From: Candidatus Altimarinota bacterium
GTDB taxonomy: Bacteria; Patescibacteriota; Gracilibacteria; CAIRYL01; GCA-016699755
Length of the DNA stretch: 64,000 bases
Assembly (NCBI GenBank): GCA_963664295.1
Contig: OY760935.1
Span: 544,001 to 608,000, forward strand
Direction: 5' to 3'
In this document: piece by piece, positions 1 through 64,000 of the stretch
Layout of the letters: every line of letters begins with the position of its first letter
How positions within the stretch are numbered: position 1 is the stretch's first letter
The notes under the pieces: model-generated
Told to the model about the DNA's origin: nothing
Databases searched by the model: none
Seen by the model: the letters and a program-made list of their open reading frames with translations, nothing else
Translations under genes and position numbers: made by a program

Positions 1-256
1 CCATTGACACAGTCAAAATTACCAAAGACAAAAGAAAACTAAAACTACGCATTCCCAAAAACACACTCCTAAAAAACAAAACAAAAAATCCTTTTTCATG
101 TTTACCTTTATCCTGTTTATGTAAATATTTATTTACAAGCCTAGTAAACAAAATATCTCTAAAAATAGGATTGGGCTTATTCTTATTAAATTCTTTTAAA
201 AGAGCCTTTTTCATTATTTCTTTTTCTGCCTTTAATGATTGTTTTTTATTGCTCAT
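1..256 (-). CDS. Partial ORF running off the window, membrane protein, possible anti-sigma factor
   Basis: ATG at 256 overlaps the end of the ECF sigma gene; open frame MSNKKQSLKAEKEIMKK...FSFLLSLVILTVSM with a hydrophobic stretch. Anti-sigma role inferred from position only. Confidence 0.5.
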   Translation of the reverse strand, partial: MSNKKQSLKAEKEIMKKALLKEFNKNKPNPIFRDILFTRLVNKYLHKQDKGKHEKGFFVLFFRSVFLGMRSFSFLLSLVILTVSM

Positions 257-914
257 TAACCAAGTAAGCTAATTGTTTTTTTAAAGTACTAATAGAACGA
301 TGGATCATAACATTTATATTTGCCTCAGTAGTATTTAATGTCTTTGCAATTTCTTTATGAGACAAGTCTTCTGTTAATTTTAATGCCCACATTGCTTGTT
401 GTTTTTTTGGCAAAACTTTAATTGCTTTATTTAAATGTTGTTGAATTATTTTTTGGTCTATTGATTTTAAATCAAAATCCTTTTTTGGTTCTTCTGCTGG
501 CAATAAATCTTCAAATGAACTTGTTTTTTTATTCTTTTGTTTTCTGTAGTAATCAATCAGCTTATTATGTGCCACTGTGTATATCCAAGAAGAAAACGAA
601 CCTTGTGAATCATCAAATTTATCAAGAGATTGAAATATTTTTTCAAAAGTATCTGATGTCAAATCCTCTGCCTCTTCTCTTGCTTGCAAACGAAAATAAA
701 AAAACTTATAAACCTTGTCAAAAAATCTATTAAATAATGCTGAAAAATAATTCAAATCCTTTTTTGCCAAATTTACTAATTCATTATCTTCAATATCGTC
801 AATTTCCACATTAGCGCCGAAAAAAATCGATCTCCATTTATCAAGAACGATTTCTAAATCAAAAATCTTACATATTTTTTTAAGCCAATGTGCAAAAAAA
901 CCTGCAACAAACAT
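246..914 (-). CDS. ECF (sigma-70 group 4) RNA polymerase sigma factor
   Basis: Region 2 (AEDLTSDTFEKIF..FSSWIYTVAHNKLIDYYRK) and region 4 HTH (LSHKEIAKTLNTTEANINVMIHR). True start may be GTG at 809. Confidence 0.9.
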   Translation of the reverse strand: MFVAGFFAHWLKKICKIFDLEIVLDKWRSIFFGANVEIDDIEDNELVNLAKKDLNYFSALFNRFFDKVYKFFYFRLQAREEAEDLTSDTFEKIFQSLDKFDDSQGSFSSWIYTVAHNKLIDYYRKQKNKKTSSFEDLLPAEEPKKDFDLKSIDQKIIQQHLNKAIKVLPKKQQAMWALKLTEDLSHKEIAKTLNTTEANINVMIHRSISTLKKQLAYLVNEQ

Positions 915-1140
915 TAAAATAGAATTCTTATATATAAATTGTACAACACACTACCTTAATTTACTTATTTATGCAATATTTTTTTTATAAGTCAAATTAT
1001 AATACATAAAACTATAAAAAGTAGTCTTACGACTTAGCTATAAAAACATTTTAACCACTTAGAAAACTACTAAATTATTTTAAAAAATCGATTTTTACTG
1101 TGTGTAAAAGATCACGATTTTATTATAAATAATTTCCCCT

Positions 1141-1384
1141 CCACTCCGCGCCCTCGTTATTCACTCGGTCGCTCCGTTGCGGGTCGTAATTCTCGCTAAG
1201 CAATTGGAGCGGGTAACGGGAGCTTTTTTGCTTCGCAAAAAACTTCCTCCTCGTCCTCGGAAAGTTCAAAATAAATTTTTCACTTTCACTCGGACTGCGT
1301 CGTCAACGAACCCGAGGCTTCGAGGTAGCCATTTCCTGCTTAACAATGAAATAACCTTGTGGCTTCGCCACAAGAACATTTCAT
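1141..1384 (-). repeat. tRNA-Gly downstream structured module with duplicated tRNA 3' end
   Basis: 17-bp copy of the tRNA 3' end (TCCCGTTACCCGCTCCA) at 1205-1221, 180 bp from the gene; several GC-rich hairpins in between. Confidence 0.8.
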
Positions 1385-1460
1385 TGGAGCGGGTAACGGG
1401 ACTCGAACCCGTGCCGCCGGCTTGGAAGGCCGGAGCTCTAGCCAACTGAGCTATACCCGC
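1385..1460 (-). tRNA. tRNA-Gly(TCC)
   Basis: Cloverleaf GCGGGTA..CCGGC-CT-TCC-AA-GCCGG..GGTTCGAGTCC..TACCCGC-T-CCA. Confidence 0.97.
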
Positions 1461-1556
1461 TTACTTAAGTCAGCAAGCCATATTTTACCTTTTGAAATAA
1501 AATTTGCAAGCTTTTTTTAGCTTACAATAAATCATTGCAATTCAATTCTTGACCAA

Positions 1557-3524
1557 CTAATCTTTAAGCATTTTTATTAGTTCATCAATAGTTTTATTTT
1601 GAGCATCTTCTCTTCTTAATTTGCGCAATAAATTTCCATTAATTATCACTCCTCTATCACCTAAATCGGATAAAACATCTATATATTGCTCATCTTTTGC
1701 TTTTTCTAGTGTAAGTTCTCTCACTAAATAACCATCAATTTCTATGCCTACATCACGAAGTTCTTTTAAGGCATCCAAATAAACTTGATCATTTGCTTTT
1801 TCTTGTGTAAGTTCGCTCACTAAATAGCCATCAGTTTCTATGCCTACATCACGAAGTTCTTTTAAGGCATCCAAATAAACTTGATCATTTGCTTTTTCTG
1901 TTAATTCTTCTGTGGATAAACTTAATACGTTAATATCAACACTTACTCCTCCTGCTTGCAATTGCCTTAAGGCATCTAGATATTCTTTATTACTAACTGT
2001 TTCTCTATTAAGCCTGCCTACAAAAAGACCATTAATTCTTATGCCTGCTTCGTTAAGATCTTTTAAGGCATTCACATAGCGTTCATCACTAAGCTTTTCC
2101 AGGGTTAAATAATTTAATAACAATTTAGCAGAAGAATTAATAGCTATGCCTGATTTATGTAAGTCTATTAAAGCATCAACATAAACCGTATTTTTAACAT
2201 TTTTTGGTATTAAATTCATAAAATTATACCCACTAACAACAACTCCTCCTTCTCGAAGTCTTATTAGTCCATCAATATATTCTTGATCCTCGGCAGTCTC
2301 TTGTGTCAATTCAGAAGCAACAACACCATCAACATTCACCCCTGCTCTTTGCAAAGAAACTAAAGCCTCTACAAAGGTGGGTATACTAGCTTTTTTTGGT
2401 GTCAAATTACTTATTAAATATCCACTAATATATAAATTAGCGTTTTGAAGCTCAATTAAAGTTTGTATGTAATCAATATTTTGACCTTTTTCTAAAGATA
2501 ATTCATCTACTAAATTGAAATTAATGTCCACTCCGGCATTTTTAAGTGCTATTAAAGCTTTTATATAATCACTATTTTTGCCTTTTTCTGGAATTAATTT
2601 TTCTATTAAACGCTCATCAATGTCTATCTTTGCTAAAGATAATTCTCTTAACATGTTTAAATAAGTCTCATCTTCAAAAATTTTACTTGTTTTTAAATAA
2701 GACATAAGCTCATCACTAAACTCACTAGGATCTATTCCTGCTTGGTAAAGATTTTTAAGTAATTTAATATAATCCTTATCTCTCACTAGCTCTAGCGACA
2801 AACGATCTATAAAAAAACTATTAACCAATGCTCCTGCTTGAATTAGGTCCTCTAAGACAATCATGTAAATTTTATCTTTGGCTTTTTCTAGTGTTAAGGC
2901 CTCTATTAAAAATCCATCAATTTTCACTCCTGCTTTTTGTAGCTTAATTAAAACTCTTATATAAACATTGTCTTTGGCTTTTTCTAGTGTTAAAGAGCTT
3001 ATAAAAAAAGCATTAATATCTATTCCTAGTTTATGAAAACTTTTTAAGATTTTAATATAAGTATTATCTTTGAATTTTTCTAAAGTTAAAGCATCAATAA
3101 AAAAATAAGTAATTTTTACACCTAATTTAGAAAACTCCATTAAAGCATTGATATAAGCATTATTTTTGGCTTTTTCTGGAGTTAAAGCATATATAATATC
3201 ATCATTAATTTCTATTCCCGCTTGATTAAACCTTACTAAAACATCAATGTATTTTTCATTGGCTCTTTTTGGAAAATTTTTTGTTAAAAATTTTCTATAA
3301 TAAGAAACAAATAAATCAGGATTATCTTTTAAGATTTTATTAAAAATAAGCAAAAATTTATCTTGAGCATCATAATCTTCTACTTGGTCAATTTGCTCAC
3401 GAACCTTAAACATTTTTTGAGAAATTTTTTCCTGCAAAACTTCATTGGTTTTTTCAGATTTTTCTAATTCTTGCTTAACTTGAGCAATTTTTTCTTCAAC
3501 GCCTTTAAAGCTTTCATTTACCAC
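1557..3524 (-). CDS. Hypothetical protein with about 17 tandem 32-aa helical repeats
   Basis: 655-aa ORF; N-terminal coiled coil then repeats of consensus xLTxEKAxDxxYIxALxxLxxAGVxIxxxLIx; near-identical 96-bp-period DNA duplication around 1741-1899. Confidence 0.85.
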   Translation of the reverse strand: MVNESFKGVEEKIAQVKQELEKSEKTNEVLQEKISQKMFKVREQIDQVEDYDAQDKFLLIFNKILKDNPDLFVSYYRKFLTKNFPKRANEKYIDVLVRFNQAGIEINDDIIYALTPEKAKNNAYINALMEFSKLGVKITYFFIDALTLEKFKDNTYIKILKSFHKLGIDINAFFISSLTLEKAKDNVYIRVLIKLQKAGVKIDGFLIEALTLEKAKDKIYMIVLEDLIQAGALVNSFFIDRLSLELVRDKDYIKLLKNLYQAGIDPSEFSDELMSYLKTSKIFEDETYLNMLRELSLAKIDIDERLIEKLIPEKGKNSDYIKALIALKNAGVDINFNLVDELSLEKGQNIDYIQTLIELQNANLYISGYLISNLTPKKASIPTFVEALVSLQRAGVNVDGVVASELTQETAEDQEYIDGLIRLREGGVVVSGYNFMNLIPKNVKNTVYVDALIDLHKSGIAINSSAKLLLNYLTLEKLSDERYVNALKDLNEAGIRINGLFVGRLNRETVSNKEYLDALRQLQAGGVSVDINVLSLSTEELTEKANDQVYLDALKELRDVGIETDGYLVSELTQEKANDQVYLDALKELRDVGIEIDGYLVRELTLEKAKDEQYIDVLSDLGDRGVIINGNLLRKLRREDAQNKTIDELIKMLKD

Positions 3525-3720
3525 TTTTTTAATTCAAATTTGTTAATTTTAATTTTTGTTCTAATAGCTCCAAATCGTGCAAAGCCTTGGTTAATCTTTG
3601 GTGTTTTATTTTATTTCTCTGAGTTTTATTTTTTATTGCACAAATTTCCTGTTCTTCTTTTTTGTTATCTGTCATTATTTATATAATAATTCTTATTATT
3701 ATAACATAAAAAGATAAAAT

Positions 3721-4014
3721 ATGCAAAAACCTATGAAAAAAAATAAATACCCACAACAAATTGAGGCCGAGCTTGATTTACATGGCTTAACCAAGGAAGA
3801 ATCTAAAAACAAAACCCTTACTTTTCTTGTTAGTTGCAAGAAAAATAAATTCAAAACTGTGCAAATAATTACTGGCAAAGGTATTCATTCTAAAAATGGC
3901 AGTATTTTAAAACCATTTATCGAAAATTTACTTAAAAAAGAGGGTTATTTTTTTGAAACAGCAAAAATAAACGAAGGTGGCTCTGGAGCTATTAAAATTA
4001 AACTCAATTATTGA
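3721..4014 (+). CDS. Small Smr/MutS2 C-terminal domain protein
   Basis: LDLHG, IITGKGxHS and NEGGSGA motifs. Confidence 0.9.
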   Translation: MQKPMKKNKYPQQIEAELDLHGLTKEESKNKTLTFLVSCKKNKFKTVQIITGKGIHSKNGSILKPFIENLLKKEGYFFETAKINEGGSGAIKIKLNY

Positions 4015-6632
4015 ATTATTCCTAGCCTATCTTCTATTTCCTGATCTACAAATATTCTTTTTCTACCATTTTTCATGCGGGAATATTTTTTTACTATTTC
4101 TGCTATTTTTTCGTTTTTTCCTGTTTCGTCCCAAATTGTTTCAAGCGAAAATGGTCTTGAAGTTGTATTGTCTATATTTAGTTTTATATACGCTTTGTAA
4201 TTAGCTATTCCGAGAATATCTTGTTCTGATAATACTGGTGCATATTCTTTTGCTAGGTATTCTGCATCTTCGGCACCAACTTTGAAGCTCATTATTGAGC
4301 CCACATTACCAAACACTGCATCTCGCAATTTTGATTGTTTTTCATAATTTTGAGTTGTTTGAAGCTGAGCTATATACTGATGAGCCATTATCAAGGACAA
4401 ATGATATTTTCTAGCCTCTGAGAGTATGTCTGCAAAGGCATCTGTGGCAAAATTTTGAAACTCATCTACATAAAGGAAAAAATCTCGTCTTTCTTTTTCT
4501 GGCATATCTGCCCTACTCATGGCTGCCATTGATATTTTATTTACAAAAATCAAACCGAGCAATTGCGCGTTAATATCACCAATCATACCTTTTGAAAGGT
4601 TTACTAATAATATTTTTCCTTCGTCCATTATTTTTCTGATATCAAATGCACTTTTTGGTTGTCCAATAATATTACGCATTGTTGTATTTGTTATGAATGG
4701 ACCGAATTTACTTGAAAAATAAGGTATCATTTCTTCTTTTTCTCTGGCTCCGGTTTTTGCCATTTCATTATCCCAAAACTGACGTACTACTGTGTTTTTA
4801 CACTTTGAAACTTTGTATTTTTGAAACGCATCATCAACAAAAAGTCTTGGCAAATCAATTAAGGTTGCTCCCTCTTCTTCGTCGTCCATCAGAGTTAAAC
4901 AACCATTGCGAAAATAGTGCTGAATTCTTGGTCCAAATATCTCATTGCCAAATAATTTAATAAAAATATTCATAGCATCAAGACTAGCTCTGTCTTTTTG
5001 CTCGTCTGATTTTGCTTCCAACAAATTAAGTCCCATTGGTCTTTCTGTATCCGCTGGATTAAACACTATTACGTCTTTTGCTCTTTCTTTTGGTACATAA
5101 CAAAGAATATCTTCAATTAGGTCACCATGAGGATCAACCACACAAACGCCTTCTCCATTTTGAATATCCTGACGAGCCATGTATGACAACAGTGCGGACT
5201 TACCAGCACCAGATTTACCAACTATGTAATGATGACGTGAGCGATCTTTTTTCTTCATGCACACTTTTTTCTCAACAGCTCTGTATCTATTAATACCTAA
5301 AACAATCCCCTCTTCTGGTAAATCTATTGGCGGTGGAAGAACTTTATACTTAAGCCATTTTATGATTGGAATTCTATTATAACGAGAATCTGGAAAATGA
5401 AATATTGTAGCCAGTTCTTCAGGCACCATAAGTGATGGTTTTTTCTGAAAAAAGTACCAGCTCAATCTCCTTGTAAAGGCGTGCTTAATAAGTGGAGCAT
5501 TAAGAACATTTAAAGGTATATGCCTACGATTTTCAAAATAATTAGCAGCATCATCACGCACAGAACCGAAAGCAGCCACAAGATTGTTTAAAATATGCTC
5601 TACTCGAATTGCAGTTTTTGAGCTAGCAACAACGCGAATAATAGTATCAAAACCAACTTGAGTTGATTTTTCACCAATTCTTTTTGCAACCTCTTCTCTG
5701 GTTTGCAACATACGAATATATGAGTCACCACCTGATGCACCAGGCTGATTTGTGCTTGCGCCTATTGCGCCTGCCTTATCAGGCCCAAAGATTAAAGTAG
5801 CAAATCCAGACCAAATCCAGCCAAAAATAGGAATATTTTGAAAAAATCCTGTTTTTTGCCTTTTAAACATGGCAGTACCAAATTTTTCTGCTTTTTTTTG
5901 CCAACCTTTTGGTCGAGGATTTATTATGATCTGAATTGCTGCTTTTTCATCTTCTTCTAGCTTTGAAAGTGCATTTGTAAGATCATTAAGGGGATCATTT
6001 TCTATGTTCTTATAAGTTTTTATTGGAAACCAATTTTTTTCTTTTAAATAAAGATAAAATCCATTAAAAAAATATTTCTTTGGTCGAATTTGATATTGTT
6101 TTTCTATTGTTATTTCTGCGTCGGGATAAAAACTGGTTATTTGTTTTTCAACTATGTTTTGGTAATACCTATCTGTGACAACATAGAAATAAAGCTCGTT
6201 ATTTTCCAAAAACATTTCAAAAGAAATTTTATCATTTTGAAAAATAGCTGTTTTGATTGTATTCCAAAGGTTTAATTCACTTATTTCATAAACCGCACGA
6301 AAAAATTGCTCTGCTATTGCTAATTTTTCCTTAAAGTCTTTTTCTGTGCGTTTTTCTTGGTCTATTTTTGAGTCACTACGAGGCAGGGTCACTTTCATAT
6401 AAACCATATTTTTTGCTTCATGTTCGGCATAAAAAAGCCGACCAAGCAAGATAGTCATTTCAAAAACAAAGAAGACTGTAAGAATATTAAGCACAAAAGC
6501 CAATGGATCTGCTTTTATATGACCCCAAACTAATAAAAAATGTTCAAGCTGAAAAAGCCAACCTAAAAACGCCCAAATAGTTGTTGCTATTGCGAGTAAT
6601 AACCAGCGAAGGCGAAAGGCAATTTTAATCAT
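4008..6632 (-). CDS. Membrane-anchored VirD4/TrwB/HerA-like ATPase (CPR-type T4SS coupling-like protein)
   Basis: N-terminal TM helices; Walker A GKSGAGKS; VVDPHGDL; Walker B LYVDEFQNF; SEARKY.LSLIMAHQ. Confidence 0.85.
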   Translation of the reverse strand: MIKIAFRLRWLLLAIATTIWAFLGWLFQLEHFLLVWGHIKADPLAFVLNILTVFFVFEMTILLGRLFYAEHEAKNMVYMKVTLPRSDSKIDQEKRTEKDFKEKLAIAEQFFRAVYEISELNLWNTIKTAIFQNDKISFEMFLENNELYFYVVTDRYYQNIVEKQITSFYPDAEITIEKQYQIRPKKYFFNGFYLYLKEKNWFPIKTYKNIENDPLNDLTNALSKLEEDEKAAIQIIINPRPKGWQKKAEKFGTAMFKRQKTGFFQNIPIFGWIWSGFATLIFGPDKAGAIGASTNQPGASGGDSYIRMLQTREEVAKRIGEKSTQVGFDTIIRVVASSKTAIRVEHILNNLVAAFGSVRDDAANYFENRRHIPLNVLNAPLIKHAFTRRLSWYFFQKKPSLMVPEELATIFHFPDSRYNRIPIIKWLKYKVLPPPIDLPEEGIVLGINRYRAVEKKVCMKKKDRSRHHYIVGKSGAGKSALLSYMARQDIQNGEGVCVVDPHGDLIEDILCYVPKERAKDVIVFNPADTERPMGLNLLEAKSDEQKDRASLDAMNIFIKLFGNEIFGPRIQHYFRNGCLTLMDDEEEGATLIDLPRLFVDDAFQKYKVSKCKNTVVRQFWDNEMAKTGAREKEEMIPYFSSKFGPFITNTTMRNIIGQPKSAFDIRKIMDEGKILLVNLSKGMIGDINAQLLGLIFVNKISMAAMSRADMPEKERRDFFLYVDEFQNFATDAFADILSEARKYHLSLIMAHQYIAQLQTTQNYEKQSKLRDAVFGNVGSIMSFKVGAEDAEYLAKEYAPVLSEQDILGIANYKAYIKLNIDNTTSRPFSLETIWDETGKNEKIAEIVKKYSRMKNGRKRIFVDQEIEDRLGIIQ

Positions 6633-6764
6633 TTTTTATTTTTGTTTCCAAATAAACACAATTTATTCATTAAATTATATCATTTTCAATATAAAAAATA
6701 AAGCTATTTATGCTTATTTATTACTTATTTTCTTACTGTTTATTGAACAAATTTTTTATACAAA

Positions 6765-7124
6765 TTAAGCTAAATCAGGAACAGCAAAGTTCATAAACAA
6801 AACAGTTAAAAACAAAATAAAAGAAATAATGATTAAAACAGCATCAACCATTGGAGCTTCAACTAGTTCGTCCTTTTTTTTCTGATCAAAAGAAGAAAGT
6901 TGCTCATTAACAGAAATCCTTAAAGAAGTAAGAGCAAAAAGAATTCCAACTAGTGCAAATGGAATATCAGCAAGACGCAAAAAAATCTCTGAAGAATAAG
7001 AATAAAAATTATTTTTATAAAAAAGATAAGCAATAAGCATTGCTGAGCCTATTATAAAAAATAATAATTCCGACGCCGTATGTAAATTTCGTAAAAATTT
7101 CATCTGTATAAAATTCTCACACAA
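6765..7124 (-). CDS. Hypothetical membrane protein (about 3 TM)
   Basis: 119-aa ORF with three hydrophobic segments filling the intergenic gap. Confidence 0.7.
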   Translation of the reverse strand: MCENFIQMKFLRNLHTASELLFFIIGSAMLIAYLFYKNNFYSYSSEIFLRLADIPFALVGILFALTSLRISVNEQLSSFDQKKKDELVEAPMVDAVLIIISFILFLTVLFMNFAVPDLA

Positions 7125-7189
7125 AATATTTTATTTGAAAAGACAAGTTTACCTTGAAAAACAAAAGGCTTTTATGGCAAAATCAGTAT

Positions 7190-7474
7190 ATGTTATCAGA
7201 AAAAGAAATACGGCATATTGCCCACCTCGCCCGCCTTGGGCTCACTGACAAAGAGGTAAAAAAATACACCCAAGAGCTTAGTGATATATTGGGTTATTTA
7301 GAAAAATTAAATGAACTTGATGTTTCACAGGTTGAACAAATTGGTCAAATTACTGATCTGAAAAATGTAACCAGAGAAGACAATGTTGAACCTTCTGATT
7401 TTGCAAAAGATCTTTTGAATTCAAGTTCAAACGAAATTCAAGATTCGCACATTAAAGTAAAAAACGTATTTTAA
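7190..7474 (+). CDS. gatC: Asp/Glu-tRNA amidotransferase subunit C
   Basis: IRHIAHLARL..ELSDILGYLEKLNELD..TRED; directly upstream of gatA; ATG 7190 preferred over TTG 7154. Confidence 0.95.
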   Translation: MLSEKEIRHIAHLARLGLTDKEVKKYTQELSDILGYLEKLNELDVSQVEQIGQITDLKNVTREDNVEPSDFAKDLLNSSSNEIQDSHIKVKNVF

Positions 7475-7478
7475 AAAA

Positions 7479-8924
7479 ATGGAAAACTTAACAATAAAAC
7501 AAGCTAAAGAATTATTACAAAGTGGTAAAATAACCGCTGTTGAATTAACTAAACATTATCTTGATCGCATTGAAAAAACTGAACCAAAAGTTGATGCTTT
7601 TTTGACTATTACAAAAGAAGAAGCCTTAAGAAAAGCTGAAGAAATAGACAAAAAAGGTGATTTTTCAGCTCCTTTGGCTGGCATTCCTATTGCCCTAAAA
7701 GATGTTATTTCCACTAAAAACATTCGCACAACTGCGGCTAGTAAAATATTAGAAAATTATATTCCACCTTTTTCTGCTGTTGTTTGGCAAAGACTGGAAG
7801 AGGCTGGAGCTATTCTGCTTGGCAAAGTAAATACTGATGAATTTACCATGGGGTCTTCTTGTGAAAATTCTGCTTTCAAACCTACAAAAAATCCTTGGGA
7901 CGAAAACAGAGTTCCTGGAGGTAGCTCAGGTGGCTCTGCGGCTTCTGTTGTTGCTGATGAGTGTGTATTTGCTATTGGAACTGACACTGGTGGTTCTATT
8001 CGCCAACCTGCTAATTTTTGTGGCTGTGTTGGACTAAAACCAACTTATGGACGCGTGCCTCGCTATGGTGTTATGTCTTATGCTTCTAGTTTTGATACTA
8101 TTGGCCCTCTTACAAAAACCGTAGAAGATACTGCTATTGTTATGGAGATTATCGCTGGTCATTCCGAAAAAGACGCCACTACTCCAAAAAAAGAAGTTCC
8201 AAAATATTCAGAAAATCTACAAAATAGCTTAAAAGGTAAAAAAATTGGCATACCAAAAGAATACTTTGAAGAAAAAGGCTTAGATGAAAAAATAAAAACT
8301 CAATTATTGGAAACAATTAACAAATTTGCAAAAGAACAAGGCGCAGAGATAAAAGAAATTTCACTCCCACTCACTGAATATGCTATCCCTACTTATTACA
8401 TTCTTGTTAAATCCGAAGCTTCGACCAATTTAGCTCGTTATGATGGCGTTCGTTTTGGCTACAAAACTGACGATGCTCATGATCTAAAAGAATTTTACGA
8501 AAAAACTCGCGAAGAAGGTTTTGGCCCAGAAGTAAAAAGAGCAATTATGATGGGTACTTTTACTCTTTCTGCTGGTTATTTTGATGCTTATTACAAAAAA
8601 GCAGCCCGCGTGCGCAACCTGATTAAGCAAAATTTTGATAAAGCTTTTGAAGAAGTTGATGTGCTTTTTGCTCCTGTTTCTCCTTTTCAGGCTTTTAAAA
8701 TTGGCGAAAAAAAAGACGATCCTCTTCAGATGTATCTAGCAGATATTTTTACTGTCACTGTTAATCTGGCTGGTATACCTGGACTAGCTGTACCAACTGG
8801 CCTAATTGACGGCTTACCTACTGGTTTGCAAATTTTAGGCAAACAATTTGCAGAAGAAACCGTACTTAATTTTGGTTGGCACTTGGAAAAAATGGTTAAC
8901 TTTCAAGAAAAACCTAACTTATAA
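7479..8924 (+). CDS. gatA: Asp/Glu-tRNA amidotransferase subunit A
   Basis: Amidase signature PGGSSGGSAA, GTDTGGSIRQPA, NLARYDGVRFG. Confidence 0.98.
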   Translation: MENLTIKQAKELLQSGKITAVELTKHYLDRIEKTEPKVDAFLTITKEEALRKAEEIDKKGDFSAPLAGIPIALKDVISTKNIRTTAASKILENYIPPFSAVVWQRLEEAGAILLGKVNTDEFTMGSSCENSAFKPTKNPWDENRVPGGSSGGSAASVVADECVFAIGTDTGGSIRQPANFCGCVGLKPTYGRVPRYGVMSYASSFDTIGPLTKTVEDTAIVMEIIAGHSEKDATTPKKEVPKYSENLQNSLKGKKIGIPKEYFEEKGLDEKIKTQLLETINKFAKEQGAEIKEISLPLTEYAIPTYYILVKSEASTNLARYDGVRFGYKTDDAHDLKEFYEKTREEGFGPEVKRAIMMGTFTLSAGYFDAYYKKAARVRNLIKQNFDKAFEEVDVLFAPVSPFQAFKIGEKKDDPLQMYLADIFTVTVNLAGIPGLAVPTGLIDGLPTGLQILGKQFAEETVLNFGWHLEKMVNFQEKPNL

Positions 8925-8926
8925 AA

Positions 8927-9355
8927 TTATTCTGATTCCCAAATACCATGTATATTGCAATGCTGATAAGCTTTTAGGTCTTTAGAATATTCAATATCTT
9001 CAAAAATAGCCTCTGGAGCTGAGTCTGGCAACAACTCTACTCTTTTTAAGCGTGGACCTTTTGGATCAATGCGTAAATCCACCCACTCAATATAATGCTC
9101 TGGTGTCATTGGGTGTGCCACTAAGCCTATTTTTACTTTTACTCCTTTTTGTGCTTTTTCAATTACTGGCACATGCTTTTCTTGCGCTTCTCCGCCAGTT
9201 TGTTCTTCACCTTTTTCATGAATTACTTCAAATGAACTCTTTGGCGCACCGCAAACAGGACAAACCCAGTCTTCAGGTAAATTATTAAAACCAACTCCAC
9301 CTTCCTGGGCAGGATTGTAAACAAAACCACAACCAAGGCAATAATATTTTTTCAT
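8927..9355 (-). CDS. Rubredoxin-superoxide reductase (neelaredoxin-type) fusion
   Basis: [22 protein letters not shown] rubredoxin; [25 protein letters not shown] ligands. Confidence 0.9.
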
Positions 9356-9412
9356 AATTTACTTTTAAAAAACTATTAAAAATTTACATTCTCAATTTAA
9401 AAAAGCAAGAAA

Positions 9413-9895
9413 TTAAATAATTTTAATAAAATTAAAATCATTATTGCTCCACTTCAAAAACTTCTTAAAATCGTTAATACTCAATAAAACAGAGGCTTCA
9501 TTTGTGTTTGGGTGAATACAAATTTGTTCATAATCAATTATATCTTCATCAATTAAAACTTTTACCTGATTTTCTTGATCATTTATTAGTCCCAAAGGTG
9601 AAACACTGCCAGGTGTTAATCCTAAAAATTGTTTTAGTCTATCTGCGGACGCAAAACTTAATTTTGTTTCATTTAAAAATTCTTGAATTTCTTTTAAATT
9701 AGCTCTTTTTTCTTGCAAAATAACTATTAGATAATGCTGATTACCTTTTTTGTTGCGCAAAAAAAGATTTTTTACATGCGCACCAGGAATTTGCGAACAA
9801 TATTGATCTGCTTCTTCACAAGTGAACACCGCAGGATGACTATATTTTTTGTATTTTATCTCCAAGTTGCCCAAAATTTTATAAATATCAAACAT
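9413..9895 (-). CDS. YbaK/ProX(PrdX) aminoacyl-tRNA editing protein
   Basis: HPAVFT.EEA, KNLFLR, LSFAS, LGLTPGSVSPLGL, HPNTN. Confidence 0.92.
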   Translation of the reverse strand: MFDIYKILGNLEIKYKKYSHPAVFTCEEADQYCSQIPGAHVKNLFLRNKKGNQHYLIVILQEKRANLKEIQEFLNETKLSFASADRLKQFLGLTPGSVSPLGLINDQENQVKVLIDEDIIDYEQICIHPNTNEASVLLSINDFKKFLKWSNNDFNFIKII

Positions 9896-9988
9896 TTATT
9901 TATGTAAATTTTTTTAAACTATAACACTTTACTTAATTTTAGTAGCCTAAATTATATATTTTAATAAAAAGAAGCAAGCAATATAAGA

Positions 9989-10053
9989 AAATTTATTTTT
10001 GAGACGAAAAAAGCGCACATTATAGTGCGCGTTTGAGCGAAAAAATAAAATTG
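9989..10053. repeat. Imperfect palindrome downstream of gyrB (terminator or REP-like)
   Basis: TTTATTTTT-GAGACGAA..GCGCAC-ATTATA-GTGCGC..TGAGCG-AAAAAATAAA. Confidence 0.55.
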
Positions 10054-10085
10054 ACGCAATAGTGCAAAGCTTATTTTTTTTAAAA

Positions 10086-12065
10086 TTAGATATCAAGATT
10101 TTTCACATTCTTAGCATGAGTCTGAATGAATTTTTTACGAGGCGGAACCTCAGGCCCCATCAAAGTTTCAAAAGTTTGATCAGCTCTTTCTGCATCTTCA
10201 ATAGCCACTTTCATTAATGTTCTTGTCTCTGGGTTCATTGTGGTTTCCCATAATTGATCTGGGTTCATTTCACCAAGACCTTTGTAGCGCTGAAGAGAGT
10301 ATTTTTTCTTTTTTGATTTATTTGCAACTTCTTCGTCTCCTTCTTCTGTTTCTGCAATATCTTCAACTTCATCTTCATCAACTCCAAATTCAGTCAAAAT
10401 TCTTTCTTTTTCTTCATTATTAAAAGCATATTTACTTTTTGCACCAACAGTAATTTTATACAAAGGAGGACAGGCAATGTACACATTACCTTTTTCAATC
10501 AAATCTTTAAAATAACGATAAAACAAAGTCAAAAGCAAAGTGCGAATATGCGCACCATCAACATCCGCATCAGTCATGATAATAATCTTGCCATAGCGTA
10601 ATTTTTCATAATCAAAAGTTTCCCCAATGCTAGTACCAAAGGCAACCACCATTGATTTTATTTCTGCATTTTTAAACATTTTATCAATACGCGCTTGCTC
10701 TGTATTTAAAATTTTACCTCTTAATGGAAGAATGGCCTGAATATGCCTATCTCTTCCTTGCTTTGCGCTACCACCAGCAGAATCGCCCTCAACAATAAAA
10801 ATTTCTGATTCATCTGGATTTTTACTAGAACAATCTGCTAATTTGCCAGGAAGAGTCAAACCTTCGAGTGCGCCTTTGCGGATAATAGTATCTCTGGCTG
10901 CACGAGCAGCAACTCTAGCTCTAGCCGCAAGAGCACACTTTCCAAAAATATTACGAGCTTCAGAAGGAAATTCTTCCAAGAAAATATTAAATCCTTCAGC
11001 AAAAGCACTTTCCACAGCTTGTCTAATTTCTGCATTGCCCAACTTTCCTTTTGTCTGACCTTCAAACTGAGGTTCAGCAAGACGAACAGAGATAACAGCA
11101 ACTAGTCCTTCACGCACATCCTCAGCAGTTAAATTATCGTCTTTTTCTTTTAATAAAGTTTTTTCACGAGCATAGGCATTGATAGTACGAGTTAAAGCAG
11201 AACGAAAACCAGTTAAATGAGTTCCTCCTTCGGGAGTGTGAATATTATTTGCAAAAGAAACAATATTTTCAGAAAAACTTTCTGTATATTGCAAAGCAAT
11301 TTCTATATCACACTCAGGCAAGCTTTTTTCAACAAGAAAAACTTCAGAAAGAGAATTTTTATTTTCAGATAAATGTTGAACATAGCTCTTTACGCCACCT
11401 TCAAAATAAAATCTATACTTTTTTGGATTTTCTTCGCGTTCATCAGTAAGAGAAATTTGAACACCTTTTGTTAAGTAAGATTGTTGGCGAAAACGAGTAA
11501 GTACAGTGTCAAACTCAATCACAGCATCACCAAAAACCTCTTTATCTGGATAAAAAGTAATTTCTGTGCCTGTTTTTGAAATATCACCAACAGGAGCAAT
11601 GTCGCCTAATACTTTTCCTCTGGAATAAGATTGTTGCCAAATTTTGCCATCACGATAAACTTTTGCTTCTGTTTTTTCAGAAAGAGCATTAACCACACTA
11701 GCACCAACACCATGCAAACCACCAGAAACCTTATATCCCCCACCATCACCAAATTTACCACCAGCATGAAGAATAGTCATAACAGTTTCCAAAGCGCTTT
11801 TGCCAGTTTTTGTGTGCACATCAACAGGAATACCACGACCATTATCAAGCACTCTCACTCCCCCGTCAGCCTGCAAAACAACGTCAATTTCTGTACAATG
11901 GCCAGCCATTGCCTCATCTATTGCATTATCAACAATCTCCCATAGGAGATGATGAAGACCTCTTTCGTCCGTTGAGCCAATATACATTCCCGGGCGTTTA
12001 CGAACAGCTTCCAAGCCTTCTAAAACTTGTATATTATCCGCTGAATAATTCTGATTATCTGCCAT
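10086..12065 (-). CDS. gyrB: DNA gyrase subunit B
   Basis: [56 protein letters not shown]. Confidence 0.95.
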
Positions 12066-12136
12066 TTTTTTGCATAATTAAATTTCCTGATTATTGTACA
12101 GGATTGAGCGCAAAAAACAAGGAAGAAAAAGGTATT

Positions 12137-12466
12137 TTAAGTAAATTTTTTAAACATTTTTAAAATCTCTTTTTCCAAATCCACAAAATACACCTCTAAA
12201 ACTTTTTCCGAACCAAAAATAACCGCATCAACAGGCGGACAATCTGCAATATTAAGCCTAATTGCCTCCGCCAATCTACGCTTAATTCTATTTCTTATTA
12301 CTGCTTTTTTGGAAATTTTCTTAGAAACAACAATAGAAAAACGTGACCCACCTTCTTCTTTTTTAAAAAATTTACACAAAAAACAAGGTGAAAAATATTT
12401 TTCACCTTTACTAAAAAGGGCGCGAATAACTGGCTTATCCCTTAATCTATTTTCGCGCTTAAGCAT
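12137..12466 (-). CDS. rnpA: Ribonuclease P protein component
   Basis: VSKKISKKAVIRNRIKRRL (RNR motif); follows rpmH. Confidence 0.95.
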   Translation of the reverse strand: MLKRENRLRDKPVIRALFSKGEKYFSPCFLCKFFKKEEGGSRFSIVVSKKISKKAVIRNRIKRRLAEAIRLNIADCPPVDAVIFGSEKVLEVYFVDLEKEILKMFKKFT

Positions 12467-12479
12467 GTTGATTATTTAT

Positions 12480-12608
12480 TTAAACACTAAGAACTTTTCT
12501 ACCTTTTGCTCTTCTTCTTTTAATAACTCTTCTGCCACCAGGTGTGCGCATGCGGGCAATAAAGCCATGTCTTCTTTTTCTGCGTCTGTTGTTTCTCTTT
12601 GAAAGCAT
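12480..12608 (-). CDS. rpmH: 50S ribosomal protein L34 (not in the ORF track)
   Basis: Manual translation [42 protein letters not shown]. Confidence 0.97.
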
Positions 12609-12732
12609 ATTTCTCTTTAAAATAAGTGCCAAAGTATTTTCTATGAAAAGAGCTTTTCTGTCAAATCTTTTTCATTTATTTGATTTTTTTGTTATTTTGA
12701 CTTAAATTACCCTTAAAGTAACAAGAAAATAA

Positions 12733-13302
12733 ATGGAAATAAATTTAAGCTGGGATTTGTTCGTTGTCGTATTTTTCACCATTATAGTCGCCTATAGCTA
12801 TGTTATAGGAAAATATCAAACTCTAAAGATCATTCTTAGTTCTTATATGGCAATATTAGCTGCAGATGGAGTTGGCAACTTGGTACAAAGATATATGATT
12901 GGTGAAGACCCTATTTTAAACATATTTGTAGGTCAAAACAGCATAAAAGCACTTATTTTCTTAAAAATATTTATTTTTGTAATTTTGACCATCATCTTAG
13001 CAACAAGAGGAAAATTTGGAATTGTTGTTTCAAAAGAAAAAAATCAATTTATTGGTTTTATAACCACTGTTTTATATGGTGTGCTTTCCGCAGGACTAAT
13101 TGTTTCCACTATTTTAGTTTATATTTCCGGCTCATCGCTGGTGGAAAATAATTCACTTTTTGCAGAAAATCCACTTTTGCCCATTGCACAACAATCTGAA
13201 ATTGTTGGACTAATGATTGGACATTATAGTGCTTGGTTTTCTTTGCCTGCAATTGTGTTTATTATCTCTAGCATTTTTGGTGATGACACCGAAAGCGCAT
13301 AA
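12733..13302 (+). CDS. Hypothetical membrane protein (CvpA-like topology)
   Basis: 189 aa with 4-5 TM; WDLFVV..AYSYVIGK start resembles the CvpA family. Confidence 0.7.
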   Translation: MEINLSWDLFVVVFFTIIVAYSYVIGKYQTLKIILSSYMAILAADGVGNLVQRYMIGEDPILNIFVGQNSIKALIFLKIFIFVILTIILATRGKFGIVVSKEKNQFIGFITTVLYGVLSAGLIVSTILVYISGSSLVENNSLFAENPLLPIAQQSEIVGLMIGHYSAWFSLPAIVFIISSIFGDDTESA

Positions 13303-13368
13303 AAAACAAAAAGTTTTTATTGACTTAAGCGCTATTTTATATAAAATAGCTGAGTGCTTTGACAATTT

Positions 13369-13443
13369 GGGTGAGTAGCTCAGTGGTAGAGCAGTAGCCT
13401 TTTAAGCTATTGGCCGTGGGTTCGATCCCCACCTCACCCACCA
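13369..13443 (+). tRNA. tRNA-Lys(TTT)
   Basis: GGGTGAG..GTAGC-CT-TTT-AA-GCTAT..GGTTCGATCC..CTCACCC-A-CCA; TTGACT/TAAAAT promoter at 13320-13347. Confidence 0.97.
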
Positions 13444-13632
13444 TTAAAAAAACAGTCCTGCAAAGCAGGAGTGGTCTTTTAATTATGAGTTGGGAGCGAG
13501 CACACAGCCATCTAATTAGCCCGTGGGTGCGGTCTGCAGTGGAGGGCTTTTGCGAAGCAAAACCCGAAACAAAAGACTCGATCCCCACCTCACCCACCAT
13601 TTGAAATGTTCTCATGCGAAACATGAGGTTTT
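13444..13632 (+). repeat. tRNA-Lys downstream module with duplicated tRNA 3' end
   Basis: TCGATCCCCACCTCACCCACCA repeated at 13578-13599 (156-bp period), flanked by hairpins. Confidence 0.8.
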
Positions 13633-13690
13633 AATATTGACAAAAATAAGAAAATAATTAATACTATCTACCTTTTTCGCCTTATCTTAA

Positions 13691-14209
13691 ATGAGCAATA
13701 AACCGAATAAATTAGATATAAATCAATATAGAGACGCTATTATTGCTTCAAAAATAACAGATGTGGGAGAAATCTTCCGGCTAATCACAGCAATAGAAAG
13801 CGACAAAGAGCCAATATTAGATAATCCTGACACATTTCCCCTTATTGTGTTTTTACGATCACAAATAGCAACAGTGGACAGCAGTTTATTGCTCAATGCT
13901 TTAATTGAAATTTTACCAGAAGCAAAAGGACTTATTGAAAAAGAAAAAGTAATAGACAATCTTGTGTCTCTAAATAAAATAAGTATAGAGGGTGATTTTC
14001 AATTAAATGAAAAACAAATAAGACAAATTATGAACATAGCTGTCGACAGACTAGCTCTAGTAGAAACAAATCAACTAGATAATATAACTTACGCAACTAT
14101 TATAATTAAAAATGATAGAATAAAAGTTGCAATATATTATCCAAATTGTTCTGCGTTTGAAGCAGAAGCTAAAACATTTGGAATTAATCCTGAAAACTTA
14201 AAACAATAA
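13691..14209 (+). CDS. Hypothetical protein
   Basis: 172-aa ORF with TTGACA at 13637 upstream; no recognisable motif. Confidence 0.7.
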   Translation: MSNKPNKLDINQYRDAIIASKITDVGEIFRLITAIESDKEPILDNPDTFPLIVFLRSQIATVDSSLLLNALIEILPEAKGLIEKEKVIDNLVSLNKISIEGDFQLNEKQIRQIMNIAVDRLALVETNQLDNITYATIIIKNDRIKVAIYYPNCSAFEAEAKTFGINPENLKQ

Positions 14210-14226
14210 ATAAATAAATAAATTAT

Positions 14227-15036
14227 TTATTTCTTCTCAAGGTAAACTGCAACTGGATGACCTGTTAATCTTTCTTGTGGTATATTTCCTGCTTCAATTT
14301 GAACATTTTGCCCATTCCACTCTTCTGTAAAATTAGGATTATCAGTATTACCAACATGATAAACAAGTGGCGTAAAATCACCAGTCTCTTTGTTGATATT
14401 AGCAAGAGCTTGTGTTGCTGAAAAACCACTAACACCAGGTGGTTCAAAACTAATACCGTCAATCATTATTACCTTTGGCTTCACTATTTTATGTAAAAAT
14501 TCAGCACCTTCTGGCAAAAATCCAGGCCTATTTTTTTGTGATTTTGGCAACTGATCATAATCAGGATTACCTTTATCATCCGTGATTTCCAAAACATCTT
14601 TCATAAGTTTTGTGCGACAAAGCACAATGCAGTCCTCAATAGACCGTTCTGAATCTGTTTCAATTCCAATTTTTTTTAATAATGTCTCCATCTCTTTTCT
14701 TCCGTATTGAACACCTTGCTCTAAATCTAAAACAAGTAACTCTCCTTGCAATTTTGATCTAGGAACTGTATCCATATTTAAATCACCACACGTTTTATCA
14801 AATGCAGATGGTGTTAACATAGCTGTTCCATTAAAAGCAAAGCTACTAATCAAAGCGCTACGTTCATATGTTTCCTCTCCTGTATTAGGATTTACAAAAC
14901 AAATTTTTGGCAATCTTAACACTCTATCATTTCCGTCAAAAAACCGTGGCGACACTTTTGTTGGCACAGAATCCATAGAAAACACATTTGGTGGAATAGT
15001 AAGATTTTTTTCAGATAAACTTTTGACTGAATTCAT
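14227..15036 (-). CDS. Divergent cyclase/kynurenine formamidase-like protein
   Basis: IVLCRT, PGFLPEGAEFL, KVIMIDGISFE and C-terminal GHPV match the family pattern; metal motif degenerate. Confidence 0.6.
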   Translation of the reverse strand: MNSVKSLSEKNLTIPPNVFSMDSVPTKVSPRFFDGNDRVLRLPKICFVNPNTGEETYERSALISSFAFNGTAMLTPSAFDKTCGDLNMDTVPRSKLQGELLVLDLEQGVQYGRKEMETLLKKIGIETDSERSIEDCIVLCRTKLMKDVLEITDDKGNPDYDQLPKSQKNRPGFLPEGAEFLHKIVKPKVIMIDGISFEPPGVSGFSATQALANINKETGDFTPLVYHVGNTDNPNFTEEWNGQNVQIEAGNIPQERLTGHPVAVYLEKK

Positions 15037-15161
15037 AGTTTATTATTAAAAGGATATTTATTTTACAAAAAATAATCACTTTGTCAAATATTTTCCTAAG
15101 ATATTAAATCTTGACTATCTAACTTAAAATAACCTAAAATCTTTCTGTTTGACTTGTGTGT

Positions 15162-15236
15162 GGCCCGTTCGTCTAGTGGTTAGGACGCCGCCCTCTCACG
15201 GCAGAAACAGGGGTTCGATTCCCCTACGGGCTACCA
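15162..15236 (+). tRNA. tRNA-Glu(CTC)
   Basis: GGCCCGT..CCGCC-CT-CTC-AC-GGCAG..AGGGGTTCGATTCCCCT-ACGGGCT-A-CCA. Confidence 0.95.
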
Positions 15237-15476
15237 TTGCTTTTAAAGGCGTCCGTGATAATTAGTCGCTGCCCTTGAACCCAGAAACAGGGGTTCGATT
15301 CCCCTACGGGCTACCATTGCTTTTAAAGGCGTCCGTGATAATTAGTCGCTGCCCTTGAACCCAGAAACAGGGGTTCGATTCCCCTACGGGCTACCATTGC
15401 TTTTAAAGGCGTCCGTGATAATTAGTCGCTGCCCTTGAACCCAGAAACAGGGGTTCGATTCCCCTACGGGCTACCA
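15237..15476 (+). repeat. Three identical 80-bp tandem units, each ending in the 35-nt 3' part of tRNA-Glu
   Basis: Units at 15237-15316, 15317-15396 and 15397-15476. Confidence 0.95.
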
Positions 15477-15498
15477 AGAAATGGCGAGAATTACGACC

Positions 15499-17634
15499 TT
15501 ACTCCCCCACTTTCCTCAAAGGTGCAACTGAGGCGGCTAGTCTTTTTGTGCCACCTTTATTAAAACTAACTGTAAGAATATCGCCTTCCACCCTATCTAT
15601 TCTGCCATCACCAAAAACAGGATGAGAAACAGAGTCACCTTCAAAAAACTCAGCGATATAATCTGGAAAATCATCATAAATTGGAGTCATGCTAATGCCA
15701 TCTGCATCGCCTTCTGTTGCAATAGGCTCATTCAAAAAATCCGGTTTTATTTCTGATAAAAATCTTGATGGCTGGTTATATGTTATGTCTCCAAAGAGCA
15801 TTCTGCTTTTTGCATGAGTCAGATAGAGCTTTTCCATTGCCCTAGTCATACCCACATACATCAATCTACGCTCTTCTTCAATTTGATCTGGTGCAAACAT
15901 GCAATTTGCATGAGGAAAAATATTTTCCTCCATACCACCAACAAAAACTACTGGGAACTCCAGCCCTTTTGCATTGTGCAAAGTCATAAGAACTAATCTG
16001 TCTTTTTTTTCGTCTAATCGATCCATATCGGATATTAACGCCACTTCTTCTAAAAATAAATCTAGAGAATTTTCCACTCCGTCAAATTTGCGTGCTACTG
16101 AAACTAGCTCGCGAATGTTTTCCCACCTTACTTCACCTTCCTCTGTGCCGTCTCGAAAATAATTTTCTATACCAAATTTTTCAATTACTTCTAAAATCAT
16201 ATCTGCGACTGACATGGTGTTTTTTTCTTTTTGTAGAGCTAATATTTTTTTATTAAAACTTGTTAGTGCTTCTTTTGCCCTTGGTGCTATGCCCTCTGCA
16301 AATTCCACATGATTTAACACGCTAAATAAATCCATGCCTTTTTCTTGAGCAAAACTTTCTAAACGCTGGATTGTCACTTTGCCTATTTTGCGTGCTGGCA
16401 CATTGATTATTCTTAAAAGTGAAACTGTGTCACTACTATTGGCAACAACTCTTAAGTATGCGAGTACATCTTTGATTTCTCTGCGGGCATAAAATTTCAC
16501 TCCACCTACTATTTGATAAGGAATTCCATATTTTAATGCTGCTTCTTCAAAAATACGAGATTGTGCATTGGTGCGATATAAAATTGCAAAATCTGTATAT
16601 GGCCTGTTGTCCAGCACTCTAAGATCGGAAATTTCACGCATTATTGCTTCTGCTTCTTCTCTGCCATCTTGATATTCAAAAACATTGATTTTTTCTCCCT
16701 CACCATTAGCTGTGAACATTTTTTTTGGCACACGAGAAGAGTTGTTTTCAATTACGCTATCTGCTCCGCCAAGTATGTTTCCTGTTGAGCGATAATTTTG
16801 CTCCAATTTTACTATTTTTGCTTCTGGAAAATTCTTGGAAAAATCGAGAATATTTTGAATAGTTGCTCCACGAAAGGAATAAATTGCCTGATCTGAATCA
16901 CCAATTGCGCAAAGATTTTGATGATTTTCTGCTAATAAGTCTGAAAAAAGTGACTGAACTGGATTTGTATCCTGAAACTCGTCAATCATTATGTACTTCC
17001 AGCGTTCTTGAAACTTTGCCAATATTTCTGGATAATTTTGAAAAATCTTTACCGGTAAAACCAAAAGATCATCAAAATCAAGCCCGTTCATGCGCACAAG
17101 CTCTTTTTCATATATATTAAAAACTTCACTTACCTTGCGATCAAACTCACTAGCTATATTAAGAGAAAACTCATCAGCAGTCATTAAGGTATTTTTTGCT
17201 CCGGAAATGCGATTTTGGATTGCTTTTGGATGAATTTCGTCTTTTGGCAAGCCAATATCTTTGCATATTTGCCTAACCAAAGCCTTTACATCATCTGAAT
17301 CCATGATTGTAAATGATTTTTTGCGATTTAGTGCCTCAATTTCTTGTCTTAATATGCGCACGCCAATGGAATGAAATGTGCCAATTAAAGGACGAGCATA
17401 CATTTTTCCTTGCAATAAGCCATCAACACGAGTTTGCATTTCTTCTGCTGCTTTGTTGGTAAAAGTCACTGCCAAAATATTAGCTGGATGCACTCCTTGG
17501 TTTATTAAGTTTGCTACCCTGCGAGTGAGTACTAATGTTTTTCCACTACCTGCTCCTGCAATAACCAAAAGAGGGCCTTCTTTGTGGCTTACTGCTTGCT
17601 TTTGTCGTTCGTTTAAATTCTCAAAAATATCCAT
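15499..17634 (-). CDS. pcrA: ATP-dependent DNA helicase PcrA/UvrD
   Basis: AGAGSGKT, VTFTNKAA, DEFQDTN, LEQNYRS, MTLHNAKGLEF, EERRLMYVGMTRA. Confidence 0.95.
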   Translation of the reverse strand: MDIFENLNERQKQAVSHKEGPLLVIAGAGSGKTLVLTRRVANLINQGVHPANILAVTFTNKAAEEMQTRVDGLLQGKMYARPLIGTFHSIGVRILRQEIEALNRKKSFTIMDSDDVKALVRQICKDIGLPKDEIHPKAIQNRISGAKNTLMTADEFSLNIASEFDRKVSEVFNIYEKELVRMNGLDFDDLLVLPVKIFQNYPEILAKFQERWKYIMIDEFQDTNPVQSLFSDLLAENHQNLCAIGDSDQAIYSFRGATIQNILDFSKNFPEAKIVKLEQNYRSTGNILGGADSVIENNSSRVPKKMFTANGEGEKINVFEYQDGREEAEAIMREISDLRVLDNRPYTDFAILYRTNAQSRIFEEAALKYGIPYQIVGGVKFYARREIKDVLAYLRVVANSSDTVSLLRIINVPARKIGKVTIQRLESFAQEKGMDLFSVLNHVEFAEGIAPRAKEALTSFNKKILALQKEKNTMSVADMILEVIEKFGIENYFRDGTEEGEVRWENIRELVSVARKFDGVENSLDLFLEEVALISDMDRLDEKKDRLVLMTLHNAKGLEFPVVFVGGMEENIFPHANCMFAPDQIEEERRLMYVGMTRAMEKLYLTHAKSRMLFGDITYNQPSRFLSEIKPDFLNEPIATEGDADGISMTPIYDDFPDYIAEFFEGDSVSHPVFGDGRIDRVEGDILTVSFNKGGTKRLAASVAPLRKVGE

Positions 17635-17720
17635 ATTTTTATTATTTTATGTAATTAACTGAGTATTTATTTTGCTGTAAAAATTAAAAAATTAAAAGGC
17701 AAATAAAATAAAAATTACCC

Positions 17721-17750
17721 TTGACAAATAATTGTTTTCTTGAATAGAAT
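17721..17750 (+). promoter_or_regulatory. Sigma-70 promoter for three small ORFs
   Basis: TTGACA-N18-TAGAAT. Confidence 0.6.
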
Positions 17751-17789
17751 ACTGCAAACAATTTTTTATTCCACTTTTTCCCCAAAATT

Positions 17790-17972
17790 ATGACAACACC
17801 AAGCACACCTTCTAGTGGACCAGAACTACCAAGCGGAATTGAAAGCTATTTGAAACGTGAAGATCCTTGGCATCCTGAAGGAAAAGCAAGAATGGATAAA
17901 ATTGCTGAACAAATAGCAAAAAAAGCAGCAGATGCCACAAAGGCAGATGAAAACTGGGGCAAAGAAGTTTAA
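17790..17972 (+). CDS. Small hypothetical protein
   Basis: 60-aa ATG ORF downstream of the promoter; Pro/Ser/Thr-rich N-terminus. Confidence 0.6.
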   Translation: MTTPSTPSSGPELPSGIESYLKREDPWHPEGKARMDKIAEQIAKKAADATKADENWGKEV

Positions 17973-18023
17973 TAGTCTATAAATAATCATAATTAACCAC
18001 TAGGCTTAACCATCCCCCTAATC

Positions 18024-18218
18024 ATGGTGTATAAACCAAAAATCACAGTATTTGACCCAAAAAATCCTGACAAATATGAGGATAGTGAGCAATTGCGTGA
18101 GTTAGATCGCTTTCCAGGGGCTCTCTTGAGCGCACGTGATATCAATCTTTTATCTGTTCAATATTTAAGATTGACTCAAAAAGCAATGATCTTTAAAGTG
18201 CTAAAAAACACACAATGA
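18024..18218 (+). CDS. Small hypothetical protein
   Basis: 64-aa ATG ORF co-oriented in the three-gene run. Confidence 0.5.
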   Translation: MVYKPKITVFDPKNPDKYEDSEQLRELDRFPGALLSARDINLLSVQYLRLTQKAMIFKVLKNTQ

Positions 18219-18247
18219 ATATTATTTAAATTTCCCCTAATTATATC

Positions 18248-18520
18248 ATGAAAAAAATCGATAATGTTGCAATGAGTATGCTAAAAAGAGATAAAGAAAA
18301 AGATGGTCAACGCGACAACACCTTGCCTCCTGTTTCATTCAGACTGCGCAAAAAAATAAAAAGAGTAATCAATAATGAACCAGGAAAAATACTCGATCTT
18401 AAAGATAAATCAAACCTTGTGCCTCTTAATAGAGATGATCTTGGTGCACTTATGATGAATTTTGCAGGCAACTTAAGCACAAAACCTAATGTTTTAAATG
18501 GCATCAAAAAGGAGCACTGA
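18248..18520 (+). CDS. Small hypothetical protein
   Basis: 90-aa ATG ORF followed by a terminator. Confidence 0.55.
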   Translation: MKKIDNVAMSMLKRDKEKDGQRDNTLPPVSFRLRKKIKRVINNEPGKILDLKDKSNLVPLNRDDLGALMMNFAGNLSTKPNVLNGIKKEH

Positions 18521-18537
18521 TTTTCAACTCAACAAAC

Positions 18538-18572
18538 AAAAAAACTCACAATAAATTATTGTGAGTTTTTTT
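18538..18572. terminator. Bidirectional intrinsic terminator
   Basis: A-tract-CTCACAATAA-A-TTATTGTGAG-T-tract between convergent genes. Confidence 0.8.
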
Positions 18573-18587
18573 AAATAAATACTAAAT

Positions 18588-21470
18588 TTACTTCAAAACA
18601 TTTTTCAAAAACTGCCCTGTATAACTTTTAGTGTTTTTGGCAACCTCTTCTGGTGTACCCTCTGCTACAATTTCCCCTCCTCCATCACCACCATCAGGAC
18701 CAAGATCAACCAAATAATCGCAATTTTTAATAACATCAAGGTTGTGCTCAATAACAAGCACTGTATTTCCTGTTTCCACAAGAGCATTAAGCACAGTGAG
18801 TAACCTTTCAATATCTTGAAAATGAAGACCTGTTGTAGGTTCATCTAAAATATACATTGTTTTACCTGTTGAGCGCTTGGAAAGCTCCGTAGAAAGCTTA
18901 ATTCTTTGTGCTTCACCACCAGAAAGAGTGACTGCACTCTGACCTAAGTGAATATAACCTAAGCCAACTTTTTCCAAAGTTTGTAATTTTTCTTTAATTT
19001 TTGGAACCTTGGAAAAAAACTCAAGTGCTTCATTGACAGTCATATCCAAAACATCAGCAATATTTTTACCTCTCCAGGTAATTTCTAATGTTTCTGCATT
19101 AAAACGCTTTCCTTTACATACTTCACAAGGCACAAAAATATCAGGCAAAAAATGCATTTCTATTTTTGTTAAGCCATCTCCAGCACAATGTTCACAACGA
19201 CCTCCTTTAACATTAAAAGAAAATCTGCCTGCTTTATAGCCTCTCAACTTTGCCTCTGGAGACTGCGCAAACAATTCACGAATATCTGTAAATACACCTG
19301 TATAAGTTGCTGGATTAGAACGAGGAGTTCTGCCAATTGGACTTTGGTCAATTACAATAACTTTATCTAATTTATCTGTGCCAATAACCTGATCATGTTC
19401 ACCAGCACTAGCATTCGCCCTATTTAATCTTTCTGCCAAAATCGGAGCAAGGATTTCATTTACCAATGTTGACTTACCACTGCCAGAAACACCAGTCACT
19501 CCAACAAAAACACCTAAAGGCACTTTTACATTTATGTTTTTTAAATTATGCTCACGAGCACCAACAATTTCTAAAAAATTACCATTACCTTTTTTGCGAG
19601 ATTTTGGAATAATAATTTGCTTTTCACCACTTAAAAACTGACCGGTGACAGATTTTTTTGTAGCCATTAACTCTTTTGGCGTTCCTGTAGCAACAACCTC
19701 ACCGCCATGCTTACCAGCACCAGGACCAATTTCCAAAAGATAATCTGCTTCACGCATCATATCTTCATCATGTTCAACAACAATCACAGTATTACCAATA
19801 CTCTGTAGCTCTCTAAGAGTTTTAATCAATTTTTCATTATCTTTTTGATGAAGACCAATAGATGGCTCATCTAAGACATAAATCACGCCTTGCAATTTTG
19901 ATCCTATCTGCGTAGCAAGACGAATTCTTTGCGCCTCACCACCAGACAATGTATTTGCTGCTCTGTCTAAAGTTAAAAAACCAAGACCAACTTGCTCCAA
20001 AAAAGACAAGCGACCTTTAACCTCTTGCACAATTAAGCGTGCAATTTCATTTTCTCTTTCTGATAAATTTTTAGGCAATTGATCAAAAAATTTATTCAAA
20101 GATATTATTGACATAGAGGCAATATCAACAATATTGATATCAGCTATTTTCACACTCAAAACTTCAGGTCTAAGCCTAGCGCCATTACAAGAAGAACAAA
20201 GTTCTGTTTCCATAAATTTTTCAATTTGCTTGCGAGCAAATTCACTATCAGTTTCTTTATATCTACGCTCTAAATTTGGCACAACTCCTTCAAATTTGGT
20301 CATAAAATCACCAGAAAATTTATCAGAGTCCATTTGCACAGAATACTCTTCATCACCAGTACCATACAAAATAATGCCTCTTTGCTTGTCAGTTAATTTG
20401 CCAATAGGAGTATTAACATCAAAACCATGTCTTTTAGCAACTGCTTTTAATATACGATAATTCCAGCTTTCACGAGAAAGCATATTAGCCCAAGGCAAAA
20501 TAGCACCCTCTGCAAGAGTAAGGCGTGGATTTGGCATCACTAATTCTTCTTTTACCATCAACTTACTACCCAGTCCATGACAAGCAGGACAAGCGCCAAA
20601 AGGAGAATTAAAAGAAAAATTACGAGGTTCAAGCTCAGAAATAACATTACCATGCTCTGGACAAGCAAAATTTTCAGAAAAAATCTCTTCTTCGCCGGTT
20701 TCAGCATCAAGAACAATTAATTTGCCTTTACCATGCTTCAAAGTAAGCTCAACTGAATCAGCCAAACGACTGCGTTCCGGGTTTGGTTCTTCAATTTTTT
20801 CACCAGTAGAAAGTTCTTTAAACTTTCTCTTAAAATTCTTCACCACCAAACGATCAATCACAATTTCAATAGTGTGCTTTTTCTTAGGATCAAGCTCAAT
20901 TTCCTCAGCCACAGACATAACATCACCATCAATACGCATACGAACAAAGCCCTCTCTGCGAATATTTTCAAGAATTTTTGCATGTTCACCTTTTTTGCCT
21001 TCAACAACAGGTGCTAATAAAATAGTTTTTTTACCCTCAGGAAAATCAGCGATAAAATCTACAATTTGCGAAGCAGTTTGTTTTTGTACCAATTTTCCAC
21101 ATTCAGGACAATAAACACGACCCGCCTTAGCAAAAAGAAGACGCAAATAATCACTAATTTCCGTCACAGTACCAACAGTAGAACGCGGGTTTCTGTGAGC
21201 CACTTTTTGATCAATAGAAATCGCAGGAGAAAGCCCAGAAATATTATCAACATCAGGTTTTTCCATCATACCCAAAAACTGGCGAGCAAAAGTAGACAAA
21301 CTTTCCACAAATCTGCGCTGACCCTCAGCAAAAATAGTATCAAACGCCAAAGAAGATTTACCACTACCAGAAAGACCAGTAATAACAACTAATTTATCTC
21401 GGGGAATTTTAACATCAATATTTTTAAGATTGTGAACACGAGCACCTTTGACGCGGATAAAATTACTCAT
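18588..21470 (-). CDS. uvrA: Excinuclease ABC subunit A
   Basis: Two ABC ATPase domains ([24 protein letters not shown] twice) and Zn fingers. Confidence 0.98.
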
Positions 21471-21553
21471 TTTTGCTTATTAAAAAATTGTTCAATATCA
21501 AATTGACACTGAATTGCACACTAGCACGAAATTTTTAATAAAGCAAGGGTTTA

Positions 21554-22699
21554 TTAAGGAGTAGAAGGATTTACTCTTGAACGATTTATCAAACCAGTAA
21601 ATTGTTGTTTTATACTAAGCATTAACGAAAACAAGCCATCATGAGCCATTTTTACAAACTCATCTCTAAAAAAATTCTGCGTTAATAAATCAGCATTCTT
21701 AAAATCATCTTTTCCCTCTTTTCCTGTTCGAAAATTATACTTTTTTGCCAATTTATCAAACACATAAGCAAAATAAACTTTATTAAACTCATAGCTCTCA
21801 ACTCTTATATCAAGATTTTTAACATAATGATCAACTGTCTCAATAAAATCATCATTATCCAAAACAGAAAGTTCTGTAACCACAGAAAGAGCATCATCAA
21901 ATTGCGCAAGAGTGTACATACGACCCTCATAACCAAGTTTATAGTCTCTAAAGTCAGATATTTGAGCAATCTCTTCTTTAAAAAAATTATAAAAAAGCAA
22001 ATGACCAGACTCATTAGCAAGAATTTGCCCTTGCTTTTCCTTAATAGCCTCTGGCGAAGCATTGTTTGCTTTCATTTCCTTTTTTATTAAGCCAGCAAAA
22101 ATGATCACCCTGTTATCAGTTGGCTCTGACATACCATAAGGCCTGATATATGCATTTCCAACCCGAGTAGTCCGATACAAACTATCTGTTAAATCTTCAT
22201 CCAAAAACAAAACATCAATCGGAGGACATTGGGACAAAATAGTGTTATCTGGAAAATATTTGTTAATTCCATGCTTCTTTTTCGCTAATATCGGACAACA
22301 ACAAATATCAAACAAAAAAGCCCTTTCTTTTTTCTTGTTAAGCAAAGGAGTTATGTGCACATCAAAATAATAACCCCAAGAAAGCATTAACTCCTTTAAG
22401 CGACTTTTAAATTGAGATTTTGGCGTATTTTCAAAATATTTTTTTAAATGCGGATGATTTTTAAACTCCACCATGAGATTATTAAAAGGCTCTTGATAAT
22501 CACGCTCAAGCTCTTTTATGTCTGTAGTGAAGGCTTTTCCAGAAGCAATAAAATCATTGGTAATTTTTATAATAGTATCTATTACAAATTGCTTAGTTTT
22601 CTCTGTGTCTTCCTTTAAATGAAGTTTTTTTTGCTCTATTTCAGGATTTTGTAATCTTTTTTCTGGAATTTTTGGGGAATTTTCTGGGGTTTTTGCCAT
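21554..22699 (-). CDS. Hypothetical protein
   Basis: 381-aa ORF; Pro/Glu-rich N-terminus; NESGH resembles a degenerate HExxH. Confidence 0.75.
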   Translation of the reverse strand: MAKTPENSPKIPEKRLQNPEIEQKKLHLKEDTEKTKQFVIDTIIKITNDFIASGKAFTTDIKELERDYQEPFNNLMVEFKNHPHLKKYFENTPKSQFKSRLKELMLSWGYYFDVHITPLLNKKKERAFLFDICCCPILAKKKHGINKYFPDNTILSQCPPIDVLFLDEDLTDSLYRTTRVGNAYIRPYGMSEPTDNRVIIFAGLIKKEMKANNASPEAIKEKQGQILANESGHLLFYNFFKEEIAQISDFRDYKLGYEGRMYTLAQFDDALSVVTELSVLDNDDFIETVDHYVKNLDIRVESYEFNKVYFAYVFDKLAKKYNFRTGKEGKDDFKNADLLTQNFFRDEFVKMAHDGLFSLMLSIKQQFTGLINRSRVNPSTP

Positions 22700-22758
22700 T
22701 TTATTTTTATATATTGTATTATTTTAACATAAAAAATATAGTTTGGCAAAAAGGAAAT

Positions 22759-24513
22759 TTAACCAGGTTTATTCGTTCTTTCAATTTTATCAATAAGCCC
22801 ACCTAAATGATAAACATATCTTTCTGCCCGTTTTTTGTCTCTTTTGTCTTTAGCTTTATCTTTTAATATTTTTAACTCATCCCTGTCTGCTTTAAATTTT
22901 TCTAAGTTATGACAACCTAAATTAAACAAAATAATAAATAACTCATAAGCACCTTCTTGTTGTTGTTGCATAAAACCTTGCATTTGATCGCTTCCTTCAA
23001 TATAATCAAACACTACAATATGACTAATATAGCCAAACGTTTTTTGTGTTTTTATAAGCAATTCTAAATCATTTCGCAAAAACATATAATATATTAAGCT
23101 TGATAAAGTTATAGGATCTGCTTCTGGAAAAATGTCGCTAAACACTGAGTCTAAATGGCTATCATAATCTTCTGTATTTTTTGTTACTATTTGTTTTTTT
23201 AAATTGCTATTTATATGATCAAGAATAGATTCTTTTGCAATTAATACGATATATCGAATTTTTTCATCTTTATTACTTATATTGCCTACTGTTATTTTCC
23301 ATTCTCTAGGAAAATCAATATCATTAATTAATGTGCCAGCTTTCAAGTTATTATTTTTATAAATAACATTTAAAAAACTATTAAACAAAGATTTAAAATG
23401 GTATTCTTTTCTTTTTAGTTCAATATCGATGTCAATTACTTCTCTTTTTAGTTCCTCAATTTCACTAACTTTTTCACTTACATACTCTTTGAAAATTTTA
23501 TAAAAATAATAACTTGCACCAACGCCTTGATGAACCAACATTTCTTCAGTTAATGTTTCAAGAAAATCTTTAAAAACATCCCATTCGTAAAATTCCATAT
23601 AAGGACTTTCTCTTTTCTGATTTATTAATCTATGGTGCACTTTCTGCATCTCGTAAAGTCTATCATGCCACTCTAAAACTTTTAGTAAAACATTTCTTCC
23701 GAAAATATTAACCCTTTGCTCTCTAATATTGTCAAAATAAGTTCTTGCTAAACTTACAGCAAAAACAATATTTTTGTTTTCTATGGCACTATCCACTTGC
23801 CTAATGAGTTCATTAAAAAAATCTTTTTTAAGATATTCATTTTGACTAAAATTTTTCCAATATTCTTGCCAATATCCTTCTATATGTTTGTTGTCCTGAT
23901 TTATTTTAAAATTTCTAATTTTTAAATATTCTAATATAAAATCATTTCTTTCGCCTTTTACATATTTAATTATGTCAAAAAATGCATTTTTAATAGGCAA
24001 AACGCCAATTAAAAAAATCAATAAAGATATAAATCTTATTTTTACATCCATTATCAAATTAGAATTATAAAAAAAAGAAAGCAATAAAAGGCTAACTACA
24101 GAACAACAAAAAAGCCTCCTCGTCTTAAACACATGTTCAATTAAAACATGTATATCAAAAGTATTATCTTGCTTGAAATTACTTTCTGCACATTCTTTAT
24201 CTTTTTTTTCTTTTTTTCTTATTTCACCTTGCAAAAGAGCAATCATAAAAGGAATCAGTATTGTTAAGCCACCTAAAATAACTGTTTGAAAAAGAGAAGG
24301 ATCAAGATATGTAAACAAAAAATCAATTAAATTAACAAACTTCAAATGTAATATGTTCCACTCCCATAAAAATTTATTCTGATAATCACTAAAAATTTCA
24401 ATTAAATAAGGGGTAAAAAACGTAAAACAAAACAAAATAGATAAGAATAAAATAAGGTATTTATCTTTGATAGATTTTGCAACACTTGTTGCTGTCTTTT
24501 GTATATTTTTCAT
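22759..24513 (-). CDS. Hypothetical membrane protein (about 4 N-terminal TM plus large helical domain)
   Basis: 584-aa very AT-rich ORF directly downstream of the 16S gene. Confidence 0.75.
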   Translation of the reverse strand: MKNIQKTATSVAKSIKDKYLILFLSILFCFTFFTPYLIEIFSDYQNKFLWEWNILHLKFVNLIDFLFTYLDPSLFQTVILGGLTILIPFMIALLQGEIRKKEKKDKECAESNFKQDNTFDIHVLIEHVFKTRRLFCCSVVSLLLLSFFYNSNLIMDVKIRFISLLIFLIGVLPIKNAFFDIIKYVKGERNDFILEYLKIRNFKINQDNKHIEGYWQEYWKNFSQNEYLKKDFFNELIRQVDSAIENKNIVFAVSLARTYFDNIREQRVNIFGRNVLLKVLEWHDRLYEMQKVHHRLINQKRESPYMEFYEWDVFKDFLETLTEEMLVHQGVGASYYFYKIFKEYVSEKVSEIEELKREVIDIDIELKRKEYHFKSLFNSFLNVIYKNNNLKAGTLINDIDFPREWKITVGNISNKDEKIRYIVLIAKESILDHINSNLKKQIVTKNTEDYDSHLDSVFSDIFPEADPITLSSLIYYMFLRNDLELLIKTQKTFGYISHIVVFDYIEGSDQMQGFMQQQQEGAYELFIILFNLGCHNLEKFKADRDELKILKDKAKDKRDKKRAERYVYHLGGLIDKIERTNKPG

Positions 24514-24656
24514 AAGAATTTATTTTACATAAAAAACAACAAAATACAAAAATTGTTTCATAAGAATTTTCCCAAATAACAAAAAAGTTCCCAACACAAA
24601 CGACATAAGAACAAAAAATTTCAATCTCCGATGTGTAAAAACATCAGTAATCCCTT

Positions 24657-26160
<1,504 letters not shown>

Positions 26161-26315
26161 AACTATATAATTTCGCATAAGCGAAATTGATTTCAAAAGA
26201 ATGATCACTCTTCTGCTTAAAAGCAGAAGGGCTTTCGACTTAATTAGCGAGATTCTTTTTCAATATTTTTCTTGGGCAAAAGATCTCCAAAACCCAAGTC
26301 GTCTTATGCCGTTAG

Positions 26316-26385
26316 TGTTAAAGAACTTTCCTACGCTCCCCATGAGCGCGAAGCACATTTTCTCTTGTTAATTTATTTTTGTCAA
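26316..26385 (-). promoter_or_regulatory. rRNA promoter and boxA
   Basis: TTGACA-N17-GAAAAT (26357-26385), then GTTCTTTAACA (26316-26326); leader CGGCATAAGA can pair with trailer TCTTATGTCG as a processing stem. Confidence 0.7.
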
Positions 26386-26476
26386 TATTTTTTTAAGCTT
26401 TTTTTTATAAAAACTAACTTATCAATTTACTTTTGCTACTTTTTTAGTTATAATTATATTAAATTTAGTAATAAAA

Positions 26477-27028
26477 ATGTCTGATCCATTTTCACGAGAA
26501 GCTGATTATTTAGACAGAAAACTGCGCAAATTTAGAAATAGTTTATTTCCTTTTTTCTTTTTTGCTATTCCTTTTGTTTTATTTTTTATTTTCACTGCCT
26601 TTGTTGGAGCTGTAATTTTAGTTTCTTATGTAGATTTTTATATCCTTGGTCACGAATATCCTAACTTATACATACCAATTCTTTCACACGAAAATCAAAC
26701 AGGTGTTGAGCAAATCCCTGAAATGTACAAAATAAGTTTAATAATTATTCCTATTATTCTTTACATTTTTGTTGGCGGTATTATTAAAAAATTCTTTGGC
26801 TTAATTGGACACTTTTTTAATAGTTTTTCTCTTACATTAGATAGTGAAGAGCGTCAAAAAGCTGTAAATATATTAAAGGCAACTCCGCTTACATTAAAAG
26901 AGGCTAGAAAATTTACTGATTCCAATAGAGAATTTAATAAAATTATTTCTGTTTTAAAATTCGCAGAAATGATCTGGATAAAACAAGGCTATGTTTACCA
27001 AATTGGTGCTATTTTAGCTGGTTTTTAA
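26477..27028 (+). CDS. Hypothetical membrane protein
   Basis: 183-aa ORF with two hydrophobic segments. Confidence 0.7.
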   Translation: MSDPFSREADYLDRKLRKFRNSLFPFFFFAIPFVLFFIFTAFVGAVILVSYVDFYILGHEYPNLYIPILSHENQTGVEQIPEMYKISLIIIPIILYIFVGGIIKKFFGLIGHFFNSFSLTLDSEERQKAVNILKATPLTLKEARKFTDSNREFNKIISVLKFAEMIWIKQGYVYQIGAILAGF

Positions 27029-27092
27029 TTAAAAATTGACCAAAAACAGGTTTAAGCCTAAAATAAAACCTGTTTTTAATTATTAGCCAAAA

Positions 27093-28628
27093 GTGCTAGC
27101 CAAAGTTTATTCAATGACAACCGTAGGCTTAATCCCCGAAATAATTGAAGTTGAGGTTGATTTAGCCAATGGATTGCCATCTTTTACTATTGTTGGACTT
27201 GGCGACACTGCAGTACAAGAGTCAAAAGAAAGAATTAGAAGTGCAATTAAAAATAGCAATCTTGTTTTTCCGCTAAAGAGAATAACAGCCAACCTTGCTC
27301 CTGCAGATATTCGCAAAACAGGTCCTAGTTTTGATTTGCCCATGGCTGTGGGCATGCTTTTGGCCTCCGGACAAATAGAAAATACTGACCTAGAAGATAG
27401 TGTTTTTGTTGGCGAACTCGCTCTCGAAGGCAAACTCCGTCACACAAACGGAATTTTGCCCATTGCCACTGAGGCAAAGAAAAAAGGCTTTAAAAAGATA
27501 TTTTTACCAAGCATAAATGCCAAAGAAGCAGCTTTGATAAAAGACTTAGAAGTATATGCAATAGACAATCTCGAAGACTTATTTTCTCACTTTAACAACG
27601 AAAAAAAACTCTCTAAATTTCCTGAAATAAGTTTTGAAGAAATATTCGAAGAAGATAATTACGAAGAAGATTTTACTTATATAAAAGGGCAAGAACACGC
27701 CAAAAGGGCAATGGAAATAGCTGCCGCTGGTGCACATAATTTATTGATGAATGGAGCGCCCGGAGCTGGAAAAACCCTGATGGCAAAAGCATTTCGCACA
27801 ATCCTGCCAAAAATAACCCAAGAAGAAGCTTTTGAGGTTAGTAAAATATTTTCAATAGCAAACTTGTTGCCAGAAAACACACCATTAATAACAACAAGGC
27901 CATTTAGAACAGTTCATCACACAGCTTCTGATGTTTCTATTGTTGGCGGAGGAAAAGTCCCCCGCCCTGGAGAGATTTCCCTTGCCCATAAAGGAGTCTT
28001 ATTTCTTGATGAGCTTTCTGAGTTTCCCGGACAAGTTTTGGAGGTTTTGCGTCAACCATTAGAAGACCGCAAAATAACAATCTCCCGTGCTCAAGGATCA
28101 GTCAGTTTTCCTGCTCATTTCAGCCTAATTGCTGCCATGAACCCTTGTCCATGTGGCTATTTTGGCGTACCAGATACAAACAAAGAATGCACTTGCTCTT
28201 CTGGACAAATTTCTCGTTATCGCAAAAAAATCTCCGGCCCGCTTCTAGACAGAATTGATTTATTCATAGACATTTCCCCTGTTAAATTTGAAAAACTAAA
28301 AAGCAGAGAATCATATGGAGAAGGCTCAAAATCAATCAGGAAAAGAGTACAAAAAGCCCGTGATATTCAGGAAAATCGCTTTGCAAATGAAAATATTTTC
28401 ACTAATTCAGAAATGAATGTGAAACAAGTAGAAAAATATTGCCTTATTCCTGAAGAAGCTGAGGATTTAATGCGCAATGCCATGCGCCAATTCAATCTTT
28501 CCGCTCGTGGTTATCATCGTGTATTAAAACTAGCCCGCACTATTGCCGACCTAGAAGGCGAAGAAAATATTTCCCTACAACACATTGCCGAAGCTTTGCA
28601 ATTTCGACCTAAATTGGAGGAGTTATAG
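27093..28628 (+). CDS. comM: YifB/ComM Mg-chelatase-like AAA+ ATPase
   Basis: IVGLGDTAVQESKERIRSA, NLAPAD, GAPGAGKT, GEISLAHKGVLFLDE, AAMNPCPCG, SGPLLDRID. Confidence 0.93.
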   Translation: MLAKVYSMTTVGLIPEIIEVEVDLANGLPSFTIVGLGDTAVQESKERIRSAIKNSNLVFPLKRITANLAPADIRKTGPSFDLPMAVGMLLASGQIENTDLEDSVFVGELALEGKLRHTNGILPIATEAKKKGFKKIFLPSINAKEAALIKDLEVYAIDNLEDLFSHFNNEKKLSKFPEISFEEIFEEDNYEEDFTYIKGQEHAKRAMEIAAAGAHNLLMNGAPGAGKTLMAKAFRTILPKITQEEAFEVSKIFSIANLLPENTPLITTRPFRTVHHTASDVSIVGGGKVPRPGEISLAHKGVLFLDELSEFPGQVLEVLRQPLEDRKITISRAQGSVSFPAHFSLIAAMNPCPCGYFGVPDTNKECTCSSGQISRYRKKISGPLLDRIDLFIDISPVKFEKLKSRESYGEGSKSIRKRVQKARDIQENRFANENIFTNSEMNVKQVEKYCLIPEEAEDLMRNAMRQFNLSARGYHRVLKLARTIADLEGEENISLQHIAEALQFRPKLEEL

Positions 28629-28829
28629 AAATGCCATTGAAAAAAGAAATGCCATTGAAAAAAGAAGCGTCATTGCAAAAACAACGCCAAAGGCGGAGGA
28701 CATGACAATTTATAAGAAAGTGTTATTCTGAGTAAACTCATTCATTCTGTCATTATCGGGCTTGACCCGATAATCCAGTGGAGATCTTAGGCGGTTTTCT
28801 GAATTGCCTGATCAAGTCAGGTAATAACA
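28628..28829. repeat. REP-like cluster 1 (TGTCATT-tagged palindromes) plus an 18-bp tandem duplication
   Basis: GAAATGCCATTGAAAAAA twice; GTCATTATCGGGCTTGACCCGATAATCCAG, with a near-identical copy at about 35432. Confidence 0.75.
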
Positions 28830-28931
28830 AAAACAAACACAACAAAAAAGCGAGTAAGAAACTCACTCACAAAAAAAACTCGGTAAGGGGTGGCAAAGCC
28901 ACCCCAATACCGTATCCCATCTCGTTTGCGA

Positions 28932-29876
28932 TTACTTCTTCTCGAGGATCACAATCCTCTCGAAGTCTTTCAGAGCCTCTTCGTTACAAGTGCCCTCGTA
29001 AATTTTAACAGAGGAAAGACCTCTAGAATGCAACAGCGTGTCAAGCGTCTCCGGAAGGAAGTCGCCACTTTCAATGGCAACCTCTTCATTCGGAAAGCTG
29101 TCGGCAATTGCAGCGGCTATGTTGCCGCTGATATAGGGAATTCGCATCTTCAAACTGCCAGGAAACCTTTTTAGTTCCCGAATGGTAGCTGCCGCTTCCC
29201 AGCCGATGGTGCAAGTCATCTTGCTGACTTGAAAGTCGCAAAGCTGCCTTGCTGTCTCGATATTGAGACACCCCCCCTCCAGGTCAAGTGCGAGGCCGTC
29301 AAATTTGGCCAATGATGCCAGATTCTGGCCAGGACCACAGGCAATTGCCAGCTTTTGACCGCCGAATTTCGCCAGCTGATCAAAAACATCAGCAGGCACA
29401 ACAATGTTGCCGTCAAAGGCAACCCGCAGCTTAGAGCCACGAAAACTCGCCAGCTCCCTAGCCATCTCAACACTAGGAGAGGTGGCAAAGGTAACTTCAA
29501 GGGTACTGCCCTTGAAATTAGCAACTCGAGAAACAATCCTCGAGTCAGCTTTTTCCGTAAAGGAGACCTTTAAACAGTCACCACGAAAACGGGATATCGC
29601 CCATGCCTGCCAAATACTCAGGCCTTTGTCTTGCTTGTAGGTGTACAACACCTCGCCTACAGCAAAATCGAAAGCTCTTTCATAGTACTTTGAGGGCTCC
29701 ACAGTCAAGATAACAAACTTTTGGGGAATGTTCTTAATTGCCCCAAAGGAAATCTTACGCCCATAAGGGTAAGCGGTTGCTGAAGCATTATGCCCGTTGG
29801 CTAGCGCAGAACTTGCGGTAAGGGTGAACATGAGAACAACAGCGGTTGCCAAAAGGACCATACTTCGAGTATTCAT
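28932..29876 (-). CDS. Secreted protein with LRR-like LxxFxGxxLxV repeats
   Basis: Sec signal peptide (..ASSALA); about 7 repeats of about 23 aa; visibly GC-richer than neighbours; AGGAG upstream. Confidence 0.75.
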   Translation of the reverse strand: MNTRSMVLLATAVVLMFTLTASSALANGHNASATAYPYGRKISFGAIKNIPQKFVILTVEPSKYYERAFDFAVGEVLYTYKQDKGLSIWQAWAISRFRGDCLKVSFTEKADSRIVSRVANFKGSTLEVTFATSPSVEMARELASFRGSKLRVAFDGNIVVPADVFDQLAKFGGQKLAIACGPGQNLASLAKFDGLALDLEGGCLNIETARQLCDFQVSKMTCTIGWEAAATIRELKRFPGSLKMRIPYISGNIAAAIADSFPNEEVAIESGDFLPETLDTLLHSRGLSSVKIYEGTCNEEALKDFERIVILEKK

Positions 29877-30063
29877 AGCAAATCTCCTTCCTAATACTAA
29901 GGGGATAATAATGTTTCAATCTGAGGGTTAATATTTACTAGAAGTCTCCTATGGACTCCTAGTGCCTAATGTGAATCTACTGCAATCTAAAGGGTTAAAC
30001 TCCAAACTGCCGGGTCCTTTATATCTGCTTAGACAACCTCCTTACTTCCTGTGGATAGATGTT

Positions 30064-30210
30064 AATAAAAATCGCAAAGAGTTGGACTACCAACTTTTGC
30101 GATTACGCACACACAAGGTGTGGTTATTGTTGAAAGTTAATAGTCCACTCTTCACAGCCAAGTTGTTAAAGAACAGTCGTGTATTATACATCTTTTTTTA
30201 TTATTGTCAA
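30064..30210 (-). promoter_or_regulatory. Promoter, boxA and intrinsic terminator leader
   Basis: TTGACA-N16-TATAAT (30183-30210); TGTTCTTTAACA (30164-30175); hairpin at 30070-30104 followed by a U-rich tail. Confidence 0.65.
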
Positions 30211-30271
30211 GGGTAAAGTAATTTTATCCACAATAGGCAAACAACTAAAATCCTGCTAAAATCAGGCAAGA

Positions 30272-31453
30272 ATGAAAAAAGCACAAAACAGCAAAGGAAA
30301 ATTACTAATAGTGAAATTTCCTCTTGAATCAGCCTGGGGAGGAGAAGAGGAAATCCACCTACTTCTTGCAAAAGAATTGCGAACCAAAAACTACGAAATA
30401 GGGCTTTTAACCTCCTGTCCTCACTTATCCAAAGCTTTTATTGAACAAAATTTTTATACAAAAAAACTTATTTATTTTCCAGACCCGGTTAGTAAAAAAT
30501 CCTTAATAATTTTTCCAATAACTGCGATTTATTTTTTCTTTTTGGGTTTGTTTTTTCTTGGATTTTTTCGAGCAAAAGGCTATAAAAAAGTGCTTTTTTT
30601 GCGCTTGGGAGAAAAAATTATCTGGACTCCATTGGCAAAATTATTTGGATTTCAGGTTTTTTGGGGTGAACATATTGAATTTGGCAAATGGATGCACAAA
30701 AATCCACTTTTACCTTTATGGAAATTTTGGAGTAAAAAAGCTGTTTTCGTCACTCCATCAAACACACTAAAAAAACAAATAAATAAATTAACCAATGCTC
30801 CTGTGCAAGTTTTACCCAATGCCCTTGCTCCATCAAAAGATTTATCATCAAAAAAACCTTCAAAACAAGCTTTAATACAATTCTTGAATAAAAAATTTAT
30901 ACAAAAATTTAAAAATACTGATATTTTTATAGGTTATGCTGGCAGATTATCCCGAGAAAAAGGCTTAGAAATGCTAATCGAAATTGCAGAAAAAGTGGTT
31001 AATAAAAACAAAAATGTCTATTTTGTGCTCGCTGGCGGTGGCTCAGAAAAAGAAAAACTAATGCGCATGATTAAAGGTAGAGATTTAGAAAATAAAATTT
31101 ATCTCTTGGGCTTTCTTGAAAAACAGCAATTAGCTGATTTTTATCTTGGCTTAGATATTTTTTGCCTTTTTTCCGACACAGAATCTTTTGGAATATCACT
31201 TCTTGATGCCATGAGCGCGCGCTTGCCTCTTGTTGGCAGAAACAGAGGCGCAATTCCTGAGGTAATTCAAGAAAACAAAACTGGTCTAATCATAGAAACT
31301 AAGCAAGAAGCAGTGGAGGCAATCGAAAAACTAATTAAAAACCCAAAATTGCGCGAAAAAATGGCTAAAAATTCACGCAGTTTTTACAAAAAACATTTTA
31401 CTGCTAAAGTTTTTGCGGATAACGCAGAAAAAATTTTTTTCTTGAATAAATGA
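30272..31453 (+). CDS. Glycosyltransferase family 4
   Basis: WGGEE, AGRLSREKG, ESFGISLLDAM, GAIPEVI. Confidence 0.92.
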   Translation: MKKAQNSKGKLLIVKFPLESAWGGEEEIHLLLAKELRTKNYEIGLLTSCPHLSKAFIEQNFYTKKLIYFPDPVSKKSLIIFPITAIYFFFLGLFFLGFFRAKGYKKVLFLRLGEKIIWTPLAKLFGFQVFWGEHIEFGKWMHKNPLLPLWKFWSKKAVFVTPSNTLKKQINKLTNAPVQVLPNALAPSKDLSSKKPSKQALIQFLNKKFIQKFKNTDIFIGYAGRLSREKGLEMLIEIAEKVVNKNKNVYFVLAGGGSEKEKLMRMIKGRDLENKIYLLGFLEKQQLADFYLGLDIFCLFSDTESFGISLLDAMSARLPLVGRNRGAIPEVIQENKTGLIIETKQEAVEAIEKLIKNPKLREKMAKNSRSFYKKHFTAKVFADNAEKIFFLNK

Positions 31454-32538
31454 AAATTTGCTTTGTTGTGCCAGTCGATTTCATAGGAGGAGCTGAGGTT
31501 TTTGCTCTAGAGCTTATGCGCACTGCAAAAGAAAAAGCAGAAATAATAATAATTCATTCAGAAAATCCAGAGTTTAAAGAGAAATTACCTCTTAGCGCTC
31601 AATCTATTGAAATGGAATTTCCAAGGCTAAAAAAAGTATCTTTAAAATCTTTATGGAACTATTTTAAAACAACAAAAAAACTCAAAGAAAAAATAGAAAA
31701 AATAAACCCAGACATTGTATTAACTAATTCAATTAGGGCTCATATTCTTGCCACAAAAGCATTAAAAAAACTTAATTATCCTCTTGCATTTTTTGTTCAT
31801 GATTTCACCTTTCCTAAGCGTTTTTTTCAAATTGCTCAAAAAAGAGCAAATCAAATCTTCACTTGTTCTGAAGCAGTAAAACAAGACCTTTTAATCAAGG
31901 GTGGGCAAGAAGAAAAAATACAAATTGCTTACAACGGGGTTGATATTGGCAACTTCCCTTTTAAAAAACGGGAAAATATTAAAAAAATTGGCATAATGGG
32001 TAGAATAGACACTTGGAAAGGCCAGGATATTTTTATTGAATCAGCAGGATTATTAAAAAATTATGATTTTGAATTTTTTATTTATGGCGAAAGCTCGCTT
32101 TATGATGAAAAAACTCGCAAATTTGAGGAATATTTAAAAGTAATGACAAAAACAAAACACCTGGAAGACAGAATTCATTTTATGGGCTTTGTACCTGCGG
32201 AAACTGCACTGCAAAACCTAGATTTAGTTGTGCATGCCAGCACAGAACCAGAGCCATTTGGCAGAGTAATAATAGAAGCTATGGCAAGCGGTATTCCAGT
32301 GATTGCCACTGATGCAGGCGGTGCTTCGGAAATTATTCGCAACCGCGAAACTGGTCTTTTAATAGAACCAAAAGACGCCAACCTGCTTGCAGAAAGAATA
32401 AAGGAATTAAAAAATAATTCTGAACTTAGGGACAATTTAACTACAGAAGCACGAAAAGATATTGAAGAAAAATTTAGCCTTGAGGCTAGTACTAAAAATC
32501 TTTTACAAGCCCTTGAAGATATGAGAAAATCAAGCTAA
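31450..32538 (+). CDS. Glycosyltransferase family 4
   Basis: IGGAE, GRIDTWKGQ, EPFGRVIIEAMASG. Confidence 0.93.
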   Translation: MKICFVVPVDFIGGAEVFALELMRTAKEKAEIIIIHSENPEFKEKLPLSAQSIEMEFPRLKKVSLKSLWNYFKTTKKLKEKIEKINPDIVLTNSIRAHILATKALKKLNYPLAFFVHDFTFPKRFFQIAQKRANQIFTCSEAVKQDLLIKGGQEEKIQIAYNGVDIGNFPFKKRENIKKIGIMGRIDTWKGQDIFIESAGLLKNYDFEFFIYGESSLYDEKTRKFEEYLKVMTKTKHLEDRIHFMGFVPAETALQNLDLVVHASTEPEPFGRVIIEAMASGIPVIATDAGGASEIIRNRETGLLIEPKDANLLAERIKELKNNSELRDNLTTEARKDIEEKFSLEASTKNLLQALEDMRKSS

Positions 32539-33410
32539 TGAAAAAAATAGCAATAACAACCAAACACGATTTAAGAAAAGACCGCGAGGTTTTGCCAAAA
32601 ATAATTAAATTTCTCCAAAAAAAAGAAAAAACAGTTTTAATAGATAAAAACTGTGAAATTAACTTACTAAAAACTATTGAAGGCTGTGGTGAATATGATT
32701 TTAAAGAAAAAATTGATCTTTTAATTGTTGTTGGCGGTGATGGCACTGCCTTACGAGCTGTGCGTGCTTTAGAGGATTTAAAAACTCCCCTCCTTGGCAT
32801 AAACACTGGCACTCTTGGTTTTTTGTCTGAAGTTGGTCCTGATGAATTTGAAAATGCTTGTGAGCAAATTTGGCAAGGTGAATTTACTGTGGACTCTCGC
32901 ATGCTACTTGCTGTGGAAATTGTTCGCAGAGGAAAAGTTGTTCATAGTTTTCGCGCCTTAAACGAAGTAGTTATTGACCAAAAAAATGTTTCTCGCTTAA
33001 TTGAGCTTTCTACTTATGTTGATGATGCAATGATTGCCAAATTTAGAGCAGATGGATTTATTGTTGCTACTCCGACTGGCTCTACTGCTCATTCTCTTTC
33101 TGCTGGCGGACCTATATTGCACCCAAAAATGGAAGCATTTGTCTTAACACCAATTTCACCTCATTCTTTTAATCAAAAACCAATTGTAATTACTCCTGAA
33201 AAAATAATCGAAGTAAAACCAACAGGCAGAAACAGAGAAAACAACGCTGTCACAATTGATGGACAAATTTCCGAAGAACTCAAAAAAGGAGATACTGTAA
33301 AGATCTATAAATATTCAAAAAAGGCCAAATTTCTTCGTCTTTTGCATGAAAACTTTTTCAGCACAATAAAAATAAAACTAGGCTGGGGAAAAAGCTTCAA
33401 AAAACGCTAA
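32538..33410 (+). CDS. nadK: NAD kinase
   Basis: GGDGT, GTLGFL, ALNE, DGFIVATPTGSTAHSLSAGGP. Confidence 0.96.
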   Translation: MKKIAITTKHDLRKDREVLPKIIKFLQKKEKTVLIDKNCEINLLKTIEGCGEYDFKEKIDLLIVVGGDGTALRAVRALEDLKTPLLGINTGTLGFLSEVGPDEFENACEQIWQGEFTVDSRMLLAVEIVRRGKVVHSFRALNEVVIDQKNVSRLIELSTYVDDAMIAKFRADGFIVATPTGSTAHSLSAGGPILHPKMEAFVLTPISPHSFNQKPIVITPEKIIEVKPTGRNRENNAVTIDGQISEELKKGDTVKIYKYSKKAKFLRLLHENFFSTIKIKLGWGKSFKKR

Positions 33411-34339
33411 ATCTCAGGCGAATTAGTAATTTCAAAAGTAGCAGGATTAAACCAAATAACCCGTTCATCACGTCGCCACCAAGTGAGTTGCCTTTTTGCA
33501 AAATTACGAGTCACTTGTTGCATTTTGGCAATAAAATCTTCCTTGGAAATAATGCCCTCTAAATAATCCAAAGCTTCGGGTATGCCATGAGAAATCATGC
33601 CTGGATCACCTTTTTTATAACCCATTTTTAATAATTCCTTAACTTCTTTCATCAGACCATTTTCGAGCATGTCATAAACCCGCTTATTGATGCGCTCATA
33701 AAGTTCCTCACGATTTACACTAACACCAAGAATTAAACTTTCAAATTTAGGTGACATAATCCCCTCTTGCGCACTTTTTGCCTCCTTGCTGGTCTCAAAA
33801 ATCTCCAAAGCACGCACAAGATAACGCCGATTATTTTCATGAATTTTTTTTGCAGACTCTGGATCTTTTTTGTTTAGCTCTTGCCACAATTCCTGATTTG
33901 TCATTTTTTCCAACTCTTCTCTAATTTCTGCTTGTGGTGCAACAGCTGGAATAGAAAAATTTTTCGTAATTGCATTAATATAAAGACCAGTTCCTCCGCA
34001 AAGCATAGGAATTTTACCTTTGTCTAAAATGTCTTCTGCCATTTTTTCTGCCATTTCTCTCCACTCCACCACAGTAAAAACCTGATCAGGTTCAACAAAA
34101 GAAAAAAGGTGATGTGGCACACCCTCCGCTTCTTCTGGTGTTATTTTTGCGCTAACTATATCAACGTGCTTAAAAATCTGACGAGAATCAGAATTAATAA
34201 CTTCACAATTAAATTTTTTAGCAATTTTGATTGAGGCAGAGGTTTTTCCGCTCGCAGTAGGACCAACAACGGCCAAAAATGGTTTTTTTGCTGTTTTTAA
34301 AAATTCCCCTGCTTTATCAAAAATCTGCTCTTTTTTCAT
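33407..34339 (-). CDS. miaA: tRNA dimethylallyltransferase
   Basis: GPTASGKT, DSRQ, PHHL, GGTGLY, TRNFAKRQLTW; start ATG 34339 preferred. Confidence 0.96.
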   Translation of the reverse strand: MKKEQIFDKAGEFLKTAKKPFLAVVGPTASGKTSASIKIAKKFNCEVINSDSRQIFKHVDIVSAKITPEEAEGVPHHLFSFVEPDQVFTVVEWREMAEKMAEDILDKGKIPMLCGGTGLYINAITKNFSIPAVAPQAEIREELEKMTNQELWQELNKKDPESAKKIHENNRRYLVRALEIFETSKEAKSAQEGIMSPKFESLILGVSVNREELYERINKRVYDMLENGLMKEVKELLKMGYKKGDPGMISHGIPEALDYLEGIISKEDFIAKMQQVTRNFAKRQLTWWRRDERVIWFNPATFEITNSPEI

Positions 34340-34498
34340 TGCAAAAATCATACCTCTTTTTTGGCTTCATAAAAACATTTTTTTAGTTTTTAAAAAATTT
34401 TATACAAAAAACTCAAAGAAAAACCCTTGACAGATTAAGAAATCCGAATAAACTATATAACCAAATTTAAATTTTAATAAATTTTATCCATTAAAAAT

Positions 34499-35146
34499 AT
34501 GTCAACATTATCATCAGCAGTGCCTATGAAAAGGGCAACGCCTGCAGAAGTGCGAATGAAAACAGATTACAAAACCGAAAAAGGCAAAAGAGGTCATGTA
34601 GCACCAGAAACAGAAACTGACAAACTTGCTTTAAGGCAAACTGCCAGAGAGGCTTCAAGCTCACCAGACCAACAAAAAACAATATTTAAAAACATAATCC
34701 AAGATATTCAACATGCCATTAATACTGCTAGCAATGGAGGAGCTGAACATGCTCTGCAAAGAGCTGAAAAAGTGCAAACTCAATTGGTAGAAAGTGGCTT
34801 AATACTAGACCCTACCCTAGAAACATTGATCAATGACACCATAAAATCAGCCCAGCAGGCAATTAGCTGGCAAAACAAACCTGAACACAGTCCTATTCAT
34901 ACTATGACAAAAGGTAAAACTTTATCTTTGGAAATGGTTTATGAAATCGTAAGTAAAAGACTTAAAGATCTTACCCCTGAAAATGCTGTTGATTTTGAAA
35001 GAGAAGTTATGTCAATGATGGAAATGGTAGAAGACCCAACTTCTCCAGATGCTGTAGCAATCTTTGATGAAGCTCATGAAAAATTAGCTACTATGTATCG
35101 CAAAACAAATCCTGAATATTTTTGCGCTCATATTAAAAAAGATTAA
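34499..35146 (+). CDS. Hypothetical helical protein
   Basis: 215-aa ORF with TTGACA-N16-TAAACT promoter at 34427-34454 and a downstream terminator. Confidence 0.75.
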   Translation: MSTLSSAVPMKRATPAEVRMKTDYKTEKGKRGHVAPETETDKLALRQTAREASSSPDQQKTIFKNIIQDIQHAINTASNGGAEHALQRAEKVQTQLVESGLILDPTLETLINDTIKSAQQAISWQNKPEHSPIHTMTKGKTLSLEMVYEIVSKRLKDLTPENAVDFEREVMSMMEMVEDPTSPDAVAIFDEAHEKLATMYRKTNPEYFCAHIKKD

Positions 35147-35204
35147 GAATAATTAGTTTTATCTAAGCGTAAAAGGTCTATTTAAGTGAAAATTTTATAC
35201 AACT

Positions 35205-35234
35205 AAAAAGCTCGAGTATTACTCGGGTTTTTTT
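35205..35234 (+). terminator. Intrinsic terminator
   Basis: AAAAAGCTCGAGTA-T-TACTCGGGTTTTTTT. Confidence 0.75.
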
Positions 35235-35280
35235 GTTGCTTTCTGTTGTTACGGATGAGCGAACTTAGTTGCTCACCTAT

Positions 35281-35785
35281 TCTGTCATTCTGAGCGGAGT
35301 GAAATGGAGCGAAGAATCTCCTTGTCCATGCGCTCAATCCCTATCTTGTCATTGTGGACTTTTTGGGTTGTCATTGCGGACTTGATCCGCAATCTCGGGA
35401 GGTGTCATTCTGAACGAGCCCGCCTTTTTTTGTCATTATCGGACTTGATCCGATAATCCAGAGAATCATGTCATTGCGGACTTTTTAGGTTGTCATTACG
35501 GGCTTTTTGGAGTGTCATTGCGGACTTGATCCGCAATCTCCTTGTCCATGTGCTCAAGTCCTGCCTTAGGTAATTGTGCATTAATGACAACGGGAGATCC
35601 TGAATCGAGTTCAGGATGACATACTATTTTTGTCATTCTGAGCGGAGTGAAATAGAACGAAGAATCTCCTTGTCCATTCGCCCAAGTCCTGCCTTGGGCA
35701 ATTCAACAGTAATGACAACGGGAGATCCTTCGCTTCGCCTAAAGGCTCGCTCAGGATGACAAAGTAAGGAGAGCTCAAAATGACA
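35281..35785. repeat. REP/REPIN-like cluster 2
   Basis: About a dozen TGTCATT/ATGACA-tagged units; full 131-bp inverted element at 35631-35761, hybrid at 35513-35621. Confidence 0.9.
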
Positions 35786-35982
35786 AAAAAGCACTTAAGA
35801 TAAAAAAATAACCTGCTTCGTCGCCCACCTAAGCAAATCCCTTGCAATAACAAAAAACACAAAAAATAAAAACAATTAAAAAAAATTCATTGCCCCAGAT
35901 AAAGCCAAATAATCAACACTAAAAATGTATTACTGTACCAGTACACTAATACAGTAATACAAAAATAAAATTAATTATCTTT

Positions 35983-38151
35983 TTATCCCTCTGTAGGCTT
36001 AATCGCCTTCGCAACTGCATCCCAATCAACACCCTCATTAATTTCTCCTTTTAATTGTGTTATTAGGTCATCTTGCTTGTCAGCAGGTGCCTTATTTACA
36101 ATCTCAATTACAACTTTGTTTTTATCACTAGCACCAGCAATTGCTGTTTTTACTTTGCCCAAATCATCAGTTCCAAGCTTAGCATCAAAATTAACTCCAC
36201 TCAGATCTGCTGGTGCTGAAGAACCTCCCCCGGCTTCATCTGAACCTGCTTCACCACTTGAGCTACCAAATTTCTCTGCAATTGTTTCCACTTCTTTAAC
36301 GCTAGTACCAAGACCAGCAGAATAAGCTGCTGCTCTGGCAAATTTTTCTGGTGAAACCCCAGAACTCTTGGCTTCTTTTGCTGCTTTTGCTAATGGTGTG
36401 TCTTTAAAACTAGACCAAAAACCAGCTACATCCTGCTTGTCACCTGCTTTTGTCAAAGCATTTCGCACATCACTACCTTTACCCTCTAATTCTTTCATCA
36501 ATTTTCTTAACTTGCCTGGCAAATCATCAACCGGATTAGAGCCAACACCAGCAAAAGCTCTTGATCTTGCGCGATCTGCATTTCTTAATTGCTCCATTTT
36601 TAATGGCAAATAATCTGTCAAATTGCCCAAGGAAATTCTATCATTAGAATCATCACCATCACCATCAACATCTTTTTTAACTGGTAAAAATGGAATATAT
36701 TGCGGAGATTTTGCCAACCACTTTGTTGCATCTTTAATTGGTGCTGTCACTGTGCTTATTACTGTACCTGCTATGTCACTGGATTTTTCTGCAACCTGTA
36801 CACTACTCCACATAATAGCAATCACCAAGATATACCACATTGTTTGTTGCAAAAAATTCACATTATTGAAATTTTTCACAAGCTTATCTGCATCTAATTC
36901 AGCAGGATTTGCTGTGAATATATTCAAGCTTTGACCTGCTATAATCATTGTTAAACCAACTACCATTGGCAAAGCCATTGCTGCTGGAATAAATGCTTGT
37001 TTCAAAAATGCTTTTATACCAATAATGCTATCATCGCCTGTTGGCACATTAAAATCCTGCAAAACAGGTAAAAGCACAAAAATCGGCGATAAAATAATAT
37101 TAAGCCATAGCAGAATTATGCGCAAAAAGAGCACAAAAACCATAACAGCAAATATGATCAAAACAATTACCAAAACAATAAAAGCAAAAATTGAATTTAT
37201 TGTTAAATTTATTATTTTCCCATCTCCATCAACTGAAACTGGCAATCTTTCTATGTGTAAAAAACTAAAAGCAAATAATTTGGTTATATTTTCTCCATCA
37301 AGCTTAGACAAAATATCTTTGTCTTCTTTCCAAGTAATTTTAAATTTACCGTAATTTACAGTTTCCTGAGGGCAACCTTCTGCTTCATCTTCGGGTATTT
37401 GTACTTCACCATTTTCTATTACTTCAAAATCTTCAACCAAACAATAAGCCTTATCATTAGTGGCGTTTATTGCTTCTGATGCTGTTTGTGGTATTGCAAA
37501 AACAATATGTGTGGCAACATTGGCAGCATCAAGAATTAATTTTGCACCAAACCAAGTAAAATTTACTGCCACTAAGGCTATTACTATTTTTGGCAGAGTG
37601 GTTTTTATTGCAAATTTATCGTGCATAGAACTGCCCGCAGAAAGCACGTTCATAAGAGCAACAACAACTAAAATAATTATAAAAACATAATTCACTATGT
37701 CGCGAACTAACATCCACATTGTTTTAAGTACATCAGCCATCTTTGTTTGATTTGCTTCTTTTTCTGCATCATCAACTCCTATTGCGCCATAAACCCAGTC
37801 ATTACTGAGCAAAGCACCAACCATGTTGGATATTCCGCTTACAAGTGGTGCTGTTGAAGAAACAACAAAAGAAATTATTTCTCCAATGTTTACTTGTGTT
37901 TTTGTTGGCTGTGTTTCTTTTTTGTCTGAACCTCCATCATCTCCAGCTCCAGCTCCATCTCCAGCTCCATCTCCATCTCCATTTCCATCTCCATCGTCAG
38001 CATACACAACAGCACTAACTCCAATATTTAATTCTGTTCTACTTTCTATTACTGGTGCTAATGCATTAAAAGTAAAAAATAAGAGAAACAAACCTGCTAA
38101 GCAGATTTTTCTTAAATTTACCCATTTATTTATTTTGATATTTATTTTCAT
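35983..38151 (-). CDS. Large multi-TM protein, VirB6/TrbL-like
   Basis: WMLVRDIVN, LPKIVIALVAVNFTWF, LRIILLWLNIILSPI segments typical of CPR VirB6-like proteins; Gly/Asp hexamer microsatellite at about 37935-37995. Confidence 0.65.
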   Translation of the reverse strand: MKINIKINKWVNLRKICLAGLFLLFFTFNALAPVIESRTELNIGVSAVVYADDGDGNGDGDGAGDGAGAGDDGGSDKKETQPTKTQVNIGEIISFVVSSTAPLVSGISNMVGALLSNDWVYGAIGVDDAEKEANQTKMADVLKTMWMLVRDIVNYVFIIILVVVALMNVLSAGSSMHDKFAIKTTLPKIVIALVAVNFTWFGAKLILDAANVATHIVFAIPQTASEAINATNDKAYCLVEDFEVIENGEVQIPEDEAEGCPQETVNYGKFKITWKEDKDILSKLDGENITKLFAFSFLHIERLPVSVDGDGKIINLTINSIFAFIVLVIVLIIFAVMVFVLFLRIILLWLNIILSPIFVLLPVLQDFNVPTGDDSIIGIKAFLKQAFIPAAMALPMVVGLTMIIAGQSLNIFTANPAELDADKLVKNFNNVNFLQQTMWYILVIAIMWSSVQVAEKSSDIAGTVISTVTAPIKDATKWLAKSPQYIPFLPVKKDVDGDGDDSNDRISLGNLTDYLPLKMEQLRNADRARSRAFAGVGSNPVDDLPGKLRKLMKELEGKGSDVRNALTKAGDKQDVAGFWSSFKDTPLAKAAKEAKSSGVSPEKFARAAAYSAGLGTSVKEVETIAEKFGSSSGEAGSDEAGGGSSAPADLSGVNFDAKLGTDDLGKVKTAIAGASDKNKVVIEIVNKAPADKQDDLITQLKGEINEGVDWDAVAKAIKPTEG

Positions 38152-38158
38152 CTTGTTT

Positions 38159-39181
38159 TTAACAAAAGCTGGTTATGATATCTGAAAAATTATGAAGAAG
38201 GTCAATAAAAACAACTGCTGTGCCCGAAGGATCAACACTCTCCGGAGCTTCACTTGCTTTTTGTGCAAGATCTGTTGCACCTAAACCAATCAAAGCACCA
38301 AGTCCACCAAAAGCACTACCTGCTGCGACTTTAATTAACATTTTTCGTCTTTTGCGTGCTTTTAGTTGATGTTTTTGTTGTGTTTGCTGTGCAGCCATAT
38401 ATTGCTCTGCCAATGCAAGTCTGTATTTATCCATTTCTTGGCCAACTTTTTCACCTTCTCCTTGTCCTGCTTTATATTTTTCTGCTGACTCCCCTCTTCT
38501 GTTTTGCGGAAGCGATACTCGCATATTTTGATCAGGCAAAACCAATTTGCCAGCAGTGCTTCCTGTTGGAAGTTCTTGCATAACAGGCGGAGGGCCTGCT
38601 GTTGGCTTTTTCATAAGTATCAAAACACCAGCAAGGGCAAGTTTTTTACTAAAATTAGGATCAAAAATATCTTCCCGTGAAATAATTTCCGGAGCTTGTG
38701 TTAGCGCTATTGCTCCTTTTGCTAACATTTCCCCTGAAATATAATTTTGAAAATTATTTTCTCTTTTTTGCTCTTCTTGTAAGGCTGATCCACTTGTTAT
38801 TAATTTTTGTTTTTGTAATTTTTCATAATGCATCATTGTTAATAATCCAAGTTTTTGTTTATATGGCGAATTTTTAAGAAAATTTCTATTAAAACTAAAA
38901 TTATTGCTTAATTGTTGGCACATATTATTAAATTCCTCTGGATTTGCTTCTAAATAAATATTTTTTGCTACTGAAACAATTTCTCGAACTTTTTCTTTGG
39001 AAAATTTATTTTCAAATTCAAGATTTATTTCTTCTGTGTTTTGATCAAAATTATAAGCCAATTTCGTAGCGCTACTTTTAACACGCAAAGCCTCAGCAGG
39101 AGCTATGTTCTGCTCTTTAATTTCTTGATCCAAAACTACTTGGAGTTTTTCTGCGCCTTGTTGTGAGGATAATATCTTCAT
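38159..39181 (-). CDS. Hypothetical protein with C-terminal Gly-rich hydrophobic helix
   Basis: 340 aa; basic patch KARKRRK followed by AAGSAFGGLGALIGLGA. Confidence 0.75.
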   Translation of the reverse strand: MKILSSQQGAEKLQVVLDQEIKEQNIAPAEALRVKSSATKLAYNFDQNTEEINLEFENKFSKEKVREIVSVAKNIYLEANPEEFNNMCQQLSNNFSFNRNFLKNSPYKQKLGLLTMMHYEKLQKQKLITSGSALQEEQKRENNFQNYISGEMLAKGAIALTQAPEIISREDIFDPNFSKKLALAGVLILMKKPTAGPPPVMQELPTGSTAGKLVLPDQNMRVSLPQNRRGESAEKYKAGQGEGEKVGQEMDKYRLALAEQYMAAQQTQQKHQLKARKRRKMLIKVAAGSAFGGLGALIGLGATDLAQKASEAPESVDPSGTAVVFIDLLHNFSDIITSFC

Positions 39182-42100
39182 AGTCTTTTAGCGTGATAAA
39201 CCATTTCTTGTATTGCTCCTTGGTTTGGGAAAACTTTTTCTTTATAAGCAATAAAGCGTAAAAAATCATATCTTTGCTTTGCTTCTATTTCTCCGCCAAT
39301 ATTTTCTTGAATTGTTGCTTTAAACAAAGCTTCGTCAACACTATCTTTAGTAGGAAAACTAGACAAAGAAGCATCTTGCCACTTTGTTTTATCTCTATCT
39401 TGCTTAGAACTAAAATATTTACGAGGGTTTTTTTGAACTTTTTTCCAGTCAATCATATTAACCAACTTCATCTCATTTTCATTCCTAAAACATTCTAAAA
39501 TTCTCTTACCTTTTGTTGATGTGCTAAGGTCAGAGGCAAGTCGAAAACGCATACCCTCTGGATCTCTGGCATTATCTATCCAATCACCTCCCTTATAAGA
39601 TGCATACATAATACCACCACCCAATGCTATGTATTCATTATCCCAATTGCCTGAACGAAATGACACCAATGTATTTGCCAAGGTTGTTGCTGCACCATAG
39701 AAAAAAGCAAAAAATCTAAAAATATTTCCTGGGGTCATATTAGCGTTTAAATCAGTTTCTCTGTTGTAATCTTCTCTTGATCTTCGCATAGTAAAAGCAT
39801 TTACCCCTCTTGCATCTCCATATCTATCTTCAGTAAATTCTCCGTATTGCTCTTTGTTCATTGCCAAATTTCTAGCATGAATTGCTCTTGCTTCTGCACA
39901 AAGCTCCAAAACCGCAGCATTTTTTATATGCCCTTGTGTTTTTAATTTCTTTAGCTCTTTATCAGTTAATCCTTTTTTTGCTTTATCTACAAACAATTTT
40001 TTTATTTTTACTGCCTGAGTATCATCACGAGAATCATTTAAAAACTTAAATAAATCTTCCGACATATGCGCACCATTTGTTTGAATAAAAAGCACAACCT
40101 GATCCATCATGTGTAAACAATCACCATTTTTGTTAATTATTTCCTCTTTTCTTGCTTGGATTGCTGTTTTTATTTTTTCATCTACGCCATCAAATAATTC
40201 GCCTGACTCTCTTTTTTGTTCTTTTTCTGCTTGTTCTTGTCTTCTTTTTGCTTCTGCTATGATTTCTTTATTATTTGCTATTGCTCTTGGTGAATGAATT
40301 TCTTCTTTCATTAAATCCACTATTGCTTTGTGAAAAATAAAATCCTCTTCTGCTCTGGCTTTTTCTGCTGGACTTGCTGTGTCGGATTTAATTGTTGCCC
40401 TTGCTAAAAGCATTTGTTGTTCAGACGATTTTCTTATTTCACTTGCATTTACAAATTTAGAAGATCCAGCAGTTCTATAGAAATCAAGAATAACTTTTTG
40501 TAAATAAGCAACATTATAAGGGGTTCTAGTAAGCAAATTAAGTCTCTCTTTCATTTGTTTAATTTTCGAATCAAAATCATCAATCTGCTGATTAAATTCA
40601 GCGATTGCTTGATTTTTTTGAACTATTTCTGCATCAATAGCTTTGGTTTGCTGGGTCAACTTTTGAATTTCTTGATTTTTTTCAGCTATTTCTGCATCAA
40701 GAGGGTCAATCTGCTGAACAATTGCCTCAATTTTTTGTTTCTGTTCAAGAAATAATTGGTCATCATCACCTTTTTCCCATTGCATTTTTACTTTTGGATT
40801 TATATCTGGATTTATAAAAGCTTTAAGCCTCTCTGCCTCTTGAGCTAATTTTTCTTTTCTTTCAAGCGTTTGTAGCAATTCTTGAGTTAAAACATTAATC
40901 CTTTCTTTTAAGGGGTCTCTTAATTTAACTTTTTCTTTAATAGCCTGCTCAATAGGCTTAAGCTCTTCTTTTAATAAATCTTTAGCTTCAGTTCCTTTTG
41001 CTATTGCTTGTTCTAAGTCTTGAATTTGTTTTCGTAAATCAACTTGTTGTTCTTTAAAATAATCTGTGAATTCCTGAGGTGTTTTTGTGCTTAAAAGCTT
41101 AATAAAGTCTAATATTTCTTGTCTTTTTTGTGCTATTTTTGGTAGTCTTTCTGCTAAAAATTTACTTTCTTGCAAAATACCAAGTTGCAATTCAGAACCA
41201 AGTGCAGAATTATTTAATATATCTCTTTCTGCTCTTTCTATTGCTCTTATTCTGCGCTTATCCATTGTTTCTTCTGCTAATATTTTTTTTAACAATCTTA
41301 TTTCTTCTAATAAGCCTTTATTTTTAGGATCTTCTTCTAGTTCCTGCATTTTTTTTAGCAATCTTTTTTCTATCCTTGCCTTGCGGGCTGTGAGAATTTT
41401 GATTTCAATAGTAGAAATTGCGTCTTCAAATGATTTTTCAAAAAAATCAACTTCTCTATGCAAAGCTAAAAATCTTTTCTGATGCTCCTCTTTTAATTCT
41501 AATTTTTCTGATTGCGCAAGCTGATCCTGCAAAAACTCTCTCAGTTTCACTAATGGCTGATCTTGAATATTTAATTCTTTAAACATATCCAATCTTTCTT
41601 TAAGTCGATCTTTTGTGCCTGTAAGCAATAAATCTTCCTTTTTTATTATTTCTGCAATCAATTTATCATCAACTTTTTGTAATTTTTCTATTTCATCATC
41701 TCTTTCTTTTAATTTTGTCCTTAATCCTTTAGTTTCATTTTTTCCGCCACCATTTAATTTCAAGTTTATGTCTGCTATTCTTTCTTTAGTTTTATCAAGT
41801 TCTTTCCTGTCTTCTTCTGTCAACATCCTATCAATTTGATAATTTTGACGAAGAAGTTCTTTTTTCTCTGCTAGTTGTTTTGCTTCCTGCTCTAAATTAA
41901 AAACTTTTATTCTAAGTTGCGAAGCATCTGCTTTTAATTCTGCTACTTTTGCTTCACGTTCTTTTACATTTTCAAGCCCTTGAGCAAAAAAACTTTTTAA
42001 ATTTTCCACAGCCTCCCAACTAACTTGTCTTTTTTCTGCTTCTTCTCTCGCTGTTTTTTCTGTTATCACTTCTCCTGTGTGCTGATATAAACCTTTTCTT

Positions 42101-42522
42101 TTGTTTAAAATTATGCCTGCCAAATCATCTATTAAGGCTTGTAAATCATTTGGTTTTATTATTATTTCATCTTCTTTTAATGCCTCTAAAAATTTATACA
42201 AATCTGAGCGCTCATCTTCTTTTCTTTCCCCTCCTACATCAAAAATAACAGAATTTATATCTGTATCTGGAAAATCTTTTTTTAATCTCTCATATAATCT
42301 TGTTTCAATTTCTTTTTTTATCCTTTCCCGTGTCTTTTTTTCATCAATTTTTTCTACTACCTCTGTTTCTTTTGATCCAGGAATAGGCACAGTTTCTTTT
42401 GCATAAACTGTATATGGGCTTAAATCTTTAACTAAATCATCAAAATAATTATCTATTTGATCAGCTCGCTCTATAACGGGCTCTTTTTCTCCTGCCGGCA
42501 ATTTTCCTTCTATTTCTGCCAC
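39178..42522 (-). CDS. Large coiled-coil protein with C-terminal hydrophobic hairpin
   Basis: 1114 aa of E/K/Q/L heptads; FRFFAFFYGAATTLANTLV and YIALGGGIMYA near the C-terminus. Confidence 0.8.
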   Translation of the reverse strand: MAEIEGKLPAGEKEPVIERADQIDNYFDDLVKDLSPYTVYAKETVPIPGSKETEVVEKIDEKKTRERIKKEIETRLYERLKKDFPDTDINSVIFDVGGERKEDERSDLYKFLEALKEDEIIIKPNDLQALIDDLAGIILNKRKGLYQHTGEVITEKTAREEAEKRQVSWEAVENLKSFFAQGLENVKEREAKVAELKADASQLRIKVFNLEQEAKQLAEKKELLRQNYQIDRMLTEEDRKELDKTKERIADINLKLNGGGKNETKGLRTKLKERDDEIEKLQKVDDKLIAEIIKKEDLLLTGTKDRLKERLDMFKELNIQDQPLVKLREFLQDQLAQSEKLELKEEHQKRFLALHREVDFFEKSFEDAISTIEIKILTARKARIEKRLLKKMQELEEDPKNKGLLEEIRLLKKILAEETMDKRRIRAIERAERDILNNSALGSELQLGILQESKFLAERLPKIAQKRQEILDFIKLLSTKTPQEFTDYFKEQQVDLRKQIQDLEQAIAKGTEAKDLLKEELKPIEQAIKEKVKLRDPLKERINVLTQELLQTLERKEKLAQEAERLKAFINPDINPKVKMQWEKGDDDQLFLEQKQKIEAIVQQIDPLDAEIAEKNQEIQKLTQQTKAIDAEIVQKNQAIAEFNQQIDDFDSKIKQMKERLNLLTRTPYNVAYLQKVILDFYRTAGSSKFVNASEIRKSSEQQMLLARATIKSDTASPAEKARAEEDFIFHKAIVDLMKEEIHSPRAIANNKEIIAEAKRRQEQAEKEQKRESGELFDGVDEKIKTAIQARKEEIINKNGDCLHMMDQVVLFIQTNGAHMSEDLFKFLNDSRDDTQAVKIKKLFVDKAKKGLTDKELKKLKTQGHIKNAAVLELCAEARAIHARNLAMNKEQYGEFTEDRYGDARGVNAFTMRRSREDYNRETDLNANMTPGNIFRFFAFFYGAATTLANTLVSFRSGNWDNEYIALGGGIMYASYKGGDWIDNARDPEGMRFRLASDLSTSTKGKRILECFRNENEMKLVNMIDWKKVQKNPRKYFSSKQDRDKTKWQDASLSSFPTKDSVDEALFKATIQENIGGEIEAKQRYDFLRFIAYKEKVFPNQGAIQEMVYHAKRL

Positions 42523-42527
42523 TTTTT

Positions 42528-43025
42528 TTAAAGCTTAAAAAGGCGAATTAAAATTTCAGAAAAAGTTTCTGTGCGATTTTTCCATTCAGAAACCTCCTGA
42601 CTCAAAAGAGCTCTTACCTCTGCTGGATTTTGATCTCCCAATTGAATTGCGATCTGACGCACAACTCCACGAGTAATACGCAAATTAAGCGTTTTTACAT
42701 GAGGAGGATCATAAATAATCCAAAAAAGACCAATGTCTTCATAAGGATAAAACCTTGGACCAAACTTAATTCCTGCATCTGTTATTACAATATCTACAAT
42801 TTCCGGCTTGTGGTTATATGTCAAAAAAAACACTACTGCCAAAAGCACAACCACAACTGAAAAAGCGATTGAATCAGTTAAGATTCCATAAAGAATAAGG
42901 CCAACAACTAAAACACTCATCACAAAAACCCAAACAGGTCCTCTTTTGTGCTCTAAAAACTCTGGCGCTTGCCAGGCAATAAGCGGTGTTCCATAGGAAA
43001 TTTGGTTTTTATTTTCAGTTGTCAT
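42528..43025 (-). CDS. Conserved CPR-type 2-TM protein with PH-like C-terminal domain
   Basis: WQAPEF..H.RG..W, two TM, ITDAGI....YPY..I..FWI. Confidence 0.8.
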   Translation of the reverse strand: MTTENKNQISYGTPLIAWQAPEFLEHKRGPVWVFVMSVLVVGLILYGILTDSIAFSVVVVLLAVVFFLTYNHKPEIVDIVITDAGIKFGPRFYPYEDIGLFWIIYDPPHVKTLNLRITRGVVRQIAIQLGDQNPAEVRALLSQEVSEWKNRTETFSEILIRLFKL

Positions 43026-43108
43026 TTTTATTTATATTTTATCCTTATATTATCTCATAAAATAAAGAAAAAATCAATTTAGCTGTCTTGGCTAAACAAA
43101 AAACTTCA

Positions 43109-43136
43109 TTGACAAAAATAGGTTATAAATTATAAT
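43109..43136 (+). promoter_or_regulatory. Consensus sigma-70 promoter facing a REP array
   Basis: TTGACA-N16-TATAAT. Confidence 0.6.
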
Positions 43137-43167
43137 ATTATTCTTACTTAAAAAATTTATTCCCGTA

Positions 43168-43570
43168 TGTCATTCTGATGGAATGAAATCACCTTTTTTG
43201 TCATTCTGAGCGGAAAACACAACCTTTCTGTCATTCTGAGCGTAATGAAATGGAGCGAAGAATCTCCTTGTCCATGCGCTCAAGTCCTGCCTTAGGTAAT
43301 TCAACAGTAATGACAACGGGAGATCCTTCGCTTCGCCTAAAGGCTCGCTCAGGATGACAGAATAAGGGGGATGGATGACATTACATTTGTCATTGTGGAT
43401 TTCTTGAAGGTGTCATTATGAGCTTTTTGGGGGTGTCGTTGCGGGCTACGACCCGCAATCTCGGGAGGCAGGAGGTGTCATTCTGAGCGTAAAACACACC
43501 CTTACTGTCATTCTGAGCGAAGTGAAATGGAGCGAAGAATCTCCTTTTCCATTTGCTCAAGTCTTGCCTA
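43168..43570. repeat. REP/REPIN-like cluster 3
   Basis: Multiple TGTCATTCTGAGCG units; 131-bp element at 43229-43359 is nearly identical to 35631-35761. Confidence 0.9.
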
Positions 43571-43580
43571 CATAAAAATA

Positions 43581-45389
43581 TTACTTCTTCTTTTTTAAAG
43601 AAATTATATTTTTCTCAATTTTCGCCTTAATTTCCTTAAGCCTAAGTGCGTTTAATTTATGTAAAAAACGAGCCAATTCACTATCTGATTTATGTTGTTT
43701 ATTCATTTTTTGCGCCTCTTCTTTGCCAAACAAAGAAACATGAGCAAGCTCCTCCTCAAGATCATAAATTTCTCTATTGATCGAGTGAATATGATGAGCA
43801 CTTAAATATGGCTTTAGTATTATATAATCCACTCCCCTATTAAACATTTCCAATCCCTCACGAGCAGAATTTGCAATAGCAATAACAATTGGTTTTTTGC
43901 TTAAATCCATTTGCTCTAAATGTTTTAAAAGAAAATAGTTATCATTCTTACTTGGCAAAGTGCTAATAATAATCTCTGCGTCCTCCAAATCAAGCTTACT
44001 CAAAAGATCAGTGTCATTTGCATCACCAAAGATACAATTTATGTTTTTAGACATCAATTTTTTAATTACTGCGTTGTTGTAGTCAACAACCACATAATCC
44101 TCCTTAAAACTCAAAATTTGCTCCAAAATCTGCTCTCCAATTTGATCACAACCAAGAATAACAATGTGATTTAAATATTGATTATCCTTATTACCATTTA
44201 TTCTATCTTTTTTGCTTAATTCAAAAATAGAAAGATATTTTTTTAATTTTTCATAAAGTTCTTCGTTGTAGGTTATCATGTAAGTTGAAACTACCATGGT
44301 AATCATGCCGATCATACCGATCATTGAGGTAATTTGATCATTAATGTGTCCTATTTTGTGCCCAAAAGTAATAACAATCAAAGAAAACTCACTGATATTT
44401 GCTAAGCTAACACCAACAAAAAAAGCATTACGCTTGTCATAGCCCAATAAGCCCATTGTGGTCATGATAATTATTGGTGTGCCAATAAGCACAAAAATAG
44501 AAATAACAACCAAAGGAACAAGAATACTGCCTATAGAGCTAAACACAAGCCCAGCACCCAAGCCAGCAAAGAAAATAGTGATAAAAAAATCACGAATTAC
44601 TTTTGCTTTTGAATTAATTTCAAATGTATAAGGCAAATTTGCCAAACTCATACCTGCAATAAAAGCTCCGATTTCCATCGAAAAACCAATTTCCATCGCA
44701 ATAATGGAAATAAAAAAACACCAACTTAAACTAAAAAGAACCAATAACTCATGTGAGGTTGCAATCTTTGCATAAAGATATTTGAGAATTTTTTCTGCAA
44801 AAACAATAGTGGCAACACCTAATGCAATTCCTTTAGCAAGAAGAAAAAGAAAATTAAGAACATCAAACTGAAAAGAACCTTCTTTAAATCCAGCCAAAAA
44901 AAGCAAAGTCATAATTGCCAAAACATCCTGCACAATCAAAACACCAATGCAAATCTGACCATAAAAAGAATTAGTATCTTTTTTATCAGACATCAATTTA
45001 ACTGCAATAATCGTACTAGAAAAGGTTAAAGCAATAGCAATATATGAGCTTTCTAATAGGCTAAAATTAAACAACACCCCTAAAACAAGCCCCACTATGG
45101 CAGTTATGCTTATCTGCCCTATACTAACTAGCAAAGAAACTCCTCCTAAATCTTTTAATCTTCCCCAATTCATCTCCAATCCAACCAAAAAAAGCATAAG
45201 CATAACACCAATTCCAGAAATTGCGTGCACAAAATCCGGATCAGGAATTAAGCCAAACCCAAAAGGCCCAAGCAAAATACCAGCCAAAATATACGCTAAA
45301 ATAAGCGGCTGCTTGAAGTAATAACCCACAACAGCTACTCCGGCTGAAGCAAGAATTACTAAGCCAATTTCAAAAATTAAGGTTTCTAT
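43581..45389 (-). CDS. CPA2/Kef-type cation:proton antiporter with TrkA-N domain
   Basis: KQPLILAYILAGILLGP, LFLVGLE, FSSTII, LIVQD, ISEFSL, GDA. The frame stays open upstream of GTG 45329 to an ATA at 45389 that adds the first TM. Confidence 0.9.
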   Translation of the reverse strand: METLIFEIGLVILASAGVAVVGYYFKQPLILAYILAGILLGPFGFGLIPDPDFVHAISGIGVMLMLFLVGLEMNWGRLKDLGGVSLLVSIGQISITAIVGLVLGVLFNFSLLESSYIAIALTFSSTIIAVKLMSDKKDTNSFYGQICIGVLIVQDVLAIMTLLFLAGFKEGSFQFDVLNFLFLLAKGIALGVATIVFAEKILKYLYAKIATSHELLVLFSLSWCFFISIIAMEIGFSMEIGAFIAGMSLANLPYTFEINSKAKVIRDFFITIFFAGLGAGLVFSSIGSILVPLVVISIFVLIGTPIIIMTTMGLLGYDKRNAFFVGVSLANISEFSLIVITFGHKIGHINDQITSMIGMIGMITMVVSTYMITYNEELYEKLKKYLSIFELSKKDRINGNKDNQYLNHIVILGCDQIGEQILEQILSFKEDYVVVDYNNAVIKKLMSKNINCIFGDANDTDLLSKLDLEDAEIIISTLPSKNDNYFLLKHLEQMDLSKKPIVIAIANSAREGLEMFNRGVDYIILKPYLSAHHIHSINREIYDLEEELAHVSLFGKEEAQKMNKQHKSDSELARFLHKLNALRLKEIKAKIEKNIISLKKKK

Positions 45390-45455
45390 TTTTATTTTAA
45401 TATATCTTTATATTTTACAGTAAATAAGGGCTTTTTTCAAGGGGATTAAGCAGGC

Positions 45456-46433
45456 TTAAGAGGTATTTTTGATAAATACTTTAAGTAATTCAATAAAACC
45501 ATAAGTATTTACAAAATAATTATTTTTATTTTTTTTTAAATTTTGCAAAATATTTTTTCTTTGCTCAAATGGCTTACCACTTTTTATTGCTTCATTTGCT
45601 AATAAGTTAAAATAAATACCATCCAAAAAAGAAATATAGTGAACATCTTTATCTTGATGTGATATAAAATCTATAATCTCAGACATTTGCTTATCTTGAC
45701 CACCTCCAGACTCTTTCATGTGTTTATGCTCCATAATAAGAATATGGTCATTAATTTTGATTAAAAAGTCTGTCTGTTTTTTCTGCTTATTTTTTGACCA
45801 CTTAAATTTTAACTTAAAATGTTTTAATATTTTTTCAAACAAAATCTTGTCTGCTTTGTCAGGACATATATAAATATGATTACTTTTAATAAATTCATCT
45901 ATATTTTTTGATGAAAAATATGAAAATCCAAACTGATTCAAGATATTTATAATTTTTTTATTTGCAGCATTGCCATTACCTTTATGTGCTTTTGAGTCTT
46001 TGATCGCCTGCAACGAAGAAAATGAATAACCGTGAATTTTATACAACAAGTGTCTATCTTTTATAAATTCTGGTATTACATTTTTTAAAAACTCAATTTG
46101 TATAAAATGATTTGAATTAAATGTTTTATAAGCACTATATGACATATCTTTCAATGCCCAATAACTTGTAAATTCAGTATTATTTATTCCAGATGTTTTT
46201 AAAATTTTTACAATATTCTCCAATATAATATTTTGCATTTTTTTATTTTTTGACTTAATAGCAATTTTATATGCAGCAATGTTGTCACATATTTCCACAT
46301 TGGATTTCATTAAGTTGTTTAGCTTTTTTGGATTGTCAGTAATTATCGGCTTACTATCTTTTACATAATATTCATCAATATAAGATTCTTTATTTTTTAT
46401 GCTTAAGCTAAAAATTTGAATATTACTAATCAT
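45456..46433 (-). CDS. Putative type II restriction endonuclease (PD-(D/E)xK-like)
   Basis: TD..EHK..ESGGGQDKQ pattern; directly downstream of a DNA MTase; very AT-rich. Confidence 0.65.
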   Translation of the reverse strand: MISNIQIFSLSIKNKESYIDEYYVKDSKPIITDNPKKLNNLMKSNVEICDNIAAYKIAIKSKNKKMQNIILENIVKILKTSGINNTEFTSYWALKDMSYSAYKTFNSNHFIQIEFLKNVIPEFIKDRHLLYKIHGYSFSSLQAIKDSKAHKGNGNAANKKIINILNQFGFSYFSSKNIDEFIKSNHIYICPDKADKILFEKILKHFKLKFKWSKNKQKKQTDFLIKINDHILIMEHKHMKESGGGQDKQMSEIIDFISHQDKDVHYISFLDGIYFNLLANEAIKSGKPFEQRKNILQNLKKNKNNYFVNTYGFIELLKVFIKNTS

Positions 46434-46444
46434 AATTTAAGTTA

Positions 46445-47455
46445 TTAAAATAATTTTACACTTGGCATAACTTTTTCATAAGCTTCTTCTAAGATAGCTC
46501 TTGCTGTTTGATAATCTAACCTTCTTCTTCTTTCGCCATTTTTTTTATTACCTTTAAATGGCGAAAGAAGAAGATCATTAGTTTTTAATCTAAAACTAAA
46601 TAGTATTTGATTACTTTTTTTAATTATCTTTTCAATTGCTTCTTCGTCTGCTTTCATTTCAATTAAAGTTATCAATCTTGAGCTAACTTTTATTGTACTA
46701 AGATCATAATCAATCTCTTCTGGTTTCATAAACTGAATTAACTTTTTTGTGCTTGTTGTGTCTACTGCCCTCAATGCTATTTGCCCTCTAGATGAATTAA
46801 ATCTTATATCAATATGTTTTTGTGGTATTTTTCTCATTTTTTCTATTTCTGCAAAATTACCAATATACTTATCATTTTTATAAACTTTTATTTGACTATA
46901 ATCTTTATTTTTATTATCAAAACAAATTACACATACAGGATTTTCTGTGTCAAAAAACATTAAATCCTCAATTATTGTAATATTTTGTATTCTGTGTTTT
47001 GGAAACGATGAATTAATAAATGTTTCTGGGACTATCATTACTCCAAAATCATTATTCTCCATACACCTGCTAATTGCTAATTGATATAAATCATTATAAG
47101 AACACATATTAAAATATTTACTAACTCCGTCATAAATGCCTTTTCTTTTTGCGCTATAGTTTGTTAAGTACGGCGGATTAGTGATAATTATAGAGTTTTT
47201 TATTCTGGGAATATGTTCTAAGCTATTATTAAATTTCCAACCCAAAAATTCATCTATATCTAAACCAACAACTTTTGAAAAACCTATTTTTTTAGCAATA
47301 TTTAATAAATCTCCATTGCCAGCAAATGGATCAAAAGCTATTTCTGCTTTAGTAGACTTAATAAAACCTAAAACATGATCTTTTAACCAAAAATGTTTTT
47401 TTGTAAAAAACTGACCCAAACTTTTCTTTTTTGCAATTATACTCATTAACTTCAT
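46445..47455 (-). CDS. Amino (N6A-type) DNA methyltransferase, gamma motif order
   Basis: LGQFFT (motif X), FDPFAGNG (motif I), ITNPPY (motif IV). Confidence 0.88.
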   Translation of the reverse strand: MKLMSIIAKKKSLGQFFTKKHFWLKDHVLGFIKSTKAEIAFDPFAGNGDLLNIAKKIGFSKVVGLDIDEFLGWKFNNSLEHIPRIKNSIIITNPPYLTNYSAKRKGIYDGVSKYFNMCSYNDLYQLAISRCMENNDFGVMIVPETFINSSFPKHRIQNITIIEDLMFFDTENPVCVICFDNKNKDYSQIKVYKNDKYIGNFAEIEKMRKIPQKHIDIRFNSSRGQIALRAVDTTSTKKLIQFMKPEEIDYDLSTIKVSSRLITLIEMKADEEAIEKIIKKSNQILFSFRLKTNDLLLSPFKGNKKNGERRRRLDYQTARAILEEAYEKVMPSVKLF

Positions 47456-47464
47456 TTTACAATA

Positions 47465-47491
47465 AAAAAACTCTTTTTAAAAAGAGTTTTT
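47465..47491 (-). terminator. Terminator after tRNA-Tyr
   Basis: AAAAACTCTTTTT/AAAAAGAGTTTTT inverted repeat. Confidence 0.65.
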
Positions 47492-47492
47492 A

Positions 47493-47577
47493 TGGTGGGC
47501 AGTGAGGGATTCGAACCCCCGAACTCAGAGAGAGCAGATTTACAGTCTGCCGCCGTTGACCGCTTGGCTAACTGCCC
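47493..47577 (-). tRNA. tRNA-Tyr(GTA)
   Basis: GGGCAGT..GCAGA-CT-GTA-AA-TCTGC, long variable arm, GGTTCGAATCC, ACTGCCC-A-CCA. Confidence 0.97.
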
Positions 47578-47825
47578 ACGATTATATAATTTATTGCTAA
47601 TTTTTAAGTTTCTGGAGAACAGTTGCTAAGTCTGCACGGGTTGACCGCTTGGCTAACTGCCCACGATTATATAATTTATTGCTAATTTTTAAGTTTCTGG
47701 AGAACAGTTGCTAAGTCTGCACGGGTTGACCGCTTGGCTAACTGCCCACGATTATATAATTTATTGCTAATTTTTAAGTTTCTGGAGAACAGTTTGCAAA
47801 ATTTATACAAAATTCTAACTGCTCT
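47555..47825 (-). repeat. About 2.8 tandem 85-bp units containing the tRNA-Tyr 5' part
   Basis: Period 85 (47555, 47640, 47725); units form CCA-ended hairpins. Confidence 0.92.
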
Positions 47826-47840
47826 TGCAAATTACAAAGC

Positions 47841-47915
47841 TGGAGCCAGCACTCGGATTCGAACCGAGGACCTGCCGCTTACAAGGCGGATGCTCTACCA
47901 CTGAGCTATGCTGGC
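47841..47915 (-). tRNA. tRNA-Thr(TGT)
   Basis: GCCAGCA..CCGC-CT-TGT-AA-GCGG..GGTTCGAATCC..TGCTGGC-T-CCA. Confidence 0.97.
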
Positions 47916-47966
47916 AATATAAAGCACAATCTTTTCTTGTAAAAGGTCGAGAAAAATTGTACTCGT

Positions 47967-48608
47967 TTAACTAATTTCTGTCAAAGCTTTCTCAATGTCT
48001 TCAGTCACTTTTTCAATAGACTGTTCACCATCAATCCTGATTATCTTGCCTTCTTCTTGATATTTTTCAATAGCTGGCAAAGTTTCTTTCATAAAATTTT
48101 CTATTCTTGCAAGAATAGCTTTTTCGTTATCATCACTGCGCTTAACAAGCTCTCCTCCACAAGCATCACAATTTTCTTCTGTGTATTTAGCTGGGAAAAC
48201 TTTTTTACAATTTTGACAAATTCTGCGATTTAATAATCTATTTTTTGACTCTTGCTCTGATATATCAATCCAAACTCCCATAAAATTGTCTCTGTCTATT
48301 TTTTGCAAAAGAGCATCAAAAGTTTCTTTTTGCTCCATGCTTCTTGGAATACCATCAAACAAAACAGCTCCCTCCCCTGCTTGATTTAACAAAAAATCTT
48401 CAATTACATCCATTACTATACTGTTTGTGACTAAATTACCACTTTCAATAATCTCTTTTACCTTATTGCCAAGCTCTGTGCCACTTGAGGCAATAGAGCG
48501 TAAAGCACCGCCAGTTTCAAAAATAGTCAAATCGTGTTCTTTGGCTATAATTGCACCTTGGGTACCTTTTCCTGATCCTTGAATTCCAAAAAAAATCAAA
48601 TCTTTCAT
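47967..48608 (-). CDS. adk: Adenylate kinase
   Basis: GIQGSGKGTQ, FDGIPR, Zn lid CxxC..CxxC, RSDD; follows secY. Confidence 0.96.
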   Translation of the reverse strand: MKDLIFFGIQGSGKGTQGAIIAKEHDLTIFETGGALRSIASSGTELGNKVKEIIESGNLVTNSIVMDVIEDFLLNQAGEGAVLFDGIPRSMEQKETFDALLQKIDRDNFMGVWIDISEQESKNRLLNRRICQNCKKVFPAKYTEENCDACGGELVKRSDDNEKAILARIENFMKETLPAIEKYQEEGKIIRIDGEQSIEKVTEDIEKALTEIS

Positions 48609-48613
48609 GTTTT

Positions 48614-50023
48614 TTATGTTAATTTTTCGTAATCATGCATAAGAAGCTGAGAATTAACTTGGCGAATAAGCTCAAGCACAACACCAACTACGATAATCAA
48701 ACCTGATCCGGAAATAATAAGATCAGAAGAGCTCAAATCAGTAAACATAGTAAACACAAGCGGAACCAAGGCAATAAAGCCAAGGAAAGAGCCTCCCCAA
48801 AGATTCATACGATTAGAAACTTTACCTAAATGTTCTGCTGTTTCTTTGCCTGGACGTACACCAGGAATAAAACCACCTCTTTTTTGCAAATTTTCTGCAA
48901 CATTTTCAGGATTAAAGGTTATAGAAACATAAAAATAACTAAACAACACAATAAGAAGAAAGTATAAAAGTAGATATTCTGGTGTTGGATTGCCTGAGTT
49001 AAAATGAGCATTCCAAAAAGTAATAGCTTGTTCTGTTATTGATAATTCTGGCATTTTTGTTGCCAATCCTGACAAAACTCCTTCGTATGAGCCAATATTT
49101 TTGCCCCAAAAATCAGTAAAAACTTCCAAATTTGCATAAGTCCCTAAGTTGGTAAACTTGCTTGGATCCATAAAAAATCTTAAGAATACACTTGGGAATG
49201 TAATCATTGAAACAGCAAAGATAATTGGAATCATACCAGCTTGCAAAATACGGATAGGCAACACTGATTTTTCACCTCTTGCTGTACGAGAAGTATGAGT
49301 CACTGTTATTGCTCTGTGTGCATCAGTAAAGATAACAACCAAAATCAAAAGAGCGACTGTCACAAGTGCAAAAACTGCAAAAGGGAGAACTTTTTCAGTT
49401 GCACCCAATTGAGCATTAGATAAAAGATTAACAACAACGCCTGGCATTGCGGCTACGATACCTGCAAAGATAATCATTGAAATACCATTACCTATTCCTT
49501 TTTCTGTAATTAATTCACCTAGCCACATTAAAAACACTGTACCTGCGGAAATTGTTATCATTGCAGGCAAAACCTCGGCTGGGTTTGTGTAATCAATAAA
49601 AGCTCCTTCTGCACCATGCGTAGAATTAGCAAGAAGCACTATCATTCCGTAAGACTGCATAAAGGCTAATGGAAAAGTAAGCCAACGAGTTATGCTATTA
49701 ATTTTTTTTCTTCCTGCTTCACCCTCTTTACTCATTGCTTCTAATTTTGGAATAGCTACTGTCATCAGTTGCACTATAATCGAAGCATTGATATAAGGAG
49801 AAAGTCCCATCATGATAATAGAAAAATTCTCCATAGAACCACCTGTTAAAGCAGCAAAAATAGAAAGCGCTCCACCAGCACTAAAAGTTTCCTTAAGCAC
49901 TGTAGGATCAATCCCTGGTACTGTTATATGTGCAGCAAGACGAAATACAAAAATAACAAATATTGTGAATAATATTTTATTTCTAAGGCTTTTTGTGTTC
50001 CAAATTCTTGATAAGTAATTCAT
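48614..50023 (-). CDS. secY: Preprotein translocase SecY
   Basis: GLSPYINASII, WLGELITEKGIGNGISMIIFAGI, AGMIPIIFA, FIPGVRPG. Confidence 0.98.
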   Translation of the reverse strand: MNYLSRIWNTKSLRNKILFTIFVIFVFRLAAHITVPGIDPTVLKETFSAGGALSIFAALTGGSMENFSIIMMGLSPYINASIIVQLMTVAIPKLEAMSKEGEAGRKKINSITRWLTFPLAFMQSYGMIVLLANSTHGAEGAFIDYTNPAEVLPAMITISAGTVFLMWLGELITEKGIGNGISMIIFAGIVAAMPGVVVNLLSNAQLGATEKVLPFAVFALVTVALLILVVIFTDAHRAITVTHTSRTARGEKSVLPIRILQAGMIPIIFAVSMITFPSVFLRFFMDPSKFTNLGTYANLEVFTDFWGKNIGSYEGVLSGLATKMPELSITEQAITFWNAHFNSGNPTPEYLLLYFLLIVLFSYFYVSITFNPENVAENLQKRGGFIPGVRPGKETAEHLGKVSNRMNLWGGSFLGFIALVPLVFTMFTDLSSSDLIISGSGLIIVVGVVLELIRQVNSQLLMHDYEKLT

Positions 50024-50036
50024 AAGGTTTAGTTAA

Positions 50037-50528
50037 TTATTTTTCTTGAGTTTCTTTTTTTGGAGCTTTTTTTTCTGCTTTTATTTCATTTTCTATTTTT
50101 CCGCCTGCTTTTTCGATTTTTTTGCGAGCAGAAGCAGAAACAGCAACTCCTTGAAAAGTGATTTTTTTTGTTAATTCACCATTACCAAGCACTTTAATCA
50201 TATTTTTTTTCTTAGTAATTCTTTTTTCTCTCACTGTTTCCAATGAAACAGTTTCACCATCTTTATAAAGTTCTTCAATTTTTGCTAAATTAAGAGGTGT
50301 AAATTCTTCTTTGTTTGGATTTTTAAACCCTTTTAATTTTGGAATTCGTCTTAAAAGTGGGGTTTGACCACCTTCAAAGCCAAGACGAACTCCCCCTCCT
50401 GTGCGAGAATTTTGACCTTTCATGCCTCTTCCTGAGTATGTACCTTTTCCAGAAGCATTACCTCTTCCTAGTCTTTTACTTTTTTTGCGAGCACCTGCCG
50501 CTGGCTTTAAATCATGAAGTTTAACCAT
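50037..50528 (-). CDS. rplO: 50S ribosomal protein L15
   Basis: RLGRG.ASGKG..SGRG.KGQ, FEGGQTPL. Confidence 0.98.
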   Translation of the reverse strand: MVKLHDLKPAAGARKKSKRLGRGNASGKGTYSGRGMKGQNSRTGGGVRLGFEGGQTPLLRRIPKLKGFKNPNKEEFTPLNLAKIEELYKDGETVSLETVREKRITKKKNMIKVLGNGELTKKITFQGVAVSASARKKIEKAGGKIENEIKAEKKAPKKETQEK

Positions 50529-50535
50529 ATTAGTA

Positions 50536-51153
50536 TTAAAATAATTTTTCTAAGATATTGTTTGCAAATTTTTCTGCTGTAGAAGGTCCATTAGCTGTAA
50601 TTATATTGCCATCAACTGTCACTTCTTCATTTGTAAAATTTGCCCCTCTTTCTTGTAATAACATACCTGGTCCACCATCTCCGTTCCAACAAGTAGCTGA
50701 AACTCCATCTAGAACACCTGCTTCTGCAAGAATGGTTGGAGCAATGCAAATGGCTGCTAAAATTTTACCATTCTCCACTGCTTCTCTTGCTATCCTGTGT
50801 GCATCAGCATCTTGTTGATAACTAACTGCACCAGGTCCTCCTATAAATATAATCACATCATAATCAACTGCTTTTACTTTATTTATTGCTATTTCTGCTT
50901 TTATTTCTTTTCCAAACTTACCAATTGCTTTTCCTGCTTCTTTACTTGCTATTACCACTTTTACTCCTTTCTCTTGTAATTTTTGGTAAGGATCTGAGAA
51001 TTCCTGATCTTGAAAATCTTTTTGGGCGATAATAAAAAGTGCTTTTTTCATTGGATTTTTTGAGTTTTGGTTATTGTTCGAAATTATACAAGATGCTAAT
51101 AGGAGTATTAAACATAAGGCCGAAACTGTTTTAAATATCTTTAATAAATTCAT
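50536..51153 (-). CDS. DJ-1/PfpI family protein with lipoprotein-like signal
   Basis: FQDQEF, IFIGGPG, AAICIAP nucleophile, VDGNIITANGP; LASC lipobox. Confidence 0.92.
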   Translation of the reverse strand: MNLLKIFKTVSALCLILLLASCIISNNNQNSKNPMKKALFIIAQKDFQDQEFSDPYQKLQEKGVKVVIASKEAGKAIGKFGKEIKAEIAINKVKAVDYDVIIFIGGPGAVSYQQDADAHRIAREAVENGKILAAICIAPTILAEAGVLDGVSATCWNGDGGPGMLLQERGANFTNEEVTVDGNIITANGPSTAEKFANNILEKLF

Positions 51154-51881
51154 TACCCAGCTTTTTCTGCCGTTTTAGTTTCTTTTTTGGCGGACTTTGC
51201 AGGGGTGTTTTTATTATTAGGTTTTTTATTTTCAACCTTTTTTGGACTTGGTTTAACCTGAAGAGCTTCAAGAGCTTTTATGGTAGCTTGAGCATTTACA
51301 AGTCTATTGCTTGTGCCTATTGTTTTTGCAACAATATTTTCAATACCAGCTAAATCGCAAATTTTGCGAGTAGCACCACCAGCAATAATACCACTACCTT
51401 CTCTTCCAGGCATCAATAATAAACGAGATGATTTATGTTTTATTTTAACTTGATGTGGGATAGTTCCATTTTCAATATTTATTCTAATTAGTTGTTTTTT
51501 TGCTTTTTGGATAGCCTTTTGGATACCACCAACTACTTCGGCAGATTTACCAATGCCAACACCAACCCTGCCTTTGCGATCACCAATAATAACAGTTGCT
51601 CGAAAACGCAATCTGCGACCACCTTTAACCACACGAGTCACACGGTCTATTTGCAAAACCTCCTCCATAAATTCTTTTTCTTTTTCAGGAGCACCACGCC
51701 TACCTCTTTTTCTGCGTGGAGGGCGTTTTTTCTTCTCAAATGAGCCCTTTTTATTAGCTTTTTGATCACTTTGTTGAGGACCTTTTTTAGCTTCCTCTTT
51801 CTTTTGCTCTTGTGGCTGATTTTCTTCAGCTACAACTTCTTTTGCCTCTGTTGTTTCCTCGGTTATTTTTTCTTCTACCAT
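51153..51881 (-). CDS. rpsE: 30S ribosomal protein S5
   Basis: IDRVTRVVKGGRRLRF, GRVGVG.GK; charged terminal extensions. Confidence 0.98.
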   Translation of the reverse strand: MVEEKITEETTEAKEVVAEENQPQEQKKEEAKKGPQQSDQKANKKGSFEKKKRPPRRKRGRRGAPEKEKEFMEEVLQIDRVTRVVKGGRRLRFRATVIIGDRKGRVGVGIGKSAEVVGGIQKAIQKAKKQLIRINIENGTIPHQVKIKHKSSRLLLMPGREGSGIIAGGATRKICDLAGIENIVAKTIGTSNRLVNAQATIKALEALQVKPSPKKVENKKPNNKNTPAKSAKKETKTAEKAG

Positions 51882-51893
51882 ATTATTTAATTA

Positions 51894-52226
51894 TTAAAAT
51901 TTAAGACCACCTTCTCTTGTGCCATCAGCCAATGCTTTTACACGACCATGATAAGCAAAACCATTGCGATCAAATACACAAGAGGTGATTTTTTTATCTT
52001 GAGCTTTTTTTGCAAGCTCTTTGCCTGCCTCAAGAGCAGAGTTAATTGTTTTGTCTTTTGAGCTCACAGAAGCTAAAGTCACACCTTTATCATCATCTAT
52101 AAGCTGTGCATGAGTACAAGTCAATGAGCGATATACACTAAGTCTTGGTCTTTTTGTAGTACCGCTTACTTTAGCCCTTACACGCGCTTTTTTTCTTAGC
52201 CTTTGAGCTTGCTTTTTAGTTGGCAT
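51894..52226 (-). CDS. rplR: 50S ribosomal protein L18
   Basis: RPRLSVYRS, FDRNG..YHGRVKALA. Confidence 0.98.
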   Translation of the reverse strand: MPTKKQAQRLRKKARVRAKVSGTTKRPRLSVYRSLTCTHAQLIDDDKGVTLASVSSKDKTINSALEAGKELAKKAQDKKITSCVFDRNGFAYHGRVKALADGTREGGLKF

Positions 52227-52243
52227 ATTTCTCTTAATTAAAA

Positions 52244-52792
52244 TTATTTAGCACCCGCTTTTTTACCAGCTTTGCGAGTAATGTGTTCATCAATATATTT
52301 AATACCCTTACCTTTGTATGGTTCAGGCTTTCTGTATTCTCTGATCTCTGCAGCAAATTGACCTACTTTTTGCTTATCAATACCTTTGATTATTAAGATA
52401 TTTTTCTTTTCTTGATCAATTTCCACAGTCACACCTTCTGGAGCTTTCATGATAACAGGATGAGAAAAACCAAGATGTAATGTAATTTGAGCTCCTCCGC
52501 CTTCTGCTCTATATCCAACACCATTTATTTCTAATTTTTTCTCAAAACCATCTTTAACACCTGTGATCAAGTTGGCTAAAAGGGCTCTAGTCAAACCGTG
52601 AGCTGCTCTATCTTCTTTGATATCACTATTACGAGCAATCGTAATTATTTTATCTTCAATGTTAACTTTTACATTATCCATTACTTCCATAGAAAGCTCT
52701 CCTTTTGAGCCTTTTACTGTAATAAGCTTTTTTTCAAGCTTTACTTCAACTCCTTCTGGAATTTCAATCGGCAATTTTCCTATTCTAGACAT
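52244..52792 (-). CDS. rplF: 50S ribosomal protein L6
   Basis: MSRIGKLPI, PEPYKGKGI. Confidence 0.98.
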   Translation of the reverse strand: MSRIGKLPIEIPEGVEVKLEKKLITVKGSKGELSMEVMDNVKVNIEDKIITIARNSDIKEDRAAHGLTRALLANLITGVKDGFEKKLEINGVGYRAEGGGAQITLHLGFSHPVIMKAPEGVTVEIDQEKKNILIIKGIDKQKVGQFAAEIREYRKPEPYKGKGIKYIDEHITRKAGKKAGAK

Positions 52793-52810
52793 TATTTAAT
52801 AAATTAAATA

Positions 52811-53194
52811 TCAATAAACTTCACAAAGAATTTCTCCGCCAATTTTGTCTGCTTTTGCATCTTCTCCTGTCATTACGCCTTTTGATGTAGAAACTATATA
52901 AATTCCTAAACCATTTAAACTGGACATAATTTCTTCTGACTTTTTAAATACTCTACGACCAGGCTTAGACACTCTAGTTAAAGTAAGTGCACTTTTGTTG
53001 CGAGGAAGAAGTATTTTAATATCTTTAAATTTTTTATCTTGAATCAATTTACTACCTTCTATAAAACCTTTTTTCTCTAAAATCTGGACAATGTCCATTT
53101 TTATTTTTGAATAAGGAACAATTGTATATTCCTGCTGAGCCTTAAATGCATTACGTATTCTTGTTAAAAGATCTGCTATTGGGTCTGTATTCAT
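52811..53194 (-). CDS. rpsH: 30S ribosomal protein S8
   Basis: DPIADLLTRIRNA, SKPGRR, STSKGVM; TGA stop. Confidence 0.98.
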   Translation of the reverse strand: MNTDPIADLLTRIRNAFKAQQEYTIVPYSKIKMDIVQILEKKGFIEGSKLIQDKKFKDIKILLPRNKSALTLTRVSKPGRRVFKKSEEIMSSLNGLGIYIVSTSKGVMTGEDAKADKIGGEILCEVY

Positions 53195-53212
53195 ACTTAA
53201 TTTAAATAATAA

Positions 53213-53437
53213 TTACCAAGAAGATTTTTTAAGTCCTGCAATTTCACCTTTACTAGCCAATTCCCTAGCACATTGTCTGCAAAGACCTAGAAGGCGGATA
53301 TGACCACGAGGGCGACCGCATTTATTACAACGATTACGAACGCGAATTGCTTTTTCTGGCTTTTTACCAGCTGCCAAAGCACGCTCTACCTGCTTAATTC
53401 TTTTTTCATTTCTGACAATTTTAGATTTCTTAGCCAT
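53213..53437 (-). CDS. rpsN: 30S ribosomal protein S14 (Zn-binding type)
   Basis: [23 protein letters not shown]. Confidence 0.97.
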
Positions 53438-53439
53438 AA

Positions 53440-53979
53440 TTACTTTTTAAAAGGAAAACCAAATTTATCCATCAAAGCGAATAATTCTTCATTATTTTTA
53501 GCTGTAGTAGTGAAAGTAATTTCAATACCATGTAATTCTTTTGATTCAACTTCGCCAATTTCCGGAAAAGCATGGTGTTCTTTGATGCCAATTGAAAAAT
53601 TGCCATGACCATCAGCTTTGCGAGCAAAACCACGAAAATCACGAATACGAGGAATTGAGACAAAAATAAGTCTGTCTAAAAAATCATACATTTTTTTACC
53701 ACGAAGAGTGACAGAAGCACCAACTGGCATTCCTTCTCTTAGTTTAAAATTAGAAATTGATTTTCTAGCTTTCTTTACAACAGGTTTTTGACCAGTTATT
53801 TTTGCAAGAGCTTCTTCAAATCTTTCAGTTTTTTTCTCACCACTTCTTGTCAAAATAGAGCCAAAACCAACATTAACAGTGATTTTTTCTAATTTTGGCA
53901 CTGCCATCGGATTTTTGATGCCCAGATCTTTTTGAATAGCTGGTGCAACTTCTTGCCTATATGTTTCAACTAAACTCAT
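53440..53979 (-). CDS. rplE: 50S ribosomal protein L5
   Basis: [26 protein letters not shown]. Confidence 0.98.
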
Positions 53980-53980
53980 A

Positions 53981-54307
53981 TTATGATTTTACAAAAGATT
54001 GTTCAAGGCTAGCAGAACATTTCTTACATGTTCTTGCTCTTTTTCCAGATTTAGTCACCAAAACAGTAACTCTGGTTGGTTTTTTGCAAGATGGACAAAC
54101 AACTTGCACATTAGAAGCGTCAATAGGAGCTTCTATTTCCACTCTTTGTCCAGCTTGTTCACGAGTTTTCTTAATATGTTTTTTAGCAATATTAACTTTC
54201 TCTACAACAACACGACCATTTTTACGGTCAGTGCGGATTACTTTTCCTTTTTTACCTTTGTCTTTGCCGGCAATTACAATTACATTATCGTTTGTCTTTA
54301 CTCTCAT
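53981..54307 (-). CDS. rplX: 50S ribosomal protein L24
   Basis: VIAGKDKGK.GKV, EAPIDASNV. Confidence 0.98.
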   Translation of the reverse strand: MRVKTNDNVIVIAGKDKGKKGKVIRTDRKNGRVVVEKVNIAKKHIKKTREQAGQRVEIEAPIDASNVQVVCPSCKKPTRVTVLVTKSGKRARTCKKCSASLEQSFVKS

Positions 54308-54312
54308 TTTAT

Positions 54313-54681
54313 TTACAAAACATCAGGTGCTAAAGATATAATTTTCTGGAAACCTTTGTCTCTAAGCTCACGAGCCACAGGCCCGAAAACACGAGTACCT
54401 CTTGGTTGTCCTTCGTTATTTACAATTACTACTGCATTTTCATCAAAACGAATTGTGGTGCCATTTTTTCTGCGTACAGCTTTCTTTTGGCGAACAATAA
54501 CCGCCTTTTGAACTGATTTCTTTTTTACAACACCTTTTGGGCTGGCTTTTTTAACAGCAACAACGATAATGTCGCCGATTTGTGCATAGCGTCTTTTTGA
54601 ACCGCCTAAAACCTTAATGCACTGTACGCTTTTTGCGCCTGTATTGTCAGCCACAGCCAATTTTGTCTCTGGAATAATCAT
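54313..54681 (-). CDS. rplN: 50S ribosomal protein L14
   Basis: [27 protein letters not shown]. Confidence 0.98.
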
Positions 54682-55130
54682 TTTTCTTCTGAGTTAGATT
54701 CTTTATCTTCATTAGAAGCTTCTGCTTCTACTTCTTCTTTCTCCTCTTCTTTTTCTACTTTCTCCTCTGTTTCTTCTAGCTTTTTAGCTTCTTCCTCTTG
54801 TTTAGCTTTCTCCTCTTCTTGCTTTGCTTTTTCAGCTTTGCGTTCAAGAATAGCTTTTGTATCCTCCTCTATAACATCTGCACCTAGTTCATCAAAAGCT
54901 TTTTTAACAATTTTGTCTATCTTCCAGCGTTTTAGCTTAGATATTGGTTTTGTTTCAGAGATAATTACCTCGTCACCAATTTTACATTCATTAGCTTCAT
55001 CATGAGCATGGAATTTTTTACTTACTCTATATGATTTTCTGAAAATTGGATGCATTTTCTTTGTATGAACAGTGACTATTACTGTTTTATCTTGTTTAGC
55101 CGATGTTACAAGTCCTTTTTTATAGCGCAT
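54678..55130 (-). CDS. rpsQ: 30S ribosomal protein S17 with acidic C-terminal tail
   Basis: [27 protein letters not shown]. Confidence 0.97.
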
Positions 55131-55144
55131 AATAATTTAAAAAC

Positions 55145-55357
55145 TTATTTAGCAGTTGTTACTGCTTCTTTATTTTTTTCACTTAAAATTGTTTTTAGAC
55201 GAGCAATATATTTCTTTTGCTTACCTTTCTTGCTCAAATCTTTTTCTTGACTAGCTTCGGTTTTAATAGAAACTTCCACTAAGTTATTTTCTGCTTTTGC
55301 AATCTCTTTTTCTATTTCTACTGCACTAAGCCCTCGAATTTCTTCATTATTTTTCAT
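55145..55357 (-). CDS. rpmC: 50S ribosomal protein L29
   Basis: EIRGLS..KKYIARLKTILSE; lies between rplP and rpsQ. Confidence 0.93.
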   Translation of the reverse strand: MKNNEEIRGLSAVEIEKEIAKAENNLVEVSIKTEASQEKDLSKKGKQKKYIARLKTILSEKNKEAVTTAK

Positions 55358-55359
55358 AT

Positions 55360-55779
55360 TTATACGTGTGATTTTTCAACAAATTTAGTTTTAATAGGGA
55401 GTTTTGCACTAGCAAGGCGAAAAGCTTCTCTCGCTAATTCTTCGCTTACTCCTTCCATTTCAAAAATAACTTTACCTGCTCGAATTGGAAAAACATAAAA
55501 ATCAACACTACCTTTTCCTCCTCCCATTGGCACTTCTGCGGCCTTGCGAGTAATTGGTTTATGTGGAAAAATTCTAATCCACACTTTACCACCACGCTTA
55601 ATACTACGTGTAATAGCTCTACGAGCTGCTTCAATTTGTCTTGAAGTTAATTCTCCTGGAGCTTGGGCTTTTAAGCCGTATGCTCCAAAAGCTACTTTAT
55701 GACCAGAAGTTGCCTTTCCTTTCAAGGAACTTCTTTGTCTATGTATCTTCCTATACTTTTGCTTCTTTGGAATAAGCAT
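55360..55779 (-). CDS. rplP: 50S ribosomal protein L16
   Basis: [35 protein letters not shown]; ATG 55779. Confidence 0.98.
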
Positions 55780-55937
55780 TTCGCCAGTAAAAAACACAAA
55801 AAATGCCAAGAAAGTTTGCCTTGTTTAAAAAGATAAGTCAAGGATTTTTTTTAAAAAAAGCAAAAAAAGAATAAATATATAAAAAAATAGGCTTATTAAG
55901 CCTATTAAGAACTACATTTAAGCAATATTATTAAATA

Positions 55938-56516
55938 TTATTTAAATTCTGGATCTATACAAATTTTACTTTCCTCTGGCATTTCTTGATTTTGATATTT
56001 TTGAGATTTTTTTTGGTGATAAGGAACTTCCGCAGGAGAACTCATTGTTTCAAAAGCAAGCTGACAAACACGCATGCCCGGATAAAGAGCAATTGGCATA
56101 CGATTTAAATTGGAAATCTCCAAAGTGATAGTGCCTACAAAACCAGCATCAATAAAACCAGCAGTAGAATGCACAACAATACCAAGACGCCCCAAAGAAC
56201 TACGCCCTTCTACTCTAGCAACCATGTCATCAGGTAAACCAACTTTTTCCTCTGTGACACCCAATACAAATTCACCAGGCTGAACAATAAATGGCTCATC
56301 CCCTTCCACTTCAATTAACTTTGTTATGCCATTTTCTTGATCTTTACAAGGGTCAATAAGAGCATGCTTGGAATGCTGAAAAACACGAAAATATTTACCA
56401 AGACGCAAGTCCATAGAGCTGGCATGAACTTGTTCCATATAATTAGGACGAGGACTTTCTATTAGTATCCTGCCATTTTCAATCTCTTTTTTAATATCAC
56501 GGTCAGAAAGTATCAT
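55938..56516 (-). CDS. dcd: dCTP deaminase
   Basis: MILSDRDI, EGRSSLGRLG, TAGFIDAGF.G.ITLE, KYQNQ. Confidence 0.96.
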   Translation of the reverse strand: MILSDRDIKKEIENGRILIESPRPNYMEQVHASSMDLRLGKYFRVFQHSKHALIDPCKDQENGITKLIEVEGDEPFIVQPGEFVLGVTEEKVGLPDDMVARVEGRSSLGRLGIVVHSTAGFIDAGFVGTITLEISNLNRMPIALYPGMRVCQLAFETMSSPAEVPYHQKKSQKYQNQEMPEESKICIDPEFK

Positions 56517-56564
56517 TTTTTATTCAAAAAACGCTTGTTAATTTTCCATGTTTTTAAAAACTAG

Positions 56565-57422
56565 TCAAACCAAAACCTCTTGTTCAACTGGTATTTTTCT
56601 TACTCTCAAGATAAAAGTAAGTCTTAAAATTATAAATAAAACAGAAGAAAGAGCACTAATAACAACTGAAAAAAGCAAAGAAAAAGGAGCCAAAACTGCA
56701 AAAATAACAAAACCAAAAAAAGCAGAAAGAGGAAAATCTACAAATTCCTCAAACTGTTTTTCAATTTGATATTTTAAAACTGATTCTTTGCCGATGTTTT
56801 CATTTTGATCAATGCCAAATTCTGCAAAAATTTTATTTTTCGCCTCTGTGAGTATGCTTTTTTCACAATTTTTGTTCCCCTGACATTCAGTTAAAAGTGG
56901 CTCTGTTTTAGTATCAACAAGCTCGTCAAAAGTCATATCAGTTAAACCTTTTTCTCCGCCAAATTCAATATTTGTTAATAAATCAGTTCCATCAAGTGCC
57001 AATTTTTTAATATCATCATAAGTAGTATTAAATGCTACAAAAATAGCTAAAATTAAAGCAGATAAAATAAAAGTTTGACTCAAAGCAGATCTAACACTTT
57101 TTTGATAATCTATTTTAATACGCAAAGCAAAATCTCGCCTAACAGCAAAAAACAAAAACGCCATTGGCAAGCCAATAAACAAAGACAAAGGCACAAAAAT
57201 ATCAATAACAAAATCAAGAATTAACCACAACAAAGGAAAAAACAAAGAAAGCCAGGTTTTTTGCGTAAAAGAAGCCAAAAAAATCACCACACAAATATGC
57301 GCAAAAAATAAAACTAAAATTAACCAAAAACTCAAAAAATAACTTATTGCAACATAAAAACCCAAAACAGTTAAAGTTGCTATAAATAAAAATGAATATT
57401 CTTTTTTGCTTAATGGCTCCAT
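56565..57422 (-). CDS. Hypothetical multi-TM membrane protein
   Basis: 285 aa with at least 5 hydrophobic segments. Confidence 0.75.
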   Translation of the reverse strand: MEPLSKKEYSFLFIATLTVLGFYVAISYFLSFWLILVLFFAHICVVIFLASFTQKTWLSLFFPLLWLILDFVIDIFVPLSLFIGLPMAFLFFAVRRDFALRIKIDYQKSVRSALSQTFILSALILAIFVAFNTTYDDIKKLALDGTDLLTNIEFGGEKGLTDMTFDELVDTKTEPLLTECQGNKNCEKSILTEAKNKIFAEFGIDQNENIGKESVLKYQIEKQFEEFVDFPLSAFFGFVIFAVLAPFSLLFSVVISALSSVLFIILRLTFILRVRKIPVEQEVLV

Positions 57423-57522
57423 AAATTATTTTAAACTTCAAAAAAGATTGTAAATTATGAAATTTAGATTGTCTATAAAAGAGTTTTATGTAAAATAAAA
57501 TATATATTTTTTATAGATAAAA

Positions 57523-57987
57523 ATGGAAAAAACATTAATTATTATCAAACCTGATGGTGTACAAAGAGGTTTAGTCGGCGAAGTGACTCGCAGATTAGAA
57601 CGCAAGGGGCTTAAGCTTGTTGGCATGAAAATGATGAACCTTGAAGAAGCAATGCTTGCTGATCATTATTCTCATTTAAAAGACAAACCTTTCTTTGGCG
57701 GTATTGTGAATTTCATGAAAAGTTCACCTGTTGTTGTGCAATGCTGGGAAGGAAAAGATGCATCTAATGCTGTGCGTTTAATTTGTGGTATTACTAATGC
57801 CCGTGAAGCAGACGGAGGAACAATTCGTGGTGATTTTGCTATGAGTATGCAATGTAATGTTGTTCATGCTTCTGATAGTGCTGAAAATGCTAAAAAAGAA
57901 GTTGCAAGATTTTTTAAACCAGAAGAAATATTTGAATACAAAAAAGACGAATATATTCATGTTTACGCAGAAGACGAAAGAAAATAA
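57523..57987 (+). CDS. ndk: Nucleoside-diphosphate kinase
   Basis: IIKPDGVQRGL, GTIRGDF, NVVHASDS. Confidence 0.98.
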   Translation: MEKTLIIIKPDGVQRGLVGEVTRRLERKGLKLVGMKMMNLEEAMLADHYSHLKDKPFFGGIVNFMKSSPVVVQCWEGKDASNAVRLICGITNAREADGGTIRGDFAMSMQCNVVHASDSAENAKKEVARFFKPEEIFEYKKDEYIHVYAEDERK

Positions 57988-58015
57988 TAAAGCTTTAAGC
58001 TAGCAAGTCGAACAT

Positions 58016-58043
58016 AAAAACCGTTTTTTAAAAGCGGTTTTTT
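58016..58043 (+). terminator. Intrinsic terminator after ndk
   Basis: AAAAACCGTTTTT-T-AAAAGCGGTTTTTT. Confidence 0.75.
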
Positions 58044-58094
58044 ATTGACATAAAATAATCTTATGTTTAAGTTATATATAAAATTTTATTTATT

Positions 58095-58322
58095 ATGAAA
58101 AAAACGCCAAGCAAACCAGATATAATAAATCCTGAACAAAAAATAGTTGATAATCTTTCTCAAGATGCAATAAATCAAATGAATTTAATGATGCAAGCAA
58201 CAACAATTGACGCAATAACTGCCTACGCAATTGTCACAGAAGACGCAAAAGATAAACTTGACCCAGATAGGCTTTTTGAAAATCTTATGGCAAAAATCAC
58301 AAAAGCCTTACCTGAAATTTAA
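58095..58322 (+). CDS. Small hypothetical protein
   Basis: 75-aa ORF with TTGACA at 58045; Pro-rich N-terminus. Confidence 0.6.
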   Translation: MKKTPSKPDIINPEQKIVDNLSQDAINQMNLMMQATTIDAITAYAIVTEDAKDKLDPDRLFENLMAKITKALPEI

Positions 58323-58431
58323 TTAAAAAACTAAAAATTTGTTATATTAAAGCCATTTTTACAAAAAACTTCCAAAAATAATTTGCAAAATTTTGTTTTT
58401 TATGTAAGAATTTTATGAACTTTAAAAATTT

Positions 58432-60210
58432 ATGAAAAAATTAGACAATTGGATTAAAGATACTCTTGATCCAAAAAACAAAAAAATAAATAAGAGTAAA
58501 AAAAATATAAAAAACCCTAAAAAATTCAGACCAAAAAAACCTAAAAAAATGCGTATTATTGCATTAGGTGGTTTAAATGAAGTTGGTAAAAACTGCATGG
58601 CCTTTGAATATGGTAATGACATTGTGGTTGTTGACACAGGGCTACAGTTTCCTGAAGAAGATATGCTGGGAATTGATTTTGTAATTCCTGACATGACCTA
58701 CCTTGAGGACAATAAACAAAAAATTCGTGCGCTGATTGTCACCCATGGGCATTTAGATCATATTGGCGCAGTCCCCCACTTTCTAAAAAAATTTCCTGAT
58801 ATCCCAGTAATAGCCACAAAACTAACAATTGGTATGATTCAAAAACACAGCGAGGAATATAAAATTAAAAACACCAAACTAAGAACAGTTGATCCAGAAA
58901 AAGACACTGTTGAAATAGGTTCTTTTAAAATTTCATTTTTTAGAGTAAACCATTCTATTCCTGATGGCATGGGGGTTTTCTTTGAAACTCCAGCAGGCAA
59001 TTTTATGCATACTGGTGATTTTAAGTTTGATTTTCGCCCTGCAGACGGGATTATGATGGACATTGGACAGCTAGCCAGAATTGGCAAAAAAGGAGTTGAT
59101 GTGCTTTTTGCAGACTCAACTAATGCACAAAAAAAAGGCTACTGCATGTCTGAATATGTAATTGCTAAAAACCTGGAACAAGTTATTGCTCAAGCAAAAG
59201 GCAGGTTAATTATTGCTTCTTTTTCTTCACTAATTGGCAGACTACAACAAATAGCAGATATAGCTATTAAAGAAGACCGTAAAATTTTTATTTCTGGTCG
59301 TAGTATGCTAAAAAATATAGAATTAGCAGTAAAACTTGGTTATTTTAAAGTACCAAAAGGCGTAATCCATAAACTATCCTCAAAAAATCTTGATTTGCCA
59401 CCAAACAAAGTGCTAATTCTAACTACAGGTTCACAAGGAGAGTCTATGAGCGCCTTAACTCGCATATCACTAGACGAACATCCACATATTAAAATACAAA
59501 AAGGAGATACAGTTGTGTTTTCATCTTCTCCTATTCCAGGCAATGAACGTTCTACAACAAATGTAGTTAATAATCTTTTTCGCCTTGGTGCTCATGTGAT
59601 AACTAATGACGCAATGGATGTGCACACATCAGGTCATGCCCACAAAGAAGACTTAAAAATGATGCAGTCTATTGTGAAACCACGCTATACTGTGCCAATT
59701 CACGGTGAATTTTATATGCGCATGGCTCACAAAGAAATGCTAATCAATGAATATGGACTAGAAGAAAAACAAGTTGTTATCTTAGAAAATGGCTCAATTT
59801 TAGAAATTGAAAATGGCTATGCTCGCAAATCAAAAGAGAAAGCATCAGCAAACCTAATTATGATTGACGGAATTGGTGTTGGAGATGTTGGCACCAGAGT
59901 TATTCGTGATCGCCAAGTAATGTCTGAAAATGGTGTTGTTATTGCCCTTTTCCGTGCTTTTGAAAAATCAAAAAGATTAGTTGGTGACCCAGATATAATC
60001 TCCCGAGGATTTATATATATCAAAGAAAGCAAACAAGTAGCAGAAGAAGCACGCGAAAGAGCACGCAAAGCTTTTGAAGAAACAATAAAGAAAAATCCAA
60101 AAGCAGATCTAAAAACTATTAAACATGATGTTGCTCGTAGCTTGCGTACTTTTATAGCTAAACGACTTGCTCGTGAACCAATGGTGATACCTTTGATAGT
60201 TTTTGTTTAA
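58432..60210 (+). CDS. rnj: Ribonuclease J
   Basis: LGGLNEVGKN, THGHLDHIG, HTGDFK, TGSQGE, HTSGH, PIHGE. Confidence 0.97.
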   Translation: MKKLDNWIKDTLDPKNKKINKSKKNIKNPKKFRPKKPKKMRIIALGGLNEVGKNCMAFEYGNDIVVVDTGLQFPEEDMLGIDFVIPDMTYLEDNKQKIRALIVTHGHLDHIGAVPHFLKKFPDIPVIATKLTIGMIQKHSEEYKIKNTKLRTVDPEKDTVEIGSFKISFFRVNHSIPDGMGVFFETPAGNFMHTGDFKFDFRPADGIMMDIGQLARIGKKGVDVLFADSTNAQKKGYCMSEYVIAKNLEQVIAQAKGRLIIASFSSLIGRLQQIADIAIKEDRKIFISGRSMLKNIELAVKLGYFKVPKGVIHKLSSKNLDLPPNKVLILTTGSQGESMSALTRISLDEHPHIKIQKGDTVVFSSSPIPGNERSTTNVVNNLFRLGAHVITNDAMDVHTSGHAHKEDLKMMQSIVKPRYTVPIHGEFYMRMAHKEMLINEYGLEEKQVVILENGSILEIENGYARKSKEKASANLIMIDGIGVGDVGTRVIRDRQVMSENGVVIALFRAFEKSKRLVGDPDIISRGFIYIKESKQVAEEARERARKAFEETIKKNPKADLKTIKHDVARSLRTFIAKRLAREPMVIPLIVFV

Positions 60211-60757
60211 AATTGTGAAAAAACTTATTATTACTGCCCATCCCAGCAAGGAAGGATTTACTCATCAAATCGCCCTTGCTTTTGAAAATGAAAGCAAAAA
60301 AATGGGATATGAAACAAAAATCCTTGATTTATATCAAGAAAAACAGGAGTTTTTAAGTTTTAATACAGAAAAAGACCTTTATCAAAAGCCACAAACAGAT
60401 TTAATTAACTGGGCAGATGAATTTGTTTTTGTTTTTCCTATTTGGTGGTACAGCGCACCTGCTGTTGTTAAAAATTTTTTTGATGCCAATTTTGTAGCAG
60501 GACTTGCTTATAAATATGAACACGGCATACCAAAAGGCTTATTTAAAAACAAAACTGTAAGATTTTTGACCACCAGTGGAGGCCCGCCACTTTTCTATTA
60601 TCTCCGTCTTGCGCCCACTATTGGTCTTTGGAAAAGTAGATTTAGATTTTGTGGAATTAAAACAAAATCATTTTCAGTATTTGGACCAAAGTCAAAACGC
60701 ACACCTGAGATAATAGAAAAACAATTAAAAAAAGTGCGTAAAATAGCAAGAAAGTAA
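60203..60757 (+). CDS. Flavodoxin-like NAD(P)H dehydrogenase (Flavodoxin_2)
   Basis: AHP...F, DLY, FPIWWYSAPAVVKNFFD, TTSGG. Confidence 0.88.
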   Translation: MFKIVKKLIITAHPSKEGFTHQIALAFENESKKMGYETKILDLYQEKQEFLSFNTEKDLYQKPQTDLINWADEFVFVFPIWWYSAPAVVKNFFDANFVAGLAYKYEHGIPKGLFKNKTVRFLTTSGGPPLFYYLRLAPTIGLWKSRFRFCGIKTKSFSVFGPKSKRTPEIIEKQLKKVRKIARK

Positions 60758-60760
60758 AAA

Positions 60761-61423
60761 TTATACACTCACCACCTTCAGCTTTCCTTTAACTTTAAGA
60801 TTATCTTTGTCTTTTTCTTGCCATTCAAAATCAATTTCTTGACCCAAATCATCAGCGTTCATAAGAAGATTTTCCTGCATTTTTTCCTGCGATGGAATAG
60901 CACAATAAATCGTTTTTTGCGCTTGTAGCTCAGGAAAAGCAAGCACACTCTCAAAAGAAAAAGATAATTTTTCATTATCCAGCGTAATTAACATTGTACC
61001 TTTTTTGTTTAATTCAGCGTCTTCTTTGCCGTCTTCGCTATATAACTCTAACTTTTTAGTGCTAATTTTATCCACAACAGCAATACATCTAGGTTTTCCT
61101 AATTGTTCAGCAACTTGCTTTTGTTCTTCCTTGCTTAAATCCGCACCTAAACCGCTCAAAAGAGAGGCTATATCGCCTCCCTGAGCTTTTAAAATACTCT
61201 CCAAATCAGCCAAAAATTCAATTTGGCTATCAACTTTATATTGATGACCTTCAATATTTGCTAATAATTCCACATCAACAACAATGCGATGACTTGGGCT
61301 CATGTCCTCTGCAACTTGCTGGCCAGCTTGGTTCATAGCACCAAGCCCGCCAGAGTAAGCATCTTGCAAATCTTCCATTGCATCACCAAGGGCGCCAAAA
61401 TCTATACCAAAAGGGTTGTTCAT
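60761..61423 (-). CDS. Hypothetical acidic protein
   Basis: 220-aa ORF 9 bp downstream of the lipoprotein gene. Confidence 0.75.
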   Translation of the reverse strand: MNNPFGIDFGALGDAMEDLQDAYSGGLGAMNQAGQQVAEDMSPSHRIVVDVELLANIEGHQYKVDSQIEFLADLESILKAQGGDIASLLSGLGADLSKEEQKQVAEQLGKPRCIAVVDKISTKKLELYSEDGKEDAELNKKGTMLITLDNEKLSFSFESVLAFPELQAQKTIYCAIPSQEKMQENLLMNADDLGQEIDFEWQEKDKDNLKVKGKLKVVSV

Positions 61424-61432
61424 AAATAAAAG

Positions 61433-61981
61433 CTATTGTTGAGCTTTTCGAACCATAATTTGAACTTGTTTATATTCTTTGTCGTGTGATACAGAAATTG
61501 TGTATTTACCTTCAAATTTGCCATTCAAAGTATTAGTCACAGACATAACAGATGCTGACCAACCTGCATCTTCTAAATCAGCTTCATATTTCTCCAAAGC
61601 ATCTTCATCAACTTCATCAAAATCAACAATCCAAGAGCCCATACCACTTACATTTTCCTGAGCAGAGCCATATTTAAACTCTGGCACCTCAGAAGGCATA
61701 TCACTTGGCCAAGAACCAGCTGTGCTATCATTAGAATTATATTTATCATCACTTTGATTCCACACACTATCTTTATCATTAGAAGCATCGCAATTTTTCT
61801 TGCACATAGCTACATTTTCACTACCTCCTCCCCATTCTTCACACTGCGCATAACATTCATTTTTTCCAAATTCATCATCATTTTGACCAGAAGCTTGCTC
61901 ATTTTCTTCAGCATGATGACAGCCAGCTAGAACAGCTGTAAATAAAGTCATAAAACAAAAAATTGCCAATGTTTTTTTCAT
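61433..61981 (-). CDS. Hypothetical lipoprotein
   Basis: MKK..LAGC lipobox; CxxxC..CxxxC; WPSDMPSEVP. Confidence 0.8.
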   Translation of the reverse strand: MKKTLAIFCFMTLFTAVLAGCHHAEENEQASGQNDDEFGKNECYAQCEEWGGGSENVAMCKKNCDASNDKDSVWNQSDDKYNSNDSTAGSWPSDMPSEVPEFKYGSAQENVSGMGSWIVDFDEVDEDALEKYEADLEDAGWSASVMSVTNTLNGKFEGKYTISVSHDKEYKQVQIMVRKAQQ

Positions 61982-62099
61982 TATAAATTTAAAAAATAAA
62001 AAAATATGGCTTTAATATACTCTTTTTTTGAATTTATGCAAAACTGTTTTTTTGAAATTTAAAAAACTAAACAAACATAATTACTAAAAAAATCCACCT

Positions 62100-62548
62100 A
62101 ATCCAATGAAAAATGCGAGCAAGCCTGAAACGCTCAGGTTTCCTACTCGAACCCACGGGTTCTTATCTCTGTTTCTCATTCGCAGGAGCAAAACCTCGTG
62201 CCTTTGGCACGAGAACTTGCTCCTGGCGGGACACTCGGGTCTCCTACCTTTTTGGGTAAAAATGAGAAGATGCAAAAAAATAGCGAACGCCAGTGAGCGA
62301 GAGGGGTGAATTGGGCGGGCGTGTACCGCCCAAGAGGGGCGACGCTAGCCCCTTATAATTGGCGGAGAGAACGGGATGCTCATTTTTTCGGAGCTTTGCT
62401 CCTCAAAAATAAGGCCTTCTGCGCTCGCTCGGAATTTTGCGCAAGCACAAATTCACTCGCTCGCTTGAGTGTCGAACCCACGGGTTCTTATCTCTGTTTC
62501 TCATTCGCAGGAGCAAAACCTCGTGCCTTTGGCACGAGAACTTGCTCC
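62100..62548 (-). repeat. tRNA-Ser downstream modules
   Basis: 18-bp tRNA 3' end copy at 62360-62377; 83-bp exact direct repeat at 62147-62229 and 62472-62554. Confidence 0.88.
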
Positions 62549-62636
62549 TGGCGGAGAGAACGGGATTCGAACCCGTGGTGACTTTCGCCACACACGCTTT
62601 CCAAGCGTGCGCATTCGACCACTCTGCCATCTCTCC
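62549..62636 (-). tRNA. tRNA-Ser(GGA)
   Basis: GGAGAGA..CACGC-TT-GGA-AA-GCGTG, long variable arm, GGTTCGAATCC, TCTCTCC-G-CCA. Confidence 0.97.
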
Positions 62637-62654
62637 TTAGTTTAATATTTTTTC

Positions 62655-62717
62655 TGACTTGCGCACGCTTGTTTTTTGCGTGCTCTATTCATATTGCGAC
62701 CACTCTGCCATCTCTCC
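62655..62717 (-). pseudogene. Degenerate upstream copy of the tRNA-Ser 5' portion
   Basis: First 21 nt identical; anticodon stem GCACGC/GCGTG kept with an A-rich loop; no T-arm. Confidence 0.7.
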
Positions 62718-62791
62718 TGAAAAATCAAGATACAAAAAAGACGCTTTTAATTTATATTTTTCGCGCCTTTTAATCAAACAAAATTATTTAT

Positions 62792-62980
62792 CTATGCTTT
62801 ATTTAATGTTTTTAAGCATTTTGTGCATATTTTTTTTCTTGAAAATGCTTTTTTTACAGGATCCCAAATTCTTTTTCTAATCAAATTTGGCAAAAATTTT
62901 CTTTTTGTCCTGCGAACAGAATGACTAACATTATTTCCTGTTGAGCTTTTTTTCCCGCACATTTCACATACTTTTGCCAT
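62792..62980 (-). CDS. rpmB: 50S ribosomal protein L28
   Basis: CEMCGK...GNNVSHS.RRTKRKFLPNL..CTKCLK. Confidence 0.97.
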   Translation of the reverse strand: MAKVCEMCGKKSSTGNNVSHSVRRTKRKFLPNLIRKRIWDPVKKAFSRKKICTKCLKTLNKA

Positions 62981-63043
62981 TGTTTTTTTTAATATATCTT
63001 TTAAAATGCTAAGAGATTTTCTATTATTTTTCGTATTTAGTCA

Positions 63044-63685
63044 ATGAATTTTTTAGGTTTTGAGTCTTTAACAGGTTTACTTATATTTTCAGCTATATTT
63101 TTATTCTCTATTTCTTTCCATGAAGCTGCTCATGCTTATGTGGCTTATCAGCTTGGTGATCCTACTGCAAAAATAAATGGTAGAATTACTTTAAATCCAC
63201 TTAAGCATCTTGACCTTCTTGGTGCTTTGGCATTTTTCATTATTGGTGTTGGCTGGGCTAAACCTGTACCTATCAATCCTAATAATTTTCAAAATCGCAG
63301 AAAAGGCATTATGCTCAGCTCTCTTGCTGGTCCTGTGTCTAATTTCTTTCTTGCTTTATGTGGTGGATTACTATTTGCAATTGCTATAAATTTTTCCTGG
63401 CTCTTACTTGTTGCTATTGCCAATGGAATTATTTTTATTAACACCTTGTTAATGATTTTTAATTTAATTCCTATTCCTCCTTTGGATGGAGCTGGGGTTT
63501 TGGGATATTTTATTCCTCGTAGATATCGCGAACAATGGAACAATTTTGAAGAAAATGGCTCAATGGTCTTACTTATCATCATTGGTATTCAGTTCTTTTT
63601 TAATATTCCTATTTTTTATTGGATTATCTTTGTTCCTGCTAATTATATTATGTACTTTATTAAGCTTATTTCAGGTATTTTCTAA
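63044..63685 (+). CDS. Site-2 protease (M50 family)
   Basis: HEAAH, LAGPVSN, FNLIPIPPLDG. Confidence 0.95.
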   Translation: MNFLGFESLTGLLIFSAIFLFSISFHEAAHAYVAYQLGDPTAKINGRITLNPLKHLDLLGALAFFIIGVGWAKPVPINPNNFQNRRKGIMLSSLAGPVSNFFLALCGGLLFAIAINFSWLLLVAIANGIIFINTLLMIFNLIPIPPLDGAGVLGYFIPRRYREQWNNFEENGSMVLLIIIGIQFFFNIPIFYWIIFVPANYIMYFIKLISGIF

Positions 63686-64000
63686 GTTTTTCACTATTCG
63701 TACTCGCTCTATTTTTTTGTCCCCCATTTTATCAACCACAATATATATTCCACCTAAGTCGATTTTTTCACCATTTTTTGGAAAACGACCTAATTTTTCT
63801 AGTACTATCAATGAAATTGCTTTTGAATCATCAGGATCAATGCTAATGCCAACATGATTTTCTATTTCATCTAAAGTTGCATTGGCTTCTGCTAGCCAAG
63901 AATTTTCAGATACTTTTTTAATATGGTCTATTGGTATGTCTGACTCATCTTCTATTTCTCCAAAAATTTCTTCCATAAGATCTTCAAGTGTACAAAGACC
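63671..64000 (-). CDS. Hemolysin/CorC-family CBS protein, C-terminal part (partial)
   Basis: GLCTLEDLMEEIFGEIEDE followed by the transporter-associated domain (LGRFPK.GE). Confidence 0.88.
   Translation of the reverse strand, partial: GLCTLEDLMEEIFGEIEDESDIPIDHIKKVSENSWLAEANATLDEIENHVGISIDPDDSKAISLIVLEKLGRFPKNGEKIDLGGIYIVVDKMGDKKIERVRIVKNLENT

Follow-up and report, generated by a model that had tools for sequence, protein, structure and literature searches.

tRNA genes and their partial copies

The 64-kb window (the whole stretch of DNA analysed here, within which all coordinates are positions) lies in a reduced genome of 1.2 Mb and contains six tRNA genes (ARAGORN). When the window was searched with Rfam at the gathering threshold, tRNAs and 16S were returned and nothing else. 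As the first-pass annotation had noticed, the Gly, Lys, Glu, Tyr and Ser genes are accompanied by partial copies of themselves, which are exact over 17–35 nt. The copies are of the 3' end at Gly (17 nt), Lys (22 nt) and Glu (35 nt, three times with an 80-bp period, 15202–15476), of the 5' end at Tyr (23 nt, 47640–47662 and 47725–47747, with an 85-bp period) and of both ends at Ser (5', 21 nt, 62697–62717; 3', 18 nt). The Ser locus also contains an 83-nt segment that is present twice (62147–62229 and 62472–62554). tRNA-Thr(TGT) has no self-copy, its longest match being 11 nt. The features are as follows.

1385–1460, minus strand: tRNA-Gly(TCC)
1346–1384, minus strand: Gly unit, terminator-like hairpin closing with a GAA triloop
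1307–1345, minus strand: Gly unit, degenerate antisense arm (weak cognate match, rank 7/28) and short hairpin ending in the T-loop 5' half
1222–1306, minus strand: Gly unit, hairpin insert at the T-loop position
1205–1221, minus strand: Gly unit, 17-nt exact copy of the tRNA 3' end including CCA
1052–1204, minus strand: trailer module common to tRNA-Phe (94%, 157 nt), Lys(CTT) and, in part, Glu
13369–13443, plus strand: tRNA-Lys(TTT) (ARAGORN)
13444–13482, plus strand: Lys unit, terminator-like hairpin with a 3-nt loop
13483–13528, plus strand: Lys unit, antisense arm, TAAT-containing loop, sense variable loop and T-stem 5' strand
13529–13577, plus strand: Lys unit, hairpin insert
13578–13599, plus strand: Lys unit, 22-nt exact copy of the tRNA 3' end
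15162–15236, plus strand: tRNA-Glu(CTC) (ARAGORN)
15237–15476, plus strand: Glu tails, three perfect 80-bp units, each closing with the last 35 nt of tRNA-Glu
47493–47577, minus strand: tRNA-Tyr(GTA) (ARAGORN)
47578–47794, minus strand: Tyr upstream 85-bp units, with the first 23 nt of tRNA-Tyr, an altered anticodon arm and a leader
47841–47915, minus strand: tRNA-Thr(TGT), without self-copy (ARAGORN)
62637–62717, minus strand: Ser upstream unit, with the first 21 nt of tRNA-Ser and an anticodon-stem-like hairpin with an A-rich loop
62549–62636, minus strand: tRNA-Ser(GGA) (ARAGORN)
62360–62548, minus strand: Ser RtT-like cassette, whole (model R1, 31.6 bits)
62510–62548, minus strand: Ser cassette, hairpin
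62473–62509, minus strand: Ser cassette, antisense arm and short hairpin
62378–62472, minus strand: Ser cassette, 95-nt insert
62360–62377, minus strand: Ser cassette, 18-nt 3' copy
62147–62359, minus strand: Ser trailer module (common to tmRNA and Lys(CTT)) followed by a truncated second cassette (62147–62229)

Three builds are mixed in the window. Build A (Gly, Lys and Ser) is a downstream cassette in which a hairpin is followed by an arm antisense to the 3' half of its own tRNA and then by a sense copy whose T-loop is interrupted by a hairpin insert. Build B is the perfect tandem tails of Glu, the units of which lack a stable fold (z 0.0), and build C consists of the upstream 5'-half copies at Tyr and Ser. 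The first-pass annotation had treated these as a single system, lumping the three builds and overlooking the antisense arm. Its observation that different loci have motifs in common is borne out by the hairpin regions of Gly and Ser, which are 72% alike over 61 nt, and by a trailer motif placed after both Gly and Glu. The Lys unit, the antisense arm of which has its own tRNA as best match (rank 1/28), is 97.5% identical over 119 nt to the unit behind tRNA-Lys(CTT).

Genome-wide, a self-match of at least 12 nt within 400 nt was found for 20 of the 37 tRNAs, compared with 3 of 3000 random 400-nt windows. Copies at 20/37 tRNAs in a reduced 1.2-Mb genome would indicate either strong spread or a benefit, such as att-site decoys. 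The copies are downstream at 16 tRNAs, and tmRNA additionally has an arm behind it.

A core of the insert is present in seven copies genome-wide, each of them behind a tRNA, and these occurrences (58–63 of 63 positions identical) involve six tRNAs for four amino acids. The Gln(TTG) insert is divergent in sequence but matches in structure, and the same junction was seen across many phyla; in this wide set, the invariant junction letters are invariant because the search pattern fixed them. The exact core had no match in metagenome contigs, and the pattern of the Lys-type build, which is present in this genome and in genome G004, returned 11 metagenome and 2 viral matches, none of them tRNA-adjacent. 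When the Ser unit was used as a DNA query against 60 relatives, essentially the tRNA part was matched, except for one weak match in genome G004.

Slippage or unequal crossing-over could duplicate tRNA ends locally and neutrally, and template switching at quasi-palindromes could keep the arms complementary, but such a process cannot yield one insert at six tRNAs, a divergent but structure-matching Gln(TTG) insert or one junction across many phyla. The earlier claim that the copies did not arise by independent slippage is upheld. As a general explanation neutral duplication is very unlikely: it is contradicted for build A but is adequate for recent amplification of build B. Perfect arrays with weak folding are seen at Glu, His and Phe (z 0.0, 0.9 and −2.3, respectively), and arrays in Escherichia coli contract precisely.

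That the repeats are an assembly artefact can safely be set aside. Although the sequence support consists of short-read contigs, and runs X1–X3 may come from the genome's own sample, Logan contigs carry the units, with unit-specific contigs at single-copy depth and the Glu unit at approximately 3–4 times background, and these depths agree with the unit copy numbers. A contig from another study covers 62411–62718 with no substitutions and one 11-nt insertion, and the same build is present in relatives and in E. coli.

Relationship to RtT and tRNA-linked repeats

The tRNA-linked repeats (TLRs) of E. coli, known since 1978, have no known function and are defined by approximately 18–19 bp at their end that are identical to the 3' end of the gene (PMC8144298). 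Like TLRs, which directly follow tRNA or rRNA genes and share their strand, often in tandem, the Gly, Lys, Glu and Ser units are directly downstream of their tRNA in the same orientation, and they end in 17, 22, 35 and 18 nt of its 3' end, respectively. The Tyr and Ser upstream units are not in this position. The E. coli tyrT, serX and lysQ repeats contain an antisense arm, junction and hairpin insert arranged as in build A, and E. coli TLRs share 17–22 nt with the tRNA 3' end, as the downstream units do. They differ in that the insert sequences are unrelated and the density is far greater here (16/37 tRNAs with downstream copies). Upstream copies, and splits at other points of the T-loop, in the D-loop or in the anticodon loop, were not found described in the accessible parts of the TLR literature.

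A covariance model, R1, was built from 48 units from other genomes, with RF00391, the Rfam family of RtT RNA (rttR, tyrT–tyrV operon), left out of the build. It matched rttR at 57 bits, rttR and three other repeats of the tyrT region at 52–58.5 bits, five lys repeats at 19–22 bits and the serX RtT at 61.3 bits. The Ser unit in the window was matched at 31.6 bits (E 7.8e-6), and the top four matches genome-wide are all tRNA-adjacent units. R1 therefore connects the E. coli repeats to the Ser(GGA), two Gln and Arg units, but did not match the Gly, Lys or Glu units, which resemble RtT by anatomy only. RF00391 itself gave no match at E ≤ 1 across the genome or at E ≤ 10 at the Ser locus, and its gathering threshold was not reached in the genome. 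The best-formed downstream units appear to be distant relatives of the E. coli RtT repeats. E. coli tyrT had been cited earlier as a precedent, and the anatomy shared with tyrT, serX and lys, together with the R1 match to the Ser unit, points, for the downstream type, to a link closer than had been supposed. At E. coli serX, one strain has four units where another, with an identical flank, has none, and the contraction is precise.

Arms, inserts and folds

The outer stem of R1 contains double changes in 69 cells, where 37 ± 6 are expected, a number seen in 0 of 500 shuffles. The arms covary with the neighbouring tRNA, forming 4.9 Watson–Crick pairs with their own tRNA as against 3.5 ± 0.15 (84 units) and reaching a match score of 23.2 as against 17.1 ± 0.7 (28 units). 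Of the seven positions at which tRNA and copy mismatch, five have the arm paired with the tRNA base and one has it paired with the copy, a preference that plain decay of the copy would also explain. At tRNA-Ala(GGC) of G004, where the displaced copy is a different allele, the arm agrees with the gene now present. Arms are degenerate even alongside near-identical inserts, as would be expected equally if long-resident units had exchanged modules or if insertion were fresh. A sigma-70 promoter at the TAAT loop was dropped on inspection by eye, as spacing and second base vary, and retroviral-type priming by the tRNA 3' end was dropped as there is no RVT_1 match and the arms are degenerate.

In 60 inserts, 71 hairpins with GNA triloops, a DNA-type loop, were found on the tRNA-sense strand and 4 on the opposite strand, compared with 5.1 in shuffles (approximately 14-fold enrichment). 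RNA-type loops are not enriched (GNRA, 3 against 4 expected; UUCG, 0), and the 16S rRNA control contains 2 GNA triloops per 1504 nt. Replication-strand bias is absent (9/24 co-directional, 6/13 head-on). Folded as circles, 13 long units gave z-scores of −2.5 to −5.3, which overstate the case for a circle because the terminator-like hairpin is included. The linear Ser unit has a z-score of −3.7 under RNA parameters and −0.8 under DNA parameters.

The units might instead act as RNA, namely as read-through transcripts with CCA-bearing, tRNA-like ends that are excised and function as signals for processing, as decoys or as antisense switches targeting the upstream tRNA, their inserts having spread by gene conversion. 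RtT is handled in the accessible literature as an RNA of unknown function, and in E. coli it is a real processed RNA (PMC8144298; 10.1101/2024.07.17.603846). The former also treats TLR RNAs as transcribed and processed, with the repeat proposed as an RNase E signal, and in Thioalkalivibrio RtT levels rise in the cold (PMC8092127); PMC10542128, in its current version, lacks an RtT passage. The units always lie on the tRNA-sense strand and end in CCA, Rfam pairs the arm with the downstream copy, and the linear Ser unit folds well as RNA. However, it is GNA triloops rather than RNA-type loops that are enriched, a terminator-like hairpin precedes most units, the arm tracks the upstream tRNA and not the downstream copy at five of seven informative positions, and RtT made up 0.0008–0.0009% of the reads listed in one RNA-seq table for E. 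coli (PMC13010647). We consider an RNA role possible but doubtful. The RNA mimics or decoys proposed earlier are weakened by the DNA-type loops, while the better folding of the Ser unit as RNA speaks for them.

A possible single-stranded DNA route

The reading that we prefer, with a probability of about 0.5, is that the downstream units are gene-less, RtT-like hairpin cassettes, likely to be folded single-stranded DNA (ssDNA) spliced into tRNA loops by a putative enzyme. The hairpins suggest that the units likely spread between tRNA genes in this form. This reading draws on the anatomy, the match of arm and tRNA, the near-identical inserts, the DNA-type loops on the sense strand and the copy-number variation in E. 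coli; a predicted circular fold and strand exchange at the T-loop would complete it. In the predicted fold of the unit as a circle, its copy of the tRNA 3' end would be paired with the antisense arm. The T-arm and acceptor end would thereby become double-stranded again, and the insert would protrude from the T-loop next to a predicted tandem G.A pair. If the sense strand, exposed by transcription, then underwent a single exchange at its T-loop, the result would be the order tRNA, unit, displaced 3' end, with the tRNA left intact and stacking possible. Arrays could grow or shrink by recombination between direct repeats. No circle, strand-transfer product or mobilising enzyme was observed for the units, and a backward joint (13601–13447) considered as a circle was rejected, as the Lys(CTT) locus has those modules in that order. 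The trans-mobilised, tRNA-specialised element of the first-pass annotation persists as the best reading, although neither an enzyme nor a circular form was found.

CTXphi attP(+) and integron attC sites are folded ssDNA substrates in which a target copy is rebuilt double-stranded, bases are extruded and one strand is exchanged. The proposed fold and single strand exchange would be analogous, but the units have no dif or attC consensus and the target is a tRNA gene that differs from unit to unit. REP/REPIN elements with TnpA-REP, and IS200/IS605 ends, are gene-less, strand-specific ssDNA hairpins for which DNA–DNA pairing picks the target (PMC8266576), as the units would be on this reading; the loop census speaks for strand-specific ssDNA hairpins in the units, the folding energies do not. 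Guides in those elements are tetranucleotides (PMC8266576), whereas the unit arms are 15–30 nt and tRNA-specific, and the Y1 HUH transposase was not found in this genome, which also has no match to large serine recombinases, reverse transcriptase (RVT_1) or IS110.

Integrative elements with attachment sites in tRNA genes similarly duplicate the tRNA 3' end and leave the gene intact, but the units lack integrase and cargo and have an antisense arm and a conserved fold. Known tRNA att cores are similar in size to the 17–22 nt 3' repeats, which, like the restriction-modification pair behind tRNA-Tyr, would suit collapsed tyrosine-integrase islands with att sites at the T-loop or 3' end. Such an origin is highly improbable: there is no integrase near the units, the sole tyrosine recombinase in the genome (306 aa) is far from every unit, viral contigs gave 0 strict motif matches with 1 of 88 relaxed matches tRNA-adjacent, and decaying remnants would not be expected to show a conserved fold with covariation.

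GIY-YIG genes linked to tRNAs

The five window sites contain no integrase or transposase ORF, as claimed earlier, a statement now qualified by the restriction-modification pair directly behind tRNA-Tyr, and none of these loci has a hairpin-flanked GIY-YIG gene. The first-pass annotation had suggested looking for ORF-bearing versions. One lies outside the window in a 321-bp repeat upstream of tRNA-Pro, which contains two identical 82-aa GIY-YIG genes that start just after a T-arm-truncated pseudo-tRNA; elsewhere, the 133 ORFs adjoining units in other genomes include no integrase, GIY-YIG or Y1 transposase. Among the best matches to the GIY-YIG protein (one per genome, one being its own locus), 30/30 have a same-strand tRNA within 400 nt, and most of the loci contain hairpin-plugged partial copies. 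The tRNA-linked GIY-YIG gene is a candidate for the enzyme.

A small, tRNA-lodging GIY-YIG nuclease could also have produced all three builds directly, by nicking folded single-stranded tRNA-gene DNA, with break-and-copy repair leaving partial copies as scars or gene-less derivatives. The paired genes at tRNA-Pro and the tRNA-linked, mostly hairpin-plugged best-match loci would fit, and Ssn GIY-YIG proteins cleave ssDNA near hairpins (PMC11893778). This is nevertheless rather unlikely, with 0 GIY-YIG genes among the 133 neighbours of RtT-type units, no match to the tRNA-Pro protein in the unit-rich genomes G003 and G004, and no small hairpin plugs in the Tyr and Ser upstream units of the window.

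Extending the ssDNA cassette reading, RtT/TLRs might tentatively be seen as a pan-bacterial class of programmable, gene-less, mobile ssDNA elements. The antisense arm would be a long DNA guide specifying the target tRNA, and an enzyme of the host or linked to the tRNA (possibly a small GIY-YIG nuclease) would splice the folded circle into a tRNA loop and swap tRNA ends in the process. If TLRs are DNA-level elements, they have so far been filed under the wrong molecule; a target-following guide arm across phyla would be a new site-specific integration route at tRNA genes and would account for the exchange of tRNA ends. In the mainly open-access literature searched, no paper was found that describes the antisense arm, assigns a role as DNA or reports members from Patescibacteria.

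The tails at Glu are probably related to the cassettes, having decayed and been amplified. At Tyr and Ser, the upstream copies probably arose separately, as a mirror-image product that the tRNA-linked GIY-YIG element may have generated; the Ser upstream build recurs in one other genome (G004) among 400 genomes of the class. Ssn GIY-YIG genes with NTS/SRM hairpins are small, single-domain genes with ssDNA hairpin flanks, and the Ssn paper nowhere mentions tRNA (PMC11893778). The tRNA-Pro-linked gene differs from them in being flanked by pseudo-tRNA copies. One locus of the Ssn kind is present in this genome, where GIY-YIG genes stand, outside the window, at tRNA-Pro and at one REP-like locus.

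Self-copies beside tRNA genes

The genome that includes the window (G000) is a single contig of 1.215 Mb (G000:C1, of which the window is 544001-608000). It appears to belong to the Patescibacteria, probably the Gracilibacteria. Genomes of its class range from 0.6 to 2.0 Mb, and in some an in-frame TGA lies within a protein match. Exact self-copies of 17–35 nt were found near the Gly, Lys, Glu, Tyr and Ser tRNA genes of the window, and none near the Thr gene, so that five of the six tRNA genes have neighbouring copies of themselves, as the first-pass annotation had claimed. Of 37 tRNAs genome-wide, 20 are matched by at least 12 nt of their own sequence no more than 400 nt away, compared with 3 of 3000 random windows; the matches are downstream for 16 tRNAs, upstream for 8 and on both sides for 4.

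In short-read Logan contigs from three sequencing runs (X1–X3), possibly from G000's own sample, the depth of unit-specific pieces fits a single copy, and that of the Glu unit is 36 versus 9–12. In a second study, one contig spans window positions 62411-62718 with no substitutions and one 11 nt insertion, and ends short of the displaced copy (the terminal tRNA 3' copy). Based on these short-read contigs, assembly artefact is a very unlikely source of the units. We conclude that the tRNA-linked copies are real and ordered, and that the downstream type extends a known, unexplained family.

Three builds

The copies have three builds, here types A, B and C. Type A, present in the window at Gly, Lys and Ser and found genome-wide with an exact 3' copy in 13 cases, starts after the tRNA with a terminator-like hairpin, a degenerate antisense copy of the tRNA 3' half (the arm) and a loop. 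It ends with a sense copy of the T-stem 5' strand, a hairpin insert of 50–100 nt and the T-loop remainder through CCA. Of 15 units, complete or partial, 13 have a first hairpin with a 3 nt loop. By eye, the Lys(CTT) unit is a variant split at the D-loop, and tmRNA has arm and loop and lacks the final copy. Type B (Glu, His, Phe) consists of perfect, weakly folding tandem tails of 80–85 bp that, by eye, keep short antisense pieces. Type C, seen at Tyr, Ser and six further tRNAs, lies upstream and joins a copy of the first 15–29 nt to a changed anticodon arm. Among 400 class genomes, the upstream build of Ser recurred in one other genome, and four more matches were plain tRNAs.

The left half of the Gly unit recurs as a 93% copy 4.9 kb downstream (G000:C1:540367-540466), behind a coding gene and not a tRNA. 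Hairpin modules without a tRNA copy directly follow CCA at tRNA-Leu(GAG) (97555), tRNA-Met (844361), tRNA-Thr(GGT) (1133476) and tmRNA (748047) in G000, and are common to these different genes.

Shared inserts and their possible route

One insert core occurs seven times in G000, each time behind a tRNA, namely Ser (three anticodons), Gln, Arg and Gly, with 58–63 of 63 identities, which upholds the earlier claim that these are not independent slippage events. The Gln(TTG) insert is similarly built and shares 26–28 of 63 identities with the core. Type A is also found in the relatives G003 and G004, each with genome-specific inserts, and G002 has few units. In 28 units, the arm matches its own tRNA with a score of 23.2 versus 17.1 ± 0.7; the own tRNA ranks first in 11 of the 28, and several arms do not follow it at all. 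At tRNA-Ala(GGC) in G004 (L032:580-760), the arm corresponds to the gene now in place and the displaced copy to a different allele, a mismatch that suggests tRNA gene replacement. In a Leclercia locus (L199), one insert appears by eye to be nested within another, a hint that inserts are mobile by themselves.

We infer a route via a circle and a single exchange. In a circularized unit, the tRNA 3' copy is predicted to pair with the unit's own antisense arm. Such pairing would restore the acceptor end and the T-arm, from whose loop the insert would be extruded; a single strand exchange at the T-loop would give the observed order of tRNA, unit and displaced copy. CTXphi is the analogy invoked for folded-circle integration.

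Relationship to RtT

When a junction motif taken from relatives of G000 was used as query, at least 120 loci matched (approximately 1000 stretches estimated), in Proteobacteria, Bacteroidota, Verrucomicrobia, Fibrobacter, Chlorobi, Chlamydiae, Patescibacteria and one archaeon. Upstream of 92 of the 120 listed, ARAGORN placed a tRNA or tmRNA on the same strand at a distance of 450 nt or less; 40 of the 120 have short flanks. The same arm, junction and insert are found in the E. coli tyrT, serX and lysQ repeats, and the serX units carry the RtT annotation. The Rfam RtT model (RF00391) scored 3 of 20 tRNA-linked motif loci above threshold and 6 more below it, and returned no match in G000.

A covariance model, R1, trained on 48 of 50 usable units, none from G000, scored rttR at 57 bits, serX at 61.3 and the window Ser unit at 31.6. 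Its top four G000 matches are tRNA-adjacent units, and it matched 26 of 101 class genomes, some of these matches being the tRNA itself. As R1 matches all three, the Ser unit is a distant RtT relative; the Gly and Lys units are placed with RtT by anatomy only. Among the checks proposed in the first-pass annotation were covariance models; covariation is seen in the outer stem (69 double changes versus 37 ± 6), the expected outcome if arms track different tRNAs.

PMC8144298 describes 22 E. coli tRNA-linked repeats (TLRs), with a repeat of 18–19 bp and without known function. In the literature searched, which did not extend to the original papers, no antisense arm or DNA role of RtT/TLR is described. 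The novelty lies in the anatomy and the breadth, in how densely a reduced genome carries the units, and in the ssDNA signature.

DNA or RNA

In DNA, GNA triloops have an unusual stability, which they are not known to have in RNA. In 60 inserts, hairpins of at least 3 bp include 71 GNA triloops versus 5.1 in shuffles and 4 on the other strand, with three GNRA and no UUCG loops. The 13 G000 units have 12 GNA and one GNRA, and the control, the window 16S rRNA gene (24657-26160; no 23S or 5S match elsewhere in the window), has two GNA triloops in 1504 nt. This excess weakens the case for the units acting as RNA. However, RtT is a genuine RNA, and the linear Ser unit folds better under RNA than DNA parameters, which counts against the DNA reading; to our knowledge, RNA folding parameters include no special DNA terms for such loops. 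Units occur alike on co-directional (9/24) and head-on (6/13) tRNAs, and with this lack of replication-direction preference, any exposed strand would arise from transcription or DNA uptake, not the lagging strand. The library of 10.1101/2024.07.17.603846 would, by its authors' account, miss ssDNA.

Candidate enzymes

No integrase, GIY-YIG or Y1 transposase was found among 133 ORFs neighbouring units in other genomes (of 139 candidates, six were excluded because their three loci have no tRNA). G000 has one tyrosine recombinase (306 aa); the Y1, large serine recombinase, reverse transcriptase and IS110 families gave no match in it. Upstream of tRNA-Pro (G000:C1:482635-483400; L061), two identical 321 bp units each contain a hairpin-plugged pseudo-tRNA and an 82 aa GIY-YIG gene. 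Of the ORF-carrying versions that the first-pass annotation proposed to look for, a GIY-YIG one is present in this upstream repeat, outside the window, and none was among the 133 ORFs. Among the matches listed, 30 of 30 homologues have a tRNA on the same strand no more than 400 nt away, and the gene is a candidate lead for type C. As G003 and G004 have no match to the protein, a role for it in moving type A is not supported.

Reading frames antisense into tRNA 3' ends at L024 (G004 tRNA-Asn) and L044 (G003 tRNA-Ala) look like large serine recombinase C-termini. A small GIY-YIG gene at G000:C1:622611-622832 is flanked by REP-like repeats, a layout resembling that of Ssn/SRM (GIY-YIG nucleases with ssDNA hairpin repeats; PMC11893778). 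Other features of the window are:

35230-35770 and 43199-43570, clusters of similar REP-like hairpin repeats
45456-47455, methyltransferase and Tsp45I-like endonuclease pair directly behind tRNA-Tyr
1557-3524, 655 aa ORF that includes 96 bp repeats in its coding sequence and has no confident Pfam assignment

Follow-up and report, generated by a model that had tools for sequence, protein, structure and literature searches.

Repeat units behind three tRNA genes

Three intact tRNA genes in the window, by which we mean the whole 64,000-nucleotide stretch of DNA analysed here, are each followed directly by a structured repeat unit. The order of parts is constant: the intact tRNA is followed by a hairpin (termed H), an antisense arm (b, then a), a loop, the segment A', an insert and an exact copy of the tRNA tail. 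The parts map as follows.

1205..1221 (-): Gly unit, exact copy of tRNA-Gly positions 60-76
1222..1306 (-): Gly unit, 85-nt insert consisting of a tandem-GA stem and a c(GAA)g hairpin
1307..1314 (-): Gly unit, A', a sense copy of the T-arm 5' half, which pairs with arm a
1316..1345 (-): Gly unit, degenerate copy, in antisense, of the 3' part of tRNA-Gly (arms b, a); borderline, p 0.055, rank 4/37
1346..1384 (-): Gly unit, hairpin H with a GTT/GTT internal loop and a c(GAA)g triloop
1385..1460 (-): host gene tRNA-Gly(TCC), intact
13369..13443 (+): host gene tRNA-Lys(TTT), intact
13444..13599 (+): Lys unit, subtype I, whole
13444-13482 (+): Lys unit, H
13483-13510 (+): Lys unit, antisense arm, then an AT-rich loop
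13521-13528 (+): Lys unit, A'
13529-13577 (+): Lys unit, insert (49 nt)
13578-13599 (+): Lys unit, tRNA copy (positions 55-76)
13600..13640 (+): degenerate second hairpin H after the Lys unit (GTT/GTT)
62147..62229 (-): second copy, exact over 83 nt, of the Ser tail end, H, antisense arm and A'
62360..62548 (-): Ser unit, subtype II, whole
62360-62377 (-): Ser unit, tRNA copy (positions 59-76)
62378-62471 (-): Ser unit, insert (94 nt)
ending at 62472 (-): Ser unit, A'
62482-62509 (-): Ser unit, antisense arm
62510-62548 (-): Ser unit, H
62549..62636 (-): host gene tRNA-Ser(GGA), intact

A preliminary description of this DNA had quoted sequences for the Gly, Lys and Ser modules, and all of them are in place. 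Its periods of 180 (Gly), 156 (Lys) and 189 bp (Ser) were borne out, and the cognate tRNA 3' copies proved exact over 17, 22 and 18 nt, respectively. The antisense copy of the host tRNA tail, which sits between hairpin H and the T-arm half, was absent from that description. The GTT/GTT internal loop, which had been called conserved, is present in 6 of 15 aligned hairpins, and the first Lys hairpin carries AGT/AGT. The second Lys hairpin is likely a remnant of an older unit. At the Ser locus, the second copy differs from the first in the sequence beyond the T-loop half. The Ser hairpin H has a GC-rich outer stem and no T-run, suggesting that H is something other than a plain terminator. We rejected a promoter within the loop of subtype I, the -35/-10 spacing fitting the Ala unit only (by eye).

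Other tRNA-linked repeats lie nearby. Two further hairpin families follow CCA ends at 1120-1204 (-) and 62265-62359 (-). One is GA-rich on the tRNA strand and also occurs after Phe, Lys(CTT) and Gln copies; the other is GA-rich on the template strand and also occurs after Leu(GAG) (three times), Met(CAT) at 844284 and Thr(GGT). Three 80-bp repeats at 15237-15476 (+) each end in the last 35 nt of tRNA-Glu(CTC), and similar arrays of 80-85 bp follow tRNA-Phe and tRNA-His. Repeats of tRNA 5' ends precede tRNA-Tyr (47640-47747, -) and tRNA-Ser(GGA) (62697-62717, -), as well as Leu(GAG), Ser(TGA), Ser(GCT), initiator Met and Gly(GCC).

Two subtypes of unit with antisense arms fitted to their own tRNA

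The host genome is complete (1.215 Mb) and has 37 tRNA genes. Reading all tRNA flanks, we found such a unit behind 15 of them, 3 of the 15 being truncated. The units are 154-189 bp long, cover tRNAs of eight amino acids and all lie on the tRNA strand. The antisense arm scored better than dinucleotide shuffles (p <= 0.02) in 11/15 units, these p values being uncorrected and the units chosen by eye; in 11/15, the unit's own tRNA ranked first or second of 37. Among the remaining tRNAs, 2 of 22 reached z >= 3. In relatives, the arm reached p <= 0.05 in 16 of 21 hand-picked units.

The position at which the tail copy begins separates two subtypes. Copies of subtype I (Lys, Met, Ala, Val; 9 units) begin at positions 55-57. 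For subtype II (Gly, Ser, Arg, Gln), 18 of 19 units have a copy that begins at 59-60, and another 3 units yielded no tail copy in this analysis. A strict subtype II pattern was found in 2 of 301 genomes of the class. A truncated copy of the Gly unit, an orphan with no tRNA tail before it, was also observed 5 kb away from the tRNA (L002, G000:C1:540367-540471).

Inserts are shared between loci and replaced at the T-loop

Over its first 61 nt, the insert is 57-61/61 identical (93-100%) at six unlinked loci (Ser x3, Arg, Gln, Gly), at which the sequence left of the T-loop half is 53-79% alike. Conversely, the pair of units at tRNA-Gln share 99% identity left of the T-loop half and 62% within the insert. 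Together with the inserts shared elsewhere, this indicates that inserts have been replaced between the T-loop halves. The preliminary description had proposed a single element family that inserts at the T-loop or recombines through it; structured units with exchange at the T-loop are indeed what we find, while the presumed uniformity gives way to two subtypes.

Similar units extend beyond the host genome. The Gly(TCC) insert resembles tRNA-Asn and tRNA-Ser units in three records titled Saccharibacteria or Nanosyncoccus, and records titled Gracilibacteria and Saccharibacteria carry the motif of the window's units. Among eight genomes of the family, tRNA-Gly(TCC) is followed by a T-loop unit in three, by other repeats in two and by none in three; the count of three T-loop units was made by eye, a regular expression having flagged two. 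In one relative (L066, G004), the tRNA-Ala(GGC) allele differs from that of its kin. The arm there matches the present tRNA, whereas A' and the tail copy make up a T-stem that is different and self-complementary.

Exact duplication of a tRNA 3' end from the T-loop is typical of integrase islands, and the units could be attL/attR scars of islands that hit the T-loop and then lost their cargo. The exact tail copies of the units, which begin within the T-loop, speak for such an origin. Set against it are the number of tRNAs affected (15/37), the structured inserts common to several isotypes and the antisense arms. We found no integron or phage integrase and no cargo gene in the units, and the one tyrosine recombinase of the host genome lies far from them. 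Such scars are thus very improbable.

An intron-like insert spliced from the T-loop would account for the exact joining of the halves, which restores the T-loop in the Ser and Lys units. The Gly join, however, is 2 nt short, the product would lack the tRNA 5' half, and the inserts, ranging from about 30 to 140 nt, have no catalytic-like core in common. We regard splicing as extremely improbable, and a tRNA or group I intron was rejected, the host tRNAs being intact and no intron family giving a match. Spliced or circular products had been put forward as a check; in contigs from the same sample, none of the joints listed (15 of 26) was an excision or circle joint, although this is a weak test and contigs drop rare variants. 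Two joints were explained otherwise: one that goes back 155 at Lys by the paralogous tRNA-Lys(CTT) locus, and one that skips 194 by the orphan copy.

Folding, covariation and loop types

The Gly unit folded as RNA is more stable than 200/200 shuffles (z -4.1), and folded as DNA together with the tRNA tail it again exceeds 200/200 shuffles (z -5.4). Folded alone, its arm pairs with the unit's own tail copy; at one metagenome locus (L240), the arm fits the copy better than the tRNA. A comparison of 29 distinct related units shows Watson-Crick pairing of the arm in 233 of 261 cells at positions 59-67, beyond which pairing falls sharply, to 10/29 at position 69. The GA at the arm junction is conserved from E. 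coli through the host genome. The claim of covarying stems was upheld. In the insert core stem, both partners differ between units in 6 of 11 pairs. Its covariation score was reached by 0/500 shuffles, which ignore relatedness, and slid controls scored lower.

In the host-genome units, 42 hairpins include 23 triloops (16 GNA/AAA) and 4 tetraloops (0 GNRA/UNCG), compared with 17 GNA/AAA loops in 637 in a shuffle control. The RtT-like set described below includes 69 triloops (33 GNA) and 35 tetraloops (6 GNRA) among 132 hairpins. GCGA outnumbers its complement by 35 to 3. Loop types differ from those of an RNA control (rRNA/tmRNA) at p 0.018, the control being small (28 hairpins). DNA lends particular stability to triloops of the c(GNA)g type and to sheared GA tandems. 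Arm mismatches show no G-T bias toward either strand (17:14, 26:25, 8:6), and there is no bias between leading and lagging strands (9:6 vs 15:7).

These data bear on a neutral origin, in which template switching at palindromes left sense-antisense-sense triplications as relics that were later homogenised by gene conversion. The sense-antisense-sense order, the decay of the distal arm and the orphan and truncated copies fit this origin. Relics would hardly be expected to show the fixed breaks (59-60 in 18/19 subtype II units), the conserved GA at the arm junction, the covarying stems and the sharp 9-nt boundary, and we consider this explanation improbable.

In other genomes the insert core also occurs apart from tRNA 3' ends

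A profile of the insert core found nine full sites in the host genome (five of them training rows), all within units behind tRNAs, besides two partial copies; the shuffled genome gave none. Elsewhere, a model built on the insert region of subtype II matched 11 of 141 genomes of the phylum. Among 17 matches outside the host genome, two belong to one full unit behind tRNA-Cys, one weak match lies behind tRNA-Lys, two lie on the template strand directly against tRNA 5' ends, and twelve have no nearby tRNA; about seven of the twelve show the core motif by eye. In G340 (L441, L453), the template strand carries a GA-rich core, including a GNA-triloop hairpin, directly next to tRNA position 1. Cores of this kind, and those that stand free, are easier to reconcile with DNA than with a trailer RNA of a tRNA. 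The preliminary description had named as refuting that the motifs fail against shuffled intergenic DNA or that a model match non-tRNA intergenic sites equally often; the units withstand this in the host genome only, since elsewhere the insert core also occurs off tRNA 3' ends.

In another genome (G368; L442, L452, L456, L458, L460), free-standing core copies lie in AT-rich stretches, two of them right before an ATG. Among viral sequences, a loose motif gave 120 loci, the only one near a tRNA being a plain tRNA array; a stricter motif gave nine, three of which are units near contig ends, perhaps host flanks. Annotated phages gave no meaningful blast match.

Relationship to the tRNA-linked repeats of E. 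coli

tRNA-linked repeats (TLRs) are defined by an 18-19 bp copy of the 3' end of a tRNA or rRNA gene, directly behind that gene (PMC8144298). E. coli has 22 of them, known since 1978 and described as having no known function (PMC8144298, which also points to Egan and Landy 1978, Rudd 1999, and Bosl and Kersten). The same source reports that they are transcribed and processed, that the rtT and RrA/B/F RNAs are detected, that the RrA/B/F RNAs bind Hfq and CsrA in vitro, and that there is no clear phenotype, an rtT phenotype having been retracted. Raised mobilome coverage has been seen at tyrT/rttR, and such signals at RNA genes were ascribed to RNA/DNA hybrids (bioRxiv 10.1101/2024.07.17.603846).

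A motif derived from the subtype II units of the window gave 65 metagenome loci. Forty-four lie within 260 nt behind a tRNA on the same strand, all on the tRNA strand; six have too little upstream sequence, and among the others are a tmRNA, tRNAs that ARAGORN had missed and genes matched by chance. Behind the tmRNA 3' end (L259) lies a unit of the same design. tRNA-Gln(TTG) hosts 35 of the 42 units parsed from the metagenome loci and four other loci.

The gathering cut-off of the Rfam RtT family (RF00391), 45 bits, was passed by 17 of 27 hand-picked motif loci (5/9 + 12/18). One motif locus matched, by blast, annotated RtT in 4,741 of 5,426 E. coli genomes. Subtype I gave no E. coli blast match, and neither the window nor the host genome matched RtT at any threshold tried. 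L244 scored 27.3 bits against the RtT model (E 0.15), below the cut-off, and models built without RtT members matched E. coli RtT weakly (E 0.035 and E 0.27). Kinship to RtT, which the preliminary description had not recognised, thus rests on layout and a shared core, connected via intermediate loci. Our literature search, thin on subscription journals, returned nothing on such units in Patescibacteria and no description of the antisense arm or of T-loop exchange.

RNA detection in E. coli (PMC8144298) is one reason to consider a functional RNA trailer, a small RNA freed by processing of the CCA copy, whose arm and own tail copy would mimic the top half of a tRNA as a decoy, sponge or processing aid. 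The 15 genome units and the 44 tRNA-adjacent metagenome loci all lie on the tRNA strand, the Gly unit alone folds its arm onto its own copy, and the L240 arm prefers the copy over the tRNA. Weighing against such a trailer are the lack of RNA-type tetraloops in the genome's units and of a wobble bias, the core on the template strand in G340, the patchy presence and truncated copies, and the phenotype record (none clear, that of rtT retracted; PMC8144298). We therefore consider it possible but somewhat unlikely.

Search for an enzyme

No mobilising enzyme was found. Reverse transcriptase was found in 0/7 genomes, IS110 recombinase in 0/5 genomes, and no Y1 transposase or RAYT was found in the host genome. 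An IS110 bridge RNA or a Y1-RAYT element was rejected, the gene not being found. A reverse-transcription stop at position 58, an idea taken from retroviral biology, would leave an 18-nt copy; it was rejected, with no reverse transcriptase in the 7 genomes.

Small GIY-YIG genes occur near tRNAs. Upstream of tRNA-Pro(TGG), two tandem 321-bp units (G000:C1:482712-483353; L039, L149) each combine a copy of the tRNA 5' part, in which the anticodon arm is replaced by a short GC hairpin, with an 82-aa GIY-YIG gene. A tRNA is present in 26 of the 29 best homologue loci of the class, and one homologue lies inside a 16S gene (L139). As a mover of the T-loop units, this tRNA-linked small GIY-YIG was rejected, because its repeat layout differs and it was not found in two unit-rich kin. 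In the draft genomes G003 and G004, which have many units, GIY-YIG frames are only long (694-777 aa). Elsewhere in the host genome (G000:C1:622300-623000; L041), a GIY-YIG gene is flanked by REP/SRM-like hairpins; nine related sites occur elsewhere, several in a 217-bp array near 268,600-269,600.

A proposed fold-back cassette on single-stranded DNA

Layout, cognate arms, insert sharing, insert replacement, tandem and truncated copies and patchy presence among kin are all observed. Our leading explanation, held with moderate confidence, is that the unit is an RtT-like tRNA-linked repeat acting as a gene-less fold-back cassette on single-stranded DNA, copied and swapped at the T-loop. On an exposed strand, about 9 nt of the arm would pair with tRNA positions 59-67, of either the gene or the copy. 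GAACC would pair with GGTTC, and the two T-loop halves would be held together as a structured junction. Nick-and-repair or recombination at this junction, by a host or trans-acting enzyme, could then duplicate the tail and exchange inserts while leaving the tRNA intact.

A cassette at the DNA level is suggested by the shared inserts, the swapping at the T-loop, the GNA/AAA triloops, the GA tandems and the core on the template strand. Counting against it, no mobilising enzyme was found and no excision or circle joint appeared among the joints listed, every T-loop unit lies on the transcribed strand, the E. coli TLRs are transcribed and processed (PMC8144298), and the arm mismatches and replication strands show no bias. 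Insert identity could also result from ordinary gene conversion. On balance, we lean, at middling confidence, toward the DNA fold-back cassette over a functional RNA.

A broader proposal, which we put forward as speculative and unlikely, is that TLRs, including E. coli RtT, are unrecognised self-guided, gene-less mobile elements of single-stranded DNA. Their re-written antisense arm would target the T-loop of their own tRNA or tmRNA, where a host enzyme would insert or exchange cassettes and leave the gene unharmed. With 15 units in a tiny genome, arms fitted to their own tRNA and swapped inserts, the design is not an enterobacterial oddity. It offers testable handles for E. coli in the 9-nt arm, the triloops and the GA junction. 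If the DNA reading is true, a family now annotated as 'sRNA' would represent mobile DNA of a new, target-guided kind.

Comparison with known systems

Integron attC sites and the folded attP of CTX phage regain a double-stranded site when a single strand folds back imperfectly on itself. The units share this fold-back principle, but their target is the T-loop of a tRNA and they carry no cargo. tRNA-targeting islands with a crossover in the T-loop duplicate the tRNA tail from within the T-loop; unlike them, the window units lack an integrase and cargo and have a conserved internal structure and an antisense arm.

REP/BIME sequences with RAYT and NTS/SRM sequences with Ssn GIY-YIG nucleases resemble the units in being strand-specific hairpins that contain no gene and are presumed to work on single-stranded DNA (PMC11893778). 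They differ in having neither host-specific arms nor a tRNA-tail duplication, and no linked nuclease was found for the window units; the main text of the Ssn paper contains 0 mentions of tRNA (PMC11893778).

The closest parallels are with the E. coli TLR/RtT (tyrT/tyrV; RF00391, rttR), which likewise lies directly behind the tRNA in tandem copies of similar size. RtT ends in an exact tail copy of 18-19 nt (17, 18 and 22 nt in the window) and shares the antisense arm, the GAGAA(C/G)C, GGTTCG and CGAG-N-GA(A/G) motifs and the order of parts. In contrast to RtT, the window inserts diverge past the CGAG motif and a long hairpin precedes the arm, and the host genome has a second subtype (break at 55-57) and units behind 15 tRNAs of eight amino acids in 1.2 Mb. 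We therefore class the window units with the tRNA-linked repeats, as a distant variant, and not as a new intron.
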